Virus record (IMG/VR): IMGVR_UViG_3300025892_000024
Span: 1 to 56,778 of that record
Length of the DNA stretch: 56,778 nt
Source: a virus
Lineage: Duplodnaviria > Caudoviricetes
Reading direction: 5' to 3' (one strand)
In this document: positions 1 to 56,778 of the stretch, in pieces
How the letters are laid out: each line of letters starts with the position of its first letter
How positions within the stretch are numbered: position 1 is the first letter of the stretch
The notes under the pieces: model-generated
Seen by the model: only the letters and a program-made list of their open reading frames with translations
Databases searched by the model: none
Told to the model about the DNA's origin: nothing
Made by a program: the position numbers and the translations under genes

Positions 1-1
1 T

Positions 2-211
2 CCAAACTCAAGGGGGCACTTACAACCAACATCGGGTCACGTGGGTTTTACGACAGGCTACGGTGAGGCTACGAATATTGGTAAAGCGATATTGGTGGCA
101 GCATCAGTCGCAACAGCATTTTCAACACCTTCTAACATTGTTGTAAAGGGGATTACAGGGGCACTAATGTTCTACGGGCTATCTGTTGCATATGAAAACA
201 TAAAGGGCTGA
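2..211 (+). CDS. 5'-truncated membrane protein with two C-terminal hydrophobic segments
   Basis: Own translation of frame 2: ...GEATNIGKAILVAASVATAFSTPSNIVVKGITGALMFYGLSVAYENIKG*; stop lies 4 nt before the next ATG. Confidence 0.6.
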   Translation, partial: PNSRGHLQPTSGHVGFTTGYGEATNIGKAILVAASVATAFSTPSNIVVKGITGALMFYGLSVAYENIKG

Positions 212-215
212 TAAT

Positions 216-1778
216 ATGAAAAAAAGTAATGAAGCAACTGGTATGATTATAGAGTTTCCAGATTCAATGAATTACAAGACTAAATTCCCTTACCCTGGTT
301 TTTGGACAGGCGTTTACCCAGGATTATTAACTGCAGTCGTCGAGCATACCAAACTAAGCAGACAACCAAAAGCAGTTGTTTCGGATGCTTTGAACAGATC
401 CATACAAATACTAAACGGAGAATATTCAATTTTCTTAGCAGAAAAAATGTGGAAAATAGGGGAATTGCTAAACCTTAACTCAAACTTACCAGTTCAAGGT
501 AAAATAGGTTCAGCATTAGATTACATCAAAGACAGTCCAGATGGCGGAAGAATGGAAATCGCCGCTAAAGTGTTTGAACCTGCTTTGATGCATATGATTA
601 ATCAAAACTCTGGTGCATCAAACTCTGAAATGAATCTTAACCAATTTTCTAATGAATTGAGCCAGTTGAGGAATCAGCAAATAAGATTGAACACAAGCTT
701 GGCTCAAATAGAAGCTGCTACTCCAAGAGAAATAGAAGTGATAGAAAAAGAAAGGGAATGCCAATCTCGCTCCCGAAGAGTTGAAATTTTAGCTACCGAA
801 CTTAATCAATTACAAACAACAATAACCGCTTTGCAGGCAAGTGACGCAGAGCTAAAATCAATGGAACGTGAATTGAGGCAATTGAATGGGGAAAGAAAAA
901 TGTTAGAAGCTAACATGTCCTCAAACAACGCTCAAAGATATGCGAATGTAAAGCAAAGAATCGAAAACATAGGACAAGTTCTTACAAAAAGCAACCTAAA
1001 TGCTGGAGTAATTCGAGATTATCAAAATTTGATTGCATACAAACAAAGTGAGTATAATCAAGAGTCTCAAGGCTACAACAAATGTGTTCAAGATGCACTA
1101 CAGATGAGAAACGCCTACACAAACGGCGTGAAAGAAGGCCAAGCAATATGGTTCCAAATAAAAACTAATACTGCACAAATAGAAGCCGCAAGCAAGTCAG
1201 TATCAAATGCACAAAATAGTTTGTCAATGTTCTCTACTGACGACACAAGAAACTTAGTAAAGGTATGGACGGCACATCTATCGGCAAGCACATCTGAAAT
1301 CGAAGGCGGATTGTTTACATCTAAATATCAAGCAACAGTAGCGGTAAGTGGAATGCCCCAAGCAATGTTAGCAGAATCTCTACCAATAGATCCAAGCGTC
1401 ATCCGAGACTTCGAAGACTACAATACGGCATTGACAGACATTTCAGATGACATTTCAGATGAAGAGTATGACTTATTGGATGAAATAGGCAGATTAGGTC
1501 TTGCTATGTCCTATGTGCCAGGTCCGGCAAGACTCACTGCAATTAAGGGTATGAGGAAGAGAAACAGATTCCTTGGATACCGCAACTTAATTGAAGAAAT
1601 ATTATCACAAGGGCAGAAACTAGACACCAGAACCCAAATGGAACTACTCAACTTGGGCATTGGTCCAGCAGATGTTCAAATCGGAATTCAAACAACAGAT
1701 GAATTGATGGAAATGAGAGAGCTGATTAGGCACTTAGCCGATTCACGCTTGAACTTCAAATACGGGGGTGCAAATTAA
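216..1778 (+). CDS. Long coiled-coil protein (520 aa), putative virion/internal protein
   Basis: Heptad-like Q/E/L-rich stretch at about aa 140-340; TAATG overlap with the next gene. Confidence 0.85.
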   Translation: MKKSNEATGMIIEFPDSMNYKTKFPYPGFWTGVYPGLLTAVVEHTKLSRQPKAVVSDALNRSIQILNGEYSIFLAEKMWKIGELLNLNSNLPVQGKIGSALDYIKDSPDGGRMEIAAKVFEPALMHMINQNSGASNSEMNLNQFSNELSQLRNQQIRLNTSLAQIEAATPREIEVIEKERECQSRSRRVEILATELNQLQTTITALQASDAELKSMERELRQLNGERKMLEANMSSNNAQRYANVKQRIENIGQVLTKSNLNAGVIRDYQNLIAYKQSEYNQESQGYNKCVQDALQMRNAYTNGVKEGQAIWFQIKTNTAQIEAASKSVSNAQNSLSMFSTDDTRNLVKVWTAHLSASTSEIEGGLFTSKYQATVAVSGMPQAMLAESLPIDPSVIRDFEDYNTALTDISDDISDEEYDLLDEIGRLGLAMSYVPGPARLTAIKGMRKRNRFLGYRNLIEEILSQGQKLDTRTQMELLNLGIGPADVQIGIQTTDELMEMRELIRHLADSRLNFKYGGAN

Positions 1779-4726
1779 TGCGAGCAGGTCTAACTATAAC
1801 GAACAGAGAAGTAAAACGAGTTGAAAAATCCTTAAATGCCTTAGAAAAAAGGTATGCGAAAGGTAAAGTCCCGCAAGAAACATACACTATGGAGAAGGGC
1901 AGACTTCTTTCAGAACTAAACAGACCGAGGGCTGAAAGAAGCAATTTGTCACGTAATCCTAAAGCATGGTGGAAGAGAAATGAAGTGAATTTATCAGCCG
2001 CACCGGTTGGTTATTGGAATCATCACAGTCGGAATACAGTCGGCCATCGAAGGCCATTGGTTAACCAAAACAAAATTCGAGCAGCATTGATTAGTGATTG
2101 TGGAGATGGTTATTGGAACAGTAATGACTTCCAACAAGCAATAAGGGTCTCTGCAAATAATTCTAATGAAATCAAACAAAATGAAGCATTTGACCGCAGT
2201 TTTTTCGAAGAGACCGTAATGGCAAGCTATGTTTTAGGTAAAACAGAATCTCAAAACCTTTGGAATGAAATATCTAACTCACCACAAGTTGTTAGAGCAC
2301 TTGAAAACTTATCAAAGACAATCGACAAAACTGTGAAAAATATGATGAAAAATGGGGTATCTGAAAGCAACGCCATTCAAGCGGTACGAAACCAAGCCGT
2401 TACAAGTGGTAAAGCCATCACTTCCGCAGGGTACAATCCAGAAGATGCCGCACAACTCATCAAAATGGTTGCGTGCGGTCAAATGTCAGTCCAACAAGCG
2501 AAAAATAGCGTAGCTTTAGACATCAACAACACAAGTCACGCAGTAGCAAACGCTCCAGCAGTACCATTTAGAAACAATTTCGACCCATACGCAATGACTC
2601 CAGTAGGTAGGCCACGTAGAGGCGATCCATCGCTGAAAACATGGCAAAACAACTACAACCCGTATAACATGACTCCAACCGGCGTTTCCCTTGAAGCTCT
2701 AATGCAGAGTGCTAATCAATTACAGCAACAATTCGACTTAGAGAATAATCCTACTGCAAGAAATGAAATATCCTTTGCTTTGAACAACTTACAACAGGAA
2801 ATTAATCGCCGTCAAGAAGCATTGGATGAAACTCCTACATTCGAGACTATGACTACAATAGATGTGCCGAGCCAAGGAAGGGGATACAATCCTACCAAGA
2901 ACTACAGGGCACCTAATTCGACTATGCAACAAACAGTAAGGGCTATGGCAAATGGGCCATCTATTGCGACAGTAGTAAAAGATATCTTCACAGTTCAAGC
3001 CAATGTGTACTTCGACTGGATGAGTGGTTCTAGCATCGAATTCCTAGATAATGGGACATACAAGAGTGCCGACAGGAATTCAAACCCTGTAGCAGTATTC
3101 CCAAAGGGTGAGTGGACAATATTCGCCCAATCGAAGTCTAGCTTACCAACAATGAAGCAAATAAAACAAGCAATAACATACGCACTATCTTCTCCACTTT
3201 GGGCTCCAGCAGACAGGGCATACCTAGAATATCTGTCGGGTCTTACCAATTCAAAGGTTAATGAATTGGAAGCAATTGTTAACGATGTACTTCCAGTCGT
3301 GAATCAAATAAACAATTCCAACAACAATGCTATCGCAAATGTAATAAATAATTCTAACAATGCCGAACAAGTAGTGAATGAGATTGCTAACTACAAGGAA
3401 AAGTTAGACCAAATGACGACCTCGGAAGTAAGGCAACACATGTTTGAGAGGATCTATAAAATAATCAATACATTAGCTCCAATGATTCCAGTAACAGAAT
3501 TAGAATACCGCATACAAACTCCAGGCGCATTATTTGACACATACATGAGATTTGTTTCAGAACAAGAATTCGCCATGGATACAGCATTGTCTCTGCATGT
3601 GGAAGAATTGTACGGAACATTAGACACAACTCAATTAATTTCTATTGCAATTGATTTCGCCCAACAATACGGTAATAAACTAAACAGCGTTGCACAAAGG
3701 CATCTCAGGCATCTTGCAGATAGCGGATTTATGTTGCAGTTTGCTCAAAACGCCCCCTCGAAAGAGGAATACTTCATGATGGTAAAATTATTTGAAATAT
3801 TGACTAATGGTTACTTCGCAGTGATGGAAGAACTAAACTCAGTTAACAATTCCTTTAACAATAATGGAACCATGCCAAACAACTTAGTGCCCAACAACAA
3901 CAACAATCATGTTGGCAACGGCTTGCCGAATAACTTAGTCCGTAATAACGCATTACCTAACAACGTGATTAATAACATGCCACCTAACAACGGTGCACCA
4001 ATGCCACCTAACAACGGTGCACCAATGCCACCTAACAACATGCCTAACATGCCACCTAACAACGGGGCACGACCAATGCCACCTAACAACGGGGCACGAC
4101 CAATGCCACCTAACAACATGCCTAACATGCCACCTAACAACGGTGCACCAATGCCACCTAACAACATGCCTAACATGCCACCTAACAACGGTGCACCAAT
4201 GCCACCTAACAAAAACATACCGAACAATAATTTATTCATTGAACACAAACATTGGTCGGCAGATGGAAATACCGTCGTTTATGCAAAGAATTCAGAAATG
4301 AACAAGTCATTGCACAACAAAGGGTATGCTCATAATAGGATGGCTAACAATCCAAGAAACAATCCTCCGGAAAATAATTCGCCAAAGCCAACTCCCTTCC
4401 CAGGAAGACCAGCGCCCCCGACTAGGCCTGTGATGCCCGGCAGTGGCGGCAACAGCGGCCTTGTGCCAATATCGCCAAACGGCGGAGGCGGTTTTTCTTT
4501 TAGACCTGGATTCGGAATGTCGGTATCAACAACAACTTCTACTTCCTCATCTCACCCTAACAACATGCCGGCAAGCGTTCTTGCTACAAGCAGGGCAACA
4601 AATAAATTGAGTCAAAGCTTCCTAAGAGGGACATTGGGGCTATCGACATCAACAAGCACCTCCAGTTCTTCGAGCCACCCGAGACATTTGCCAAACGATC
4701 CAAGGACAACATTCAGAACTTATTGA
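1778..4726 (+). CDS. Asn/Pro-rich protein (982 aa) with PPNN repeats and low-complexity C-terminus
   Basis: Long ORF; GGGGGTG SD upstream; internal duplications (NNFDPYAMTPVG/NNYNPYNMTPTG; STTTSTSSSHP/STSTSTSSSSSHP). Confidence 0.85.
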   Translation: MRAGLTITNREVKRVEKSLNALEKRYAKGKVPQETYTMEKGRLLSELNRPRAERSNLSRNPKAWWKRNEVNLSAAPVGYWNHHSRNTVGHRRPLVNQNKIRAALISDCGDGYWNSNDFQQAIRVSANNSNEIKQNEAFDRSFFEETVMASYVLGKTESQNLWNEISNSPQVVRALENLSKTIDKTVKNMMKNGVSESNAIQAVRNQAVTSGKAITSAGYNPEDAAQLIKMVACGQMSVQQAKNSVALDINNTSHAVANAPAVPFRNNFDPYAMTPVGRPRRGDPSLKTWQNNYNPYNMTPTGVSLEALMQSANQLQQQFDLENNPTARNEISFALNNLQQEINRRQEALDETPTFETMTTIDVPSQGRGYNPTKNYRAPNSTMQQTVRAMANGPSIATVVKDIFTVQANVYFDWMSGSSIEFLDNGTYKSADRNSNPVAVFPKGEWTIFAQSKSSLPTMKQIKQAITYALSSPLWAPADRAYLEYLSGLTNSKVNELEAIVNDVLPVVNQINNSNNNAIANVINNSNNAEQVVNEIANYKEKLDQMTTSEVRQHMFERIYKIINTLAPMIPVTELEYRIQTPGALFDTYMRFVSEQEFAMDTALSLHVEELYGTLDTTQLISIAIDFAQQYGNKLNSVAQRHLRHLADSGFMLQFAQNAPSKEEYFMMVKLFEILTNGYFAVMEELNSVNNSFNNNGTMPNNLVPNNNNNHVGNGLPNNLVRNNALPNNVINNMPPNNGAPMPPNNGAPMPPNNMPNMPPNNGARPMPPNNGARPMPPNNMPNMPPNNGAPMPPNNMPNMPPNNGAPMPPNKNIPNNNLFIEHKHWSADGNTVVYAKNSEMNKSLHNKGYAHNRMANNPRNNPPENNSPKPTPFPGRPAPPTRPVMPGSGGNSGLVPISPNGGGGFSFRPGFGMSVSTTTSTSSSHPNNMPASVLATSRATNKLSQSFLRGTLGLSTSTSTSSSSSHPRHLPNDPRTTFRTY
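3977..4210 (+). repeat. Coding tandem repeat (ATGCCACCTAACAAC-based units) encoding MPPNNGA(R)P / MPPNNMPN
   Basis: Near-identical 24-27 nt units are visible directly in the sequence. Confidence 0.95.
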
Positions 4727-4731
4727 GGTGA
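4725..4731 (+). promoter_or_regulatory. Archaeal-type Shine-Dalgarno GAGGTGA; same or near-identical core at 18191, 18584, 18814, 39601, 42719 and 43382, and on the minus strand before 36709, 54089 and 54762
   Basis: GAGGTGA/AGGTGA/GGTGA a few nt upstream of start codons; complementary to the 16S 3' end AUCACCUC. Confidence 0.85.
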
Positions 4732-4735
4732 TTAA

Positions 4736-7700
4736 GTGCCAATGATGAACTCAAAAACCTACTATGGGGGCTTATTGGGCCGTTCCGTGGGCGATTCACT
4801 TTCTGAATCTACACTTGCTAAATCAAGTGGAAGAGTGTCTTTATTCGAAACAGAGTCTCCATCGGGGACTAATTATGTTGTTGTGTTGGATTATGGGGAA
4901 GTCGATGCAACTTTGTTATTTCCAACTCCAAACAATCCGTCGAAATCAGGAGATGCTGAATTTACTAAGTCAGCTCCGGAGGCATTCGCTCAATTTGACG
5001 AAATGGTTGCCACTTATGGGGGAATCTCGACAGATTCTAGCGGAATTGCAGGTGTAGGTTCTTTCGAGGAATTAGATACACTTATGCTATCTCTGCCGGA
5101 ATTGCCGGAAGATATTGTAATTGAACTACAAAGAAACGGAACAGCCAATACGGGGAGACCTAAGCATGTATTAGACTTGAAATTCAGTAGTGGCTTTCTG
5201 TCTTCAATAGTTGGTCGTCCAAAGAAAGGCTTGAGAATGGCAAGGCTGTACTATGAATCATATCCGTTAGAATCCAGAATTCGTTGTTTGAAAGATATCC
5301 GTCCATCGGTGCTTCAAAATTACATGTCCGGTGAATTACTTTCATCGGTCATTATGACAAACAGGGAAAAAAGAAGCATGTATCTTGCTGTAAGAGACAC
5401 GGAACGCTTCAAAGAAATGAGTATGCCGCAAGCACTAGACAGCTTACAAACCGTTGATGCAAAACCCTCGGCAGCAATAGCGGTCAGGTTCATAGACCAA
5501 AACGGAAAATTGATTGACGGCTTGCCATATGAAATTTCTTGTAGAGGTCCAATTAATTTCCTAGAGGCCGCAACCAAAACAAACTTCGGCTCAGAGCCAG
5601 GGAACTTTTCATCGGGGAGGACTCTTATCGAAACAGGTATGTCTGGAATGGCGCACGATTCAAGTCAAGCATTATCGGGAGCCTTGATTCCTAATTGGGC
5701 GGGTAGATCTCTAAGTCCTGAATTATACTATCATCCTTTGTACAAATACCGTTCATCGGGTGGCGAAGGTATGCCGCCAGGTTCTATGAAAATATCTATT
5801 ACTACTCCAAGAAATGTCAATTCGATGGAAGATTGGGGCAACAATAGACTATTTATTTATTCCACTCCGACTGACAATACAGAAAGAAGAGAAGGAGCCC
5901 CAGTTAAAGCTGACCCGAAGACATTACTATATTCGCACAACTATAGGCTTGAAAAAGGAGGGGTAGCAGAAAGAATCACAATTACAATTCCTGTATTCTT
6001 GGAGCCTTTACCCATGCATTTGATTGAAATGCCTCCAGGTTCCGGAAGAATAGTTTCGCTTTGGTCTGTTACTCAGGACATGGGGGCGATACCGTCTCAT
6101 CAAAAAATAAACATGCAATTCAAGGTTCTAAGGCCGAAAGCATCTGATTCTTGGGAACAAGCAGACAAAATGTTGCCGGATACAAGAGAGGGGTATGACG
6201 ATAAAACTCTACAGTATGAAGAATTTAAGAGTCCCGAAGGAAGAAAGGCATACAGGGAAGGCATATCGGAGGCTACGCCAGTTGAAGGAGTCAAATTCGC
6301 ATTGATTCCTAACGAAAACAATTCATGGGTTTCGTCTAAGAATATTGTAATCCTTTCACCAGACTATAACGGAATTATGTCAGCAGAGATAACTCCAGGA
6401 ACATATATGCTGAAAATGTTAAAACAAATCAATGCAGACGGGACATCAGCATTGAAACACATCGGAGATCCAAGCGACCCCGAATACAAACTTTCCACAA
6501 GATACGACCAACTTTCCCCAATGATGCAAAGTTCAATTGCACAAAAATATCCGGAAATGCAAATCGCAAGAAGCACAATGTTCGCACCAGAAACCATAGA
6601 AATTGGTGCGATTGAAGCGCCAGCAGGGTTCTTTTATAGAAAAACCACTGAACAAGACACTACCCCTGTCGGTATTGTAGGGGCAAGGATATCTCGAAGT
6701 GGTTCACTTAGCGATTTGAATAGCTCCGGACTAAGAAACTTTAGACTGCAACAAAACATTCCCCCGTTACTTTCAGGTAAAGAACCCGAAGCCGGAAGCA
6801 TATACGACTTGATGGGAATTGAGTTTCCCACAATAGATGCAGGCTGGCCTTCTGGAGAAACAGACAATACCGACGATAGATTCTTTGATACAATGACTAT
6901 ATTCCTTGCTCAAGATTCAATTGTTGATTTGTCTATGCTACAATCCTTTGAACAAAGATATGAGGCTGAAAGAGACACAGGCTCAAATATGATTACAAGG
7001 CTAGTACCGCCTAAAATCGGGGAAGCAATTGAATACAATGGCTACATAATTGAGCATTTGATGTTTGATACTTCCGTTGGCCCTGATTTGTTAGACCAAA
7101 AATCAGCATTTACGGGCGGAATACATGAATACAACATGGGCAAAATTACTTCTCCATTCTATGATGTAGGGGTTATTAGGTGCATGGTATTCTATCCTAA
7201 AAGCGGAGTTATGAGGCGAAAAATGGTTGTTACAGAAAATGAAAACCTCAAAGTAAACCCTAACTTAATGACTGCTGCAATATACGCATCTGGAGGGTGG
7301 AATACTTTGACTGAGCAAAAGACAAGGATATACCATTTCGAGGTGAAATCTTCTCCAGAAGGTGCAGTATTATCGGGGCGCTGGGTTCCATTAGAGACTA
7401 TAGGGGAATATGCAATGGGCATCACTCCAGAAAGCGTTGCATTCGAGCGCATCATTGACTCTATCAAGAAGGGGGGCATGCCAATACGTGAATCTCCTAA
7501 ATGGAATCAATTTTGGAGCGTTACTGCAGACGCATGGATATATGACGCAGCATCTGTGGTTGTGACAGGTCAAGGTGATGCACCGACCTTAGATGCTAAT
7601 AGCGTCAGCCCGTTTGCAGAGTTATGGGCATCAGCAAGTCAAACTTCATATGACAGGTTTGCAGGTTCAATAGGTAAGATGGAAAATGAGTTAGGGGAAG

Positions 7701-7774
7701 TTATGGACATACTTTCTGCCCCTAATCCCGATTATGGCGATTTAGATGATGATTTAGGATTCGTGGAGGGCTAA
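4736..7774 (+). CDS. Large hypothetical protein (1012 aa)
   Basis: Long ORF, GTG start with GAGGTGA SD; no recognised motif. Confidence 0.85.
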   Translation: MPMMNSKTYYGGLLGRSVGDSLSESTLAKSSGRVSLFETESPSGTNYVVVLDYGEVDATLLFPTPNNPSKSGDAEFTKSAPEAFAQFDEMVATYGGISTDSSGIAGVGSFEELDTLMLSLPELPEDIVIELQRNGTANTGRPKHVLDLKFSSGFLSSIVGRPKKGLRMARLYYESYPLESRIRCLKDIRPSVLQNYMSGELLSSVIMTNREKRSMYLAVRDTERFKEMSMPQALDSLQTVDAKPSAAIAVRFIDQNGKLIDGLPYEISCRGPINFLEAATKTNFGSEPGNFSSGRTLIETGMSGMAHDSSQALSGALIPNWAGRSLSPELYYHPLYKYRSSGGEGMPPGSMKISITTPRNVNSMEDWGNNRLFIYSTPTDNTERREGAPVKADPKTLLYSHNYRLEKGGVAERITITIPVFLEPLPMHLIEMPPGSGRIVSLWSVTQDMGAIPSHQKINMQFKVLRPKASDSWEQADKMLPDTREGYDDKTLQYEEFKSPEGRKAYREGISEATPVEGVKFALIPNENNSWVSSKNIVILSPDYNGIMSAEITPGTYMLKMLKQINADGTSALKHIGDPSDPEYKLSTRYDQLSPMMQSSIAQKYPEMQIARSTMFAPETIEIGAIEAPAGFFYRKTTEQDTTPVGIVGARISRSGSLSDLNSSGLRNFRLQQNIPPLLSGKEPEAGSIYDLMGIEFPTIDAGWPSGETDNTDDRFFDTMTIFLAQDSIVDLSMLQSFEQRYEAERDTGSNMITRLVPPKIGEAIEYNGYIIEHLMFDTSVGPDLLDQKSAFTGGIHEYNMGKITSPFYDVGVIRCMVFYPKSGVMRRKMVVTENENLKVNPNLMTAAIYASGGWNTLTEQKTRIYHFEVKSSPEGAVLSGRWVPLETIGEYAMGITPESVAFERIIDSIKKGGMPIRESPKWNQFWSVTADAWIYDAASVVVTGQGDAPTLDANSVSPFAELWASASQTSYDRFAGSIGKMENELGEVMDILSAPNPDYGDLDDDLGFVEG

Positions 7775-7777
7775 TAG

Positions 7778-8107
7778 ATGGTAAAGACACGAACTGGCAA
7801 AAAGAAATCCCGAATTGAGCGAGGAATAAATGTTTTGACTAGCGATAGGAAAACCACTCAAACCAAAGTAGCCTTCCTTAGCAACATAGCTTTAGCAGGG
7901 CTTTCTACCGCAGGTATTGGTACAACTATTGGCTTATTGTTAAAAGACAACAATAACACATTACAAGAAATAGCAGCCTTCGGATTATTTTCAATACTGG
8001 CATTCGGTCAGTATTCTGAAATTAATTTCAAAACCGGAAAGAACTATTATTGGTTATATGACCCAGGTTCTCCCGGTGATTTACGAAAAAGGGGGGTATC
8101 AAATTGA
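7778..8107 (+). CDS. Small membrane protein (basic N-terminus, 2 TM)
   Basis: GGAGG SD; two hydrophobic segments. Confidence 0.75.
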   Translation: MVKTRTGKKKSRIERGINVLTSDRKTTQTKVAFLSNIALAGLSTAGIGTTIGLLLKDNNNTLQEIAAFGLFSILAFGQYSEINFKTGKNYYWLYDPGSPGDLRKRGVSN

Positions 8108-8871
8108 ATAGAAATTTAGCAGGTGTCACGCTACCAAACGAATACCAACTAGCGTTGAGGGAATGGACATTAGAAAGTAAGCAACGGAAAAAAGCAATCG
8201 AAGAAAATCCAGATGACCTTTCACTTCCTTCTCCAAGAGGATTCTATGCTTACTCTTTAGATCCAAGGGGGGACGGTGCCCCAACTTCTGTAGACTCGGC
8301 TAACACTGGCAAACTTGATGGCAATAGCGACTTAAACTCGGATGCATTAGTACTTGAAAATTGGTGGACTCAAGAAGAAGCAGGCAGAAATGAAAGAATG
8401 ATTCAGCAGTATTTATTGATGAAAAGAGATGACATAGCACAAGCAGAGGGTTTTGTCAACAAGGCAGTAGCAACAGTAGACTATTCGCTTGAAACTATTA
8501 GTCCAGATGCTTATGTCAAAACTGCTATGTCAGATTATGTGCCTAATCCTTTCAATGTTTTCATGGACGGTGATGGAAACAGAACCGACCCAGCCGACAC
8601 AGAAAACTTTTGGAAGCGAACGGGTCAAGTCGCAGGCCAAGGCCTGTTAGGTTATGCTTTGATGGGTGTAGCCGTTTTTGGTGTTGCCAAATTTTCACCA
8701 TTTTTTGTTGAAAGGGGCATGGAAGTTGTCGAAACCATGGTTGTAGGTACTTTTGAAATTGTGGGTTCTGCTATAACACAGGTCCGTGGAATCTTGAAAG
8801 CCCCGTTTATGAAGTCCGAAGAAGAGTTAGAACAATTCAATAAAAGTAGACGGATTAGGAGAAGTGGTTAA
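8104..8871 (+). CDS. Membrane-anchored hypothetical protein (255 aa)
   Basis: TTGA overlap with GGGGGT SD; C-terminal TM/amphipathic region resembling that of 9998..10768. Confidence 0.8.
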   Translation: MNRNLAGVTLPNEYQLALREWTLESKQRKKAIEENPDDLSLPSPRGFYAYSLDPRGDGAPTSVDSANTGKLDGNSDLNSDALVLENWWTQEEAGRNERMIQQYLLMKRDDIAQAEGFVNKAVATVDYSLETISPDAYVKTAMSDYVPNPFNVFMDGDGNRTDPADTENFWKRTGQVAGQGLLGYALMGVAVFGVAKFSPFFVERGMEVVETMVVGTFEIVGSAITQVRGILKAPFMKSEEELEQFNKSRRIRRSG

Positions 8872-9546
8872 ATGGCAAACGATATATTTGAAAAATTTAC
8901 AGTAGGCGGACTTGGAAACGGTAATGGTCGAGGTGCATCTTTGATGTGTTTTAGCGGGCAAATTTTGCTGACAAATCCATCCGTTGCTGCCTCACAAGCG
9001 GGACAAACCCCTCCTCGGTGGCATGTTTCTCCAGACGGTGTAATTACCTCGACTAATGCAGATGCAGAAGCTTTAGTTATGACGCATGGTTCCGGAGTAG
9101 TAGAGCTTAGATTTATCGACCTCGATGGTACGGGAACTGATGCGGAAGGTTCAGTTGGACAACTAAGTTTTTACCTAGGTTCAACAACAGACCCCGATGA
9201 CTATTTTACAGAAAACAATGCCACAACCAGGAGGTCTGTGGCGGATTCTGGACACGCACACGTAATCGGCGCTTGGGCGATTGGAGGGTTCGATATCGGC
9301 GGCACAACTTATGACGGAACGGTTAATGCGGCGGTAGACATGATAGCGCCTATGGGTCTAGATATAATGGATTCCAACAAAATAACATTTAATATCGGAG
9401 CACCGTATGAACAAGAAGGCGGTACACAAATTCCGATTCAGCATACGCCAACACTGCTAAAGTTTTCAGTAATTGTACTTACGGCATCCGATGGGATAAT
9501 TTCAACAGACTTATGGAGGGGAAGACATCTTACAAAATCGGATTAA
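8872..9546 (+). CDS. Beta-rich putative virion protein, PYExEGG paralog family (copy 1 of 4)
   Basis: FTVGGL N-terminus, VSPDGVIT, IGAPYEQEGGTQI; shared with 39614, 40520 and 43395. Confidence 0.8.
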   Translation: MANDIFEKFTVGGLGNGNGRGASLMCFSGQILLTNPSVAASQAGQTPPRWHVSPDGVITSTNADAEALVMTHGSGVVELRFIDLDGTGTDAEGSVGQLSFYLGSTTDPDDYFTENNATTRRSVADSGHAHVIGAWAIGGFDIGGTTYDGTVNAAVDMIAPMGLDIMDSNKITFNIGAPYEQEGGTQIPIQHTPTLLKFSVIVLTASDGIISTDLWRGRHLTKSD

Positions 9547-9556
9547 TCCTAATTAC

Positions 9557-9991
9557 ATGGTGAAATACGATCTTAACAGATTGCAAACTAATACTGCAAG
9601 GATGCAACAAGCAATGCCGAGAGGCCCATCCTTGCCGGAATGGGCGAAAAGCAAACTGACCCAAGCCCGTTCTCACATAGCAAATGTAGCTAATTATCAA
9701 CAATCTAAACTAGGTTACACGTTTGGGGCTACTTCAACTCAAACTGCAGCATTAGCAACATTGGCAGTCGGAATATTAGGAACTGTTGCACTTAATAAAG
9801 GTAGTAAAAACAAAAAATTAGGAAAAATTCTCCAGCAAGGCGGAGCCTTGACAGGAGTTGTAGTAGCATCTGTGGGAGGCAGTGTATTTTCATCTGGTCT
9901 AAACGACGCATCAGTTCCAAAAGGAGTGCTAGGGGCAATCTTAATCGCTGTGGGCGGCAACTTTGTCATGAAATCTGCTGGTAAGTGGTGA
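9557..9991 (+). CDS. Small membrane protein with LPEWAKSKLTQA module, KLGY motif and 3 hydrophobic segments
   Basis: Translation; hydrophobic C-terminal half. Confidence 0.8.
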   Translation: MVKYDLNRLQTNTARMQQAMPRGPSLPEWAKSKLTQARSHIANVANYQQSKLGYTFGATSTQTAALATLAVGILGTVALNKGSKNKKLGKILQQGGALTGVVVASVGGSVFSSGLNDASVPKGVLGAILIAVGGNFVMKSAGKW

Positions 9992-9997
9992 TGGTAC

Positions 9998-10768
9998 TTG
10001 ACAACGCCTCCGCTTTTTGATTTAAGCAAGGCAACGGGCGTGTTCAACTCTATTCAGCCGAAAGCAGGTCGAGCAAGCAGTCCTAACGAAATAGCAAATC
10101 AAATCGGGCGAAAAACAGATCTTCTTATTCCAGATGCATTGGCGACTCCAAGCGAGTTTTCAGGGAAAATTAAAGACCTTATGGATTTTAGAGAATTAGA
10201 TGAATACAAGACCGTAGGAAGCGACAATATCAAGCAAACAGTTACACTCTTCCCTACTAGTAATCCAAATGCTAGGCAAGCACCGATTAACCCACAAGCC
10301 ATTGGAATGAACTTAGCAACTGGCGATCTACCTCTGACTGCAGGTAATATCGTCATCAATGAAGATGAGGAAATGCCCATCCCTGCGCCATTTTCGTTAT
10401 ATTATCCAACAGTGGCTTGGCCGTTTATGACTGATGAGGGAAAAAGATACACTGTTGTTGACCTTGGAAATGAACCAATATCTTTCCCAGGACAAGATTT
10501 CATAGGCTGGTTGATGGGAAGAAAATTAGACAGGGTTGCTGCACTACCAGGGTTTCGAGGTTGGGGTGATCCACTTTTGGGAGTGGGCGCAGTAGCGCCA
10601 GTTGCTATTGCAGCAATCCCCGTATTCATACTTGCCCCTTATTGGGGGCCTTCCCTAATTCGCACCGGCGTTAAGCTTGGTACAACAATTATGGCTAGTA
10701 GCTTGGAATTTGTAGCGGCTGTCGGAAGTGCAGCGAAAGACTTGACGAAAACTATCGTAAAGAGCTAG
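9998..10768 (+). CDS. Membrane-anchored hypothetical protein (256 aa)
   Basis: TTG start after GGTGA; C-terminal TM plus amphipathic helix. Confidence 0.8.
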   Translation: MTTPPLFDLSKATGVFNSIQPKAGRASSPNEIANQIGRKTDLLIPDALATPSEFSGKIKDLMDFRELDEYKTVGSDNIKQTVTLFPTSNPNARQAPINPQAIGMNLATGDLPLTAGNIVINEDEEMPIPAPFSLYYPTVAWPFMTDEGKRYTVVDLGNEPISFPGQDFIGWLMGRKLDRVAALPGFRGWGDPLLGVGAVAPVAIAAIPVFILAPYWGPSLIRTGVKLGTTIMASSLEFVAAVGSAAKDLTKTIVKS

Positions 10769-10856
10769 ACTTCACCCAATAGATTCACTTCATAAATGGT
10801 TCCAACGGAACGGTGGAACGGGTTTCAATTAAACCCTATGCCTCTATGGGGTAATC

Positions 10857-12248
10857 ATGGCGGACTCAAGTCAACACCAAGAGAAGAAAGGAGAACTCAG
10901 AAACTTGGCTAAAAAATACGGTGTCACAGAATACATGGGCACTGATAAATTGGCTGTCGTTGAAGCTATGACAGCGGTATGGGCGGAGGATTCAAAATCT
11001 TTATCGCCATTAGCGGCGAATTCCTCATGGCTGGACATTAGGGGTGAAATAGAAGATGTGATGGCGTCATTGTCATTAGAAAAAAACAGTAAAGAGCAAT
11101 TGTTTCTTTTGGGCTCATCTTCGACAGGCCAAGTAAATTTTGAGGAAATCAAAATAGCTTACATCGATGGATGGAATACATTGATGGAGCAATATGCAAA
11201 CACCATCAGTAGTTTAAGTCAACTTGAAATGCTGAATCTTGAGCGCGAAAGAGACCGTTTTTTGTCCCACCTACCACCGTTTGGCACCCAAGAAGAAAAA
11301 TCCACTCACTCACTAGAAGCGGGAATTCATCTAAAAAATGTTGAAGGCATACTAAAAGGCATGACTAGCGATACCAAAATTAACTTTGGACGAAAAGAAT
11401 TAGCAAAGCGTGAAACCACTAGATCGATGATTTTGAGCCAATCCAAAGCTGGGCAAAAATCGGGAACAATGCCGACGCACATACATAACCAAATAGAGAA
11501 TTTGATTGGGCGCAACAACTCCTTATTTGACGGACAAATTAATTCACTTGAACTATTCAAGAACTCTCCAAATGAAATCTTCAATGAAATGGACCGTGTT
11601 CTAAGAAAGGCATCAACTCTCCTATCTACTCAAGAAGATAAGTTTGCATTGGCTGGAATCTCAACTACATTTGACCCAACTTACAAGAATTTCTCAAAAA
11701 CACTTGGGCGAACTGGAAGAACTGGCGATGGAATACGTGTGGTTACTGTAGAAAACAGAATTATGCAGACTGTACCCAAGCACAGAGGGCAAGGAGTTCC
11801 TGTGCATGCGTACCCAGCATTTGTTTTTCCCGAAAATAACAATTTGGAGGAGCCCACAGTAATTCCTTCTGATAACAATAATATCGCTAAATTCATTAAC
11901 CCAGCAGATGTTTATCGCAACGATTCAATGAGTACAAAGTTTGAACAATTTAGAAGAAACAAAGCATTGTTTGGAAAAGCAAACCCAAGCCCAATGGTGA
12001 ATCACAAAACTGCAGGTACAAACTACAATATGTTGAAAGGTAGTAGTAGTAACTTAGGTGCCACAGGAGCATTAGGTCATCTTGCTTCTAGTAAGATTGT
12101 CCAAGTATCAATAGTAGCGGGACTCGCATATCTAGGGTCGCAAGCCGTGAAAGCGCATTACAAAAGCAAGTCGACTTCAAGTTATGCATCTATACAAGAA
12201 CCATTTGTCGGTACCGGTAATGGGAACCAAGAAGGATTTCTAGGTTGA
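10857..12248 (+). CDS. Hypothetical protein (463 aa) with C-terminal TM preceded by NLGATGALG
   Basis: GGGGT SD; helical N-terminal part; TM IVQVSIVAGLAYLG. Confidence 0.85.
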   Translation: MADSSQHQEKKGELRNLAKKYGVTEYMGTDKLAVVEAMTAVWAEDSKSLSPLAANSSWLDIRGEIEDVMASLSLEKNSKEQLFLLGSSSTGQVNFEEIKIAYIDGWNTLMEQYANTISSLSQLEMLNLERERDRFLSHLPPFGTQEEKSTHSLEAGIHLKNVEGILKGMTSDTKINFGRKELAKRETTRSMILSQSKAGQKSGTMPTHIHNQIENLIGRNNSLFDGQINSLELFKNSPNEIFNEMDRVLRKASTLLSTQEDKFALAGISTTFDPTYKNFSKTLGRTGRTGDGIRVVTVENRIMQTVPKHRGQGVPVHAYPAFVFPENNNLEEPTVIPSDNNNIAKFINPADVYRNDSMSTKFEQFRRNKALFGKANPSPMVNHKTAGTNYNMLKGSSSNLGATGALGHLASSKIVQVSIVAGLAYLGSQAVKAHYKSKSTSSYASIQEPFVGTGNGNQEGFLG

Positions 12249-14518
12249 AGGGGGCTCCGACGATGGAATTTGACAACCCAAGTAAATATCCAACCTTGAA
12301 TGAGGTTCTTGACATTCTGGCGAAACTATCTAAGAAAGAACTTGAGGAATTGTCAGACTATCGAAACGTGCCGATGTTGACTAGGGTTCAATTGATACAA
12401 TTCTTAAATGAGTGGGTGAATGACGATCTAGGTTTGAATGATTACTTATCCAACATTCCCCAAGGCTACCCAATTGATAGGGCGCTGATGATGGGAGACC
12501 TACTAGTGTTTATGATGCTGGGCGGAGATAAGAATGAATATGTCCGTAAGCAACCAACAATGCTTACTGGTGGCGTACCAATGCCTCAAGAAAACAGATG
12601 GAATTCATTTTTGAGTAAGATGCTGAAAAAAATGCCTGAAACAAAATCCTTGAAAGACATGGTAGGAGTTCACGCAATGATTCTCAATATGCTACCTCAA
12701 GTCAATTACAACAGGTACAACTTTACACAAATCTTTGCAGACGATCCATCATTAGTTGAACAGATTTTGGGTGAAAAAGTGTCCATGACTCCGGCAGACT
12801 TTGAAACCTTGACGAATCTCCGTTCAATAGTAAAAAGGGGTGCAATAGAGCAACTAAAACTTGCATTGACTACATCAACCACCGGATTACGCAAAATGGC
12901 GAAATCTAAAGACATTGGTTCAGTTCTCTTAGAGGCGTTCCAAATAGCCCAAAGAGCCGTTAGCTTTTTCGAAAGAGGGGATTTTGGAAAAGCGGTGGAG
13001 AATCTTCAAGAATTGCAAGAGGAATATGAGCTAGGTACTGGCGCGTTTGCAAACAATGTCAATAACATATTCATCGGAACTGCCTCAGCAATTGCTGGCG
13101 CAGGTGGCGTAAAAGGCACCCCTACTCCTATAATGATATCTTTAGACACGAGGTTCATCGCTGAAAGCATTCAAAGTATGTCTGATGCAGCAAGAGCTGT
13201 GCAAAGGACTGCAAGCCGTAACGGGTTTGGGTACACTCTTAGCAAAGAGAAAAATTTAACGGTCTTTAATTTGAAACCGAAATCAAAAAGCGGTTCAGGT
13301 ACAAGCGGCCTCAAAACATTTGTAACTTACAATTCCAACTCGAAAAAGGCCGATTCACTCTTTACAACAACAGATTGGCTTGCATTGTTTGGTGCGGCCT
13401 GGTACGGGGGCAATAATCAATTTGCAACAGGCGAGGTTTTGAGTAATAACAACATAAAAACAGGACTAACTACGGCATTCGCAAAAAATGATAAGCCAGT
13501 ATTAAAATTCTTAGTCCACGGGATAATGTCAAACGGCATTCAAAATCTGCTACCTATTGGTTTATTGACAGTTTCTATAACTAAACCAACTAAGGAATAT
13601 GGGGTAAAAGACGAACATTTTGCAATGCTGCAGGTTGATGTCGATTTGATTTACGAATCATACACTGATACCGACCAAGAAATAGAAAAAGACATAGCCG
13701 TAATTGATTCAGAAGATGAAGATGTAAGCGGAGAATTTGAATTGCAAGACATGGACTTATCTGCTCGCAGAAGGGCATCCAAAAAACCGTCTAAAAAAAA
13801 AGTCTCCCTAGGTCAAATGGTGGGTATTGATTTGTTGCCATCAAGTCATGTGAGGTTGTCAACGGCAGTAGACAAAGCAGACTGGTACAAAAACAAAGCA
13901 AAACAGGACGAGACAGGCCTGCTAAGAGAACTTTGGAATGACTATGCAAGAGGTTATCCAATAAAGAGGCAAAGAAAAGGGCGAAAGCCTGTATGGGTTT
14001 GGCGTGGAAAAGAATATTCAAGTGAGAAAGAAGCGATTGCAGACTTAAAGAAAAAAGGCACATGGGCGGATATGAAAAAAGGTAAAGCGAACATGCGTAT
14101 GATCTATGCCAAAAGAAAAGACAACAACGAACTGGTTCCATTTAGATTGGTAATCCCAAAAATCATACTTCGAAAACGTGGTGAAGATTTGTTACCTAAG
14201 AAAGGTAGCAGTAAAGAGTCTATTGAATTGTTACTGAAAGAAATTGAGAATGATTTCGGAAAAATTGTTTACAAAAGAAAGCAACCAGGTGGAGGGTATG
14301 CGGTTTATCCTTCACAGCGGAAAAAGGGAGACAAAAATATCGGTCCTAGAACCTCGGTGGACCACGGGATGCACCACCTTTACGAAACTAAAGGATTTGA
14401 AGCTGGCAGTGAATATTCAACCAACGCCCACCCTTCAAGAGTAAAAAACGATGGACAAATCATTTACCAAGCAATCACTCCAACTGGAACATCTGTTGAA
14501 ATGGAGGTATCGTCTTGA
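12245..14518 (+). CDS. Hypothetical protein (757 aa) with basic C-terminal region; start may be ATG 12263
   Basis: Long ORF coupled to its neighbours by TTGA overlaps. Confidence 0.85.
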   Translation: MKGAPTMEFDNPSKYPTLNEVLDILAKLSKKELEELSDYRNVPMLTRVQLIQFLNEWVNDDLGLNDYLSNIPQGYPIDRALMMGDLLVFMMLGGDKNEYVRKQPTMLTGGVPMPQENRWNSFLSKMLKKMPETKSLKDMVGVHAMILNMLPQVNYNRYNFTQIFADDPSLVEQILGEKVSMTPADFETLTNLRSIVKRGAIEQLKLALTTSTTGLRKMAKSKDIGSVLLEAFQIAQRAVSFFERGDFGKAVENLQELQEEYELGTGAFANNVNNIFIGTASAIAGAGGVKGTPTPIMISLDTRFIAESIQSMSDAARAVQRTASRNGFGYTLSKEKNLTVFNLKPKSKSGSGTSGLKTFVTYNSNSKKADSLFTTTDWLALFGAAWYGGNNQFATGEVLSNNNIKTGLTTAFAKNDKPVLKFLVHGIMSNGIQNLLPIGLLTVSITKPTKEYGVKDEHFAMLQVDVDLIYESYTDTDQEIEKDIAVIDSEDEDVSGEFELQDMDLSARRRASKKPSKKKVSLGQMVGIDLLPSSHVRLSTAVDKADWYKNKAKQDETGLLRELWNDYARGYPIKRQRKGRKPVWVWRGKEYSSEKEAIADLKKKGTWADMKKGKANMRMIYAKRKDNNELVPFRLVIPKIILRKRGEDLLPKKGSSKESIELLLKEIENDFGKIVYKRKQPGGGYAVYPSQRKKGDKNIGPRTSVDHGMHHLYETKGFEAGSEYSTNAHPSRVKNDGQIIYQAITPTGTSVEMEVSS

Positions 14519-17500
14519 AAACTATAAAAATAGAATACATAAATGGTGAAAACCGCCGAGATACAATGAGGAGGATTCAAAGAATTTTGACAGAGGAGGG
14601 TAAAGCACTAGGGCTGAATTCAGCTTCTTATTCAAAAGACATTAGCGTTCTTGTTAATGAATTGATTCAAAGCAGACAAGACCAACACATTACAATCAGA
14701 GAAGGGAGGAATGCTGGAAGATTTACTAGGAGGTCTCCAGCGCCAACTATTCCCTTGGCCGTCAAAAGTCCAGTGAAAGAACTAGATAAGTACATTCAGG
14801 ATTCTATTCCCGATGCTATGTATGGGAAAATGCTTAATTTGACTCCAAGGGAGGTAGCTTTGCAAGAATCATTGAAAACACAAGTAGGTTTGAGTTCAAA
14901 AATACGTGTGCCTCACATGGAACCAGAATCTAGGCTATTGGCAGCAAATATAGTCGGTTCATTGCCAACTGGGGGTCAAGGCATAGAAGAGGCAGCCAAG
15001 AAAAAACTATCTGCAACCGTGAAACAAGCACTTGGGGATTTAGGAATTGATGCGGAAGGTGAAAACAAAAAGCGTCTATTGGAAAGGTTGCAAGCAAAAC
15101 CCTTCTTCAATGACCCGACTTTGATTGCTAACTTTTCTAACATGATTAGGGCGTACCATGATGTAAGAGAAAACAACCTACATTACATGCAATCAATCAT
15201 GACAGGAATGTCCGCTGTAAAAGATGCCGAATTATTCACCAATTCTATGTTGCCGACACCAGACAATATTCTTAATGGGGCGACAGCATACTTGATTTAC
15301 GATACCAAAGAAGCCTTGAATGTTCAAGATATTAGTTCATATATAGATGAATTTGTGAGAAATCTCCTAAACTATAAAGAAGACAGAAAGGTGCTAAAAG
15401 CAACAGAAAAACAACAACAAATCGGCAGATTCCTGGCAACATTTGATTTCAATAGGCGGGAAGCCGCTAAAGCATTGGAAAATGCTGCGCTAAAGGCTAT
15501 CAAGACGGGCGGAGATTTCATAGACTCATATAATGAAGCAATTAAGACACCTGCTAGTGGTGCTAATTTTGATGGCAAAGAACTAGAACAAATTTTTACC
15601 CGAATGACAACAACGATGAAATACACAGAAAGAATTGACCCCGATAGAAATATATTCGAAATAGATGATGGAGTGTTGACACCCATTCCTGGTACTGAGG
15701 GAAAAAGGAATAATCAGGACATATTGGTTGAATACTTGGTTAAAAACGGCCTAGCGTATCCAATTATCCCGACAGCCAAAAGAGTAGACAAGAGCCTTTT
15801 CCTACTGATTCCTATTCAACTGCCAGCTTTTGAAATCAAGCCGATTGGTTGGGATCGAAGATGGATGATAGCAACTATGAAAATAGTCGATGAATATTGG
15901 GATATGATATATGGGAAAAATAGGCAAGTAATCCTATCAGATTTATTGTATCTTATATCTGCACGTGCAAAAGAACTTTTCAATTACGACATTGATGTAG
16001 TTCAAATGACTATTCTTGCACTACTATTGACCGACCAGCGAACAGCCAGTAGAAGAGCCCGTTCAATCTTGCCTTACACAGAGGGGGGAAAAACACCTTT
16101 GAGGAGTTTAAAGACATTGATTCGAGATAGTACAACAGAAGAAATGAAAAGGAGTGTTGGTGAAAAACCCCAAATAGCAAACCTTATGCTTGAACTAAAA
16201 AAGACAAAACTAGAACAAAGCCAAGCAGAAGAAGAAATCAAAAAGAATGGGGGTGAATTCCTGAATGCTACAAATATATTAGTAAGTATATTATCTCGCA
16301 TGTTGGACGATGTTGCTCAAAGTAATTTTGGCAATGAAGAAGAAAAGGAAATCAATGGTGCCACTAAAAAGATGGAAGACCACGCATCGGATTTCAAAGG
16401 GCAGATTGAACAACTAAGTAAAACCCTAGTCGAGAACGTGGCTGATGATTCATTCCGATTTGGAGAACCAGGCAAAACGAACGATGTTGAAAAATATTAT
16501 TTACAAATTTTGGAAGCAGTCGAAAATTACAAAGATTTGACGGGGGTACAGCCCGTCAAAGATGAGGTTTATGATGCTTTGATGATAGATGATAACTTAT
16601 TTGGCCTTGATTTTGATACAGTGAAGGAAATTGCTTCGTACAAGGAAGTCGACCTTCAAGATAAAGATAAAAAAGATAAAGAGAAAGACGATTTGTTAAA
16701 AGACCTTCAAATAAAAAGACTTGGGGGTATGCGAAGATTACTTAGAAATCCCCCATCTGGTAAAGTAGGTCATATTACTGCAGAAGTAGTATTGGGTGTT
16801 AATATCCTAAAAGATATCATGGCTGTTGGCCGAGACTTGATTGGTGGCCGATCTAAAACGATAGAGAAAAAGGTTGCACAGTGTCAAAAACTGCTGATGG
16901 AAGAACTTAGAAAGAAAGCAGAAGCATTGGGCGGCAACACTCTAAAGAATATTAGAATAGAACCTTTCACATACGGCCAAGGCAACTCAATAATTGTTTT
17001 ACTTGGTAACGCAGAAGTTTGGAATGAATCTGGAGGAAAAAAGAAAAACCCTCCAAAAAGCAACCCAATGGAAGAAGGCAGAACTGACTCCTATGATTCT
17101 TACACCTTAGCGAAAAGTGCCGCTGTCGCATTAGCTAACAAAGAGGGCGAAACAGTTTACCTGTGGCGTGAGGGCGAGAAAGTATTAGTTAGCATTTTCT
17201 TCCCAGGGCACATCGTTCCAAACAATGTCAGCGAAATTAATCCGAACCCAGCAGGGGTGATTAAGAATAATCCTTCAAAAGAGCGTAAATACAAAGGCGT
17301 GATAATCAAGAAAGTCGAGAACGGGTGGAATGTAGAAGCCTATGACAAAACACTGCCAACATTAGATAAAGCAAGAAAATTTATTTCATCTAAGGTAAAA
17401 GGTAGCGCAAAACCTAACCAAAGGTGTATCCGTATAATTTCTGGTATCCAATGCAAAGGAACAGTTGTTAAAATGAACAAAGGCCCACACTACCGATGTA

Positions 17501-17532
17501 AAGGCTGTGGGGCTAAATACAAGGCGGTGTAA
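14515..17532 (+). CDS. Multidomain protein (1005 aa): helical N-terminal part, NPP-flanked YbjQ-like domain, small NP-delimited modules, C-terminal Zn ribbon
   Basis: GGAGGT SD plus TTG; RNPP...YbjQ...KNPPKSNP; C-terminal C-x8-C...CKGC. Confidence 0.85.
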   Translation: MKTIKIEYINGENRRDTMRRIQRILTEEGKALGLNSASYSKDISVLVNELIQSRQDQHITIREGRNAGRFTRRSPAPTIPLAVKSPVKELDKYIQDSIPDAMYGKMLNLTPREVALQESLKTQVGLSSKIRVPHMEPESRLLAANIVGSLPTGGQGIEEAAKKKLSATVKQALGDLGIDAEGENKKRLLERLQAKPFFNDPTLIANFSNMIRAYHDVRENNLHYMQSIMTGMSAVKDAELFTNSMLPTPDNILNGATAYLIYDTKEALNVQDISSYIDEFVRNLLNYKEDRKVLKATEKQQQIGRFLATFDFNRREAAKALENAALKAIKTGGDFIDSYNEAIKTPASGANFDGKELEQIFTRMTTTMKYTERIDPDRNIFEIDDGVLTPIPGTEGKRNNQDILVEYLVKNGLAYPIIPTAKRVDKSLFLLIPIQLPAFEIKPIGWDRRWMIATMKIVDEYWDMIYGKNRQVILSDLLYLISARAKELFNYDIDVVQMTILALLLTDQRTASRRARSILPYTEGGKTPLRSLKTLIRDSTTEEMKRSVGEKPQIANLMLELKKTKLEQSQAEEEIKKNGGEFLNATNILVSILSRMLDDVAQSNFGNEEEKEINGATKKMEDHASDFKGQIEQLSKTLVENVADDSFRFGEPGKTNDVEKYYLQILEAVENYKDLTGVQPVKDEVYDALMIDDNLFGLDFDTVKEIASYKEVDLQDKDKKDKEKDDLLKDLQIKRLGGMRRLLRNPPSGKVGHITAEVVLGVNILKDIMAVGRDLIGGRSKTIEKKVAQCQKLLMEELRKKAEALGGNTLKNIRIEPFTYGQGNSIIVLLGNAEVWNESGGKKKNPPKSNPMEEGRTDSYDSYTLAKSAAVALANKEGETVYLWREGEKVLVSIFFPGHIVPNNVSEINPNPAGVIKNNPSKERKYKGVIIKKVENGWNVEAYDKTLPTLDKARKFISSKVKGSAKPNQRCIRIISGIQCKGTVVKMNKGPHYRCKGCGAKYKAV
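16756..17046 (+). other. YbjQ/UPF0145-like domain inside ORF 14515
   Basis: GHITAEVVLGVNILKDIMAVGRDLIGGRSKTIEKKV...MEELRKKAEALGGN...GNA matches the YbjQ pattern (G-N-D-RD-GGRS-E...A-LG-N...G-A). Confidence 0.85.
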
Positions 17533-17535
17533 GCA

Positions 17536-18192
17536 ATGCCAAAGAAGCGTTCAACCTGGCAATTAACAATCCATGAAGATGAAGATGATATTGTTGAAGT
17601 ACATTTGACAGGGCCTTCAAACAAAGTAAACGACTTGAATATGTTTGAAGTTTTGTGCAGGGGATTGAGAGCTTGGGATAGCGATGTGAAGAACTTTCAA
17701 GATGGCAAAGCGCCAAAGACGATTACTAGAAAGTGGATGATGCCTTTGACAAAAATCAAAGCAAAGTTGAACCCAATCAAAGGAAAGAAATCAAAGTCTA
17801 AGAAAATCACAACACAAGAAGAAAAAGACTTCGACCACGCCATAAAATTGTACAAAGAATTCAACGGTGTAGATCCAAAGGAAATGATTACACAAGAGGT
17901 TTGGCTTCCAGATGATTCAGGAGGGCCACATTCCATGTTAGTAGCCATTGGAGAGGGAACTTGCCCGTTCATTGGCTACACGTCCGGTAAAACAAATAAA
18001 AAGGGCGAAATGGACACATACATTCACCACTTTGGCGAGGACGATGACGGAAACATCACAAAAGAACGCCCAAGATTATACGTGACAGTACCGCCCCCAG
18101 GGTATAAGCCAGTTCTCATGTTGATTGGCGGGGATTGGGATATTGAAGATCGAACTGCGGATAGCATGACGCTAAAGTGGTTAGTACATTGA
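17536..18192 (+). CDS. Hypothetical protein with LYKEFNG...YIHHF...P-L...IGGDW domain following an NP motif
   Basis: Translation; conserved-looking YxHxF motif. Confidence 0.8.
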   Translation: MPKKRSTWQLTIHEDEDDIVEVHLTGPSNKVNDLNMFEVLCRGLRAWDSDVKNFQDGKAPKTITRKWMMPLTKIKAKLNPIKGKKSKSKKITTQEEKDFDHAIKLYKEFNGVDPKEMITQEVWLPDDSGGPHSMLVAIGEGTCPFIGYTSGKTNKKGEMDTYIHHFGEDDDGNITKERPRLYVTVPPPGYKPVLMLIGGDWDIEDRTADSMTLKWLVH

Positions 18193-18201
18193 GGTGATAA
18201 A

Positions 18202-18585
18202 ATGGGTTCAAGAATAACAATATATCATGTGAAGAAAAACGACTACAAAAGAAATATCAGTTCGATGGGCGAGGAAAAGTTAGAGGAAGTTCTTGACAAC
18301 AGCAAGCTCGCTTTGAAACTTGACCGCAAGGATTTATCCGCAAAATTAGCAAAATATCTTGGATTGGACGCTGGTAATGGTATGAAGGTGTCAATTAGAA
18401 TGGGAGAAAATCTGAAAGAAGATATCCATACAAATTTCTCCGAGTTCGTAGCCGCAAGCAAGCCCGTTCAAAAAATGAAGATGGCAGATGTTCACACTTT
18501 AACGGGCATGGGGTTGATGATTGAAGCATTCAGTTTGAAACCGACCAGCAAACTGTATGGTGGCTATTTCGTTATTTATGCATGA
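18202..18585 (+). CDS. Hypothetical protein (127 aa)
   Basis: GAGGTGA SD at 18191. Confidence 0.8.
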   Translation: MGSRITIYHVKKNDYKRNISSMGEEKLEEVLDNSKLALKLDRKDLSAKLAKYLGLDAGNGMKVSIRMGENLKEDIHTNFSEFVAASKPVQKMKMADVHTLTGMGLMIEAFSLKPTSKLYGGYFVIYA

Positions 18586-18594
18586 GGTGATAAA

Positions 18595-18795
18595 ATGGGA
18601 AGATTTGATATTATAAGTGAGTCAAAAGAATTATACTCGACAATGAAGGAAACTGCCGAAGAATCAGTATATGGCCCGATTGGTATATTTGCCAACCCGT
18701 TGCGTTTTCTATTCTACGCATCTGTGTTAGGAGCTTCGCAACTACTGGTTTTCCAAGTAGTGAACGGGGCAATCAATAGGACCATGGATAAGTAG
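18595..18795 (+). CDS. Small membrane protein (66 aa)
   Basis: GAGGTGA SD at 18584; one hydrophobic segment. Confidence 0.75.
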   Translation: MGRFDIISESKELYSTMKETAEESVYGPIGIFANPLRFLFYASVLGASQLLVFQVVNGAINRTMDK

Positions 18796-18825
18796 GCGAA
18801 AAGATATTGTCCAAGGTGAATTATA

Positions 18826-21800
18826 ATGGCAGACCCAACCGACTCGGAACTAATTGAATCGGCTAAGGAGAAATTACAGAAGTCTGCAAAAATGCACCTA
18901 TCGTCCTTGGATGAAATTATATTTTGTAAATTAGAAGATATAGCAGACGAAGATTACATGGCGGGTGTCAAAGGAAAACCATATTTCATAGTACAAGAAT
19001 ATCTAATGGCTATAAACATTGGAGAGGAAGCAACAAATGAAAGTGTCGCATATCAAAGACTAAATGCTGTAAAAAATGATTTGGTGAATAGCAAAAAGGG
19101 AGAAATAGTTTTTCCAACTTCGGATAGAATTACTGTGGGGCACTATTTATTCTCATATAGGGCACTTAGAAATCCTTTGATGAATGATAACACCCAAATT
19201 ACAGATAATCTCGACAGAGATGTTGCGTTTGGTTTGCTAACGGATGATGAATATAAATATGTTGAAGAGGAACTAGGGGGTATAGACCAGATATATATTT
19301 CCCAAGAAGGGGATATTAGGCTTCAACGATTTAAAGTAGGGGAAAATGAAGTAACCATCTTCCCTGCCATAGAAGAAAAAGAAAATGAATTACGATACTT
19401 CAGCCCTAAAGTATGGGGTGACGAACCTACGCCATCTTTTCTAAAAGGAAAGGAAAACAAGGCATTGATTGAAAGATTCAAGTTGATGAAGGATTTACAG
19501 CCAAAGGACAAAGAAGCAGACAATAATAAAGTCATATCAAAAGAATCCGGAATGTCACCCATCACCAAATACTATATGATGCGTTATTTGGGTTTTTACC
19601 TTTCTGCAAGCAAAATAACAGACGACGCTCTCCCCAAACTACGGGACAACAAGCTAGTACTTGACCGAATCAATATCTCTAGGCAAGATGATTTTGACAT
19701 TGAAACAGAATTAAGGAAAATACTTGAGGGGGATTTAGGCGACGAAAAAATAGACAACAAATTCCCATTTGACAGGTTGAGGACAATTTACAGATATCCC
19801 GATGATTGGGTTGAGGAAGCCCTAACTCAAGATATTGAAGATATCGAGGAACCCAATCCCTGGGATTTAGATGTGAAATACGGAATGTTGCAAAAGTTCT
19901 TCACTATTTTACCCACAAACCAAAAAACCAAATTCTACGATTCTGTTGAAGAACAAATTTATTCTAAAATGCCAACCAAAAAGATTTCTTTGACGCACAA
20001 ACCAAATGACATGAAAATGGTTAAGGAGTCCGATGAAATAACGATTCCTTTCCTAAATGGTAGTTTTGCAGTAGCCGAATCAATGAAAGTATTTGCAGAA
20101 AGCGATCCATCCGACTCTAAAAAGGACCGACTAAAATTGAGAACTAACTTGGGAGACAAAAATTCACAACAACTGATAACCGATGGGACTTTAGTAAATA
20201 TTCCTGGCTGGGTGATTTTATATTCAGAAACAAACCGCAAGAAGTCATTTTTGGAAGCAGTGCTAAACATTAAATTTTCCCAAATTTTCTCGGTTATAGG
20301 TTCTGTCAGTAGCAGATTTCTTCACCTCAGCGAAGGACTCAATCATGTCCTCGACATGATTCTATACATTAGAAATAATGAAGAAACCCTACCGATTAAA
20401 GAAAGCGATTTGTATGATGTTCTCAACACTGAATACGAAGCGTTTGTAAGCACAGTGGGTGACACTGTATCGACAACAATTATTGATGATGGCGCATATA
20501 CGACAGTGAACTTAGACAGAAAAAAACTAATCGAAGGAATCACCAAGCCTGATTTGTTGAAAAAATTTGAATGGTTCACAAGAAGTGCAGCAGTTATGCC
20601 CCCCGAACCCGAATACAACACAGAAAAAGACCAATCTATTGAGGGTGTAGTGGAGTCAGTTGAAGCTATTATGGCTTACACCGATAGCACAGGGTTACAA
20701 CAAAATCAATTGACTCGGCACAACGCACGAGCTTTCAATGCTTTAGGGCATGTGGTGGAAGAAATGATGATTAATTCAGCGAAGCGAGCAGTGAGTACCG
20801 TTGAAGATACGGCACTAACTTCTGATTTCGATAGAGTTGTTATGTCTTTGATTGGTACAAATAAAAATCCAGGCATGGCAGTTTTCCATAGCATAGTACA
20901 CTATCAATATCTATTTGCTATTGTGACTAATCCTATTTCAAGATGGGAGTCAATTGATAAAGACATATTTCAGCAAGGCGCAATGCTTTCATTGGAGTCA
21001 TTCTTGACAGAGCCAGCAAAGAAAACCTTACTTTATCTATTGAATGAAAAAGGTTTCATCGACATTGGCGATTTTAGCGATACATCGCCTAAGTTTTTCA
21101 AAGTTCCAGTTGCTCCTTCTGTTAATGTAGCTAATTTTACAGGTTTGATGAATGGCTTTTCTTTGATTATGATATCATATTACAGACTCATGTTCGCTCA
21201 AATTAGAAACCGTTTGGTATTCGAAAGAAAGACCCAAACTAAAGGAAAGGTCTCGAAAGAGACAGCAGATTTGAGTAAGTATTGGCGAGACATGATTGCT
21301 GATGCAGAAAGAAACACGCCTTCACCAGCCTTATTCGGGCTAGTATTGAGATGGTTCGGCCAAACAGGAACAGTTCTTGAAATTCCAACGTGGATGCCCG
21401 TTTCGCCTGCAGAAATGAAATCCGATGCTAAAATGAATAAGAACGATGTATTAAATTATCTAAAGTGGTCTTATTCCAACAACGCAGTAGATCTTGAAGC
21501 GTTTTCAGAAGTAGCGGCAGCTTACCATGCTGCCAAAGCAATGTCTTACCTTGAAACGGCTAAAGACATAGCATCCGGATACGCAGATATGGTGGAACGC
21601 TTCGTAGAGGCTGTACATGAAGATATGGGTCATGCATTCTTATTCTCGATTTTAACCAATAGAAACTGTCCAGACCCAACAAAAGAGTCGCCAGAAGCAG
21701 AAAAAGTGATTAGAATTTCAAACATAGAGGCGATTCAAGTACGAAAAGAACAAGAACGAACAAAAAGTGAAAGTGAAAGTGAACCTAAAAGTGGAGGTGG

Positions 21801-22320
21801 TGGAACAACCGGACTAAATGAGGCTCCACCCCCACCGCCAGCCACAAGTCCTCCAAGCGTACAAAAAAATACACTGAAATTTCCTAGCGCAAAAGACCTA
21901 ATTATTCGATTAGAAGGTTTCTTTAACAATATTGGGACTGACCAAAATGAAATTGTAAAAAATATTAGTGAAGCTAGGGGCGCAGGTCAAATAATACACT
22001 CAACAGCAACCAAACTATCCCAAGAAATAGAATCGGTTGATGGCCCTCAATTTGCAATACATGATGTTGCACCAAACAGACCGTTGAGTAAGGAAGCCGC
22101 GAAAAATGCTGCGAAGCGTGCATTGATTTTATTCGAAGCATTTGTTCCTCCAGAATCTGGAACTCCACCAGGCGAAAAGGAAATTATTGACCAATTGGTG
22201 CAAACAAACTGGCAAAATGCGTTCACAGGTTTCGATACTTTTGGCTTTAATGGATTCGAGGAAATTGGTGGCATAACTGCAATGGATGTGTTGCAAACAT
22301 TAGCGGGGGTAACTTCTTGA
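18826..22320 (+). CDS. Large acidic, mostly helical hypothetical protein (1164 aa)
   Basis: AGGTGA SD; Pro/Gly linker (GGGGT...APPPPP) before a C-terminal domain. Confidence 0.85.
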   Translation: MADPTDSELIESAKEKLQKSAKMHLSSLDEIIFCKLEDIADEDYMAGVKGKPYFIVQEYLMAINIGEEATNESVAYQRLNAVKNDLVNSKKGEIVFPTSDRITVGHYLFSYRALRNPLMNDNTQITDNLDRDVAFGLLTDDEYKYVEEELGGIDQIYISQEGDIRLQRFKVGENEVTIFPAIEEKENELRYFSPKVWGDEPTPSFLKGKENKALIERFKLMKDLQPKDKEADNNKVISKESGMSPITKYYMMRYLGFYLSASKITDDALPKLRDNKLVLDRINISRQDDFDIETELRKILEGDLGDEKIDNKFPFDRLRTIYRYPDDWVEEALTQDIEDIEEPNPWDLDVKYGMLQKFFTILPTNQKTKFYDSVEEQIYSKMPTKKISLTHKPNDMKMVKESDEITIPFLNGSFAVAESMKVFAESDPSDSKKDRLKLRTNLGDKNSQQLITDGTLVNIPGWVILYSETNRKKSFLEAVLNIKFSQIFSVIGSVSSRFLHLSEGLNHVLDMILYIRNNEETLPIKESDLYDVLNTEYEAFVSTVGDTVSTTIIDDGAYTTVNLDRKKLIEGITKPDLLKKFEWFTRSAAVMPPEPEYNTEKDQSIEGVVESVEAIMAYTDSTGLQQNQLTRHNARAFNALGHVVEEMMINSAKRAVSTVEDTALTSDFDRVVMSLIGTNKNPGMAVFHSIVHYQYLFAIVTNPISRWESIDKDIFQQGAMLSLESFLTEPAKKTLLYLLNEKGFIDIGDFSDTSPKFFKVPVAPSVNVANFTGLMNGFSLIMISYYRLMFAQIRNRLVFERKTQTKGKVSKETADLSKYWRDMIADAERNTPSPALFGLVLRWFGQTGTVLEIPTWMPVSPAEMKSDAKMNKNDVLNYLKWSYSNNAVDLEAFSEVAAAYHAAKAMSYLETAKDIASGYADMVERFVEAVHEDMGHAFLFSILTNRNCPDPTKESPEAEKVIRISNIEAIQVRKEQERTKSESESEPKSGGGGTTGLNEAPPPPPATSPPSVQKNTLKFPSAKDLIIRLEGFFNNIGTDQNEIVKNISEARGAGQIIHSTATKLSQEIESVDGPQFAIHDVAPNRPLSKEAAKNAAKRALILFEAFVPPESGTPPGEKEIIDQLVQTNWQNAFTGFDTFGFNGFEEIGGITAMDVLQTLAGVTS

Positions 22321-25300
22321 TACCTCCAATGAATGCTGTAGCGGCTCACATACTAAAAGAGCAATACATCAAAAAAATTCCTGATTTAACAGAGGAGCAA
22401 TTCTCAAAATATGCAAGGAATTTGGTAATGCGTAAGGGTGTTGAAGGGCCATTACTTACAAAATCAATACGCAGTTGGGTTGCTAAACTAGTCGGCAAGG
22501 GTGGATTGGGAGGCCAAATACTGCCGATTGGAGTTGAGATAGAAGGAAAAGCAGCAAAAGAAATCAATGCTGACGGCCAAAAGCCAATTATCATCGACAG
22601 AGATTATCCAGGCGCAACTTTAGAACAGGCGGCAAATGCTTTCCAAGCCCAAGCGATTCTATTGTATCGTGCAGAAAAGCGAGGTTCAACGATTGGCCCT
22701 GACTTATCTGCGTTGATTGAGCCACGCCCAATAACTTCAATCAATGCAGAACGAGAAGGTTCTAATGAGGAATTCGTGAATAGGCAACAAAAAATGAGGG
22801 AGGCGTATGCTAATTCTGTATTTCCTTCGATTGATGCTTTGATTCCTAACACAAAGAAGGTTATTTTCGATTCCTCTAGGGGCAGACATGAAACACTTGC
22901 TCCAGCAATGAGCATCGGGCTTAACAATCACACAACTGGTCTTTGTTTTGAAACTGTAAAAGCAAACGAAGCAACTGAATTAGTTTGCCTACGTGCGATT
23001 GGCCTGACTTCAAAGAAAGCAATCGATGGCAGTTTAAGGCTATCAAAAAGGATTGAAAAAGAAATGAAAGTGTTGACATTAGTATGCTCATGGGGTTCTA
23101 CTGCTGCTATTTTCATAGGAGGCGGACCTTTAGGTTTGGTATCCAGAAATGATGCTTATGACTTCTTAGGCAGCATTGGTAAACCATCTGGTTCTCAAGC
23201 AGTAAACAGTAAAGTACCATACCGTGACATTGACTTGCCACTGTACGAATTGAAAATAAGTAAAGAGTCATTTACGACAAGATCTAATGATGTTATGCTA
23301 TTGCCTCTTAGCTTGGACATTGCACCTGCAAGGGCAAAAACAGCATCAAACAGACCGTTTGAAGGTTCACATGATTTAGCTCCTTCCTCAATGCAAAGTG
23401 GCAGAGTATTACTTCCTGTATATGATGCCGAATCTTTTGATACTGATTACGACGACCACCCTCAAGTAGTTCAATATCGAAAAGGCACTTATATTCCAGG
23501 AGTAATCGATTTCTTATCAAGTGTAAACTTAGCAAAGGACACCAAATATCAACCAGCAGAAATGAATCCTATGAAAACAAAATGGATTGAAATGAGGAAA
23601 GAAACATCTGCAGTTAAAGAAGGCACAGTTGATGATTTGATTAACGCACTTGAAGTGTTCTCTATTCCGTTTGGCTATGAGTGTATATTAAGTTACAATC
23701 GAGGCGAATGTTATCTTGCCGTCAATGGAGAAAATGCAATAACAAATATCCAACAAACAAGAGAATTCGCTGCTTATTGTGAATCTATGGGGATAAAAGA
23801 AATTATTGCTAAAGGTGTTTTGACTCCAAGAGACAATCAAGACTTTGAATTAGTTGATTATATTGTAGATATGGATGAAATACCTACTAATGAAGAGGAT
23901 TCAATTGCAATCTTTTCTAAACTTGAAGTTAGGGTATATGGTGCATTAGACGGTAAAGACTTCAATTTATTGCGCCCACTTGCCCTTTCAACAGTTAAGT
24001 CTTGCAGAAGCCAGTCAGCTAAATTTGTAGAGTTGTCTAACAGAAACTCTGATTTGTATTACTCAGAAATGATTAGCGATGAATTGGAATCCGGGTACGC
24101 AAACAAGCTTCTTATGACATTCGAAAATGCATCACCTTTGCATCTATACGGTGATATGCAGGTAGATGCAACAATTATTGCGTTTGACATCGAGGGCAAA
24201 AATCCTCAAAACAATTTGGTAGGAAACGTGGCTCTAGCTCTAATCTCAAAAGAGAGTGTAAAAATTGATGGTAAATCAAAAACAGTGGAGGCGTTTGTAC
24301 CTATTGGAACTACCAACGCATTTAGAGGATTCACTACAGAAGCAAAAAGAAGGATGCTCGACTACCTGATGGACCATGCTTTACAACCAGGGTACAAAGA
24401 TGGCTACTTGCTAATAGATCCAGTTAAGGCACAATTAACATTGAATGTTTCTTTCAAAGGTTTTGCTAAACAAGAAAGCCAACCAATCTATGAACATTAT
24501 ACGGAGATGAGGAAGTTCAAAGGCGACAGCCTACCGAAACCAGCCTTCTATGAGAAGGGAATTGGAAGGGTAGAGCCTACAGAACTCAAATACGAGCGCA
24601 TAAAAATACCAACATTTACAGATGCGGTTCCGGTTAGGACATATTTACGTGAAGTGGGTAAGAAAAAACTACCTATGCTAAAGAATCCAGTGATTACTTC
24701 GTTAGGGACCACAATCGATGGCCTTGACGATATGTTTGAGAAAAGCAAAGTTAGATACTCGGTCAAAGAATCGTTTTCACTTCAAGTTCCACTTTCACAA
24801 TTGAAGAAAAACGGACCAGAACCGCCAACAAAAGAATTAGATTTACCAGGGTCGATGTCAGTTTCTGATTTGCTGAACCTATCTTTGAATCCTCCATCAA
24901 CTTGCCCAATGGCTACTCAAAATCTTGAAGTAAATACCAAAAACAGAGATGCCGCAGTAAAAGCACCACACATTCAATATGGTCCGCTTAATCTTAGTGA
25001 TGAAGATTATTGGGTCCGATATGGAGAAAGGTGGAACACTGATGCACAAGTCGCTAAAAACTCGAATTGTAGCAATTGCATTGCCTTCGATATCAGTCCA
25101 AGAATGAAAGATTGCATGCCAGGAAAAACATCTGACAAAGAAGGGCAATTGGGTTACTGTTGGATGCACCACTTCAAATGCCATTCCGCTAGAACCTGTT
25201 ACACATGGGCATCTGGTGGTCCTATAGACCTAGATTCGGTTTCATTAGATTGGCAGAAGAGGTCTGAATCAGCTTTCAAATCAAATCCTCCTACGGATAA

Positions 25301-28300
25301 CTGGACTGCCCACCGCCAAAAGGTGCCATGGGAGTTCGACCAAGATGCATTTGATGGAACGGCATTCAGGACATTCCAAATGGACGACCCCGAAGATCGT
25401 AGGAAAGCTATTCACATGGATGGTTGGAGAAGGAGATTTGACAAATACAAAGGCGTTCAAGCGATAGCAGGTAAATTATCTTCAACAGGCAAATGGCACA
25501 TTCAAAGTATTAGGGTTCCGAAGAAATACAACCTTAGACGAAACCGTAAAGAAATGAAATTGGACAAACAACAACCGCCCCAGTGGTATGTGGAATTAAG
25601 GCCTAACACAAAGCCGTTTGGAACTAAAAATAATCCAATCATTCCACACGACTACATCAAAGCCATGGACAGGGGTTGGACTGGTTATCCTCATTGGATG
25701 ATAAAGAGAAATCCAGCACCTGATGTTTTAGATAATGCATACTATCACGGAACTACGCTTTCAAAAGCGAGGGAGATATTCGCCTCAAGATGGTTCAACT
25801 TCAAGGAAGATTACCCAACTTTTACGGATTCCTTGGATGTAGCTATAAGATTTGGCGTAGTCAAATGGCTTGGAAATAAAAATCCAGCAGACCCAATCGT
25901 AATCCTACAACTCGATTCAGAAGCAGCAGACAAAACGCTGAAACGATTAGAACGCATACCGGATTACTTCTCCGTTGATGGGCATTACTATGCGGTGATG
26001 GACCCGATACCGTCTTACTTCTTGCGCCCAGTGCAATACACGGAAGAACAATTCCATGAGGATTATGAAAAAATGAAAATGAAACATAAACATTCTCACG
26101 CTTGGGGGCAAAAGCGTTTCCCTGTCCCATCGAGCGACCAATACGCATCATTGAATGCCAATTGGGACGGAAACTACATCAGTAGTTGGCTTGATGACCC
26201 TTACAACAACTGGTGGAATTTTAGAGAACAAAAAGAACACGCTCCGTTCTACGCTGACAAAAAGAACCCAATGGCACCGGGCTACCAATCATACGGTTGG
26301 ACTACCCAAGACTGGCGTTCAATCAAAGTCAACAACAAGGGCGAAATTGATTATTCGCAGAAATGCGGTGCAGAAGGGACACAAACAGCAAGTGGCAAGC
26401 CCCGCCTTTGCCTCCCTGCTCCAGTGGTGAAGGCTTTGATGAGGACAGACTCAGGAAAGCAAGTAATCCGTGAACAGGCTCGCAAAAAAGTACGTGCTAA
26501 GAAGGGCGAGCGAATACCGTGGCATCCGAGAATCAAGAAACTGTGGAAGAAACTTGAAGAAAAAACACCTGCGGATAAAAGGAATCCAGTTTTGCCGAAG
26601 AAGAAGCATGGGAACTTCCCGCCCGCAGTGTTTCAATTCGACCCAGGGGTGACGGAAGGAGCTGAATGGTATACAGATGAAGAAGGATTACATGAAGAAT
26701 TATCATCACTTAGGAAAAACCATGATGAATATGTAAAACAGTACATGCGGAAGAATTTCAGTCAAAGGTGGAGTTGGGAAACTGAATATACTGGAAAAAG
26801 GCGTGAAGAAGAAAAAAAGATTCTTGAAAAAGCAAAAACAGTCGCAGACAAACACTTCCATGATAAGATGTGTACTAAGGGGGAAGACGGGAAGCCTTGT
26901 GAGTTTTGGCATGGTGGAATGAAAGCACCCTCGGTAGGGGAGCCGATGGCGTGGCATGAAAGGGAAAGAAAACCCACTCCTTGTACAGTCGGTTCCTACA
27001 AACTATGTATTAGTGGTTGCCTATTCTGCTACAAAGAGCAAGGTAGTACAATATCAAACCCTCCAGGTATTCCAAAGAAAGGTTCTGAATTGACGACAGA
27101 GAAGAAGCGTGAGATCCGTAAGAGATGGCTCGAACTTGTTAACATGACAAAACATGAGCTACAAACCTTCTATGATTCTGAATGGGGCAACAAAAGAGCA
27201 GGGTTGAGTAGAGATGAGGCTAAAGAAGCAGGGATCTCATCTGGTAGAGATTCAGCTTTAGCAATCTTGAAAATGAAAGAGACTCCTGTTAAAGAATGGT
27301 CTAAGCGTAAATCAAAAGACAGAGGCAGAGACATAATGCTGGACTTTTGGCAATGGGCTCAAAAGCAAATCAACTTCAATACACGCCATAGAGGAATGCA
27401 GGGTGCTTACTTAGACGACAGAGGCCGACCAAAGCGTAAGCTGTTAGGTCTATGGATATGGGGGCATGACCCTTGGAGATATGCACTTCAAGTGACGGGC
27501 GAAAAGATGGGCGAGTGTCCTAATGTTGCATGGGTTGGTCGTAAAGAGAAAGAGAAGTATGGCGTTAGGCCGATGATAAATCCTCCAACAATCCCTTCTA
27601 CTGCTTTCAAACTGATTCCTTCAGCAAAACCAGAACTTACCTACGCAGAGGGATATGCGCCTCAAAGAATAGTGGAGCGAGGGTGGTGGATGTATGATGC
27701 TCCTTGTGGTGAATACAGTCCTCCTGGATGGTTAAACATTAATCTCGCATATGACCCTAAAGGAGAATTTAACGCAGGGCAGTTTTGCTCAAACATCAGT
27801 CCAGACTGGATAATTTGGGACAACCCACCAAAGTTCACACCTTTGTATGGTGACATTCTAACAATAAGTGGTCCATCGGGTTCGGGCAAATCAACTATGG
27901 CTCAAGCGTTAGCTAAGAAACTGAAAGGGCAAATCATACCATCTTACATGACACGTGAGAAGCGCCCTAAAGAGAAAGAAGGAATTGATGGCGTGTTTAT
28001 CACTAAAGATAAGTTCGAGGAAATGATTGAGAACGGGGAGTTTACTGCAGGTGAAGTGAATCTATGGGTCAAACAAAAGAATGGAGAATACTATGGCCGC
28101 AGAGCATCAGACTTTGCAATTTCAAAACCAGTAATTATTGATGCGAACTTCGAGGGTATAAGAAGAATGCGTGCTGCATTCCCCAATAAGACATACAGCG
28201 TATTCATCAGAACAGGAATGGGTGAAGATAGAAGAAAGCAACTTCTAACTGCTAGAGGCGTTCATACTGAGGAAGAGATAGAAAGCAGGGTGAAGGCCGG

Positions 28301-30686
28301 AACAGGTATGCTATCCACATTCCAGAACATGAACTTCGATTTCATAGCAGCCAACAAGAGGGGGGAATTACCTAAGAATGTGAAAATGATTGCCTCTGAA
28401 TTCAAGAAGTGGAGGAATAGACCGATGGCGAATCCTCCAGCGCACCACGACAAAACTTCCATTGTCCGAAGATTTGTGAAAGACTTAGATCCATCTATTG
28501 AATTCACCGCAAAATCACTTGAAGGTCGATTGAAGAATGCTGGATACCGTATGCATCCGAATGCTCGGCAGATTGGGAGAATACTCAGTATCATGAAAAA
28601 AGAGGGCTTGATAGTTCAAACCAAATTTAGCGGGTCTGTAACATATCGGAATTCCGAAAGCAATTACGCCATGGAAAATCCCCCAAGTGTGTCTCCCGAA
28701 GACTATGTGCAGTTTTATAGGAATATTCCTGTCTTTGAGGGCGATGGCGCACTGGATATGGGTATTCAAACTGATAAAGGTAAAACCAAATATCACAATC
28801 AATGGCTAGATGGTGTATTCTCTGATATGCCAGATAAGGCAGAAGCATGGAAAAAGCAATCATTCAGTAAAGAAATAGCTTTGAGAACTGTTATTGACGA
28901 AGACGGAACTGTGCATGAGGGATTCCTGGACAAGTATGCTGATGATAATAGGCCATATACAGTATCTTTGAAAGTTGATGGTGACAGCTCTTTGATTCAC
29001 TTTAATGGAAATGAATCGGTTGTATGGAATAAGCGAGGCCGGTGGAGAAGAAATTTCCACATTACGGATGAAATGACTGATTATCTGCAATCACAGGGGA
29101 TTGATTCAGCACAGATATTGGGTGAATTGTATGCTGTTGATGAAGGAGGGGCAACATTATCGTTGAAAGAGATTAGCAGTATAATTGTAGCTCCGAAAAC
29201 AATGGAGAGACAGAAACAAATCCGCTTTGCTGCCTTCGACATTCTAGAACTAAACGGTAGGGATTACATCGACACGCCTTATGGGGAAAGAATGGAGGCA
29301 CTGGACAACCTGTTTGCTGGTGAAGACTTGCCATCAATCATGAGCGTTCCAATGTTGAAGAGTGATGGGGGAGTGAAGGAAGTCCTTGAATTGTGGGAGG
29401 AAAGTATGAGTGAGCCAAACTTTGAGGGCTTGGTTCTAAGATTTGATGGCGATAACAAATCAATCAAAATCAAGATGAAAGGCACAGCAGACTTAGCCAT
29501 CATAGGCTACTATCACGGAAAAGAGGGCGGCAACAAAGAATCTATTGTTGGTGGAGGCGCTTTAGCTTGGATGCTTCCTAATGGTGATTTCATTTATGCG
29601 GGTAAATCAGTCATTGGTTCAACAGACAAAGAGAAAGGCGAGTTACTTGAACTATTGAGCAAAGACCAAATCGATGCCCCTAACATGAAGCTTGGCGGTA
29701 GGGTAGTTTCTAACTCAGTAAGAGAAACCCATGATGTGAGGGGCAAAGGAATGCTAAAGATGGTAAAGCCAAAGTATGTCGGGGAGTTCCTTTATCGTAA
29801 TATCAACTTCAAAGATTGCCCCGTATTCAGATTGAAAGGTAAGAAGTTGTTGTATGTAGGAACAGTTAGGGCACCAGTATTACAACAACCATCTTTCAAG
29901 AAATGGCGTGAAGATAAATCAATCAACGCTCAAGATCTAAGAATAGAGCAAGTTCCACTTGAAGGAACAGGAAAGTGGGGTCAAATAAAACCTAATCCTC
30001 CTGGGGACCTTCCGGAAGATATAGAATATCCTGGGGGTCATGGGCAATATTTGACGGATTCAATAACTATTGGGGCTTTGATAGAACAGATAGGCGCTGA
30101 TGGCAAAAAGCGAAGAAATCTAAACTCAAGAGGATTCTATCAAGAGCATGTAAATCCAAAATGGCCTTTGGAGCACCCCGAACTAGCAGCACGTTTGATT
30201 GAGGCAGAGAAGAAAGGCTGGAAAATCCCGCAAGAATTAGCAAAACACTTGATACGGCCTAATCCTCCAAAGAATACAGGAGTCATGCTCCCTCCAATCA
30301 TCGTGACAGGCACGATGTATGATTCAAAACTATTGAGGCAATATCCAAACTACGGTTTCATCTTTGGCGATAATGAAAAAAGAACAGGGAAGGGCGGTCA
30401 AGCGGTAATCCGTGATGAACCGAATGCCATAGGAGTGAGGACAAAGGCCAGTTCGAGAAAGTTCTGGAATGATAGTCATATGCAAAACTCCGTCAAGATG
30501 ATGTCGGAGGACTTCTTGCGTGTATTCAATGGGGGATATGACGCAATAGTGATTCCTGTCGCTGGGATAGGCACAGGATTAGCCGAATTGAAAAAGCGTG
30601 CACCCCTCACTAACAGATGGCTTCAAACTGTTATGGAGCAATTAAATACAATAGCCAAGACTGAAAAAACGGGGGAATTGAAATGA
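22317..30686 (+). CDS. Giant modular polyprotein (2789 aa) with NP(P)-delimited domains
   Basis: 8.4 kb uninterrupted ORF; GGGGGT SD plus TTGA overlap; ligase, guanylate kinase, ART-like, DUF3140-like, wHTH and macro-like modules separated by NPP/NP. Confidence 0.92.
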   Translation: MIPPMNAVAAHILKEQYIKKIPDLTEEQFSKYARNLVMRKGVEGPLLTKSIRSWVAKLVGKGGLGGQILPIGVEIEGKAAKEINADGQKPIIIDRDYPGATLEQAANAFQAQAILLYRAEKRGSTIGPDLSALIEPRPITSINAEREGSNEEFVNRQQKMREAYANSVFPSIDALIPNTKKVIFDSSRGRHETLAPAMSIGLNNHTTGLCFETVKANEATELVCLRAIGLTSKKAIDGSLRLSKRIEKEMKVLTLVCSWGSTAAIFIGGGPLGLVSRNDAYDFLGSIGKPSGSQAVNSKVPYRDIDLPLYELKISKESFTTRSNDVMLLPLSLDIAPARAKTASNRPFEGSHDLAPSSMQSGRVLLPVYDAESFDTDYDDHPQVVQYRKGTYIPGVIDFLSSVNLAKDTKYQPAEMNPMKTKWIEMRKETSAVKEGTVDDLINALEVFSIPFGYECILSYNRGECYLAVNGENAITNIQQTREFAAYCESMGIKEIIAKGVLTPRDNQDFELVDYIVDMDEIPTNEEDSIAIFSKLEVRVYGALDGKDFNLLRPLALSTVKSCRSQSAKFVELSNRNSDLYYSEMISDELESGYANKLLMTFENASPLHLYGDMQVDATIIAFDIEGKNPQNNLVGNVALALISKESVKIDGKSKTVEAFVPIGTTNAFRGFTTEAKRRMLDYLMDHALQPGYKDGYLLIDPVKAQLTLNVSFKGFAKQESQPIYEHYTEMRKFKGDSLPKPAFYEKGIGRVEPTELKYERIKIPTFTDAVPVRTYLREVGKKKLPMLKNPVITSLGTTIDGLDDMFEKSKVRYSVKESFSLQVPLSQLKKNGPEPPTKELDLPGSMSVSDLLNLSLNPPSTCPMATQNLEVNTKNRDAAVKAPHIQYGPLNLSDEDYWVRYGERWNTDAQVAKNSNCSNCIAFDISPRMKDCMPGKTSDKEGQLGYCWMHHFKCHSARTCYTWASGGPIDLDSVSLDWQKRSESAFKSNPPTDNWTAHRQKVPWEFDQDAFDGTAFRTFQMDDPEDRRKAIHMDGWRRRFDKYKGVQAIAGKLSSTGKWHIQSIRVPKKYNLRRNRKEMKLDKQQPPQWYVELRPNTKPFGTKNNPIIPHDYIKAMDRGWTGYPHWMIKRNPAPDVLDNAYYHGTTLSKAREIFASRWFNFKEDYPTFTDSLDVAIRFGVVKWLGNKNPADPIVILQLDSEAADKTLKRLERIPDYFSVDGHYYAVMDPIPSYFLRPVQYTEEQFHEDYEKMKMKHKHSHAWGQKRFPVPSSDQYASLNANWDGNYISSWLDDPYNNWWNFREQKEHAPFYADKKNPMAPGYQSYGWTTQDWRSIKVNNKGEIDYSQKCGAEGTQTASGKPRLCLPAPVVKALMRTDSGKQVIREQARKKVRAKKGERIPWHPRIKKLWKKLEEKTPADKRNPVLPKKKHGNFPPAVFQFDPGVTEGAEWYTDEEGLHEELSSLRKNHDEYVKQYMRKNFSQRWSWETEYTGKRREEEKKILEKAKTVADKHFHDKMCTKGEDGKPCEFWHGGMKAPSVGEPMAWHERERKPTPCTVGSYKLCISGCLFCYKEQGSTISNPPGIPKKGSELTTEKKREIRKRWLELVNMTKHELQTFYDSEWGNKRAGLSRDEAKEAGISSGRDSALAILKMKETPVKEWSKRKSKDRGRDIMLDFWQWAQKQINFNTRHRGMQGAYLDDRGRPKRKLLGLWIWGHDPWRYALQVTGEKMGECPNVAWVGRKEKEKYGVRPMINPPTIPSTAFKLIPSAKPELTYAEGYAPQRIVERGWWMYDAPCGEYSPPGWLNINLAYDPKGEFNAGQFCSNISPDWIIWDNPPKFTPLYGDILTISGPSGSGKSTMAQALAKKLKGQIIPSYMTREKRPKEKEGIDGVFITKDKFEEMIENGEFTAGEVNLWVKQKNGEYYGRRASDFAISKPVIIDANFEGIRRMRAAFPNKTYSVFIRTGMGEDRRKQLLTARGVHTEEEIESRVKAGTGMLSTFQNMNFDFIAANKRGELPKNVKMIASEFKKWRNRPMANPPAHHDKTSIVRRFVKDLDPSIEFTAKSLEGRLKNAGYRMHPNARQIGRILSIMKKEGLIVQTKFSGSVTYRNSESNYAMENPPSVSPEDYVQFYRNIPVFEGDGALDMGIQTDKGKTKYHNQWLDGVFSDMPDKAEAWKKQSFSKEIALRTVIDEDGTVHEGFLDKYADDNRPYTVSLKVDGDSSLIHFNGNESVVWNKRGRWRRNFHITDEMTDYLQSQGIDSAQILGELYAVDEGGATLSLKEISSIIVAPKTMERQKQIRFAAFDILELNGRDYIDTPYGERMEALDNLFAGEDLPSIMSVPMLKSDGGVKEVLELWEESMSEPNFEGLVLRFDGDNKSIKIKMKGTADLAIIGYYHGKEGGNKESIVGGGALAWMLPNGDFIYAGKSVIGSTDKEKGELLELLSKDQIDAPNMKLGGRVVSNSVRETHDVRGKGMLKMVKPKYVGEFLYRNINFKDCPVFRLKGKKLLYVGTVRAPVLQQPSFKKWREDKSINAQDLRIEQVPLEGTGKWGQIKPNPPGDLPEDIEYPGGHGQYLTDSITIGALIEQIGADGKKRRNLNSRGFYQEHVNPKWPLEHPELAARLIEAEKKGWKIPQELAKHLIRPNPPKNTGVMLPPIIVTGTMYDSKLLRQYPNYGFIFGDNEKRTGKGGQAVIRDEPNAIGVRTKASSRKFWNDSHMQNSVKMMSEDFLRVFNGGYDAIVIPVAGIGTGLAELKKRAPLTNRWLQTVMEQLNTIAKTEKTGELK
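23571..24760 (+). other. Degenerate (probably inactive) ATP-dependent DNA ligase-like module
   Basis: Aligns by eye with the intact ligase module (DATIIAF/DLAIIGY, VGNVALAL/VGGGALAW, GFTTEAKRRMLDYL/GSTDKEKGELLELL, PMLKNP/PVLQQP) but has no KxDG. Confidence 0.6.
24897..25283 (+). other. Cys/His-rich module (CPMATQNLEVNTKNRD...CSNCIAFD...GYCWMHHFKCHSARTC)
   Basis: Bounded by NPP at 24888 and 25284; probable metal-binding domain. Confidence 0.6.
25716..26264 (+). other. ADP-ribosyltransferase-fold-like module
   Basis: YYHGTT start motif, ...TFTDSLDVAIRFG... and VILQL strand, typical of H-type ART-like phage domains; bounded by RNP 25710 and KNP 26265. Confidence 0.55.
27066..27578 (+). other. 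DUF3140-like module
   Basis: LVNMTKHEL...SGRDSA...TRH...LWIWGHDP; bounded by NPP at 27057 and 27579. Confidence 0.7.
27831..28430 (+). other. Guanylate kinase-like module
   Basis: ISGPSGSGKST P-loop, SYMTREKRPKEKEGIDGVF, FEEMIENGEF, GEYYG, VIID; bounded by NPP at 27822 and 28431. Confidence 0.9.
28440..28676 (+). other. Winged helix-turn-helix module
   Basis: FTAKSLEGRL...PNARQIGRILSIMKKEGLIVQ...VTYR; bounded by NPP at 28431 and 28677. Confidence 0.7.
28686..29993 (+). other. ATP-dependent DNA ligase module (adenylation plus OB domain)
   Basis: Motif I KVDG (28971), III ILGEL, IIIa FAAFDIL, IV EGLVLR, V KIK, OB domain DLAIIG...VKP...PSFKKWREDK; bounded by NPP at 28677 and 29994. Confidence 0.92.
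30270..30683 (+). other. Macrodomain-like module (FIFGDN...GKGGQA...PNAIGVRTK...IPVAGIGTGLA)
   Basis: Gly-rich loops GGQA and GIGTGLA resemble macro-fold ADP-ribose-binding loops; starts after NPP 30261. Confidence 0.55.
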
Positions 30687-33600
30687 ATCACGAACCAAGG
30701 TCAAACCCCATCATGCGTTTGAAAAAGATGAAAAAGCCGAAAGGACGAAAACTTAGAGGCGAAGTTAATCCGATTGTTCGTAAAATGTTCCGTCGAGACC
30801 AGAATGGTGTTGTCGGTGCTATTGCTTATTCTAGTAAAAGAGAGGCGAAAAAACAATTCAATTCCAAAAGTTATGTATGGGAATTCGAGAATAAATATCC
30901 TGGAGAAATATTCGAATACCATTTAGAAAAGCAGGTCATTACCGGTGTTGTAAGGGGTAGCGATTGGAAAAAGATTAGACCAAGGCTGCACCCCTTAGAT
31001 GGCAGCCCTTACACAACATCAGATATACAACAAGTGAGAGCTGCGGACGAAGCGCCGAAAAGTACCCTGATATCTTTACTGACTGACAAAGAGGTTGTTT
31101 CACACAATAACCCATACGACCCCGAAATCATAATCACTGCACCACATACATTCGATGACAAAAAAGAAGACGGCCACGATACTGATTGGTTATCCGAATC
31201 ATTAGCAGATGAACTACACAGCACTCTTCACAATAGAGGAGTTCCTGTATTACTCCTAAAGGGCGAAATAGATCGTGATGACTTGGACTTAAACAGGCTT
31301 GAATCTGAAAATCACGAGTTCCACAAAACACTAGATGATACCTTGCCTCAAGCAGATATGTTATTCGATATACATTCTTACCCGCCTTACTATCCTGTAT
31401 GGGCTGACTACGACATTGTATTATTTCATAATGGGCCATATCATACAGATGAAGACAACTTGGATACTCTTGAACTATTTGAGTACATACAAAAGAGAAT
31501 TCCAGACGCTTCAATATACATTGAATTAGCTAATGAAACACAACACTTCATTCAAAACAAGGGGCTATCTTACGATTTGAGTTCTTTCTTGATTGAGATA
31601 AATGAAACTAGGACTGATTTAGTTGAGGACTTAGCAGAAGCTTTAGCAGATTTCGCATTGGGAGTTTCACCAAATCCACCGAGTTTATTGCCAGAAGGAG
31701 CAAGATATCACCAATTCACTATTTCGCTCCCCCTTTCGACTCCATTGAACAAAAAATTAGTATTTCCAGAGATAATGGAGTTAGAAATGATTGATAAAGG
31801 ATTTACCCTGCGTAAAAAGACATTAGACAGGGTAACAGGTACTATTACAGATTTTCTTACATTTGGGTTGCCACCAGGTATGGACGAAAGACCAACTATC
31901 GGCCTTCAAAGGGGGAAAAAAGATGCTTTGTTGAGAAAAGCAGAACACCTTACGAATGATGAAGTTATCTTGATTCAAGACTTAATCACAGAGTCAGCGG
32001 AAAAACAACCCATCATGAATCCCTTTGAACCTGAGAAAGATGCAAGGAAAGAATTGAAAGACATAGGCGTTGAGGGTAACAAAGACATTGATAAGGTTGT
32101 AAAGTATATTCAAACTGGAAATGTATCGGCTTTTACGGGTTGGAACAACAATAGGAAAAAGAAAAACATTAACCATTTGACTGATGAACAGTATAAAAAA
32201 ATAGTAGCTATGTTTGATTCAGGGCTGTCAGAAAATAGCACTGACAATGAAATCAAAGAGGCACTTAGGAAATACAATATAGATGAGCCCAAAAAGGGCA
32301 ATAAACTAAATCGTAGCAAAGCACTACAAAAGTTTCACATCGTAGGGGATTTTTCCGAAGATGAAGATTTGGAAAAAGAATTGAAGTACAGGAACATCAA
32401 TGTCTCTAAGAAAGGAGATAAGTTAGATCGAGAAAAGGCACTAGGGCAATTGGCTTCTAAAGCTCAAATAAAAGCAACAAAACTTACTGACTTTGTTGAA
32501 GCCAAAGCACAAAAGATGAAACTTTCAACAGATGTCACAAAGTCGATTATGGAAGCTATCATCCCCGGCGCATCAAAAACAATAGCGCCTGGTTCCCAAA
32601 CTGATACAAGGGAAAGAAGAAAGATTGATGGTAAATTTATGACGAACAACGAGTTCAAAAATAAGTTCAAGCCGAAAAATAAACAGGATTGGAATAAATG
32701 GAATCAGGCTCAAAAGGAAAAGCCTACCAATCAAAAAGGTCAAGGTAATGCTAAAGAGGACGATTGGAGTAAAGAGTTTAAGCTAATTGATGGCTACAAA
32801 ACCAGCAAAAGAGATTGGCGCAGTAAACAGGGCAGAGTGCCTAATTGGGACGAATGGAATAATGCACCTAAAGCCAATCCTCCAGTAGTAGCAATTCCTT
32901 CGGAGGGTAAATTCGTTATGGATGTGACAGATGAAGTAGTTAGAGATGCCACAATTTCTGTAATCAAAGGCAAACCCGAATTAGATGTGCAAGGAGTAGC
33001 CACTGGAGAAACCCTTGACAAAAAAATGGGCAATATCATCAGAATCAATATGTTTAGAAAATCAGCCGGCTTCAAACTAAGTAGGGGCGATGCAAACACA
33101 GATTATGTGATTTCTATTGAGACTGGTGGCAAGCACTTCTATGTTAAATCAAAAGTGAATATTGATGGTTTAGCAATCTTGAAACACTTCCCTACAAAGA
33201 AAAGCGAACCAAGACTAAGAGTTGAAACAAGGGGTATGTTACAGTTTGGAAATAAATCCGGCTTCATCAGAGTACGAGGCAAAACCCATGACCTATACGA
33301 TTCAGTTAAAATTAGTCAATTGTTGTTGAATCCAACTAGATATGCTCAACAGTATTTGGACGACCATATACCAATTGAAGATTCAAAGATTCCAACATCT
33401 TACAAGAAGTACAAACTAGAGGGCCCTATTGGTTCAACCGAATTCTTTGAACAGATATCGGCAAAAATGCAAAACTTTGGTGAAGGCCAAGGTTGGGTAA
33501 AAGACGGCCACCTGTATTGGAGGAAGGGCAACAATGCAGATAACTACGTGAATGTTGATGGATTGATGATAGAAGGCGGTGAAGCTTGGATGCACACCCA

Positions 33601-34006
33601 CCCTGCTGCTTGGGAGCCATCGCAAACAAGTCCAGACGATTTCAAAGTCATGCATGGTATGTTTACTGTGCATGGTGTAAAAGATTTCTTTACTATAATA
33701 GCAGATAGAATTGACTGGTTTAGGTTCTCTAAGAAAGAAAAATTAGAAGATATGGTTGAAGTGATTGAAGAATTTGAAAGCGATATTGAAACTGAATTCG
33801 ATGTAGCCGAACAAAATTTTGTGAACAAAATGGGTGAAGAACCATACCTGACTTCTGAACTTACTAAATACATAACAAACCATTTCAATAAAACCATTCC
33901 AGAGTTCCAAGCAAAATATAGGGCATACATGCTGTCTCCTTCACAAATCAACCAAAGAACTAAGAAAAATCCACCAGATATGATTGACATACATGGCTTT
34001 TACTAA
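30683..34006 (+). CDS. Second modular polyprotein (1107 aa) with NP(P)-delimited domains
   Basis: ATGA overlap with GGGGG SD; NP/NPP at 30704, 31109, 31673, 32018, 32876, 33329 and 33968 separating modules. Confidence 0.9.
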   Translation: MNHEPRSNPIMRLKKMKKPKGRKLRGEVNPIVRKMFRRDQNGVVGAIAYSSKREAKKQFNSKSYVWEFENKYPGEIFEYHLEKQVITGVVRGSDWKKIRPRLHPLDGSPYTTSDIQQVRAADEAPKSTLISLLTDKEVVSHNNPYDPEIIITAPHTFDDKKEDGHDTDWLSESLADELHSTLHNRGVPVLLLKGEIDRDDLDLNRLESENHEFHKTLDDTLPQADMLFDIHSYPPYYPVWADYDIVLFHNGPYHTDEDNLDTLELFEYIQKRIPDASIYIELANETQHFIQNKGLSYDLSSFLIEINETRTDLVEDLAEALADFALGVSPNPPSLLPEGARYHQFTISLPLSTPLNKKLVFPEIMELEMIDKGFTLRKKTLDRVTGTITDFLTFGLPPGMDERPTIGLQRGKKDALLRKAEHLTNDEVILIQDLITESAEKQPIMNPFEPEKDARKELKDIGVEGNKDIDKVVKYIQTGNVSAFTGWNNNRKKKNINHLTDEQYKKIVAMFDSGLSENSTDNEIKEALRKYNIDEPKKGNKLNRSKALQKFHIVGDFSEDEDLEKELKYRNINVSKKGDKLDREKALGQLASKAQIKATKLTDFVEAKAQKMKLSTDVTKSIMEAIIPGASKTIAPGSQTDTRERRKIDGKFMTNNEFKNKFKPKNKQDWNKWNQAQKEKPTNQKGQGNAKEDDWSKEFKLIDGYKTSKRDWRSKQGRVPNWDEWNNAPKANPPVVAIPSEGKFVMDVTDEVVRDATISVIKGKPELDVQGVATGETLDKKMGNIIRINMFRKSAGFKLSRGDANTDYVISIETGGKHFYVKSKVNIDGLAILKHFPTKKSEPRLRVETRGMLQFGNKSGFIRVRGKTHDLYDSVKISQLLLNPTRYAQQYLDDHIPIEDSKIPTSYKKYKLEGPIGSTEFFEQISAKMQNFGEGQGWVKDGHLYWRKGNNADNYVNVDGLMIEGGEAWMHTHPAAWEPSQTSPDDFKVMHGMFTVHGVKDFFTIIADRIDWFRFSKKEKLEDMVEVIEEFESDIETEFDVAEQNFVNKMGEEPYLTSELTKYITNHFNKTIPEFQAKYRAYMLSPSQINQRTKKNPPDMIDIHGFY
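31115..31672 (+). other. N-formylglutamate amidohydrolase-like (Zn-exopeptidase fold) module
   Basis: IITAPH...D...DLNR...FH...LFDIHSY...DIVL...FLIEINE; bounded by NP 31109 and NPP 31673. Confidence 0.75.
33335..33967 (+). other. JAB/MPN-like metal-binding module
   Basis: E...WMHTHP...SPDD (HxH-x-SxxD) at 33593; bounded by NP 33329 and NPP 33968. Confidence 0.7.
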
Positions 34007-34015
34007 GCGTTTCAT

Positions 34016-34036
34016 TGATAGGGACAAAACACTTCC
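34016..34036 (+). promoter_or_regulatory. 21-bp element TGATAGGGACAAAACACTTCC just upstream of the chaperonin ATG
   Basis: 19/21 identical to a minus-strand copy at 42530-42550 that lies a similar distance before the RHH gene ATG. Confidence 0.65.
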
Positions 34037-34043
34037 CCGTTTC

Positions 34044-35540
34044 ATGGATGATAATAAAATCATTAGTGGCCGAGAGGCGCAACGATGGATTGTAGATACT
34101 GCGATGGAAATGGCTGATGCAGTTAGGCACACCTTGGGTCCAAAAGGAATGGATATGATGCTTGTAGATCGTATCGGAAATAAGGTGCTCACTAACGATG
34201 GCGCAACAATACTCCGTTCTTTGGAAACCAAAGACCCCGTAGCTTCAATTATTGCTGAGGTAGCGAAAAGTCAAGAGCAAAACGCATTCGATGGAACTAC
34301 CACATGTATTGTTGTGATGGGGGAGCTATTGAGGCGAGCAGACGAATTAATTTCAAGGGGAGTTCACCCAAATGCAATCATCAAGGGATACAGGCTCGGT
34401 TTAGGCGAGGCATTGGAATCTGCGAAGACGCACAGTATTGAGAAAGAACCGTATGAAGCTGGAAGGGCCGCAGCAAGAACGGCAATCACTGGTAAATCTG
34501 CAGAAGACTTTGTTGATGTTCTAAGCGATATTTGTTCACGTGCTGCTATGATTTCAAAACCAAGTGATATGATGCTTCTTACAATACCAGGTAATACAAA
34601 TGATGCAGAACTGATTGAAGGCCTTGTTTTACTAAAATCACCCGCTACGGCTGGTATGCCATCTAAGACGACTGGAAAGGTTGCTTTGATTGAGCAAGAC
34701 TTGGCCCCACCTCAAGCGCAAGTAACTCTAAACGACCCAGCCAAAATCGCAGAAATCGTCGAAATACAACAGAAATTCATTGAACATACTGTGAATAACT
34801 TCGTTAAACATGAAGTCAAAGCTATATTCTGCCAAAAGAACATCGATTCGAAAGTCCTTCAACTATTGAGGACAAACGGAATTGTAGCATTCCGGCACAT
34901 CAAAAGAAGCAACATGCTCAAACTAGCATCATCGATGGATTGCCATGTCATAAGCGATTTTGCAGATGTAAACGAAGAGGACTTGGGTCATGGCGAGGTC
35001 GAGGTTGTTGAATCAGTAAATGATTACGTGACAATCAAAGGCGAACACATTCAAGCCGCTTCAATCATTATGCCAGCGCCAACTGAACAGTCTGGAGAGG
35101 AATTTCAAAGAGCAATGGAGGACGCTCTTGGTGTTGCTTATCTTGCTGTAAAAGACCGCAGGTTGGTGCCCGGTGCTGGAACAATTCAATCTTTGATGTC
35201 TTATGACCTACTCAACTGTGAACAACAGTACACGGGTAAAGTCGAAGTAGCACGTAAGGCATTCGCTGAATCTTTACTAATCATTCCTCAAACACTTGCT
35301 GAATCTGCAGGTATGGATATTATGGACGTGACAGTACACCTACAAAAAGAACCGAGCTTGGGAGTAAATGTCGATGAAATGGAACTTATGACAATGCTAG
35401 TGTTTGAACCTTTAGCAGTTGTAGAATCCGCACTAAATGGGGCTGTTGAGAATGCTGTATCTCTTCTTAGGACACACTCTATCATCTTAGCGAAACCTAT
35501 TCAAGAGATATTTGCAGAGGCGGAAAGGAGGAAAGACTGA
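34044..35540 (+). CDS. Group II chaperonin (thermosome subunit), 498 aa from ATG 34044
   Basis: TLGPKGMDMMLVD, TNDGATIL, DGTTT, GVHPNAIIKGY, TAITGK, VPGAG, IIPQTLAESAG, VFEP: thermosome/CCT signatures rather than GroEL. Confidence 0.95.
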   Translation: MDDNKIISGREAQRWIVDTAMEMADAVRHTLGPKGMDMMLVDRIGNKVLTNDGATILRSLETKDPVASIIAEVAKSQEQNAFDGTTTCIVVMGELLRRADELISRGVHPNAIIKGYRLGLGEALESAKTHSIEKEPYEAGRAAARTAITGKSAEDFVDVLSDICSRAAMISKPSDMMLLTIPGNTNDAELIEGLVLLKSPATAGMPSKTTGKVALIEQDLAPPQAQVTLNDPAKIAEIVEIQQKFIEHTVNNFVKHEVKAIFCQKNIDSKVLQLLRTNGIVAFRHIKRSNMLKLASSMDCHVISDFADVNEEDLGHGEVEVVESVNDYVTIKGEHIQAASIIMPAPTEQSGEEFQRAMEDALGVAYLAVKDRRLVPGAGTIQSLMSYDLLNCEQQYTGKVEVARKAFAESLLIIPQTLAESAGMDIMDVTVHLQKEPSLGVNVDEMELMTMLVFEPLAVVESALNGAVENAVSLLRTHSIILAKPIQEIFAEAERRKD

Positions 35541-35803
35541 TGATACATAGCGTTTCGATAATTAAAGTCATAAAAAACGATGAAGATCCGTTTGAGTGGG
35601 AACAGGAGTTACCAAAAGAACTGTTCAAATCGAAGTATAAGTTTGACGGAGGAGATATTGGGCCTTTTGGAGATACAGATGAACCGGTGAAAAGAACATT
35701 GTTTTGGTATCCGAAAAAATCAGAAGTAGCAGAAGAACTTTGTAACTTGATAGTAAAACATGGGTATAGGGCAACAAGAGAGTACATACCAACGATTGAT
35801 TGA
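35540..35803 (+). CDS. Hypothetical protein (87 aa)
   Basis: TGATG overlap with the chaperonin; AGGAGG SD. Confidence 0.7.
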   Translation: MIHSVSIIKVIKNDEDPFEWEQELPKELFKSKYKFDGGDIGPFGDTDEPVKRTLFWYPKKSEVAEELCNLIVKHGYRATREYIPTID

Positions 35804-35804
35804 T

Positions 35805-35945
35805 ATGAAAAAAATATGCCCAAAACGAAAAGGGGGCAAAACCTGTTCGCCAGTTCTAAGGAACAATGGTCGTTTTATCTGCGTTGATTGCGGGCAAGAT
35901 GTGAAAAGGGGCAAAAAAAGGAGCGCCTTTACACAAACAGATTAG
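35805..35945 (+). CDS. Small Zn-finger protein (46 aa)
   Basis: MKKICPKRKGGKTCSPV...ICVDCG; ATG immediately after the upstream stop. Confidence 0.55.
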   Translation: MKKICPKRKGGKTCSPVLRNNGRFICVDCGQDVKRGKKRSAFTQTD

Positions 35946-36709
35946 TCTCCATATCCGCCTAAACTATCCTTTACCAAATTGACGAGGGTTGAATCTACTC
36001 CAGGCAGAGGTAATGGAGAATGGAGCCTTAGAACATCATCACCGGCAAAAATGTAAGCGAAATAATAGGGGTGAGTTCTCAACCAACTTTTTACTTTAGA
36101 GTAAGCGCCTAGTCCTTGATTTTTCAAGTAATCCTCACGCTCACGCATGAAAAACAAAATACTGTTATTGCATTGGGAATATACTTGCTTGTTGATGTCC
36201 TGTATTCTTTGACCTAAAGCTATCATCAATATCTTCTTCCCTAATCCAGTTGTAGCTAGTCTCTGTAAGCCTTTATGCTTTGACTGATTCCCTGCATAAA
36301 GTTGAATTTCATCAATGAATAAAGCGAAATGGCGGTTTTTGTGCCCTGAAACGGGCGGTTTGTCTGATTTGAGGGTGAAGAGTAAGTTCACTATTTCAGT
36401 CAGCGCCTGCGATCTTGAATCATCTCCCGGCGGACGATAAATAATTCTTGAAGTCTTTAGCATCAAGTGGCCCATCAAGTCTTTTATGTTTCGAACTATG
36501 ACACCATACTTTACAACTGCATCATCATGCTTGGTATCTACGAATATGTAACATGGGTTAGTTCTATTATCTAAGAATCCACAAGTGAACAAACGCATGG
36601 CGGCAGTTGTTTTTCCATACTGTGTCTGCCCAGCAATTACTGTATGTCCTTTTGATAACGCCTTGAACAAAGGTTCCTCTGATGTGATGATGGGTAAAGG
36701 AGAGTCCAC
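35942..36709 (-). CDS. FtsK/HerA-superfamily ATPase, putative genome-packaging ATPase
   Basis: Walker A GQTQYGKT, FVDTK, Walker B LFIDEIQ, GQR motif, compact 255 aa; GGTGA SD with GTG start. Confidence 0.85.
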   Translation of the reverse strand: MDSPLPIITSEEPLFKALSKGHTVIAGQTQYGKTTAAMRLFTCGFLDNRTNPCYIFVDTKHDDAVVKYGVIVRNIKDLMGHLMLKTSRIIYRPPGDDSRSQALTEIVNLLFTLKSDKPPVSGHKNRHFALFIDEIQLYAGNQSKHKGLQRLATTGLGKKILMIALGQRIQDINKQVYSQCNNSILFFMREREDYLKNQGLGAYSKVKSWLRTHPYYFAYIFAGDDVLRLHSPLPLPGVDSTLVNLVKDSLGGYGD

Positions 36710-36713
36710 TTAA

Positions 36714-36977
36714 TCACCGACCATTACGTGATTTTCTCCGTCGCCTTCTGCTATCAAGTATTTGTTTCAACTCTTCTGGAGACAGATTCAGTACCATTGT
36801 AAGATATGTAATAACCAAATTAGACCGGCTCCTATTTTCGCTTTCGGCACGCTTCTCGACTTGCTGGTGCAGTTCGTGAGGCAATCTGATAGTCATAGTA
36901 TGGGTGCTGTTTGCTGGTTTGTCCGTTCCCATAGGTGTGTCGAAGGCGTTTATCCTTTTGAATTGCATGGAATACAT
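36714..36977 (-). CDS. Ribbon-helix-helix (Arc/CopG-like) transcription regulator; start uncertain
   Basis: TMTIRLPHELHQQVEKRAESENRSRSNLVITYL. Confidence 0.85.
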   Translation of the reverse strand: MYSMQFKRINAFDTPMGTDKPANSTHTMTIRLPHELHQQVEKRAESENRSRSNLVITYLTMVLNLSPEELKQILDSRRRRRKSRNGR

Positions 36978-37021
36978 TTGAACTCATTGTATTCGCTTTG
37001 AAACTGTTGTTTTGCATCTCC

Positions 37022-37029
37022 TATAATAA
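37022..37029 (+). promoter_or_regulatory. Candidate TATA box (TATAATAA) for a leaderless transcript starting near ATG 37053
   Basis: AT-rich box 24-31 nt before the ATG in a divergent intergenic gap; no SD before 37053. Confidence 0.45.
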
Positions 37030-37052
37030 GGGAACCTACTTGACCAATACTC

Positions 37053-38438
37053 ATGGCGGGCAATCAACTACTCCTGATAAACCCGCCCAAAAAAGGTGGA
37101 AGAAAAATGGCTAATAGAAGTAAAGCATCAAGATCGGCAGCCGCTAAAAAGGCAGCAGCAACAAGAAAGAGAAACGCATCAAAGAGAAGCGCAGCAGCTA
37201 AGAAAGCAGCAGCAACTCGAAAAAGAAATGCTTCCAAGGGTAAGCGCAAAGCAACCCGTTCATCAAAATCTTCTCGAAGCGCAGCAGCTAAGAAAGCAGC
37301 AGCAACTCGCAAGCGTAATGCAAGCAAGAGAAGTGCAGCAGCTAAGAAAGCAGCAGCAACTCGTAAAAGAAATGCTTCAAAGGGCAAGAGAAAATCAGTC
37401 CGTTCCACAAAAGCTTCTCGAAGTGCAGCAGCAAAGAAAGCAGCAGCAACTCGCAAGCGCAATGCAAGCAAGAGAAAATCTGCAGCAAAGAAAGCAGCAG
37501 CAACTCGCAAGCGTAACGCAAGAAAGGGTAGCCGCAAATCTGGCCGACCAACTGCAGCAAAACGCAGAGCAGCCGCAAAGAAAGCAGCAGCAACTCGCAA
37601 GCGCAATGCAAGCAAGAGAAGTCGTGCAGCAAAGAAAGCAGCAGCAACTCGCAAGCGTAATGCTGGCAAGAGAAAAGGTTCCAGAAAGGCTCGCAAAATG
37701 GGCGTTGCAAAGCAAGGCAAGTCAGTTTATGATTCATTCATGAAAGGAACTGATATGTTAGTCCCAGGAATGATTACAGTAGGAACTGCACTAGTTGGCA
37801 TGGGTCTTTACAACTCTATCAAATCTATGGCATGGGACAGATTCAATGTCACTGGTTCAACCGGATACATCCAGCAAGCAGCAGACATGATTCCAGTAAT
37901 TACTCCATCCATGGCAGCAGACCTTGGTAACTTTGGAAACAAAGCTCTACACACCGGCTCAGTTGCAGCACTTGGTTACTTACTATCCAACAAGAAAGCA
38001 CTGGGGCTAATCGATTCCAAACTAGCAATGAGTGTAGTCAAACTAACAGGATTGTTCTACGCTGCTCAAATGGTTACTGAATTACAAACCTACAACATTG
38101 GTGGCGCATTCAGAAGCTTAGCAATGGGTGACTTCTCTGGTGCTATGAATGAAATCGGCGGAAGTGCAACTGCTCCTCAGACCTATGGTACTCTAGGAAT
38201 GGCTCACGGAAATGTCGGCGGCGCTCACAACAACATGGGTATGTATCATGTTGGAGGCGGTCACATGGGATCTGTAACCAACAAGAAGTTCTTCGGCGCT
38301 CACAACGGCGCTATGATGCTTCCTCAGAATGTATCTGCTCCAACTGCAGCGACTCAAGCAATGGGTGGCCCAGGTGCAAACGCATTCTTTGGGACAAAAG
38401 GCAGAGGGCTTGGTAGCAGCCGTGTAAACCTCTTTTGA
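37053..38438 (+). CDS. Histone-H1-like basic DNA-condensing/core protein with membrane domain
   Basis: N-terminal LLINPP, 8 x AAKKAAATRKRNA, then hydrophobic helices and a Gly/Met-rich tail ending GLGSSRVNLF. Confidence 0.85.
   Translation: MAGNQLLLINPPKKGGRKMANRSKASRSAAAKKAAATRKRNASKRSAAAKKAAATRKRNASKGKRKATRSSKSSRSAAAKKAAATRKRNASKRSAAAKKAAATRKRNASKGKRKSVRSTKASRSAAAKKAAATRKRNASKRKSAAKKAAATRKRNARKGSRKSGRPTAAKRRAAAKKAAATRKRNASKRSRAAKKAAATRKRNAGKRKGSRKARKMGVAKQGKSVYDSFMKGTDMLVPGMITVGTALVGMGLYNSIKSMAWDRFNVTGSTGYIQQAADMIPVITPSMAADLGNFGNKALHTGSVAALGYLLSNKKALGLIDSKLAMSVVKLTGLFYAAQMVTELQTYNIGGAFRSLAMGDFSGAMNEIGGSATAPQTYGTLGMAHGNVGGAHNNMGMYHVGGGHMGSVTNKKFFGAHNGAMMLPQNVSAPTAATQAMGGPGANAFFGTKGRGLGSSRVNLF
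37137..37664 (+). repeat. Coding repeat: 8 copies of (A)AAKKAAATRKRNA
   Basis: GCAGCWAAGAAAGCAGCAGCAACT-type units are visible directly. Confidence 0.95.
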
Positions 38439-38453
38439 ATAGGGGGTTTCTAA

Positions 38454-39602
38454 GTGGCACGTAAGAAGTCTAGGAAAGGCCGAAGGAAAGCGAAATTTCT
38501 TTCAAAGACAAGGAGCAAACTCAAGTCTTCAGGCGGCAAATTAAAGTCTCAACTTAAAAAAAATGCAACTCTGAAATCCTTGAAACCCTACACTAAGGCC
38601 GGATTTGCTCTAACTGCAACTGGACTAGCTTACGCCACTACATACACCGTTGCAAAAGGTATAGGTCAAACACTATTGCCGGACGCTACTTACAAGACTG
38701 ATGCATGGTTAACTAACACAGACTTAGGTTTAGTCACACAAACAGGTTTGATTGTAGGTTCAACCGGACTTGCTATTAAATTCCTAGATTCTAAATTTGG
38801 CAAGACTGTAGTTCCTAATTTCTTTTCAAGATTCAAAGATGAGAAAAAAATCATGATTGCAGGCTCAACAGCATTTGCAACTGGAAGATTACTAACTGGA
38901 TTAAGCAAAGGTCATGTTGGAAAGCGTTTCCAAGCTTTGTTTGATGCAGACTTGCCAGCAGCGATTTACACCGGCCAGGGTCCTTACTTCAACAGGCCAA
39001 GCAACATACGTGCAATGAATGAAGTCATCAGAGGAGACCTAAGCGATCCATCAGTAAGGCCTGGCCTAACTGACAGATTCTTCAAACTATTCAGTCCAAG
39101 ATACGGCAGTTGGGTCGCAGGTCGAAATCCCTCTAGTTGGAGTAAGACCCACAGAGTAAATATTCCGTCAGGTATTGACAATAACTTCAACTACATGAAT
39201 TTCAAGACTAACAGGCCACTCCTACCTAACAACGTGGCTCCGGTTTCTGTGAATCCAGCGAATCCAGCGAATAATCCAGCGAATAATCCAGCGAATAATC
39301 CAGTGAATAATCCAGTGAATAATCCAGCGAATAATCCAGCGGCAGGTAATGGCCTTAACGCACAATTAGCTAACCCCATCGTCAATCAAGTATCACAAAA
39401 TCAATGGGAAAGAGGAAATAACACTACATCTGCGAAGCACAAATTCACAGCTTGGAATACACCACACAACCACCACACTATGTTTGACGGAAATGTATGG
39501 GGCAGGGGCTCCAGAGGAAAATACTCCAATGATATGACACAGCAGAATCACAACGAACTGCATCAAAATGGATATACCAATTTAAGCAAATATACTTTGT
39601 GA
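38454..39602 (+). CDS. Basic N-terminus plus membrane-domain protein, probable paralog of 37053, with NP tandem repeat
   Basis: K/R-rich N-terminus; FLDSKFG vs LIDSKLA; VGKRFQALFDADL vs IGGAFRSLAMGDF; GGGGGT SD with GTG. Confidence 0.85.
   Translation: MARKKSRKGRRKAKFLSKTRSKLKSSGGKLKSQLKKNATLKSLKPYTKAGFALTATGLAYATTYTVAKGIGQTLLPDATYKTDAWLTNTDLGLVTQTGLIVGSTGLAIKFLDSKFGKTVVPNFFSRFKDEKKIMIAGSTAFATGRLLTGLSKGHVGKRFQALFDADLPAAIYTGQGPYFNRPSNIRAMNEVIRGDLSDPSVRPGLTDRFFKLFSPRYGSWVAGRNPSSWSKTHRVNIPSGIDNNFNYMNFKTNRPLLPNNVAPVSVNPANPANNPANNPANNPVNNPVNNPANNPAAGNGLNAQLANPIVNQVSQNQWERGNNTTSAKHKFTAWNTPHNHHTMFDGNVWGRGSRGKYSNDMTQQNHNELHQNGYTNLSKYTL
39252..39341 (+). repeat. 12-nt coding tandem repeat (AATAATCCAGYG) encoding NPANPANNPANNPANNPVNNPVNNPANNPA
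   Basis: Visible directly. Confidence 0.95.
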
Positions 39603-39613
39603 GGTGTCACTAA

Positions 39614-40519
39614 ATGGCACTTGACACAATGGAAGGTTCACTTGGGGGCGGGCTACTGCCAATAGCCAAGAATTCCAGAAGAAAAATCGTTATGATGCAA
39701 GGCGAAGTTAAAAATTTGACACAATCTGCTCCGACTGGTGTTCTGGTTGACGGTTCTGTTGTTAGTGGTACTGTAATAAGGACAGACGGTGTATCGGCAA
39801 GTTCTAAAATTTCTGTCGGAGACCGTATATTTCAATCCGGCTTTTTGACATTTCGCTTTGAAGAACTTGGTACAGTGACGGCCATCACCCCCGTAAGCGG
39901 TCACGAAGATATTACCATAGGTGCCGGCTTTGGGCAAACATATCCTGACCCTTTAGTGGTGCCTGCTAGGACACCTACAGCATCCAACAACGCAGAAATT
40001 TCTGTCGCTACAGTTTATGACATTAGTCCTGACGGTGTAGTGACCGAAGTTTCGGGACACGGGGGCGGCTTAGAATCCGGTTTACAAAACCTCTTCATGA
40101 ATGTGGGGGCTGGAAGAATTAGCATTTATGGTGTCGACGACCAAACGGCAGCGCCATCGGGTCAATTTGAAGACCATGAACGGATAAACAGGATGGGAAC
40201 TGGATTGTCAATGGAATTTACTTTCGGTAGTGAAGTTGATCTAACAGATAGTTTAAATTTAGTTACTGCAGTAGGTTCTTTTGGATTTGACATGACTGCT
40301 GCAGGTATGATGGTTATTGACCCAGCCTCTTCTGTTGCAACTAAAGCGACCCAAGTTGACCGAGTGGCTTTCGGTGCTTGTCATAGAGTTGCGGGTAACA
40401 CGGCAATTTTTCATATCAGTTTACCCTATGAGCAAGAAGGTGGAGCTCAAGAAGAAATTACAGAAAATACCGTTCTCAAATTTTGTATAATGGCAGTTGC
40501 AGACAATGGAGGAATTTGA
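39614..40519 (+). CDS. Beta-rich putative virion protein, PYExEGG family (copy 2) with an inserted domain
   Basis: GAGGTG SD; YDISPDGVVT; ISLPYEQEGGAQ; extra segment containing SVGDRI...GTVTAI. Confidence 0.85.
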   Translation: MALDTMEGSLGGGLLPIAKNSRRKIVMMQGEVKNLTQSAPTGVLVDGSVVSGTVIRTDGVSASSKISVGDRIFQSGFLTFRFEELGTVTAITPVSGHEDITIGAGFGQTYPDPLVVPARTPTASNNAEISVATVYDISPDGVVTEVSGHGGGLESGLQNLFMNVGAGRISIYGVDDQTAAPSGQFEDHERINRMGTGLSMEFTFGSEVDLTDSLNLVTAVGSFGFDMTAAGMMVIDPASSVATKATQVDRVAFGACHRVAGNTAIFHISLPYEQEGGAQEEITENTVLKFCIMAVADNGGI

Positions 40520-41104
40520 ATGGCACAGAGTTTTTCAGATGCATTTACCATAGGCGGCCTTACCGGGGGCGGGGGGGATGGAACAGTTCTTGTAGCAATG
40601 CGAGGGAGGATGATTAATATCGATGCAGGTCACGAAAGCGAGTACAAAGTAGATGGAGACGGGGTGGTAACAGTATTAGCTGGGAGCACCGCAACTGTTG
40701 ATGACATTGATTTAGATTTTGGAGCTGGGTTGATAACAACTGAATCCATAGATGTAGACGGTACAGGAACTACAACTATTGAGGGGGCAGGCCTTGTTTT
40801 ATGTATTGCATTTGGCGACGGAATAATTCGCGCACATCAGCCAGGTGGCCTACAAATAATTGGGGCCTTTGCGAATGTTGGTTGGTCTATAGGTGACGCC
40901 GGTCAGCGTGTCCTTACCCACGGCATTGCCCCTCCTGATAACTCGGCCCCAGCGCCTGTCGGATTGAAGTCTATTGATGGAAATCATCTGAAAATTGCTA
41001 TTGGCGTGCCCTATGAGCCGGAGGGGGGCACTCAAATAGCCTTTAACGAATTTGCTATGATTAATTTCGACATTATTGCGATAGCTAAGAGGTTGAAGAT
41101 ATGA
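40520..41104 (+). CDS. Beta-rich putative virion protein, PYExEGG family (copy 3)
   Basis: FTIGGL; YKVDGDGVVT; IGVPYEPEGGTQI. Confidence 0.85.
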   Translation: MAQSFSDAFTIGGLTGGGGDGTVLVAMRGRMINIDAGHESEYKVDGDGVVTVLAGSTATVDDIDLDFGAGLITTESIDVDGTGTTTIEGAGLVLCIAFGDGIIRAHQPGGLQIIGAFANVGWSIGDAGQRVLTHGIAPPDNSAPAPVGLKSIDGNHLKIAIGVPYEPEGGTQIAFNEFAMINFDIIAIAKRLKI

Positions 41105-41166
41105 ATCGAGACACAGTTGGCGTTGCCATAGGTTTTCTTTGGCTAGGACTACTATTTGCTATGTAA
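41101..41166 (+). CDS. 21-aa hydrophobic peptide MNRDTVGVAIGFLWLGLLFAM
   Basis: ATGA overlap, GAGGT SD, fills the gap between genes. Confidence 0.4.
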   Translation: MNRDTVGVAIGFLWLGLLFAM

Positions 41167-41178
41167 GGAGAAAATGAT

Positions 41179-41862
41179 ATGCCACACTGTCACTGCGCCA
41201 AAACCATGCTTGGAACATTGAAAGTAAATCCTCATTGTGCTGTACATGGTACAGAATATAACCTTGGTTCTTCAAGAGTTTCACAGATGGGATTGACTTC
41301 AAACGAAAAGAATGTGTTAAATCAAGTATCTAAGCAACTAAATGCGGCATCTAAGATGCATAAGGGCCAAGCGGACAAACTCAGAAACTTAGGTTTTGCA
41401 CCAAAGCCAAAGAACTTAGCTCCTAACAATGAGCCGACTTACCAGGACATGTCTTGGTTCAAAGGTAGAGTCAAAACCTTGCACAACGAACTTCATGCCA
41501 GGAAGCTTGGATCTACACGTAGGGTTCAGATGATTGGAAATACTGATAACATACAATTCGTAGCGATTGAAGTTGTGAAATTTACTGCAATATTGTTAGG
41601 AGGAGGCTTACTTTTGAGTGTCCCTGCATATATGCTAGTCAACAATAAGAAACTGAAAACAAGTAACAAAAGTGAATCGGAAAAACTTGCACATGCGTTA
41701 ATTACACAACCTGTAAAGACAAGTGCGTGGTGGGCGGGGGGCTCATCTGTTTTGATAGGTGCAAAAGACAACAATCCGAAACAAATGGCTGCCGGAGCTG
41801 GATTAATGGCTTTCTCAAGTGCAATCCCATCTGTGAAACTGCAACTATCGAGGAAAATCTAA
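41179..41862 (+). CDS. Membrane protein with LG-punctuated N-terminal modules
   Basis: AGGAG SD; NLGSSRV, QMGL, NLGF, KLGST; C-terminal hydrophobic segments. Confidence 0.8.
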   Translation: MPHCHCAKTMLGTLKVNPHCAVHGTEYNLGSSRVSQMGLTSNEKNVLNQVSKQLNAASKMHKGQADKLRNLGFAPKPKNLAPNNEPTYQDMSWFKGRVKTLHNELHARKLGSTRRVQMIGNTDNIQFVAIEVVKFTAILLGGGLLLSVPAYMLVNNKKLKTSNKSESEKLAHALITQPVKTSAWWAGGSSVLIGAKDNNPKQMAAGAGLMAFSSAIPSVKLQLSRKI

Positions 41863-42296
41863 TCTTCTTCTGGATAAACATTCAAGAAATGTTCCAACTC
41901 ACAACCTTGTAAGAAGTCTGTATCCAGCATTGGGAAGAGATTCTGAGCTAACTGAAACGATAATAACCAAGCATCATACGGAAACTTCCACGTAATTCTT
42001 ACGTGGCCGTAAGAGATCGCTAATCCATCTTCTTCAACTTTAGCCACTTCAACAGATGCATTGTTGAAGTATTCTTTGTATTCGGTCATTTTGTCAATGA
42101 CTTCTATTTGCCACTTCTGAAATTTTTCATAATCCTTGTTGCCAGGTAGGGCATCAATGTCTCTAAATACACTTACTTCGTAAATGGGTTTTTTTTCATT
42201 ATCTATCGTAAGTGGGTCGAATACTGTCCCGTCGCATTCAGGACATTCTTTCGCATCTAACCTGCAGATGTTAGAGCATGTCTTACATCGTTTCAT
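41859..42296 (-). CDS. Zn-ribbon protein (145 aa)
   Basis: CKTC-x9-CPEC at the N-terminus; ATGA overlap with the RHH gene. Confidence 0.8.
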   Translation of the reverse strand: MKRCKTCSNICRLDAKECPECDGTVFDPLTIDNEKKPIYEVSVFRDIDALPGNKDYEKFQKWQIEVIDKMTEYKEYFNNASVEVAKVEEDGLAISYGHVRITWKFPYDAWLLSFQLAQNLFPMLDTDFLQGCELEHFLNVYPEED

Positions 42297-42520
42297 TGAC
42301 TTCCACCTAACTGTCGTCGTAAACTGTCTTGTGCAAGTTTCTTTCTTTTGATTTCCTCGGTGTGTTCTGATTCTTTATTATTCAAATTCTCGAATGCCAG
42401 TGCACGCAAAACAGTTGATAGTCCGTTGTAAGCCATGCGTTCAGCATAAGCTTCTAATCTGGACAACTGTTCTGCAGAAAGCCTTACTTTCACAGTCTTA
42501 CCGCCCTTATTGTCGCTCAT
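42293..42520 (-). CDS. Ribbon-helix-helix transcription regulator
   Basis: TVKVRLSAEQLSRLEAYAERMAYNGLSTVLRALA. Confidence 0.8.
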   Translation of the reverse strand: MSDNKGGKTVKVRLSAEQLSRLEAYAERMAYNGLSTVLRALAFENLNNKESEHTEEIKRKKLAQDSLRRQLGGSQ

Positions 42521-42529
42521 CAAACTGGT

Positions 42530-42550
42530 GGAAGCGTTTCGTCCCTATCA
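42530..42550 (-). promoter_or_regulatory. Second copy of the 21-bp element (TGATAGGGACGAAACGCTTCC)
   Basis: 19/21 match to 34016-34036; ends 9 nt before ATG 42520. Confidence 0.65.
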
Positions 42551-42729
42551 TTCAACCGATTATTAAAATTCGACAAAACTACATCGGTTCAATCATTACA
42601 GGGGGTCATTTGTGTACGCCTTGTAGCCTTTTGTGGACTAAAGGCACACGCTCTATTATAACCCCTACCGGTATGAGCAGAACATAAGCAGCCACAAACT
42701 GCATATCAATAAAAAAATAGGTGAAAAAA

Positions 42730-43355
42730 ATGCAATGGACAGTATACTGGGACAGACCACAAAACTTGATTAACGAATATATTAGCTCAATCGAAGGATT
42801 CATATCTTTCGCCTTTCCCAATTGGGGCTCTCAAAACGAGGGGTACACGCTAAGGGCGAGTACGGAATGGGTAGCTTGAGAGCAGACCACATGGGACTAC
42901 TTGACACAGAAGGCCGATGGATCGTACCTGCTGACGGAACTGATGGAACAACCAACTCTGGACAAGCTGGCGGTGCAGCATCCTCCACTCTAGGTGGCGG
43001 CTGGATTGACAAAGCAATTTCAATTAAGACAATCGAAGAAGCTTACTACATGTTCACTGGGCTACAATACAACACTTCTCCTATCAGAACAACAGAAAAC
43101 CAATTCAGAATTGCTGGAATTACTACTCCAGTCCATTCTCACTTGATTCTAAGTATCTTGGAAGAGCCACTATGTTATATGAGTGAGCCCCTGGTCATCG
43201 AACCGGAGAAAAGTCTAGACTGGTCTCTAAGAACCACTGTAGGAACAGACGGTACTGGAACTCTACAAGGCGAATCTCTAAGAATCCTTGGACTAGTAGT
43301 TGCTCAACACCATGCTTTAATTCAACAGACTTTCTCAACATCGGAGCTTTCTTGA
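42730..43355 (+). CDS. Putative single-jelly-roll major capsid protein, split by a 1-nt frameshift (about 208 aa if joined)
   Basis: AGGTGA SD plus ATG 42730 reads 49 aa to TGA 42879; the -1 frame is open 42786-43355 and encodes LRADHMGL...W...TGLQY...EEPLCYMSEPLVIEPE...LRILGLVVA, resembling the Halopanivirales-type capsid pattern as recalled. Confidence 0.6.
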
Positions 43356-43394
43356 GGCCCAACTGGGAACTTACAATTAATGAGGTGAAATGAT

Positions 43395-43949
43395 ATGGCA
43401 CTAGATAATACAGATGGCTTTACACTGGGCGGTTTAGACAACGCTCCTGGTGGAAACGCAGCTAGAATCGCAGTACTACAATTTAACTTGGAATTCCAAG
43501 CCCAAACCGATGTAGGTTATACAGTAGACGCAGATGGGACAGTTTCGACTGCAGTAGGCACAGGCGCCGCAACAGCAGACTTGACGGTCACTCAAGGTGG
43601 CGGGTTTACATTGAAGCAAACAGCAGGTAGCGCAACAGCAGACATTCACGCAACTTACATCTTGTCCTTCGGTGACATCGGTACTACTTTTGCGACCATG
43701 GGAGCAGATGCTAACCAGAACATCACAGTCATAGGTGGAACCGTAAACTGCGGTGCAGACTTAGGCGGTGGATCTGCAGTAGACGCTGCTTGTGCAACAG
43801 CAGTACACTCGATCTCAGGCAATTCGCTTACCTTCTCAGTAGGCCACCCGGCTGTCGTACCAGATGGCAGCGCAGGCCTTGGCGACTTCACTGGCGGAAC
43901 AACCAGCCTGTTCTTCAACGTGATTGCTTTCATTCAACCAACTAACTAA
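43395..43949 (+). CDS. Beta-rich putative virion protein, PYExEGG family (divergent copy 4)
   Basis: GAGGTGA SD; FTLGGL; YTVDADGTVST; VIGG; NSLTFSVGHP; FNVIAF. Confidence 0.85.
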   Translation: MALDNTDGFTLGGLDNAPGGNAARIAVLQFNLEFQAQTDVGYTVDADGTVSTAVGTGAATADLTVTQGGGFTLKQTAGSATADIHATYILSFGDIGTTFATMGADANQNITVIGGTVNCGADLGGGSAVDAACATAVHSISGNSLTFSVGHPAVVPDGSAGLGDFTGGTTSLFFNVIAFIQPTN

Positions 43950-43959
43950 GGTGGTTTTT

Positions 43960-44211
43960 TTGGGAGACGGCTGGAGAGGCACAAAACTTGGTTATGCAGG
44001 TGGTCGTACTGGCTACTTTGCTAACTACGGTAATAGTGATGCTCTCCGAGGTACACGTGGCTTAGGAAGCAATCATGGATCTAACGCCAGAAATCAGGAA
44101 ATCGCAACAATGGTTATCACTGGAATGGGACTCCTTGGGATATTTTACATAGCCCAGGAATACAAATTCTTCGATAAAGTCAGTAAAAAGGCAAAGCAAA
44201 TGATATCGTGA
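43960..44211 (+). CDS. Small membrane protein with KLGY and GLGS motifs (start probably TTG 43960)
   Basis: AGGTGG SD; C-terminal TM. Confidence 0.7.
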   Translation: MGDGWRGTKLGYAGGRTGYFANYGNSDALRGTRGLGSNHGSNARNQEIATMVITGMGLLGIFYIAQEYKFFDKVSKKAKQMIS

Positions 44212-44444
44212 TGGGGGGCTTGGATATGAAAACAAGCACCTTAGAAAAGGTATTAGCCGGCAATTCTAACATGACTCCGTTGCGTGGAGAGCGTCTTGGC
44301 GCTACTGGGCACATCATTGCTCCATTCTCACAAGGGGCAATGATTGGCGGATTAACAGCAACAGTTCTTGCAGTTATGTATGGAGGAGACATCCTTCGGT
44401 ATATTCAAAGTAAAGTTTTGGACTTAGGAGGTTCAACGATTTAA
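44208..44444 (+). CDS. Small membrane protein with RLGATG motif (start possibly ATG 44226)
   Basis: One TM segment; GGGGGG SD before 44226. Confidence 0.7.
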   Translation: MMGGLDMKTSTLEKVLAGNSNMTPLRGERLGATGHIIAPFSQGAMIGGLTATVLAVMYGGDILRYIQSKVLDLGGSTI

Positions 44445-44489
44445 GATGATAAATTCCCTATTTTACACACATAAGGGGGAGATGATGAT

Positions 44490-45260
44490 ATGGCAAGAGT
44501 AAATTTTGGAAGAACACCGACAGTAAGAGGGTATAACCCGTTGACGAACACATTGAAACCTGGACACGTTATCCAGCTACGAGGGCAATTCTATCTCGTA
44601 GACGCAGTTGAAGGGCTCACATTCGAGCTTGTAGTAACTGCTAATGGTAACACGGCTGGGACAGAGATATCAAAAGGATTTGATTCTGGATACTTTGAAG
44701 ATGAAGATTTAGAACCATTTAGAAATCACCTATATTGCCTTGTTCCTTCGTTATCTGGACAACCTAAATTCATAAACCGAGCAGGGGGCTATGACGAGGT
44801 AGGTTTCCCGAATGATACAACAGAAGTTACACTGACCGCAGGAACAAAAACTATTGGTGCTGCAGCAAGAACTATGGTTGGGCTTATTAGCCCAAGAGTA
44901 TATTTGAAACACCCTGCGGGGATTCCACGATGGCATGCTGATGAAGCTCCAGAAAACGATAAGACAGGATTCATAGATGTAACAGTCAGTCCACATGAAG
45001 ATCCTAACCCGAATTTTGCAATATGGATAGAATCAGGTGAATCACAATTGCCACAGTTCCGCATGGTTAATACAACCGGAGAAGCAATTTTCAATCCAGT
45101 AATATATCTACAGGGGTTCAAAGCTAAATTACAGCCTATGTCTAAGATTGACATTCAGAAGGCTAGAGATGCTAATGGGGGCAAGTTTGTGTACAAAATA
45201 ATCAAACCACAAGGACTACCGCACGCAGGTTCTATGGCAGCCGATTACAACCCCAACTGA
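44490..45260 (+). CDS. Putative second jelly-roll capsid protein (256 aa)
   Basis: Beta-rich; lies in the structural block; clear paralog of 45277. Confidence 0.6.
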   Translation: MARVNFGRTPTVRGYNPLTNTLKPGHVIQLRGQFYLVDAVEGLTFELVVTANGNTAGTEISKGFDSGYFEDEDLEPFRNHLYCLVPSLSGQPKFINRAGGYDEVGFPNDTTEVTLTAGTKTIGAAARTMVGLISPRVYLKHPAGIPRWHADEAPENDKTGFIDVTVSPHEDPNPNFAIWIESGESQLPQFRMVNTTGEAIFNPVIYLQGFKAKLQPMSKIDIQKARDANGGKFVYKIIKPQGLPHAGSMAADYNPN

Positions 45261-45276
45261 ATAGGGGGTTTTTTGA

Positions 45277-46677
45277 TTGGCAATAAAAGAATTAACGCAA
45301 CCTAAACCCGCAGACCAACTGCAACCACAACCTCCTTTTGGTAGGGCTCCGGTAGCTACTAAATTCGAAGTTAACGAAATGCATAAACCAGGACAACTGG
45401 TGATGCTCTCTGGAGGCCTTTACAGGGTCAAGTCTAACGAAAAGTTGTCCTTGATGCTCCACATGGGTATTTCGGGGACTTTCACTCGCACAGGTGCGAC
45501 TGCGGGAAATTTCAAAATATTAGAAAATGATAGTAATATCAAAGCAACAAGTTTCACTGTACCTGCAGGTGTGAACATACACATAGGGGCTCAAGGCTCA
45601 AACAACAGAGTCCAAGTAGTGACAGTAGCTTCTGATGCCGCTACTGGCACATCAGGAACCTTTGCAGTATCTACAAATGAAAACATAAACAGCCAGTTCA
45701 CAAACGAAACGGATGCTACCTTGCTATTCGTGCCATCGGCTAGCACAGATTCAACAAACAACAATCTTCTTTTAGAAAAGAAATCATTTGGCATACTAGA
45801 AAGTCCATCATCAGGGCTTACCGTTTACGACCTTGTTTTTGGTATTTCATTACATCCAAAATACACAGGCCGTGACGGAGATATTACCGACGCAGGGTTA
45901 GCTCCCGAATCATTGGAACTGACCTCAACTCAATATGGTACGCAACAATTAGGTTCTATTATCGTAAGAAGTGCAAACGCAGAAAGGGACTTTGATGGTT
46001 CTCAAGAAACTGCCGCTGCCACTGCAGGTGCTTTTGGTGGAGCTAGACATGGCGATTCAGGATATGGCATGAACATGACTCGATTTTCAGGAATGATTTC
46101 TCCGAAAATAAGAATCGAACAACCGGCAGGGGTAGTGAGATTTGCAACCGACAGAAGCAAAGGGTCAGACATCACAAGCGGAAGTTTGACACGTGGAGTA
46201 AATAAGACAGGCTTTTTGACTGCATCAGATACATCAACTCTATCACTAAACCCAAAATACCGAATTATTACAAATTCTTCATCATCGGACGGTTCTTTGC
46301 CAACATTCCAATTATTGCAAGACAATCTTGGTGAGATGAGAGATCCACACATTCTTCTTGTCGGTTCGAAATTAGTTTTGGAAGAAGTATCTGAGGCTGA
46401 GGTAAAAGAAATGATTAGGCGTTCTGGAAAATTCAATTACAAAATAATTGAAGACCCAGTTCAAGCATACAAAAGTCAAACAGATGGAGTAACAGGCCCC
46501 GCCAACGGTTGGAAAGCAGCCGTTGAATCACAAAGGGGTCGAAAAATGAGTTATCAAGACTATAAGGATTTGATTGAAAATATTACGACACAATCTAGGA
46601 ATCAACTATATGGGACAGCGGGTTCAAACCCAAAGCAAATACGTGATGACCCACGTAGAAGACACAGGGGGATTTGA
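45277..46677 (+). CDS. Paralog of 44490 with inserted beta domain(s) (466 aa), putative capsid/turret protein
   Basis: KPGQLVMLSGGLYRV vs KPGHVIQLRGQFYLV; ISPKIRIEQPAG vs ISPRVYLKHPAG; KTGF; LPTFQ vs LPQFR; GKFNYKII vs GKFVYKII. Confidence 0.8.
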   Translation: MAIKELTQPKPADQLQPQPPFGRAPVATKFEVNEMHKPGQLVMLSGGLYRVKSNEKLSLMLHMGISGTFTRTGATAGNFKILENDSNIKATSFTVPAGVNIHIGAQGSNNRVQVVTVASDAATGTSGTFAVSTNENINSQFTNETDATLLFVPSASTDSTNNNLLLEKKSFGILESPSSGLTVYDLVFGISLHPKYTGRDGDITDAGLAPESLELTSTQYGTQQLGSIIVRSANAERDFDGSQETAAATAGAFGGARHGDSGYGMNMTRFSGMISPKIRIEQPAGVVRFATDRSKGSDITSGSLTRGVNKTGFLTASDTSTLSLNPKYRIITNSSSSDGSLPTFQLLQDNLGEMRDPHILLVGSKLVLEEVSEAEVKEMIRRSGKFNYKIIEDPVQAYKSQTDGVTGPANGWKAAVESQRGRKMSYQDYKDLIENITTQSRNQLYGTAGSNPKQIRDDPRRRHRGI

Positions 46678-47315
46678 AGATGGCAGACCATAACATATTA
46701 CCAGACGGAATAACCGATATTGCAGGCGAGGAAATTGATGATGATATTTTGATGCTTTCACCAGTAGACATGGGTGTAGAAGAGTTTAGAAATGAGGACA
46801 ACCGAAACATTACAGTTAGAAAAAGAAATGTCCTCGTTGCCGCTAAAACAAAAGTCAGAATCATTGACAACCACGAATCGGGCAGACTTAACTACGTGAT
46901 GATAAAAGTCACTAGGAAACTGCCTACCGACACATCTTCCTCAACAGGCACCGATCCATCAAAACTTGCTTTGTTTTTGCAACTTGACGGATATGCCCAG
47001 GGCGGTTTTGAATCCGTTTATGACCCTGCTCTTCAAACATCAGTTGCTGGAGTCACCTTACTCACTGTTGGTCAATTGAATTTACCTGAGCAGTTTGGTA
47101 TGTGGTTTCTAACTGTTGATGAAACAGATGAAATTATCGCAATATATAGAGGGAATTCAGATTACAAACATAGAATTAGATTTGAAGTTTTCAACACAGA
47201 TGCAACAGGTTCACTGAATGTTGAATTTGTTGAAATTGCAAGGAAAAGAAGTACTAATAAAGAAGGAAAGTCAAATCAAATTAGAGGTTTGCCGTTCGAT
47301 AAAATGGGGTATTAA
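46674..47315 (+). CDS. Beta-rich putative virion protein (start TTG 46674 or ATG 46680)
   Basis: Translation; position in the structural block. Confidence 0.8.
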   Translation: MKMADHNILPDGITDIAGEEIDDDILMLSPVDMGVEEFRNEDNRNITVRKRNVLVAAKTKVRIIDNHESGRLNYVMIKVTRKLPTDTSSSTGTDPSKLALFLQLDGYAQGGFESVYDPALQTSVAGVTLLTVGQLNLPEQFGMWFLTVDETDEIIAIYRGNSDYKHRIRFEVFNTDATGSLNVEFVEIARKRSTNKEGKSNQIRGLPFDKMGY

Positions 47316-47316
47316 A

Positions 47317-48042
47317 ATGAGTCGTAAAAATAGACTTGTAAGCAAAAACGCATTCGCCTGCAACATTACGATTGGGCCAACATCGTATGCGGTAGCTGGA
47401 GCCGGCCAATTGTCAGGAGACGAAGCCCTAGCCGCCGTCCAAGCAGAGAATCTTGTGGTCTCTGACGGCACTGGTGGTACAACTGGTACTCCCGGCCTTG
47501 ATTATCCATCAGAAGGGAATCATTTTTCTTCAGAGAACGGACAATTCAAAGACTTAGATGCAACGGCTAAACTTGTTATCGATGGCGGCACTGGATCCAT
47601 CTGCAGAGGCATGTTTTTTACAATCGCCGGAGTTGCTGGCACATATTTAGTGACTTCTGTCACTAACAGTACAGTCTTCAAAGTTTTCATAGCCCCTAGT
47701 GTGACTACAATATATTTCAAGAGGAGTAAATCTGGAAACTTAGCAAGCACCCCTGCTAATGATGCAGCACTTACTTTCGATACAACTTTTAAATTACCCC
47801 CGTTAAGAGTGGACCGAGACATTACAGTTGTGAATAATGATACAACAAATGCAATAGGTATTTATGTCGATGCTACAAAAGAACATGGATTACACGAAGT
47901 AGCTGTTCCATCCTCTAGATTTTCATTGTTTCCTACAGCAACATTAGCATCAAGCGCAGCAATGACATTTGAAATGACTGAACCATCAAACATCTTTGTG
48001 AAGGGCACGAACGACTCTACAATTACAATTTTTGGGAGTTGA
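47317..48042 (+). CDS. Putative vertex/spike protein (241 aa from ATG 47317)
   Basis: GGGGT SD; T/G/S-rich beta protein with a GMFFTIAGV...YLVT...IAP...ANDAALTF insertion. Confidence 0.75.
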   Translation: MSRKNRLVSKNAFACNITIGPTSYAVAGAGQLSGDEALAAVQAENLVVSDGTGGTTGTPGLDYPSEGNHFSSENGQFKDLDATAKLVIDGGTGSICRGMFFTIAGVAGTYLVTSVTNSTVFKVFIAPSVTTIYFKRSKSGNLASTPANDAALTFDTTFKLPPLRVDRDITVVNNDTTNAIGIYVDATKEHGLHEVAVPSSRFSLFPTATLASSAAMTFEMTEPSNIFVKGTNDSTITIFGS

Positions 48043-48580
48043 AGATTTGGCTAAAAAGTATTCTGGTGGCGGAGGCGGAGGAAGTTCTGTCACGGTTTCT
48101 AACGAAGCAAACAACAGAGTAATTACATCTGACGGTTCTGGTGGTTTAGTTGGCGAAGCTAATGCTACTTTTGATGGCACTACTTTGGCTATCACAGGTC
48201 AGTTGACTACGACTGCCGATGTAACTCTAGCCGATGGCGCTGATCTAACCCTGCTTGGTACTGCCGGCTTTTTTAGAGCGCCTAGGTTGAAAATTGTCGC
48301 CCTTACTAGCAGTACATCTTTGTCTGTTGGCAACCATGCTGGTTACTATGTTACGGTAAGTGGCAGCGGAATTGTAATCACTCTACCAAATGGTCCTACT
48401 ACAGGTACACATTTTACTATAATTGCTTCTTCTGCGAACTCATTCACTCTTCGTACTGGCAGTGGGGCGGGAAATGGCGATACAATGAATGGGGGACAAG
48501 GAGACATCACAGTTAGTCAATACAGCTCTGTGACAGCAGTTCAAACATCAACAAACAATTATGTGGTCCTGGGTGTTTGA
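48032..48580 (+). CDS. Fibre/receptor-binding-like protein
   Basis: NEANNRVITSDGSGGLVGEANATFDGTTLAITG and C-terminal ITLP...G-F-I...NG...YSSV pattern, typical of phage fibre proteins. Confidence 0.7.
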   Translation: MGVEDLAKKYSGGGGGGSSVTVSNEANNRVITSDGSGGLVGEANATFDGTTLAITGQLTTTADVTLADGADLTLLGTAGFFRAPRLKIVALTSSTSLSVGNHAGYYVTVSGSGIVITLPNGPTTGTHFTIIASSANSFTLRTGSGAGNGDTMNGGQGDITVSQYSSVTAVQTSTNNYVVLGV

Positions 48581-48581
48581 T

Positions 48582-49070
48582 ATGTATTTCGCCAATCCTG
48601 GAGTTCAAGAAAAGTTTGGTTTGGGTCCACTGAGATTTCGTTTAACGGATGAAGTCAGTGGCAATTCCCAAAGAAAATCTAGTAGGGAATACACTGATTT
48701 TCCCTTTGATTTCTTGGTTACACTTCAAATCGGCGATGCTACAGCCGGCAGCTCATTTACCACCTCTGCCGGCGACATAGATTTAAAAATATATCGAGAA
48801 CCATCTGGAAATGATACCGGCTTGACCTATTCGTGGTCAATGTCGTCCTCTGGACTCAAGGGCGGTGGAGGCAGTACTGTAGTCTCTGGAGGGGCAACCA
48901 ACGCCGGCACTTTCCAACCCATATTAACAATCACATGTAGCAGTGCTGAGGGCGGGGAAGTCACGCAAGATTTCTTAACTACGTGCACAGTAACTGAAAC
49001 AAAGGGCAGTGGTCGTACAAGTTCAATAGCGTATGTGATTATGGTCCGGGTTCGTACTATTTTCGAATGA
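48582..49070 (+). CDS. Ser/Thr/Gly-rich Ig-like putative virion protein (start ATG 48582)
   Basis: GGGTG SD; LTYSWS...TCTVTE pattern. Confidence 0.7.
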   Translation: MYFANPGVQEKFGLGPLRFRLTDEVSGNSQRKSSREYTDFPFDFLVTLQIGDATAGSSFTTSAGDIDLKIYREPSGNDTGLTYSWSMSSSGLKGGGGSTVVSGGATNAGTFQPILTITCSSAEGGEVTQDFLTTCTVTETKGSGRTSSIAYVIMVRVRTIFE

Positions 49071-49079
49071 TGGGTTGAT

Positions 49080-49520
49080 TTGATGCTAAGAGGACTAAAA
49101 AAATCGATTCCGCAGTTGATGAAAACATACAGGAATCAATTCCCTGGTTTGACCGTCGAAATTGTGGAGCGATTTAATAATACATTTAACTGTATAGCTT
49201 TTACAATTGGTGAAGAAAAGCGTTGGGTATGGACAGAGATAGATCTTGACTACGATGGCACTTCTTCCTTTTCTGAATTTATCGTTTTTTATCACAAGCA
49301 TGGGTTCGTCCCAACAAATAGCGAAGCAGATGCAGATGTAGCAATTTTTGGCTTTAATGTAAACGGTCATATTGATGTAAAACATGGTGCTAGAAGGGAA
49401 ACAGGAAGCAACTTTTGGTTATCCAAAATGGGCCAAGGTGGAGTGATTAGACATGCTGACCTATATGCTTTTGACAACAGCCCTTATGGTAGCCTGCTTC
49501 TTATGTTCAGAAAGGTTTGA
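49080..49520 (+). CDS. Papain/NlpC-P60-like Cys-His domain protein, candidate protease
   Basis: FNCIAF (Cys), VAIFG, KHGA (His), WLSKMG, IRH, PYG. Confidence 0.6.
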   Translation: MMLRGLKKSIPQLMKTYRNQFPGLTVEIVERFNNTFNCIAFTIGEEKRWVWTEIDLDYDGTSSFSEFIVFYHKHGFVPTNSEADADVAIFGFNVNGHIDVKHGARRETGSNFWLSKMGQGGVIRHADLYAFDNSPYGSLLLMFRKV

Positions 49521-49524
49521 TATT

Positions 49525-49644
49525 ATGCAACTTTGCCATAATTGTAAGAAAGAACTGCAAATCATCGAACATGTAGGCGTGGGCTATACGGAAATCTGTG
49601 CTGTTTGCAAGACACATAGACTTATTTTAATCGAAGTCTCGTAA
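49525..49644 (+). CDS. Small Zn-finger protein (39 aa)
   Basis: CHNC...CAVC; AGGT SD. Confidence 0.55.
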   Translation: MQLCHNCKKELQIIEHVGVGYTEICAVCKTHRLILIEVS

Positions 49645-50559
49645 TTCTAAATTTGGCTTTTGTGTTTCAGCTACATTACATGCTTTACAACCAGTCTTTG
49701 GCACATTCCATGTCTCATGCAAAATAAATTCAATTGGTTCTTTACAATTGCATTTTTTGTCTAACTCGTAACCTCTGATAAAAGTTAAGAATTCTTGAAT
49801 TGCAAGTTTTTTGACTTTTACCCCTTCAAGGGGGGGTGTTTGGGTAAAGAAATTACAAAAAGTGAATCTACCCTCTCGCATTGAACCTAGGAAGTGGCAG
49901 TCTTCAAGGGAATAGAGTTCTATTGCCACTTTTGCATTCATCCACACGTGTTCGATGCCCTTTCTTAAAATGAAAAGCTCATTTGCTAAAACACTTGCAA
50001 TATCCTTGCGAATAACCATTACTGGCGTGTTGAAATTCCTGTATTTACGGTAAATCCCCTTTTTATCTCTATGAGCCGGCCTCTGCACATTACACCACCC
50101 CATCACATAATTTGAAGGAGCCTTCACTACCTCTGCTGTATCATAAATATCTGATACTCTAAATGGATCCATTCTTTGAAAATTGTGCTCAAGGACCTTC
50201 TTCCACGCAGGTTCTTCAACCGATTCTAAACAAGAAAAACACTTTGGGCAGAGGTCATAGGAATGGTATGTTATACCCATTTTATCTAACAGCTGACCTT
50301 TTTCCGATATTGATACAACCCCGCTTAATCCTGGGCGAAACCCAAATGTGGTAATGTCCCAGTGTGACCCCATGTCTTCTCCACACATAGTTTTGGTCGA
50401 ATCTGGATAATTTGATATGTGGTATTGTTTGTTACTTTGTAATATCCTTTTTCCGGCCTTATTTTTGAATAAGTAGGGTATTTTTTCAAACATCTCATGC
50501 AACTCCATGCAACAAGGCGCAACAAGGTGCGAACTATATATGCGTAGTATCTGCCTCAA
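49627..50559 (-). CDS. Cys-rich hypothetical protein (true start probably an internal ATG near 50500)
   Basis: Long ORF; H...C...CPKC and CNC...CKAC motifs. Confidence 0.75.
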   Translation of the reverse strand: MRQILRIYSSHLVAPCCMELHEMFEKIPYLFKNKAGKRILQSNKQYHISNYPDSTKTMCGEDMGSHWDITTFGFRPGLSGVVSISEKGQLLDKMGITYHSYDLCPKCFSCLESVEEPAWKKVLEHNFQRMDPFRVSDIYDTAEVVKAPSNYVMGWCNVQRPAHRDKKGIYRKYRNFNTPVMVIRKDIASVLANELFILRKGIEHVWMNAKVAIELYSLEDCHFLGSMREGRFTFCNFFTQTPPLEGVKVKKLAIQEFLTFIRGYELDKKCNCKEPIEFILHETWNVPKTGCKACNVAETQKPNLELRDFD

Positions 50560-50846
50560 ATAATACCTTCTATGTAAATTATGCGTTTTATGTAAAGAAA
50601 TTATAATTACAATAAAAAATACATTGTATAGAGTATGTGGGTCATAAAAATAATATAAAATGCTACATTTTTTACATGAACCCTATGGCTATTGGTTGCG
50701 GTACAGGTGCTTTGTTATGAACGGGGGAGTGCCTCTTGGGTTTTATTACAAATGGGGCTAGGGAGTGGGTTCTCCATTTAGCATGGAGTGTAATTTTTAT
50801 GTCCATAATGAACAGGCTTAAAGGGATAAGTCCCATGAATTGTTTT
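50560..50846. promoter_or_regulatory. AT-rich divergent intergenic region upstream of the recombinase (promoters; possible recombination site or origin)
   Basis: Longest AT-rich non-coding stretch in the window; TATGTAAA twice (50571, 50589) with inverted TTTACAT at 50671; GGGA-TAAG-TCCC inverted repeat at 50823-50834. Confidence 0.45.
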
Positions 50847-51671
50847 ATGAGGGCTGTCATTTATACAAGAGTGTCTACTTCGGACCAAGCTCAAGATGGA
50901 CATTCATTGGATGAACAACACAGGCAATGCATACAATTAATTGAATTACATGGGCATGATGTTGTAAATTCTTACTATGATGTGGGTTCAGGTAGTACCT
51001 TTGAACATAGGCCGAATTATCAAACAATGGTTAACAACATGAAATCTGAATGGGATATTGTGTATGTTTGGAAGTTAGATCGTCTTAATAGAAATCTTCG
51101 GAACCAGGTTCAATTTTTCGATTCAGTGGGCAAGAATGATTGCTATGTGGCTAGTGTCACAGAGCAAGTTGATACCAGCACTCCATATGGCCGATTTATA
51201 ATGAATGTGATGTCCTCATTAGCACAAATGGAGCGTGAACAAATTAGTGAACGTGTGATTATGGGCCAGGGTGCTGCTAGAAATATTGGCCGCTATATTG
51301 GCGGTGCTCCATATGGGTACAATATCCCAGTTGAGTATGACGACAACGGTAACAGGACAAACAAAGGTCAACTAATAGTAAATGATGAAGAAGCGGCAGT
51401 AGTACGGCTTATTTTTGATAAAATATTAGAGGGTTCAACTGTCGCACAAATATGTAATTTCCTCGTTGAATCGAGTATTAGGACAAGGAAAAACAATGTA
51501 ATCTGGTCTTATGGGACTGTGACTAACATAATTAATAGGAGGCACTTATACATCTTTGGAAAAGAAAAACCAGATGAGGAATCCAAGTGGGAACCAATAT
51601 TATTTTTAACGGTTGATGAAGCTAATGATATTGAATCTCGACTTAACGGTACGATACAGGAGGAAGAGTGA
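50847..51671 (+). CDS. Serine recombinase (resolvase catalytic domain plus recombinase domain), 274 aa
   Basis: MRAVIYTRVSTSDQ, D-GSG, RP, VWKLDRLNRN, DTSTPYGRF...AQMEREQISER, G-APYGY, EAAVVRLIF, W...V. Confidence 0.95.
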   Translation: MRAVIYTRVSTSDQAQDGHSLDEQHRQCIQLIELHGHDVVNSYYDVGSGSTFEHRPNYQTMVNNMKSEWDIVYVWKLDRLNRNLRNQVQFFDSVGKNDCYVASVTEQVDTSTPYGRFIMNVMSSLAQMEREQISERVIMGQGAARNIGRYIGGAPYGYNIPVEYDDNGNRTNKGQLIVNDEEAAVVRLIFDKILEGSTVAQICNFLVESSIRTRKNNVIWSYGTVTNIINRRHLYIFGKEKPDEESKWEPILFLTVDEANDIESRLNGTIQEEE

Positions 51672-51853
51672 TGATTGGAACTAAGTGGCAAAATAATTAC
51701 ACAAAACAAGTTGCAAAAATATTGTCAGAACCTATTATCGGAGTGTTTGAATTACTTTATGAAGAAAGAGAAGGACTTCCTGAATATTATCAAAATTCTC
51801 ATCGATGGGCGGTGCACGAGCTAAATAGGCATTGGAGGAGAATAAATGATTGA
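51668..51853 (+). CDS. Hypothetical protein (61 aa)
   Basis: GGAGG SD, GTGA overlap. Confidence 0.6.
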   Translation: MMIGTKWQNNYTKQVAKILSEPIIGVFELLYEEREGLPEYYQNSHRWAVHELNRHWRRIND

Positions 51854-51998
51854 AATAATTGTTGGATTACTGTTTTGTTCCTTTCTGTATTTGCTAGGCC
51901 GTGTTTTATATCCCGATTCTTCTGTTCCTCAGCCACATAAAATGTTGATTAACTATGGAGAGGCCGTTGGTATGGTGTATGGGGGGGAAGAAGAGTGA
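51846..51998 (+). CDS. Small membrane protein (50 aa, MIEIIVGLLFCSFLYLLG...)
   Basis: Own translation; GGAGG SD; fills the gap and overlaps both neighbours. Confidence 0.55.
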   Translation: MIEIIVGLLFCSFLYLLGRVLYPDSSVPQPHKMLINYGEAVGMVYGGEEE

Positions 51999-52231
51999 GA
52001 CACATTTCAATAATCGCAGGGGCGGTTGTTGGTTTTATTTCTTTGATATGGGCGGCTACAAGTATGAATTTTTCGGAATCGTTTGGCTTGAGTTTGATTG
52101 TAGGCACTGCCGTTGAATGGCTAGTGGCATTTTTTACAAAGAAAGATCTCGCAATTACGACAGAAGACCTTAAGCAACAAGCAATGCGAATATCTCAAAC
52201 TTTAAGAGAACTACAGGGGGAAAACAAATGA
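51995..52231 (+). CDS. Two-TM membrane protein (78 aa)
   Basis: G-rich SD, GTGA overlap, hydrophobic segments. Confidence 0.7.
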   Translation: MRHISIIAGAVVGFISLIWAATSMNFSESFGLSLIVGTAVEWLVAFFTKKDLAITTEDLKQQAMRISQTLRELQGENK

Positions 52232-52665
52232 CAGCTTTCTATGCCATCAACCTGACTCTTTTAGGCCTTGATTACAAAACTAGTTCAAATGTCAAACATG
52301 ACTTAGAAGAAAAAATAAAACAATTTGATTCATACACAGCAAAAGTAATTCTGATGCCAATGCAAGCTCTAGGTGCATGCCATGGTCCTTTTGAAACATT
52401 AGAGAAAGCACAGAAAATGGCAGCGAATGATTTGGATGAAAACGATACTGACTATTTCAAAATCAAATGGTGTTTTGTCGAATGTGAAATGAAAGATACT
52501 TTTTTTGAGTCGATTCCTATACCAACCAAGTATTATGTTTGTACAAAAAAAGCGTGTGAAGGATTTCAAAGATTCAAGGGGTCTTGCGGTTTGTGCAAAA
52601 GTAAAGGAATGGACTTAGTTCCTACCTATGAAGTGAGAGATTGGGATAGGAAAATGGGGGTATAA
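52228..52665 (+). CDS. Hypothetical protein with C-terminal Zn finger
   Basis: CTKKAC...CGLC; ATGA overlap. Confidence 0.75.
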   Translation: MTAFYAINLTLLGLDYKTSSNVKHDLEEKIKQFDSYTAKVILMPMQALGACHGPFETLEKAQKMAANDLDENDTDYFKIKWCFVECEMKDTFFESIPIPTKYYVCTKKACEGFQRFKGSCGLCKSKGMDLVPTYEVRDWDRKMGV

Positions 52666-52666
52666 A

Positions 52667-52846
52667 ATGTTAAACACACTGGAAAACAGATTCAAAAAAA
52701 CCTTTGCTAGAATTGGACTTTTGACAATCGGCGCTGGATTTTACATCAATAGCATTCCATTTGCAGTAATGGGGTTTGTAATCTCTGGAATTTATGGATT
52801 CGATAAATATCAAGAATGGAAAAGTGAACAGGAGAGGGAACTATGA
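52667..52846 (+). CDS. Small two-TM protein (59 aa, MLNTLENRFKKTFARIGLL...)
   Basis: Own translation; GGGGGT SD; ATGA overlap with the next gene. Confidence 0.6.
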   Translation: MLNTLENRFKKTFARIGLLTIGAGFYINSIPFAVMGFVISGIYGFDKYQEWKSEQEREL

Positions 52847-53442
52847 GTGAGAAAACTACACAAGACCAAAAAGCAACAATAAAAGATAACCTGGAGTTCC
52901 AGCTTGCTTTACAAAGAGCAAATGAAGAAACCACTATCCATTACAAAGATAGGATTGAGAAGCTAACCAAAATGCATCAGCACGAATTACAAAACTTGCT
53001 GACCGCCCAGGTTTCATACAAGAAGCCGAAGTTATGGGATCGTCTTAGGGGCAAATATAAGGACATATACATTTTATTCAATAATCGAATGCCTTTGCGG
53101 TGCGGCCATTGTGGTGAAAAAACAAAAGAGGGGGTCAATGGTGGTATAGAAGAAGTATGCTTGGACTATGAAAGTGCACTAGAATTATGCGATGAGTTTT
53201 TTGAAAAATGGCGTGACTTTTCAGGATATAGTTTTGTATCGTTGAGGATTGTACACATTCAAGTCGAAAGAAAAGACAGCAGGCGAGGTGCATTTGTTAG
53301 GGATATTACTCTTGACAGGAAAGACTGGAACCCCGATGTAAAGAAAAAGACCCGTAAGGAATTACAAAAGATTACCGCAGACAAATTAGTTGTTGATTCA
53401 TTGATGTCAATGAGGCCTCGGAGAGGTCGGAATGGCCGTTGA
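52843..53442 (+). CDS. Hypothetical protein (199 aa) with coiled-coil N-terminus and CGHC
   Basis: Translation; GGAGAGG SD. Confidence 0.75.
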   Translation: MSEKTTQDQKATIKDNLEFQLALQRANEETTIHYKDRIEKLTKMHQHELQNLLTAQVSYKKPKLWDRLRGKYKDIYILFNNRMPLRCGHCGEKTKEGVNGGIEEVCLDYESALELCDEFFEKWRDFSGYSFVSLRIVHIQVERKDSRRGAFVRDITLDRKDWNPDVKKKTRKELQKITADKLVVDSLMSMRPRRGRNGR

Positions 53443-53629
53443 AGTGTGTATATTATGCAATAGGCGATACCGTAAAAAGCCACAAAGTACATCAATGTCT
53501 ATTTGCTCTAAATGTAGGATGAAAGGGCCTTCGGAAGAATACCGGTGCATAGCCAATAACATAAAGGGTGTAAGGTGCGGTCACTGGAGATTAAACGGAA
53601 AAAAAACTTGTGTGTGGCACCAGGAGTGA
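53432..53629 (+). CDS. Double Zn-finger protein (65 aa)
   Basis: CILC...CSKC and C...C...CVWH; GAGGT SD. Confidence 0.75.
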   Translation: MAVEVCILCNRRYRKKPQSTSMSICSKCRMKGPSEEYRCIANNIKGVRCGHWRLNGKKTCVWHQE

Positions 53630-53794
53630 TTAGTTTCCTTCCGCATAGATCATGCCTACATTAGCAATACTGTATCCCAAGAAAGCTAGTGCAAGACCCT
53701 TTCGACCTTCCCTTGCGTGAAAAGCAGTTACTCCTAAGTACGTGAAGGTGACTGCTAAAGTTAACTTTTGCGAACCACTAAGCTGATTGAACAT
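53630..53794 (-). CDS. Small two-TM protein (54 aa, ...LAFLGYSIANVG...)
   Basis: Own translation MFNQLSGSQKLTLAVTFTYLGVTAFHAREGRKGLALAFLGYSIANVGMIYAEGN; abuts the convergent gene. Confidence 0.6.
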   Translation of the reverse strand: MFNQLSGSQKLTLAVTFTYLGVTAFHAREGRKGLALAFLGYSIANVGMIYAEGN

Positions 53795-53798
53795 TAAA

Positions 53799-54089
53799 TC
53801 AACTCATAGACCAAAACAAACCGACAACTAGGGTTATGGCAGATTCAATCAATCGCCTGTTCCTTTTTTCTCGTGCTAGGTAAGCCGAATATGCGGTTAA
53901 TCCAGTTGCACCTAGAGTTATCGTAAACTTTTTTTTATCGACCTTTCCTGTTTGCCCTAACTTGCCGGTAGAACCTAGGTTCACTAACTGGCTTCTAATC
54001 GATGGTTCAGGTGCAGGTGGGTGTGATACGAAATTGAAATCAACATTCCCATCTCTTACTGGTATGTTTTGGACTCCAAATTCATTCAT
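53799..54089 (-). CDS. Small membrane protein with LGSTG/LGQTG/LGATG motifs (ATG 54089)
   Basis: AGGTGA SD before ATG 54089; two hydrophobic segments. Confidence 0.75.
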   Translation of the reverse strand: MNEFGVQNIPVRDGNVDFNFVSHPPAPEPSIRSQLVNLGSTGKLGQTGKVDKKKFTITLGATGLTAYSAYLAREKRNRRLIESAITLVVGLFWSMS

Positions 54090-54099
54090 GAGACTCACC

Positions 54100-54477
54100 T
54101 TAGCTTTGTATTTGGTATCTTACAGGTGAGAGGGAGAAGGCACCAGCAATCCCGCCGAGTGCCAACAATGCTGCGTTCCTCTTCTGATTTTCATTTATCG
54201 TCTCGTTGCCAATCAACGACTTTTGAAGTTGAATTCCACTATACCCTAACATTGCAATTGAAGCAATACCTGTCAAAACTGCGAGTGCATTTGAAACGGG
54301 AGTTCCACTGTTAGGAAAATCAGCATGAGGCATACCGTGTTGATACACAGGAACAATTTTTCTTTCTCCGGTATCCACATCTGTAACAGTTTTGTAAAAT
54401 GATGTGCCCATTCTGCGTTCGTCACGCTTGGCTTGTCTAATTATTTCTTTTGCACGTCTCAACTTCATAACAATCAC
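54100..54477 (-). CDS. Membrane protein with basic N-terminus, 2 TM
   Basis: Translation. Confidence 0.75.
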   Translation of the reverse strand: MIVMKLRRAKEIIRQAKRDERRMGTSFYKTVTDVDTGERKIVPVYQHGMPHADFPNSGTPVSNALAVLTGIASIAMLGYSGIQLQKSLIGNETINENQKRNAALLALGGIAGAFSLSPVRYQIQS

Positions 54478-54480
54478 TCA

Positions 54481-54762
54481 CTATAACTTCCCATAAACTC
54501 CGAATGCTGCCGCAACAAATACCATGAATCCTAATACAACTACCATCAAGGAATCTGCGCTCAAGTCGTTACCTGCTGTAACTATCAAAAACAATCCTAC
54601 AATGAAACATGCAATCATCTGAATGACAATCACATGTTTCATCAAAGACTTTCGAGGATTAAACCATTCATTCATCAGCGTGTATACTGACAAATCCTCT
54701 TGCTTCTGGTTATTTCCTATGCGATCTAAAATGACTCCAATATCTTCAACTTCTTCACTCAT
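54481..54762 (-). CDS. Two-TM membrane protein (93 aa)
   Basis: AGGTGA SD; two long hydrophobic helices. Confidence 0.8.
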   Translation of the reverse strand: MSEEVEDIGVILDRIGNNQKQEDLSVYTLMNEWFNPRKSLMKHVIVIQMIACFIVGLFLIVTAGNDLSADSLMVVVLGFMVFVAAAFGVYGKL

Positions 54763-54766
54763 CTAA

Positions 54767-55507
54767 TCACCTTCCTGGTGGTGGCGGAGGATTATTGTTC
54801 AATGGGGGTATCGGCATCCCAACTGAGCGTGCAGTGAAGTTGACAAGCTTAGCCAATCCTCCTCCTCCCTGCTTTGCTCCCGTAGCTTCGTCTATCAAAC
54901 TACTCAATCCGGTAGACTGCGCTTTCAACTGCGCCGCTTGTCGGTGGCTTTGGATAGTTGCTTCTGAATTTGCCAGCATTTCTGCACGCAGTAAATCGGT
55001 GATTCTTGACATTTCAGTTTGAACCTCTGCAGATGTAAACTGTGCTAGTTTCTTTCCCGCCTCAGTTGTTTGTTCCAGTGCCGGCGTGATGAACATATTT
55101 TGTGCTTCATCTTGCATAACTTGAAGTTTGAAGTTTTTGAAGAAGTTTACCATTTTGTAATCAAACAAAGTGGAAAACAATTGTGTCAAAATGAGTAGTC
55201 CTTTTTCAGAAGCCAAGAACTTTGCGACAGGTGCTTGAGCTTTCAATAAATCCGATATAATGTCAACCTCTGTCGGGTTTCCACTGTAATATCCCATTTG
55301 TTGATACATCATCGACGCAGTTTGCATCGATTGTTCCGGTGAGCCCCAAGGAACATTCTGTTGCTGGCCTTGGTTCGGCCAGCCATTACTTGCTTGTGGT
55401 GCAGCATTCATGTAAACATTGTTGTAATTTGATGGTTGTTGACTTGCCATTGGTGCAGGTCCAGAATTTGCTAAAAAATCGTCCATATTTCTCTCCGCCC
55501 TTGTCAC
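54767..55507 (-). CDS. Gln/Pro-rich low-complexity plus helical protein (246 aa)
   Basis: Q/N/P-rich N-terminus, poly-Pro C-terminus; GTGA overlap. Confidence 0.8.
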   Translation of the reverse strand: MTRAERNMDDFLANSGPAPMASQQPSNYNNVYMNAAPQASNGWPNQGQQQNVPWGSPEQSMQTASMMYQQMGYYSGNPTEVDIISDLLKAQAPVAKFLASEKGLLILTQLFSTLFDYKMVNFFKNFKLQVMQDEAQNMFITPALEQTTEAGKKLAQFTSAEVQTEMSRITDLLRAEMLANSEATIQSHRQAAQLKAQSTGLSSLIDEATGAKQGGGGLAKLVNFTARSVGMPIPPLNNNPPPPPGR

Positions 55508-56232
55508 TCCGATGTTGTTCCATCAAAAGAGGATTGCCCTTGTAATTCTTCTAGATATCGCATGTATCTGAGGTCTAGCCATATCCCGCACAGGTCAACT
55601 TCGCCTGTGCTGTGATTCTTAACTTCCATAATCTCAATCCCCTGCCCTTGGTGTTCTAAACACATCTGATAAAACGGTTCCATGGCCTCGACTAATTTTG
55701 GTTTTGATTTAGTTGTTGAGGCTTTTTTTTGTATTGGAACTAACTTAATATTTCTCTTCTTCCAAAGCCAAACCGAGTGTTGGCTTTGATTATCAATATG
55801 CTGGGCCAATTTCCACTGTGTAAGGAGCCAATAAATCATCAGCAACTCAGGGGCATATCCTGACATTAACATATATCCTGAGTCGATGTTAGATAGGGCG
55901 GTGAATGGTGCGGGTTTACCACTCAAATGATCTGTGAAAAATTGAGAAGCAAGGGTTTTCCCTCCCTCCATAGGTTTCATTGTGTCAGGGTCAAGCAAAG
56001 GGACATTGTATGCATCGGGCCCTAGCGCAGCCAACATAATGCCAGTGACGCAGCATTGCCCTTGTTCATTGAATTTGATGAAGCCATATTTTCTTGCAGG
56101 CCGTAAGAACTTTCTAGCCTTTTTGATATTTTTTTTCCGTCGCTTTATCGGGTCGGGATCTTGGTCGAAATCGAATTTCGCATTTGCGGTGTAGTCCACA
56201 TGAGGGTCCATCATCATGTAAAGCCAAGGCAT
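55504..56232 (-). CDS. Hypothetical protein (242 aa)
   Basis: Long ORF in the minus-strand block. Confidence 0.75.
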   Translation of the reverse strand: MPWLYMMMDPHVDYTANAKFDFDQDPDPIKRRKKNIKKARKFLRPARKYGFIKFNEQGQCCVTGIMLAALGPDAYNVPLLDPDTMKPMEGGKTLASQFFTDHLSGKPAPFTALSNIDSGYMLMSGYAPELLMIYWLLTQWKLAQHIDNQSQHSVWLWKKRNIKLVPIQKKASTTKSKPKLVEAMEPFYQMCLEHQGQGIEIMEVKNHSTGEVDLCGIWLDLRYMRYLEELQGQSSFDGTTSE

Positions 56233-56307
56233 TCGTCCGCATAAATCAACCGCATAGTGAAATATTAGCTGAAGCTCTTATATCTATTACGCTCATGGGG
56301 GTAACTG

Positions 56308-56430
56308 ATGGCCGAATGCGAATATGAAATGATGTATCCTTATTGTATCAAATCTAATGGGAAAAAATGCAAAGTTGTGTTGTTTTACTCTGATTGGGAA
56401 GAATGCCCTTTTTGCGACACTAAATCTTAG
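56308..56430 (+). CDS. Small Cys-rich/Zn-finger protein (40 aa)
   Basis: Own translation MAECEYEMMYPYCIKSNGKKCKVVLFYSDWEECPFCDTKS; GGGGGT SD. Confidence 0.45.
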   Translation: MAECEYEMMYPYCIKSNGKKCKVVLFYSDWEECPFCDTKS

Positions 56431-56778
56431 CTTGCATTATATCCCATACAGTAGACTCACAAGACCAATTCCTTAACGCACTAACAGGTCGCTTAATGGT
56501 TGGAATCATTTCACGTTGCAATCTTGCAAGACCTGGCTTAAATGGTTCAAATATCGGGTGTTCAGACATTCGATTTGTATTCCAATGATTTTCCCAGTTT
56601 TCATCCAACCATACATCAGCTTTGTTAGCCACCAAACCTACTACTGCCGGACGATATGTTTTTGCTTTCTTCTTCATAGATTTAGTTTCAAAACCGTAAT
56701 CTCTTGAAACAATGCATTCTACAAATCGATTGAAAGCATCAACTTGTGATGTGTCTTGAGGATTAGCCAAGTGTCTAT
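56420..56778 (-). CDS. 5'-truncated small (Ras/Arf-like) GTPase, C-terminal half
   Basis: VVGLVANKAD (G4 NKxD) and VSAL (G5); frame stays open to the window edge, so G1/G3 lie outside the window. Confidence 0.65.
   Translation of the reverse strand, partial: RHLANPQDTSQVDAFNRFVECIVSRDYGFETKSMKKKAKTYRPAVVGLVANKADVWLDENWENHWNTNRMSEHPIFEPFKPGLARLQREMIPTIKRPVSALRNWSCESTVWDIMQAKI

What the first reader, a model, noticed from the sequence alone, without database searches (positions are those of the whole stretch)
22317..34006. Asn-Pro(-Pro)-punctuated cargo polyproteins: an apparently undescribed modular processing system
Seen: in the 2789-aa ORF, NPP occurs 9 times (24888, 25284, 27057, 27579, 27822, 28431, 28677, 29994, 30261) and NP at further linkers (23565, 25632, 25710, 26265, 26583). 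In the 1107-aa ORF, NP/NPP falls at 30704, 31109, 31673, 32018, 32876, 33329 and 33968. These sites bracket nearly every recognisable domain (ligase, guanylate kinase, wHTH, DUF3140-like, ART-like, amidohydrolase, JAB), and the C-terminal macro-like domain begins right after one. Codons vary (AATCCTCCA, AACCCACCA, AATCCCCCA...), so the signal is at protein level, not a DNA repeat. A rough composition estimate gives under 1 expected NPP in 2789 aa. Established: Asn-Pro bonds self-cleave in FlhB/YscU (NPTH), Pro-Pro endopeptidase PPEP-1 cuts NP|P, and 2A StopGo acts at NPG|P. Inference: unrelated enzymes are recruited as NP(P)-flanked cassettes into virion-packaged polyproteins that are cut into single effectors, or NP(P) is a repeated capsid-targeting tag.
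Basis: partly seen in the sequence, partly recalled or inferred. Interest (0 to 1): 0.95.

Follow-up and report, generated by a model that had tools for sequence, protein, structure and literature searches.

The report
Asn-Pro-punctuated modular viral polyproteins
Two giant genes of an uncultured marine virus string unrelated enzyme modules together, with a conserved Asn-Pro(-Pro) motif at every junction that looks like a protease cutting site, though no cutting has been shown.

Summary
NPP occurs 9 times in the 2789-aa ORF against 0.48 expected (0 of 20,000 shuffles reach 9) and 3 times in the 1107-aa ORF against 0.17 expected.

The motif is family-wide in metagenomic relatives. Their homology blocks end at NP sites, and the blocks are reordered, inserted, or encoded as separate genes. 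In an AlphaFold model of the second ORF, 6 of 8 NP sites fall in disordered linkers. The same motif follows a conserved 9-residue leader of a neighbouring basic protein in 9 of 9 related loci and in a complete 128.8-kb relative.

The consensus is [P/V/I/L/A]-[K/R/L/M]-x-N-P-(P). I read these as endoprotease processing sites.

The best enzyme candidate is a module with an HxH...SxxD motif and weak JAB/MPN fold support. It lies in the same or the adjacent polyprotein in every NP-punctuated system whose context I could see.

- **Not shown:** cleavage, the enzyme, and packaging into virions.
- **Not found:** a classical prohead protease, an HK97 capsid protein, or a terminase in the complete relative.
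- **Literature:** ten full-text searches found no description of this.
- **Verdict:** a real, apparently undescribed architecture; the mechanism is inferred.

The parts
22317..30686 (+). Polyprotein 1 (2789 aa from TTG 22317; the database cluster representative starts at ATG 22329 and has 2785 aa). It has a conserved N-terminal domain plus 13 modules, each junction at an NP site.
   Evidence: Homology-block ends fall at aa 858, 990, 1106, 1132, 1317, 1423, 1581, 1755, 1836, 2039, 2121, 2560 and 2649.
22317..24887 (+). N-terminal conserved domain (aa 1-857), function unknown. Its internal NPs at aa 417, 629 and 790 are not among the nearly invariant columns.
   Evidence: It aligns with the N-termini of 12 homologues at 21-50% identity. 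No Pfam, PHROG or ESM Atlas lead.
24888..25283 (+). Cys/His-rich module (aa 858-989), flanked by NPP on both sides.
   Evidence: At least 599 matching stretches in IMG/VR. In most of the 80 loci kept it is a stand-alone gene whose ends coincide with the module borders.
27822..28430 (+). Guanylate kinase module (aa 1836-2038) between two NPP sites.
   Evidence: Pfam Guanylate_kin E 5.6e-15 at 1848-2014. PHROG 1815.
28677..29993 (+). ATP-dependent DNA ligase module (aa 2121-2559) between two NPP sites.
   Evidence: Pfam DNA_ligase_A_M E 2.2e-10 and DNA_ligase_A_C. PHROG 114.
30261..30683 (+). DUF7831 module (aa 2649-2789), beginning at an NPP site.
   Evidence: Pfam DUF7831 E 3.2e-28. It is a stand-alone gene in cultured phages.
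30683..34006 (+). Polyprotein 2 (1107 aa). NP sites lie at aa 8, 29, 143, 331, 446, 732, 883 and 1096.
   Evidence: Columns N331, P333, N446, P447, N732 and P733 are invariant in 23 sequences; N8/P9 and N883/P884 are at least 90% conserved. In the AF2 model 6 of 8 sites lie in pLDDT<50 segments.
31109..31672 (+). FGase/M14-like metallohydrolase module (aa 143-330). Assigning the fold match to this stretch is my inference.
   Evidence: Pfam FGase in 3 of 23 homologues, best E 8.7e-4. Foldseek of the whole model hits CCP5 8v3o at E 1.7e-5 and putative metallopeptidases 2qvp and 3ieh. Stand-alone homologues of 175-210 aa start at profile position ~144.
33329..33967 (+). JAB/MPN-like putative metalloprotease module (aa 883-1095). 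It is the candidate processing enzyme.
   Evidence: Invariant E52, H89, H91, S98, S101, D103 and D104 in module numbering. AF2 pTM 0.77. Top PDB fold hit is the JAMM domain 7lm3_B at E 0.066. BFVD gives 5 hits at E<=1e-3, with 'Deubiquitination hydrolase' at E 9e-3. Pfam Prok-JAB gives no hit.
33968..34003 (+). C-terminal NPP plus a 9-residue tail (NPPDMIDIHGFY).
   Evidence: An NPP tail ending in G-[FL]-[FY] occurs in 18 of 25 homologues. A similar NP-x-GF element follows internal JAB-like modules.
16747..17532 (+). C-terminal part of ORF 14515-17532. NP(P) sites at aa 745, 845, 850 and 919 flank small modules, including YbjQ_1.
37053..37088 (+). Leader MAGNQLLLINPP of the basic repeat protein (ORF 37053-38438).
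   Evidence: M-A-x-x-x-L-[IL]-L-[IV]-NPP is conserved in 9 of 9 related loci. G001 has MSEGRLVLVNPPR.
33984..35540 (+). Thermosome-type chaperonin directly downstream of polyprotein 2 (conserved synteny).
   Evidence: Pfam Cpn60_TCP1 E 5.6e-105. NCBIfam thermosome models at E 4e-98, below their cut-offs. Present after the polyprotein in 17 of 19 metagenome loci.

Best explanation
ORFs 22317-30686 and 30683-34006, together with the tail of ORF 14515-17532, are modular polyproteins of an uncultured marine dsDNA virus lineage. Relatives have genomes of about 125-143 kb. The lineage encodes a thermosome-type chaperonin, which hints at an archaeal host.

Unrelated enzyme and binding modules are joined by short disordered linkers. 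Each linker carries [P/V/I/L/A]-[K/R/L/M]-x-Asn-Pro-(Pro).

The most likely role of this motif is a recognition and scissile site for a dedicated endopeptidase. That enzyme would release the modules and trim short terminal peptides: the 9-residue leader of the basic repeat protein, the N-terminal leader of polyprotein 2, and the C-terminal tail of polyprotein 2.

The best candidate enzyme is the HxH...SxxD (JAB/MPN-like) module, which is embedded in the polyproteins themselves. This would resemble the embedded proteases of RNA-virus and retroviral polyproteins.

- **Shown:** the motif, its enrichment, its position at module borders and in disordered linkers, its conservation, module shuffling, and its co-occurrence with the JAB-like module.
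- **Inferred:** that the sites are cleaved, which bond is cut, which enzyme cuts, and whether this happens in a capsid.
For: 1. Enrichment in the window.
2. Family-wide enrichment. NP observed exceeds expected in all 35 of P0003-P0037, and NPP is present in 33 of 35. NP observed exceeds expected in all 25 of P0043-P0067.
3. Module borders. In all 35 proteins the share of internal BLASTP block ends within 5 aa of an NP (mean 51%) exceeds the maximum of 200 random placements (mean 7.7%). All 13 module junctions of ORF1 are NP sites.
4. Shuffling. Module order is swapped between P0001 and P0004. Extra modules are inserted exactly at NP883 in P0048, P0050 and P0060-62. Genes are split differently in L087, L090 and G001. 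Stand-alone homologues end at the module borders.
5. Linker location. 6 of 8 NP sites of ORF2 lie in pLDDT<50 segments, which cover 207 of 1107 residues (binomial 8e-4); a seventh site abuts such a segment.
6. Site-like logo from 515 unique sites. Information is concentrated at -3 (0.48 bit), -2 (0.69 bit; K 36%) and +2 (0.63 bit; P 33%).
7. Terminal sites. NP lies within the first 14 residues in 21 of 25 ORF2 homologues, and an NPP tail is present in 18 of 25. The basic protein carries the leader plus NPP in 9 of 9 loci and in G001.
8. Link to the JAB-like module. 18 of the 34 proteins P0004-P0037 carry it in cis. The five distant giants P0038-42, which lack NPP enrichment (0-1 NPP each), lack it. 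NP observed/expected is 2.97 in 52 proteins with the module and 1.50 in 56 others without it (Mann-Whitney 6e-15; the proteins are not phylogenetically independent).
9. Precedent. Consensus-site processing of head-internal proteins and short targeting leaders is established in T4 and SPN3US (passages of PMC3012670, and PMC10052503).
Against: - There is no direct evidence of cleavage, and no proteomic data were available.
- The JAB assignment is weak. Pfam Prok-JAB gives no hit at E<=1 in the window. No Pfam family hits ORF2. The best PDB fold hit has E 0.066 and probability 0.51. The spacing between HxH and SxxD is longer than the canonical one as I recall it.
- As I recall, known JAMM enzymes cut after Gly-Gly, not at Asn-Pro.
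- X-Pro bonds are poor substrates for most proteases.
- NP is not depleted in the window's other proteins (summed: 26 observed against about 19 expected), so there is no sign that the motif is avoided elsewhere.
- The association between the JAB-like module and NP enrichment is confounded by shared ancestry.
- G001's polyprotein lacks the C-terminal NPP tail.
- Many modules are nucleotide-metabolism enzymes (kinase, ligase). These could work as an uncleaved multi-enzyme protein, and they need not be virion cargo.
Confidence: 0.45

Rival explanations
1. NP(P) is an uncleaved linker or short docking motif. It might be a rigid Pro-rich hinge, or a repeated binding site for the adjacent thermosome, for a capsid or scaffold protein, or for a packaging factor. 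The polyproteins would act as intact multi-enzyme proteins.
For: The sites lie in disordered, Pro-enriched linkers (P enriched at +2 and +4 to +6). A thermosome gene directly follows polyprotein 2 in 17 of 19 loci. Multi-domain fusions without cleavage are common. No recognised processing protease family was found.
Against: A pure linker does not explain the invariant Asn. It does not explain the upstream -3/-2 preferences. It does not explain the motif 9-12 residues from the N-terminus of a single-domain basic protein, or about 10 residues from the C-terminus of polyprotein 2. A targeting tag is not needed at every junction.
Confidence: 0.28
2. Asn-Pro autocleavage. The Asn side chain attacks its own peptide bond (asparagine peptide lyase chemistry), as in FlhB N|PTH, reovirus mu1 and RsgI. 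The reaction might be triggered by assembly.
For: The Asn-Pro bond is the cleaved bond in FlhB (passage of PMC3207474) and in RsgI and the VP5/mu1 capsid proteins (passages of PMC10328401). Asn is the invariant residue here.
Against: [quoted passage not shown] Here the sites sit in pLDDT<50 linkers between unrelated folds, with only -3/-2 preferences in common. About 30 different junction contexts are unlikely each to provide such a site.
Confidence: 0.07
3. The sites are cleaved, but by a different enzyme: a host protease, or an unrecognised viral one such as the DUF7689 protein at 49080-49520 or one of the unannotated ORFs. The JAB-like module would then be an effector, for example a deubiquitinase-like enzyme.
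For: The JAB assignment is weak, and the Gly-Gly specificity I recall for JAMM enzymes does not fit. DUF7689 is conserved in G001 at 48.6% identity. Most ORFs of the window are unannotated.
Against: The JAB-like module is in the same or the adjacent polyprotein in every NP-punctuated system whose context was visible. No S78 or S77 family was found in the complete relative, and no zincin motif in the window.
Confidence: 0.12
4. NP(P) acts during translation or at DNA level. Either Pro-Pro stalls the ribosome at module borders to aid co-translational folding, or the sites are short recombination joints for swapping cassettes.
For: As I recall, Pro-Pro motifs stall ribosomes. AATCCTCCA recurs at 5 of the 12 NPP sites in the two ORFs.
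Against: Only 33% of 515 sites have Pro-Pro, whereas Asn-Pro is the constant. Codons vary and follow background usage. Amino-acid preferences at -3/-2 point to selection at protein level. At most about six bases are fixed, which is too few for homologous recombination.
Confidence: 0.05

Closest known systems
T4 internal proteins with a capsid targeting sequence, processed by the prohead protease
   Same: T4 carries a diverse set of head-internal proteins that share only a short conserved N-terminal targeting sequence (passages of PMC3012670). Here, a short conserved leader precedes the motif on a basic protein.
   Different: As I recall, T4 cuts after Glu (L/I-x-E) using an S77 serine protease. 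No S77 family was found here. T4's substrates are separate small proteins, not multi-enzyme polyproteins.
Giant-phage prohead proteases (SPN3US gp245, phiKZ gp175) and their ejection proteins
   Same: One consensus site (AXE) is used at many positions in head proteins. N-terminal propeptides are removed, and the protease removes its own C-terminal propeptide (passages of PMC10052503). A relative here also encodes a multisubunit-RNA-polymerase-like protein.
   Different: The motif differs (N-P rather than AXE), and no homologous protease was recognised. In those phages cleavage removes propeptides; it does not separate enzyme modules.
Polyproteins with an embedded protease (RNA viruses, retroviruses; ASFV pp220/pp62, adenovirus precursors)
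   Same: A conserved junction motif combined with a protease encoded within, or next to, the substrate. This comparison is from my own recall.
   Different: Those viruses infect eukaryotes and use Cys, Ser or Asp proteases with other site motifs. I know of no equivalent in dsDNA viruses of prokaryotes.
JAMM/MPN+ metalloproteases
   Same: An invariant Glu, HxH and S..D. The top PDB fold hit is a JAMM domain. BFVD hits include entries labelled deubiquitination hydrolase and metalloprotease.
   Different: No Pfam hit. Fold scores are weak. The motif spacing is not canonical. The Gly-Gly specificity I recall for this family does not match N-P.
Asparagine peptide lyases (FlhB/YscU N|PTH, reovirus mu1, RsgI)
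   Same: The Asn-Pro bond.
   Different: In those proteins the site sits in a structured turn within a folded domain. Here it sits in disordered linkers between unrelated modules.
Pro-Pro endopeptidase PPEP-1 (VNP|PVP)
   Same: Some sites resemble its substrate, for example KANPPVVAIP at ORF2 aa 732 (passages of PMC10413326).
   Different: PPEPs are secreted bacterial enzymes (abstract of PMC12828418, seen in the listing). As I recall they are zincins; no HExxH or HxxEH motif occurs in any window ORF of 100 aa or more. Pro-Pro is present at only 33% of sites.

Membership tests
JAMM/MPN+ (JAB) metalloprotease | Match to the family's sequence profile | tested here: not met
   Pfam PF14464 gives no match at E<=1 in the window, while the control genomes do match. 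No Pfam family hits ORF2 or, for this region, its 22 aligned homologues.
JAMM/MPN+ (JAB) metalloprotease | Glu ... HxH ... S-x-x-D metal and catalytic motif (the motif is recalled) | tested here: inconclusive
   E52, H89, H91, S98, S101, D103 and D104 are invariant in 14 sequences. HxH sits at the end of a strand and S/D at the start of a helix. The spacing is 9 residues rather than the usual 7.
JAMM/MPN+ (JAB) metalloprotease | MPN fold | tested here: inconclusive
   PDB ranks 1 and 3 are JAMM domains, but at E 0.066-0.12 and TM 0.21-0.27. BFVD gives 5 hits at E<=1e-3, either unnamed or labelled 'minor capsid protein', and 'Deubiquitination hydrolase' at E 9e-3.
Prohead-protease maturation system (S78 HK97-type, S77 T4-type) | A prohead protease gene of these families in the genome | tested here: not met
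   No PF04586 or PF03420 match at E<=1 in the complete relative G001 or in G002. No protease family was found among the window ORFs scanned.
Prohead-protease maturation system (S78 HK97-type, S77 T4-type) | Substrates are head proteins of an HK97-fold capsid | tested here: inconclusive
   No PF05065, PF03237 or PF04233 match in G001. The only weak leads are PHROG 283 at E 4.8e-4 for 47218-48042 and an ESM Atlas 'cement protein' cluster at 0.91 for 45277-46677.
Asparagine peptide lyase (N6 FlhB/YscU, N7 reovirus, RsgI) | Asn-Pro located in a structured turn of a folded autocatalytic domain | tested here: not met
   6 of 8 NP sites of ORF2 lie in pLDDT<50 segments, and a seventh abuts one. The junctions join unrelated modules.
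Pro-Pro endopeptidase substrates (PPEP, M34) | Pro-Pro scissile pair at every site, and a zincin protease encoded nearby | tested here: not met
   P at +2 in 33% of 515 sites. No HExxH or HxxEH motif in window ORFs of 100 aa or more.
2A / StopGo peptides | NPG|P with an upstream D(V/I)ExNPGP consensus (recalled) | tested here: not met
   G is not among the five commonest residues at +2. None of the window's 26 NP sites in the two ORFs reads NPG.

The most novel reading that the evidence does not exclude
A lineage of dsDNA viruses of marine (probably archaeal) hosts expresses much of its enzyme repertoire as polyproteins. An embedded JAB-family metalloprotease with a previously unknown Asn-Pro specificity cuts these polyproteins at every module junction. 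It also matures a histone-like basic protein by removing a 9-11-residue leader. This would be the first multi-enzyme polyprotein strategy in a prokaryotic dsDNA virus and a new protease specificity.
Probability: 0.3. Interest if true: 0.9.

Novelty: new variant of a known kind. Interest (0 to 1): 0.8.

Why it matters
Processing of polyproteins at a consensus site is a hallmark of RNA viruses, retroviruses and a few eukaryotic dsDNA viruses. It is not a known feature of viruses of bacteria or archaea.

Here a simple, testable sequence rule marks the borders of dozens of shuffled modules across a widespread marine virus family. If cleavage is confirmed:
- it would define a new site-specific protease, which could be useful as a tool because X-Pro bonds resist most proteases;
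- it would give a rule for parsing otherwise unannotatable giant viral ORFs into functional units;
- it would show a cassette mechanism by which viruses collect and exchange enzymes.

Even if the sites are not cleaved, the motif is a reliable domain-boundary marker for this family.

Tried and rejected
**Searches that found nothing**
- tblastn of ORF2 against GenBank phages found no match. ORF1 matched only single modules (DUF7831, guanylate kinase) in 60 records.
- IMG/VR scans with ORF2, with the N-terminal domain and with alignment A1 found no relatives.
- PHROGs, Pfam and NCBIfam gave almost nothing on the other window ORFs.
- PDB sequence searches were uninformative for the DUF7689 protein (chance-level EF-hand hits), for the JAB-like module and for profile A1.
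- The ESM Atlas gave no lead for the N-terminal domain.
- The zincin motif scan was negative.
- Pfam on nine ORF1 modules and one ORF2 module at E<=1 gave only a weak DUF3140 hit.

**Readings considered and dropped**
- Magrovirus membership. The magrovirus paper notes a ligase inside the structural module. However, no HK97 capsid, S78 or Terminase_6N family was found in the complete relative, and that relative has an Rpb1-like gene.
- NPP as the (D/N)PP(Y/F/W) methyltransferase motif. None of the window's NPP sites is followed by an aromatic residue.
- NP as a helix N-cap. After 5 of the 8 sites in ORF2 the model shows coil or strand.
- An apparent antisense homology. It came from my reverse-strand coordinates: the hits are the ATPase gene and the antisense strand of the Cys-rich module.

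**Literature**
All ten full-text searches found no description of NP(P)-punctuated polyproteins. Supplementary files were not opened. Table S1 and Figures S1-S2 of PMC5434244, and Table S13 of PMC11706807, may list related large ORFs.

Full report
**What the window is**

The window is an IMG/VR virus record of 56,778 bp, linear, with a CheckV completeness estimate of about 45%. Almost all genes lie on the + strand, and many overlap start-to-stop.

PHROGs, Pfam and NCBIfam recognise very little:
- a thermosome-type chaperonin at 33984-35540;
- a serine recombinase at 50736-51671;
- a DUF7689 protein at 49080-49520;
- a YbjQ_1 domain in ORF 14515-17532;
- guanylate kinase, ATP-dependent DNA ligase and DUF7831 in ORF 22317-30686.

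- ORF1 (2789 aa) has 9 NPP against 0.48 expected from composition, and 18 NP against 8.0.
- ORF2 (1107 aa) has 3 NPP against 0.17, and 8 NP against 3.2.
- In 20,000 residue shuffles, none reached 9 NPP for ORF1 and 19 reached 3 for ORF2. NPP is the most over-represented tripeptide of ORF1 by five orders of magnitude.
- Outside these two ORFs, NPP within real genes occurs twice in ORF 14515-17532 (aa 745 and 845, bracketing YbjQ_1 at 751-833) and once at aa 10-12 of ORF 37053-38438. It also occurs in two low-complexity Pro/Asn-rich stretches.
- Codons at the sites vary and follow the genes' codon usage.

**The motif is family-wide**

A search with ORF1 returned 35 close-to-moderate relatives of 1553-4211 aa. 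They come from marine metagenomes, and one NCBI record is labelled as a Euryarchaeota MAG. Five distant giant proteins were also returned.
- All 35 relatives have more NP than expected, with ratios of about 1.8 to 4. NPP is present in 33 of 35.
- The five distant proteins have 0-1 NPP.

A search with ORF2 returned 25 relatives, all with NP above expectation.

**NP marks module borders**

In an all-against-all BLASTP of the ORF1 family, 51% of internal block ends lie within 5 residues of an NP, against 7.7% for random placement. In each of the 35 proteins the observed value exceeds the maximum of 200 randomisations. Block ends are not independent, because one border is counted many times.

In ORF1 the blocks end at aa 858, 990, 1106, 1132, 1317, 1423, 1581, 1755, 1836, 2039, 2121, 2560 and 2649. 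All 13 are NP sites, and all 9 NPP are among them. The five non-junction NPs are at aa 417, 629, 790, 1189 and 2613.

**Modules are shuffled**

- The order changes. The Cys-rich module and the next module are swapped between P0001 and P0004, and the Cys-rich module sits at very different positions in P0007, P0008 and P0023.
- The Cys-rich module gave at least 599 matching stretches in IMG/VR. In most of the 80 loci kept it is a stand-alone gene of about 135-240 aa. The conserved core of that gene begins and ends where the polyprotein has its NPP sites.
- A profile of the ORF2 family found 1202 proteins at E<=1e-3 among 1.84 billion representatives. Many are stand-alone single modules. For example, FGase-like proteins of 175-210 aa start at profile position ~144, which corresponds to the NP143 site.

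**Conservation within ORF2**

- In the 23-sequence alignment, N331, P333, N446, P447, N732 and P733 are invariant. N8/P9 and N883/P884 are at least 90% conserved. Their surroundings vary.
- Extra modules are inserted exactly at NP883 in five homologues and are themselves flanked by NP(P).
- 21 of 25 homologues have an NP within the first 14 residues.
- 18 of 25 end with NPP plus about 8-14 residues that finish in G-[FL]-[FY].

**Structure**

An AlphaFold2 model of ORF2 built with 23 sequences has a mean pLDDT of 71. Its low-confidence segments begin at or contain 6 of the 8 NP sites, and a seventh site abuts one. Those segments cover 207 of 1107 residues (binomial 8e-4).

**The motif**

From 515 unique sites in the ORF1 family, the information outside N-P sits at three positions:
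- position -3: P/V/I/L/A, 0.48 bit;
- position -2: K 36%, then L, R and M, 0.69 bit;
- position +2: P 33%, 0.63 bit.

A position-specific matrix was built from the homologues only. It scores well on the junction sites of the three polyproteins and on the leader of ORF 37053, and on almost nothing else in the window.

**Context**

Nineteen metagenome loci show a conserved gene order:
1. polyprotein 1;
2. polyprotein 2;
3. thermosome;
4. a 255-aa P-loop ATPase on the opposite strand;
5. a small RHH-like gene (RHH is my reading of its sequence; no tool tested it);
6. a basic repeat protein;
7. further conserved genes.

In 9 of 9 loci that reach the basic protein, it begins M-A-x-x-x-L-[IL]-L-[IV]-N-P-P and continues with AAAKKAAATRKRNA-type repeats.

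A complete relative, G001, has 128,784 bp with direct terminal repeats. It keeps the same gene order at 24-69% protein identity, but partitions the modules differently:
- a 985-aa ORF holds the N-terminal domain plus one module, joined at LNPPT;
- a 2151-aa polyprotein has NP 19 against 5.5 expected and NPP 7 against 0.34, and ends in the JAB-like module;
- its basic protein has MSEGRLVLVNPPR.

G001 also encodes a protein matching RNA_pol_Rpb1_5 (E 3e-19), a GT4 glycosyltransferase and a PAPS-reductase-like protein. It gives no Pfam match at E<=1 for Peptidase_S78, Peptidase_S77, Phage_capsid, Phage_Mu_F or Terminase_6N.

The virion type is therefore unknown, and 'virion cargo' is unproven.

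**A candidate enzyme**

The C-terminal module of ORF2 (aa 883-1095) is the best-conserved part of the protein, at 57-92% identity in alignment A2.
- It has an invariant Glu, HxH and S/D residues.
- The HxH sits at a strand end and the S/D at a helix start in a model with pTM 0.77.
- Foldseek puts JAMM domains first among PDB entries, but weakly (E 0.066).
- In BFVD it finds five viral proteins at E<=1e-3. Two are labelled 'minor capsid protein' and the rest are unnamed. Entries labelled deubiquitination hydrolase (E 9e-3) and metalloprotease (E 0.04) follow.
- Pfam's Prok-JAB model does not match.

An HMM of this module finds it in 18 of the 34 proteins P0004-P0037. There it sits either near the N-terminus (about aa 110-330) or at the C-terminus. 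The HMM also finds it in G001's polyprotein, and in none of the five distant giants P0038-42, which lack NPP enrichment. In the window, in the metagenome loci and in L002 it lies in the adjacent or the same polyprotein.

NP observed/expected is 2.97 for 52 proteins of at least 500 aa that carry the module. It is 2.57 for 17 JAB-less members of the ORF1 family, and 1.50 for 56 other proteins. These groups are related by descent, so this is an association and not a test.

**Reading**

The pattern is a short motif with upstream specificity. It sits at every junction, after short N-terminal leaders and before a short C-terminal tail, and it comes together with a putative protease inside the polyprotein. 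This is what a site-specific processing system looks like.

The nearest established parallels are:
- the T4 capsid-targeting leaders (passages of PMC3012670);
- the AXE sites of giant-phage prohead proteases (passages of PMC10052503);
- polyproteins with embedded proteases in eukaryotic viruses (recalled).

Asn-Pro autocleavage as in FlhB, reovirus and RsgI is less likely, because those sites lie inside folded domains. PPEP-like Pro-Pro cleavage cannot be general, because two thirds of the sites lack Pro-Pro and no zincin motif is present.

An uncleaved linker or docking motif remains a serious rival. Nothing here shows cleavage.

**Limits**

- Supplementary files of the papers were not seen.
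- Names of Pfam accessions that appear but are not printed by any search (for example NUDIX, SET, glutaredoxin, GNAT) are recalled.

Noticed in passing
window 37053-38438: A highly basic protein built from 144-bp tandem repeats (3.3 copies, 84% matches) that encode AAAKKAAATRKRNAS-type units. It has a Gly-rich hydrophobic C-terminal half and a conserved C-terminus, RVNLF. It may be a DNA-condensing core protein. Antisense ORFs across the repeats are probably artefacts.
   Followed up: partly
window 39261-39341 (in ORF 38454-39602): A 12-bp tandem repeat (6.8 copies, 97% matches) encodes NPAN/NPVN repeats. This NP-rich stretch is unrelated to the junction motif and scores low against the site matrix.
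   Followed up: partly
window 33984-35540: A thermosome-type (group II) chaperonin gene directly follows polyprotein 2 in 17 of 19 related loci. It might fold the giant polyproteins. It also hints at an archaeal host.
   Followed up: partly
window 35942-36709 (-): A 255-aa P-loop ATPase with weak FtsK/TraD/VirB4-like hits is conserved at 45-96% identity, next to a small RHH-like gene at 36714-36977 (-). Its role, whether packaging or something else, is unknown.
   Followed up: partly
window 44490-45260 and 45277-46677: The 256-aa protein is the most conserved in the region (84-88% identity where polyprotein 2 is 53-56%) and is paralogous to the next ORF. The ESM Atlas gives a weak 'phage cement protein' lead for the latter. 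Both are possible capsid proteins.
   Followed up: partly
window 8872-9546, 39614-40519, 40520-41104: These three ORFs hit the same stretches of related loci at 29-42% identity, so they look like paralogues of a small Gly-rich protein family.
   Followed up: no
G001 (L108:9544-12063, +): The complete 128.8-kb relative encodes an 839-aa protein matching RNA_pol_Rpb1_5 (E 3.3e-19). It has no Pfam match to HK97 capsid, S78/S77 protease, Mu F or Terminase_6N. The lineage may lie outside the described tailed-virus groups.
   Followed up: partly
window 17536-18192: This 218-aa ORF is a separate gene here, but its homologue forms the C-terminal part of a 1211-aa NP-rich ORF in the IMG/VR contig behind L002. 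It is an example of module fusion and fission.
   Followed up: partly
window 22317-22331: ORF1 probably starts at ATG 22329 rather than TTG 22317. The identical database cluster representative has 2785 aa.
   Followed up: partly
window 49080-49520: The DUF7689 protein (E 1e-17) is conserved in G001 at 48.6% identity. Its function is unknown.
   Followed up: partly

What the first reader, a model, noticed from the sequence alone, without database searches (positions are those of the whole stretch)
33984..49520. Probable large tailless single-jelly-roll virus of an archaeon
Seen: FtsK/HerA packaging-type ATPase, capsid-like beta proteins, a basic core protein, many small TM proteins, archaeal SD motifs and a thermosome, with no terminase, portal or HK97 gene. 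Established: this gene set typifies membrane-containing icosahedral viruses; cultured Halopanivirales have genomes of about 31 kb or less, and the well-known Poseidoniales viruses (magroviruses) are tailed. Inference: this genome exceeds 56 kb without even showing a replication module, so it may represent a new large lineage, possibly infecting marine Thermoplasmatota.
Basis: partly seen in the sequence, partly recalled or inferred. Interest (0 to 1): 0.85.

Follow-up and report, generated by a model that had tools for sequence, protein, structure and literature searches.

The report
Large tailless archaeal virus fragment
This window is about 45% of a roughly 128-kb marine archaeal virus-like genome whose particle-building genes resemble those of small tailless, membrane-containing viruses rather than tailed ones, which would make it by far the largest genome of that kind in a prokaryote.

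Summary
The window is a whole IMG/VR record, rated 45% complete. It is collinear with two complete relatives of 127.6 and 128.0 kb that are circularly permuted against each other.

Region 33984-49520 holds:
- a divergent archaeal-type thermosome;
- a 255-aa FtsK/HerA ATPase (HerA E 2.4e-5, STIV B204 E 1.7e-3);
- an extremely basic repeat protein;
- small membrane proteins;
- several beta-rich orphan proteins.

No terminase, portal or HK97 capsid gene was detected in the window or in the complete relative.

Its neighbour 45277-46677 is a paralogue with a variable insert. The module recurs in 148 metagenome relatives.

The archaeal host rests on binning and on archaeal-type genes only.

Verdict: probably a new large lineage of tailless jelly-roll virus. 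No particle has been shown, and a capsid-less megaplasmid is not excluded.

The parts
33984..35540 (+). Divergent archaeal-type group II chaperonin (thermosome), the first gene of the conserved block
   Evidence: Pfam Cpn60_TCP1 E 5.6e-105. NCBIfam thermosome_alpha scores 329 bits, below its 450-bit cut-off. 35 virus-family clusters show 94-46% identity, then a gap to cellular thermosomes at 38% or less. The viral clade is monophyletic on a 1.66 stem. Present next to the ATPase in 25 of the 82 relatives searched.
35942..36709 (-). Small (255 aa) FtsK/HerA-superfamily ATPase, the putative genome-packaging ATPase
   Evidence: phrog_2666 E 8.2e-9. Profile against PDB: HerA 2.4e-5, DUF87 3e-4, STIV B204 1.7e-3. 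A distant orthologue passes the Pfam DUF87 cut-off. 33 homologue clusters, one on a 127,872-bp contig named 'Euryarchaeota archaeon'.
36714..36977 (-). Ribbon-helix-helix DNA-binding protein, co-oriented with the ATPase
   Evidence: Weak RHH/Arc/CopG hits, E 5e-4 to 5e-3. PHROG Arc-like repressor E 2e-5. NCBIfam YlcI_YnfO_N E 7e-7. Conserved position.
37053..38438 (+). Extremely basic repeat protein with a hydrophobic, Gly/Ala-rich C-terminal half; candidate DNA-condensing core protein anchored to a membrane
   Evidence: 102 K/R against 9 D/E. 144-bp period in 3.3 copies. Its C-terminal domain is homologous to that of 38454-39602 (hhalign 99.8%). Found in 35 sources. The function is inferred.
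38454..39602 (+). Paralogue of the basic protein (basic N-terminus, shared C-terminal domain, Asn/Pro repeat)
   Evidence: hhalign 99.8% to the 37053 family. 52 K/R against 17 D/E. A 12-bp repeat in 6.8 copies at 39261-39341.
39614..41104 (+). Two tandem acidic beta-rich paralogues (family A: 39614-40519 and 40520-41104). Copy number and sequence vary between relatives
   Evidence: BLASTP among window ORFs. hhalign 100%. Family present in 59 of 82 sources. No BLASTP hit in G001 or G002. The ESM Atlas model is poor (pLDDT 0.41). Fold unknown.
41179..41862 (+). Basic protein with one predicted TM segment
   Evidence: KD segment at residues 128-146, score 1.98. Found in 20 sources.
41859..42523 (-). 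Two conserved small minus-strand genes: a Cys-rich 145-aa protein (41859-42296) and a 76-aa protein (42293-42523)
   Evidence: Found in 34 and 41 sources, at a conserved position. No family hit.
42730..43355 (+). Core module gene, 199-209 aa when intact; in this window it is split by a 1-nt deletion near 42837/42838
   Evidence: Alignment to L047 DNA and to intact proteins of G001, L028, L040 and L047. 51% identity to G001. Found in 56 sources, and kept in the distant 138-kb clade. Fold not determined.
43395..43949 (+). Third family-A paralogue of the region
43924..44444 (+). Two small proteins (95 and 78 aa), the first with a predicted TM segment
   Evidence: KD segment at residues 59-77. Found in 59 and 32 sources.
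44490..45260 (+). Best-conserved module protein (256 aa): a jelly-roll-like beta-sandwich, candidate major capsid protein
45277..46677 (+). Long paralogue of the 256-aa protein (466 aa here, 453-1037 aa in relatives), with a variable insert and a basic C-terminal tail. Candidate second capsid, vertex or spike protein
   Evidence: BLASTP 3.8e-12. hhalign 100%. Length range. The G001 orthologue's insert hits PHROG 'virion structural protein' Ig-like domains at E 2e-26.
46674..47315 (+). Core module protein (213 aa here, up to ~496 aa in the distant clade)
   Evidence: 43% identity to G001. Found in 59 sources and kept in the distant clade. ESM Atlas nearest clusters are unnamed and mostly viral, score 0.93. 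Fold unknown.
47218..49070 (+). Variable stretch of three Gly/Thr/Ser-rich ORFs, absent from G001 and G002
   Evidence: No BLASTP hits in G001 or G002. Found in 30, 9 and 1 sources. Site of the weak phrog_283 hit.
49080..49520 (+). DUF7689 protein, at the conserved end of the block
   Evidence: Pfam E 1e-17. 48-53% identity to G001 and G002.
50736..51671 (+). Large serine recombinase just outside the finding's range, conserved beside the block
   Evidence: Pfam Resolvase E 2.8e-34 plus Recombinase. phrog_95 integrase E 9e-71. Synteny.
1..34006 (+). Co-directional block of orphan ORFs, seven of them giant (757-2789 aa), upstream of the thermosome and collinear in relatives
   Evidence: ORF list. 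Only YbjQ, guanylate kinase, ATP-dependent ligase and DUF7831 domains are recognised. Collinear with G001 and G002 at 26-36% identity. Relatives add DUF5824, a TFIIS Zn ribbon, FGase, Csx3 and Ham1 domains.

Best explanation
The window is about 45% of a ~128-kb circular (or terminally redundant) double-stranded DNA genome. It belongs to an undescribed family of virus-like elements of marine planktonic archaea, most likely Thermoplasmatota such as Marine Group II.

Region 33984-49520 is the element's morphogenesis module. The proposed mechanism is as follows.
- The 256-aa jelly-roll-like protein (44490-45260) builds the shell.
- Its longer paralogue (45277-46677) contributes a variable outward-facing insert as a second capsomer, vertex or spike component.
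- Two further core proteins also take part (42730-43355 and 46674-47315).
- Small TM proteins, together with the hydrophobic halves of the two basic proteins, mark an internal membrane.
- The very basic repeat protein neutralises and condenses the DNA.
- The 255-aa FtsK/HerA ATPase pumps or translocates the genome into the preformed particle, as in PRD1/STIV/SH1-type viruses.
- The virus's own thermosome probably helps fold abundant or giant viral proteins.

Shown: gene content, conservation, synteny, genome size and closure in relatives, the ATPase superfamily, the beta-sandwich model, and the absence of detectable tailed-virus genes.

Inferred: the capsid role of each protein, icosahedral shape, the membrane, packaging of the whole genome, and the host.
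For: Genome and closure:
- The window is a whole virus record, 45% complete.
- Relative G001 is 127,570 bp, rated 100% complete, with a 77-bp terminal repeat.
- G002:C65 is 128,049 bp and circularly permuted against G001, with synteny running across its ends.
- Further relatives lie on contigs of 127,872, 128,652, 128,790, 130,636, 131,576, 138,279 and 139,454 bp.
- 31 of 53 window ORFs have collinear BLASTP partners in G001.

ATPase:
- HerA E 2.4e-5 and STIV B204 E 1.7e-3.
- DUF87 scores above its cut-off in a distant orthologue.

Capsid candidate (44490-45260):
- It is the best-conserved protein of the module. Identity to G001 is 60%, against 48% for the ATPase and the thermosome.
- On the contig where the ATPase is 71% identical, this protein is 88% identical.
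- The AF2 model has pLDDT 74.5.
- Foldseek's first row is an SH1 particle chain at E 0.03.
- 26 of 50 re-ranked rows are icosahedral jelly-roll capsid proteins.
- The first, shallower model gave the same picture.

Paralogue and module:
- The neighbouring paralogue has a variable insert. In G001 the insert carries Ig-like domains typical of virion surface proteins.
- The core set of ATPase, the 42730 gene, the 256-aa family and the 46674 gene is kept even in a clade only 36-38% identical, again beside a giant ORF.
- 148 relatives were found in metagenome contigs.

No tailed-virus genes:
- None were detected among 50 window ORFs.
- None were detected among 136 (Pfam) and 144 (PHROGs) ORFs of the complete relative.

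Not integrated:
- Only G002 itself, of 201 related genomes, has the capsid-candidate gene.

Archaeal signals:
- The thermosome is archaeal-type.
- G001 has an RNA polymerase Rpb1 domain 5 protein and weak TFIIB-like and TFIIS-like hits.
- Two relatives sit in archaeal MAG records.
Against: - Model confidence is moderate, and jelly-roll strand topology was not checked directly.
- Only one module protein was folded. The folds of family A, the 42730 gene and the 46674 gene are unknown, and none of them resembles the 256-aa family in profile comparison.
- No tailless prokaryotic virus with a genome near 128 kb is known to me.
- No evidence of particles or of enrichment in virus-size fractions was obtained.
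- Small FtsK/HerA ATPases also serve plasmids. NCBIfam gave a weak TraD hit at E 9e-4, and Pfam gave a weak TraG P-loop hit on the distant orthologue.
- No replication genes were recognised in the complete relative.
- The host link is by binning only, and the thermosome tree is uninformative on the host.
Confidence: 0.58

Rival explanations
1. The element is a capsid-less megaplasmid or other non-viral mobile element of a marine archaeon. The small FtsK/HerA ATPase serves DNA transfer or segregation. The beta-sandwich proteins with Ig-like inserts are surface or adhesion proteins. The thermosome and the giant ORFs are cargo.
For: - No particle evidence was obtained.
- No structural match is significant.
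- There are weak TraD and TraG P-loop hits on the ATPase family.
- The element carries a serine recombinase, RHH regulators, methylases and glycosyltransferases.
- The literature leaves open a plasmid-like nature for the capsid-less 'group D' marine elements, which were more abundant in cellular fractions (PMC10160649 and PMC5434244; passages read). Identity of this family with group D was not established.
Against: - The ATPase is 242-288 aa, the size of viral B204-type enzymes. The HerA and TraD chains it matched are 500-700 aa.
- The most conserved protein's top structural neighbours are capsid proteins of archaeal membrane-containing viruses.
- A tightly syntenic block of ATPase, basic DNA-binding protein, TM proteins and paired beta-sandwich paralogues is the pattern of tailless virus morphogenesis modules (established knowledge).
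- No conjugation genes were detected in the complete relative.
- Genome size is uniform at 127.6-131.6 kb across several relatives.
Confidence: 0.2
2. It is a virus, but the particle is not an icosahedral single-jelly-roll shell. The 256-aa and 466-aa proteins are spikes or turret bases. The real shell is built by another orphan protein (family A, the 42730 gene or the 46674 gene) of a known or new fold, or the particle is pleomorphic or enveloped.
For: - Only one module protein was folded.
- The long paralogue's variable insert is typical of receptor-binding proteins.
- A 128-kb genome is unprecedented for single-jelly-roll shells.
Against: - The 256-aa protein is the best-conserved protein of the module and is present in all 82 sources, which fits a shell protein better than a spike.
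- The best match covers the whole SPV1 capsid chain.
Confidence: 0.13
3. It is a tailed (HK97-type) archaeal virus related to magroviruses, whose capsid, portal and terminase genes are too divergent to detect or lie in the missing 55% of the genome.
For: - Known viruses of Marine Group II archaea are tailed, and some carry thermosomes (PMC5434244, passages read).
- There is a weak phrog_283 'major head protein' hit at E 4.8e-4 on 47218-48042, and the ATPase's PHROG is labelled 'terminase large subunit'.
Against: - The complete relative G001 shows no HK97 capsid, portal, protease, terminase nuclease or tail genes by Pfam (136 ORFs) or PHROGs (144 ORFs).
- The phrog_283 gene is absent from G001 and G002 and has a median length of 182 aa in relatives.
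- The ATPase is 255 aa with HerA/B204 affinity, not a two-domain terminase.
- tblastn of the ATPase and the thermosome against 50,697 phage records found nothing.
Confidence: 0.05
4. The block from the ATPase to the serine recombinase (about 16 kb) is a small tailless provirus integrated into a larger unrelated element.
For: The block has the size of PRD1/STIV-type genomes and ends at a serine recombinase.
Against: - The block and both of its flanks are collinear in the window, G001 and G002, and the thermosome always adjoins the ATPase.
- None of the 80 fetched loci has terminal repeats that would mark a small circular genome.
- In the distant clade the core genes again sit beside a giant ORF in a 138-kb contig.
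- A family-A paralogue lies at 8872-9546, inside the giant-ORF block.
Confidence: 0.04

Closest known systems
Portogloboviridae (Sulfolobus polyhedral virus 1)
   Different: There is no sequence similarity. The genome is 20 kb against ~128 kb. The host is a hyperthermophilic member of the Sulfolobales, not a marine planktonic archaeon. The ICTV profile lists no ATPase among SPV1's annotated genes, whereas this family keeps a FtsK/HerA ATPase. SPV1 has no thermosome and no giant ORFs.
Halopanivirales (SH1, HHIV-2, HCIV-1, P23-77 group)
   Different: The matches are not significant. There is no sequence or PHROG similarity. The hosts known to me are halophiles and Thermus, not marine plankton.
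Turriviridae / PRD1-type viruses (double-jelly-roll Varidnaviria)
   Same: A small packaging ATPase: STIV B204 matches the ATPase profile at E 1.7e-3. The module logic of ATPase, jelly-roll proteins and membrane proteins is shared.
Magroviruses, including the capsid-less 'group D'
   Same: Marine elements associated with Marine Group II archaea, ~100 kb in size, some with thermosomes. Group D is described as carrying a thermosome, a resolvase and RNA polymerase A, with no morphogenetic block found (PMC5434244, PMC10160649 and PMC11706807; passages read). The complete relative G001 has a thermosome, RusA, a serine recombinase and an Rpb1-domain-5 protein.
   Different: Groups A-C and E are tailed HK97 viruses with a full replisome, and none of that is detectable here. 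Group D is defined by a DNA polymerase B clade, and G001 has no detectable PolB. This family's thermosome is only 38% or less identical to cellular ones, whereas the paper calls magrovirus chaperonins highly similar to cellular homologues. Group D sequences sit in supplements that I could not read, so identity remains open.

Membership tests
Caudoviricetes / tailed magroviruses | HK97-fold major capsid protein, portal, large terminase (ATPase plus nuclease) and maturation protease | tested here: not met
   None were detected among 50 window ORFs (Pfam and PHROGs) or in the complete relative G001 (136 ORFs by Pfam, 144 by PHROGs). The single weak phrog_283 hit (E 4.8e-4) falls on a non-core gene. 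Sequence methods can miss very divergent folds.
Halopanivirales | Two single-jelly-roll major capsid proteins encoded side by side (feature recalled) | tested here: inconclusive
Halopanivirales | FtsK/HerA-superfamily packaging ATPase | tested here: met
   HerA E 2.4e-5 and B204 E 1.7e-3. DUF87 scores above its cut-off in an orthologue. Superfamily membership is shown; a packaging role is inferred.
Halopanivirales | Detectable sequence similarity of capsid proteins or ATPase to family members | tested here: not met
   There were no PHROG hits for the capsid candidates. tblastn of the ATPase against 50,697 phage and archaeal-virus records found nothing. The 256-aa profile against PDB sequences gave nothing below E 0.47.
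   Complete relatives are 127.6-128.0 kb.
Portogloboviridae | Shell of two single-jelly-roll proteins (VP4 hexamers, VP10 pentamers) | tested here: inconclusive
Portogloboviridae | ~20-kb circular genome, Sulfolobales host, nucleoprotein core made by VP1 | tested here: not met
   The genome is ~128 kb and the source is marine. A basic repeat protein exists, but its relation to VP1 was not tested.
Varidnaviria with double-jelly-roll capsids | [quoted passage not shown] | tested here: inconclusive
   No protein with two copies of the core was found. The long paralogue aligns once to the short one. The other module proteins were not folded.
Magrovirus group D | Membership of the group D DNA polymerase B clade | tested here: inconclusive
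   There is no PF00136 match in six frames of the complete relative G001. The window itself is a fragment.
Magrovirus group D | Thermosome, resolvase and RNA polymerase A genes, with no recognisable morphogenetic block | tested here: met
   The window has the thermosome and a serine recombinase. G001 has RusA and an Rpb1 domain 5 protein. Standard annotation finds no capsid genes.

The most novel reading that the evidence does not exclude
This is the first lineage of tailless, membrane-containing, jelly-roll-capsid viruses of prokaryotes with genomes above 100 kb, four to six times larger than any described relative.

It would be an archaeal counterpart of giant viruses. It encodes its own long-diverged chaperonin. 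Complete relatives add an RNA polymerase subunit and TFIIB/TFIIS-like factors. Roughly a quarter of the genome is given over to giant multi-enzyme ORFs.

Its capsid protein family has no detectable sequence relative among known viruses, so it would found at least a new family or order. It may also supply the long-missing particle genes of the capsid-less, thermosome-bearing marine 'group D'-like elements.
Probability: 0.4. Interest if true: 0.9.

Novelty: new variant of a known kind. Interest (0 to 1): 0.78.

Why it matters
Marine Group II archaea are among the most abundant surface-ocean microbes, and their recognised viruses are all tailed. A widespread ~128-kb tailless lineage, with 148 relatives found in one metagenome scan, would add a second major virus type for these hosts.

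It would also break the apparent size ceiling of jelly-roll/FtsK-ATPase viruses outside eukaryotes. That bears on how giant viruses could grow from small tailless ancestors.

It would give concrete candidates (44490-45260 and its neighbours) for the capsid genes of thermosome-bearing marine elements. Three papers leave open whether those elements are viruses, plasmids or something else.

The giant orphan ORFs, which fuse ligase, kinase, Csx3, Ham1 and TFIIS-type domains, are a separate puzzle. They may relate to nucleic-acid repair or counter-defence.

Tried and rejected
Relatives and context
- Single-protein scans of IMG/VR with the ATPase, the 466-aa protein and the thermosome found no relatives.
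- tblastn of the ATPase, the thermosome and a small homologue against 50,697 phage records found no match.

Atlas and complex prediction
- ESM Atlas on 40520-41104 gave a poor model (pLDDT 0.41) and noise-level hits.
- ESM Atlas on 46674-47315 gave only unnamed clusters and no model.
- Complex prediction of the 466-aa and 256-aa paralogues gave 'no answer' (score 0.18 against a mark of 0.32, controls not run). This counts neither for nor against binding.

Small homologues of the 256-aa family (14 clusters of ~175-193 aa)
- Their genomic context could not be obtained. Alignments were too variable for the locus finder.
- A single-protein scan found nothing.
- A degenerate motif scan of IMG/VR gave 0 matches.
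- I considered a link to the 4.6-kb 'Charybdis' elements of Poseidoniales (bioRxiv 10.1101/2025.08.03.668216, passages read). It was left unsupported.

Comparisons that gave nothing
- Profile-profile comparison of 15 module families showed no relation of family A, the 42730 gene, the 46674 gene or 47218-48042 to the 256-aa family (all probabilities at or below 8%).
- PDB profile searches with the 256-aa family and with two giant-ORF families gave nothing below E 0.4.

Host and identity
- The thermosome tree did not nest the viral clade in any cellular clade.
- Searching for PolB in the 118-138-kb metagenome contigs was not possible, because those records are not held.
- A paper search for a Tara scaffold name found nothing.
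- Four paper searches found no description of a tailless or FtsK-ATPase virus of Marine Group II. Supplements were closed, so group D contig lists could not be compared.

Expression
- Parts of 42700-47400 without RNA-library contigs say nothing about expression.

Full report
**What the window is.**
The 56,778-base window is an entire IMG/VR virus record. It has no end repeats and CheckV rates it 45% complete. GC content is 38-45% and there are no tRNA genes. Genes are tightly packed, often with overlapping stop and start codons, and many are preceded by GAGGTGAT-type or G-run Shine-Dalgarno motifs (22 of 53 by a strict pattern). That is prokaryotic gene organisation.

Of 50 ORFs scanned, only 5 pass a Pfam cut-off:
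- a thermosome;
- a large serine recombinase;
- a YbjQ domain;
- DUF7689;
- a 2,789-aa ORF carrying guanylate kinase, ATP-dependent ligase and DUF7831 domains.

**Checking the observation.**
- The thermosome (33984-35540) is archaeal-type but divergent. It scores 329 bits against a 450-bit cut-off for thermosome_alpha, and is well ahead of the eukaryotic CCT models.
- The 255-aa ATPase on the minus strand (35942-36709) belongs to the FtsK/HerA superfamily. A profile of 22 homologues hits HerA at E 2.4e-5 and the STIV B204 packaging NTPase at E 1.7e-3. A distant orthologue passes Pfam's HerA central-domain model.
- The protein at 37053-38438 has 102 Lys/Arg against 9 Asp/Glu and a 144-bp repeat. 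Its hydrophobic C-terminal half is shared with the next gene (hhalign 99.8%).
- The scan gives a predicted TM segment in 13 of 53 ORFs.
- No terminase, portal or HK97 capsid gene was detected.
Relative to its closest relative, the window lacks one base near 42837/42838. This splits a gene that is intact in four relatives.

**The whole genome, seen through relatives.**
The ATPase has 33 homologue clusters, one on a 127,872-bp contig that NCBI names 'Euryarchaeota archaeon'. Scans with an ATPase alignment recovered two complete relatives:
- an IMG/VR record of 127,570 bp with direct terminal repeats, rated 100% complete (G001);
- a 128,049-bp contig in a 'Methanobacteriota archaeon' MAG (G002:C65).

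G001's repeat is 77 bp. G002:C65 is circularly permuted relative to G001, with gene order running across its ends. So these are closed ~128-kb genomes, not pieces of chromosome.

The window is collinear with G001 positions 125,256 to 66,773, and 31 of 53 ORFs have partners. Among 201 genomes related to the MAG, only the MAG itself carries the capsid-candidate gene. This argues against a common integrated provirus.

**No tailed-virus genes in the rest of the genome.**
In G001 I scanned 136 ORFs outside the shared part with Pfam, and 144 ORFs of at least 85 aa with PHROGs. What they show:
- RusA and RNase H;
- an 843-aa protein with RNA polymerase Rpb1 domain 5;
- Mom and DNA methylases;
- glycosyltransferases;
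- a PAPS-reductase-like protein;
- a weak TFIIB-like hit.

They show no capsid, portal, protease, terminase-nuclease or tail genes. They also show no DNA polymerase, primase or helicase.

The only 'head protein' signal in the window is phrog_283 at E 4.8e-4 on 47218-48042. That gene lies in a variable stretch that G001 and G002 lack.

**The capsid candidate.**
The 256-aa protein (44490-45260) is the best-conserved protein of the module. It is 60% identical to G001, where the ATPase and thermosome are 48%. It is 88% identical on the contig whose ATPase is 71% identical.

An exhaustive profile search found 79 relatives:
- 324-359-aa orthologues;
- 577-1,016-aa proteins that share the core;
- 14 clusters of ~175-193-aa proteins that appear to be the minimal core.

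With a 44-sequence alignment, AlphaFold2 gives an all-beta model with pLDDT 74.5 and pTM 0.69. The structural searches gave:
- Foldseek's first PDB row is a chain of the SH1 particle at E 0.03.
- In the re-ranking of Foldseek's list, 26 of 50 rows are jelly-roll capsid proteins of icosahedral viruses.
- The earlier 17-sequence model gave the same picture.

None of these scores is significant by the tools' own standards. I therefore read the fold as 'jelly-roll-like beta-sandwich, nearest to archaeal membrane-virus capsid proteins'. It is not a proven single jelly roll.

**The module around it.**
One metagenome scan found 148 relatives and fetched 80 loci. Iterative searches over these plus G001 and G002 (82 sources) show a conserved order:
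1. thermosome;
2. ATPase (-);
3. RHH protein (-);
4. basic repeat protein;
5. its paralogue;
6. variable copies of acidic family A;
7. two small minus-strand genes;
8. the 42730 gene;
9. family A;
10. two small proteins, one of them TM;
11. the 256-aa protein;
12. its long paralogue;
13. the 46674 gene;
14. a variable stretch;
15. DUF7689;
16. serine recombinase.

The long paralogue (466 aa here, 453-1,037 aa elsewhere) has one copy of the core plus a variable insert. In G001 the insert carries Ig-like domains that match phage 'virion structural proteins'.

A clade only 36-38% identical, on a 138-kb contig, keeps the ATPase, the 42730-type gene, the core protein and the 46674-type gene, again next to a giant ORF. 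This four-gene core is what I take to be the morphogenesis module.

**Mechanism proposed.**
By analogy with PRD1/STIV/SH1-type viruses (established knowledge) and with SPV1 (ICTV profile):
- the 256-aa protein forms the shell;
- its long paralogue is a second capsomer, vertex or spike subunit;
- TM proteins and the hydrophobic halves of the basic proteins sit in an internal membrane;
- the basic repeat protein condenses DNA;
- the small ATPase loads the genome.

All of these roles are inferred.

**Host.**
Archaeal-type thermosome, Rpb1-domain, TFIIB-like and TFIIS-like sequences point to an archaeon. So does the placement of two relatives in archaeal MAG records.

The MAG's own thermosome clusters with 'Euryarchaeota archaeon' and 'Thermoplasmatota' sequences. 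The viral thermosomes form a separate clade on a long stem, so they do not identify the host.

Near-identical DNA occurs in marine and seawater metagenomes of several studies. Contigs from three RNA libraries cover parts of 42876-44154, which is a weak hint of expression at most.

**Relation to what is known.**
Papers on viruses of Marine Group II archaea describe tailed magroviruses. They also describe a 'group D' with a thermosome, a resolvase and RNA polymerase A but no morphogenetic genes, whose nature is left open (PMC5434244, PMC10160649 and PMC11706807; passages read).

The present family fits that description except in two respects. It has no detectable DNA polymerase B, which is what defines group D. 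Its thermosome is also far from cellular ones. I could not compare sequences because the supplements are closed.

My four literature searches found no description of a tailless or FtsK-ATPase virus of these hosts.

**Rivals.**
- A capsid-less megaplasmid remains possible. There is no particle evidence and the structural scores are middling.
- A virus with another shell protein is also possible, because only one protein was folded.
- A tailed virus and a small provirus nested in a larger element are unlikely on the evidence above.

**Verdict.**
This is most likely a new, large lineage built on the tailless jelly-roll/FtsK-ATPase plan. The decisive structural and particle evidence is still missing.

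Noticed in passing
window 1-34006: This is a co-directional block of orphan ORFs, seven of them giant (757-2789 aa). Domain content is shuffled between relatives. The window's 2789-aa ORF fuses guanylate kinase, ATP-dependent ligase and DUF7831. Relatives add DUF5824, a TFIIS Zn ribbon, an FGase-like domain, Csx3, a weak Tpt1 hit and Ham1. It may be a nucleic-acid repair or counter-defence polyprotein set. Two of the families gave no PDB sequence match.
   Followed up: partly
window 42730-43355: A 1-nt deletion relative to the closest relative, near 42837/42838 beside a short A run, splits a core module gene. It could be an assembly error or a real mutation. The X7 DNA contigs that were laid do not cover the site.
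   Followed up: partly
window 18202-18585: This 127-aa orphan protein is the most conserved protein of the whole window, at 70% identity to G001. In G001 it sits at a different place in the gene order. It has no family hit.
   Followed up: no
window 8872-9546: A fourth paralogue of acidic family A lies inside the giant-ORF block, far from the other three.
   Followed up: no
proteins P0103-P0135 (no locus): Fourteen clusters of ~175-193-aa proteins share the whole core of the 256-aa capsid candidate without its inserts. Their genomes could not be found. They may belong to smaller relatives or to satellites.
   Followed up: partly
window 39261-39341: A 12-bp tandem repeat in 6.8 copies at 97% match encodes an Asn/Pro repeat in the 382-aa paralogue of the basic protein.
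   Followed up: no
window 37022-37052: A TATA-like octamer lies 24-31 nt upstream of the start codon of the basic protein gene, with no SD motif in between. This would fit an archaeal promoter giving a leaderless transcript. It is a single anecdotal case.
   Followed up: no
G001 (L011-L014), positions 1-66,700: The half of the genome missing from the window is mostly small orphan genes on one strand. It also holds RusA, RNase H, an 843-aa protein with Rpb1 domain 5, Mom, three DNA methylases, a PAPS-reductase-like protein, a polynucleotide-kinase-like ATPase, two glycosyltransferases and a weak TFIIB-like hit. No replication proteins were recognised.
   Followed up: partly
window 42876-44154: Contigs from three metatranscriptome libraries of two studies match parts of this stretch at 90-100% identity. 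One run is 100% identical over three ~151-base pieces. DNA carry-over cannot be excluded.
   Followed up: partly
window 47218-49070: This is a variable Gly/Thr/Ser-rich gene stretch between the conserved core and DUF7689. It is absent from G001 and G002 and present in 30, 9 and 1 other sources respectively. It is a plausible host-range cassette.
   Followed up: no
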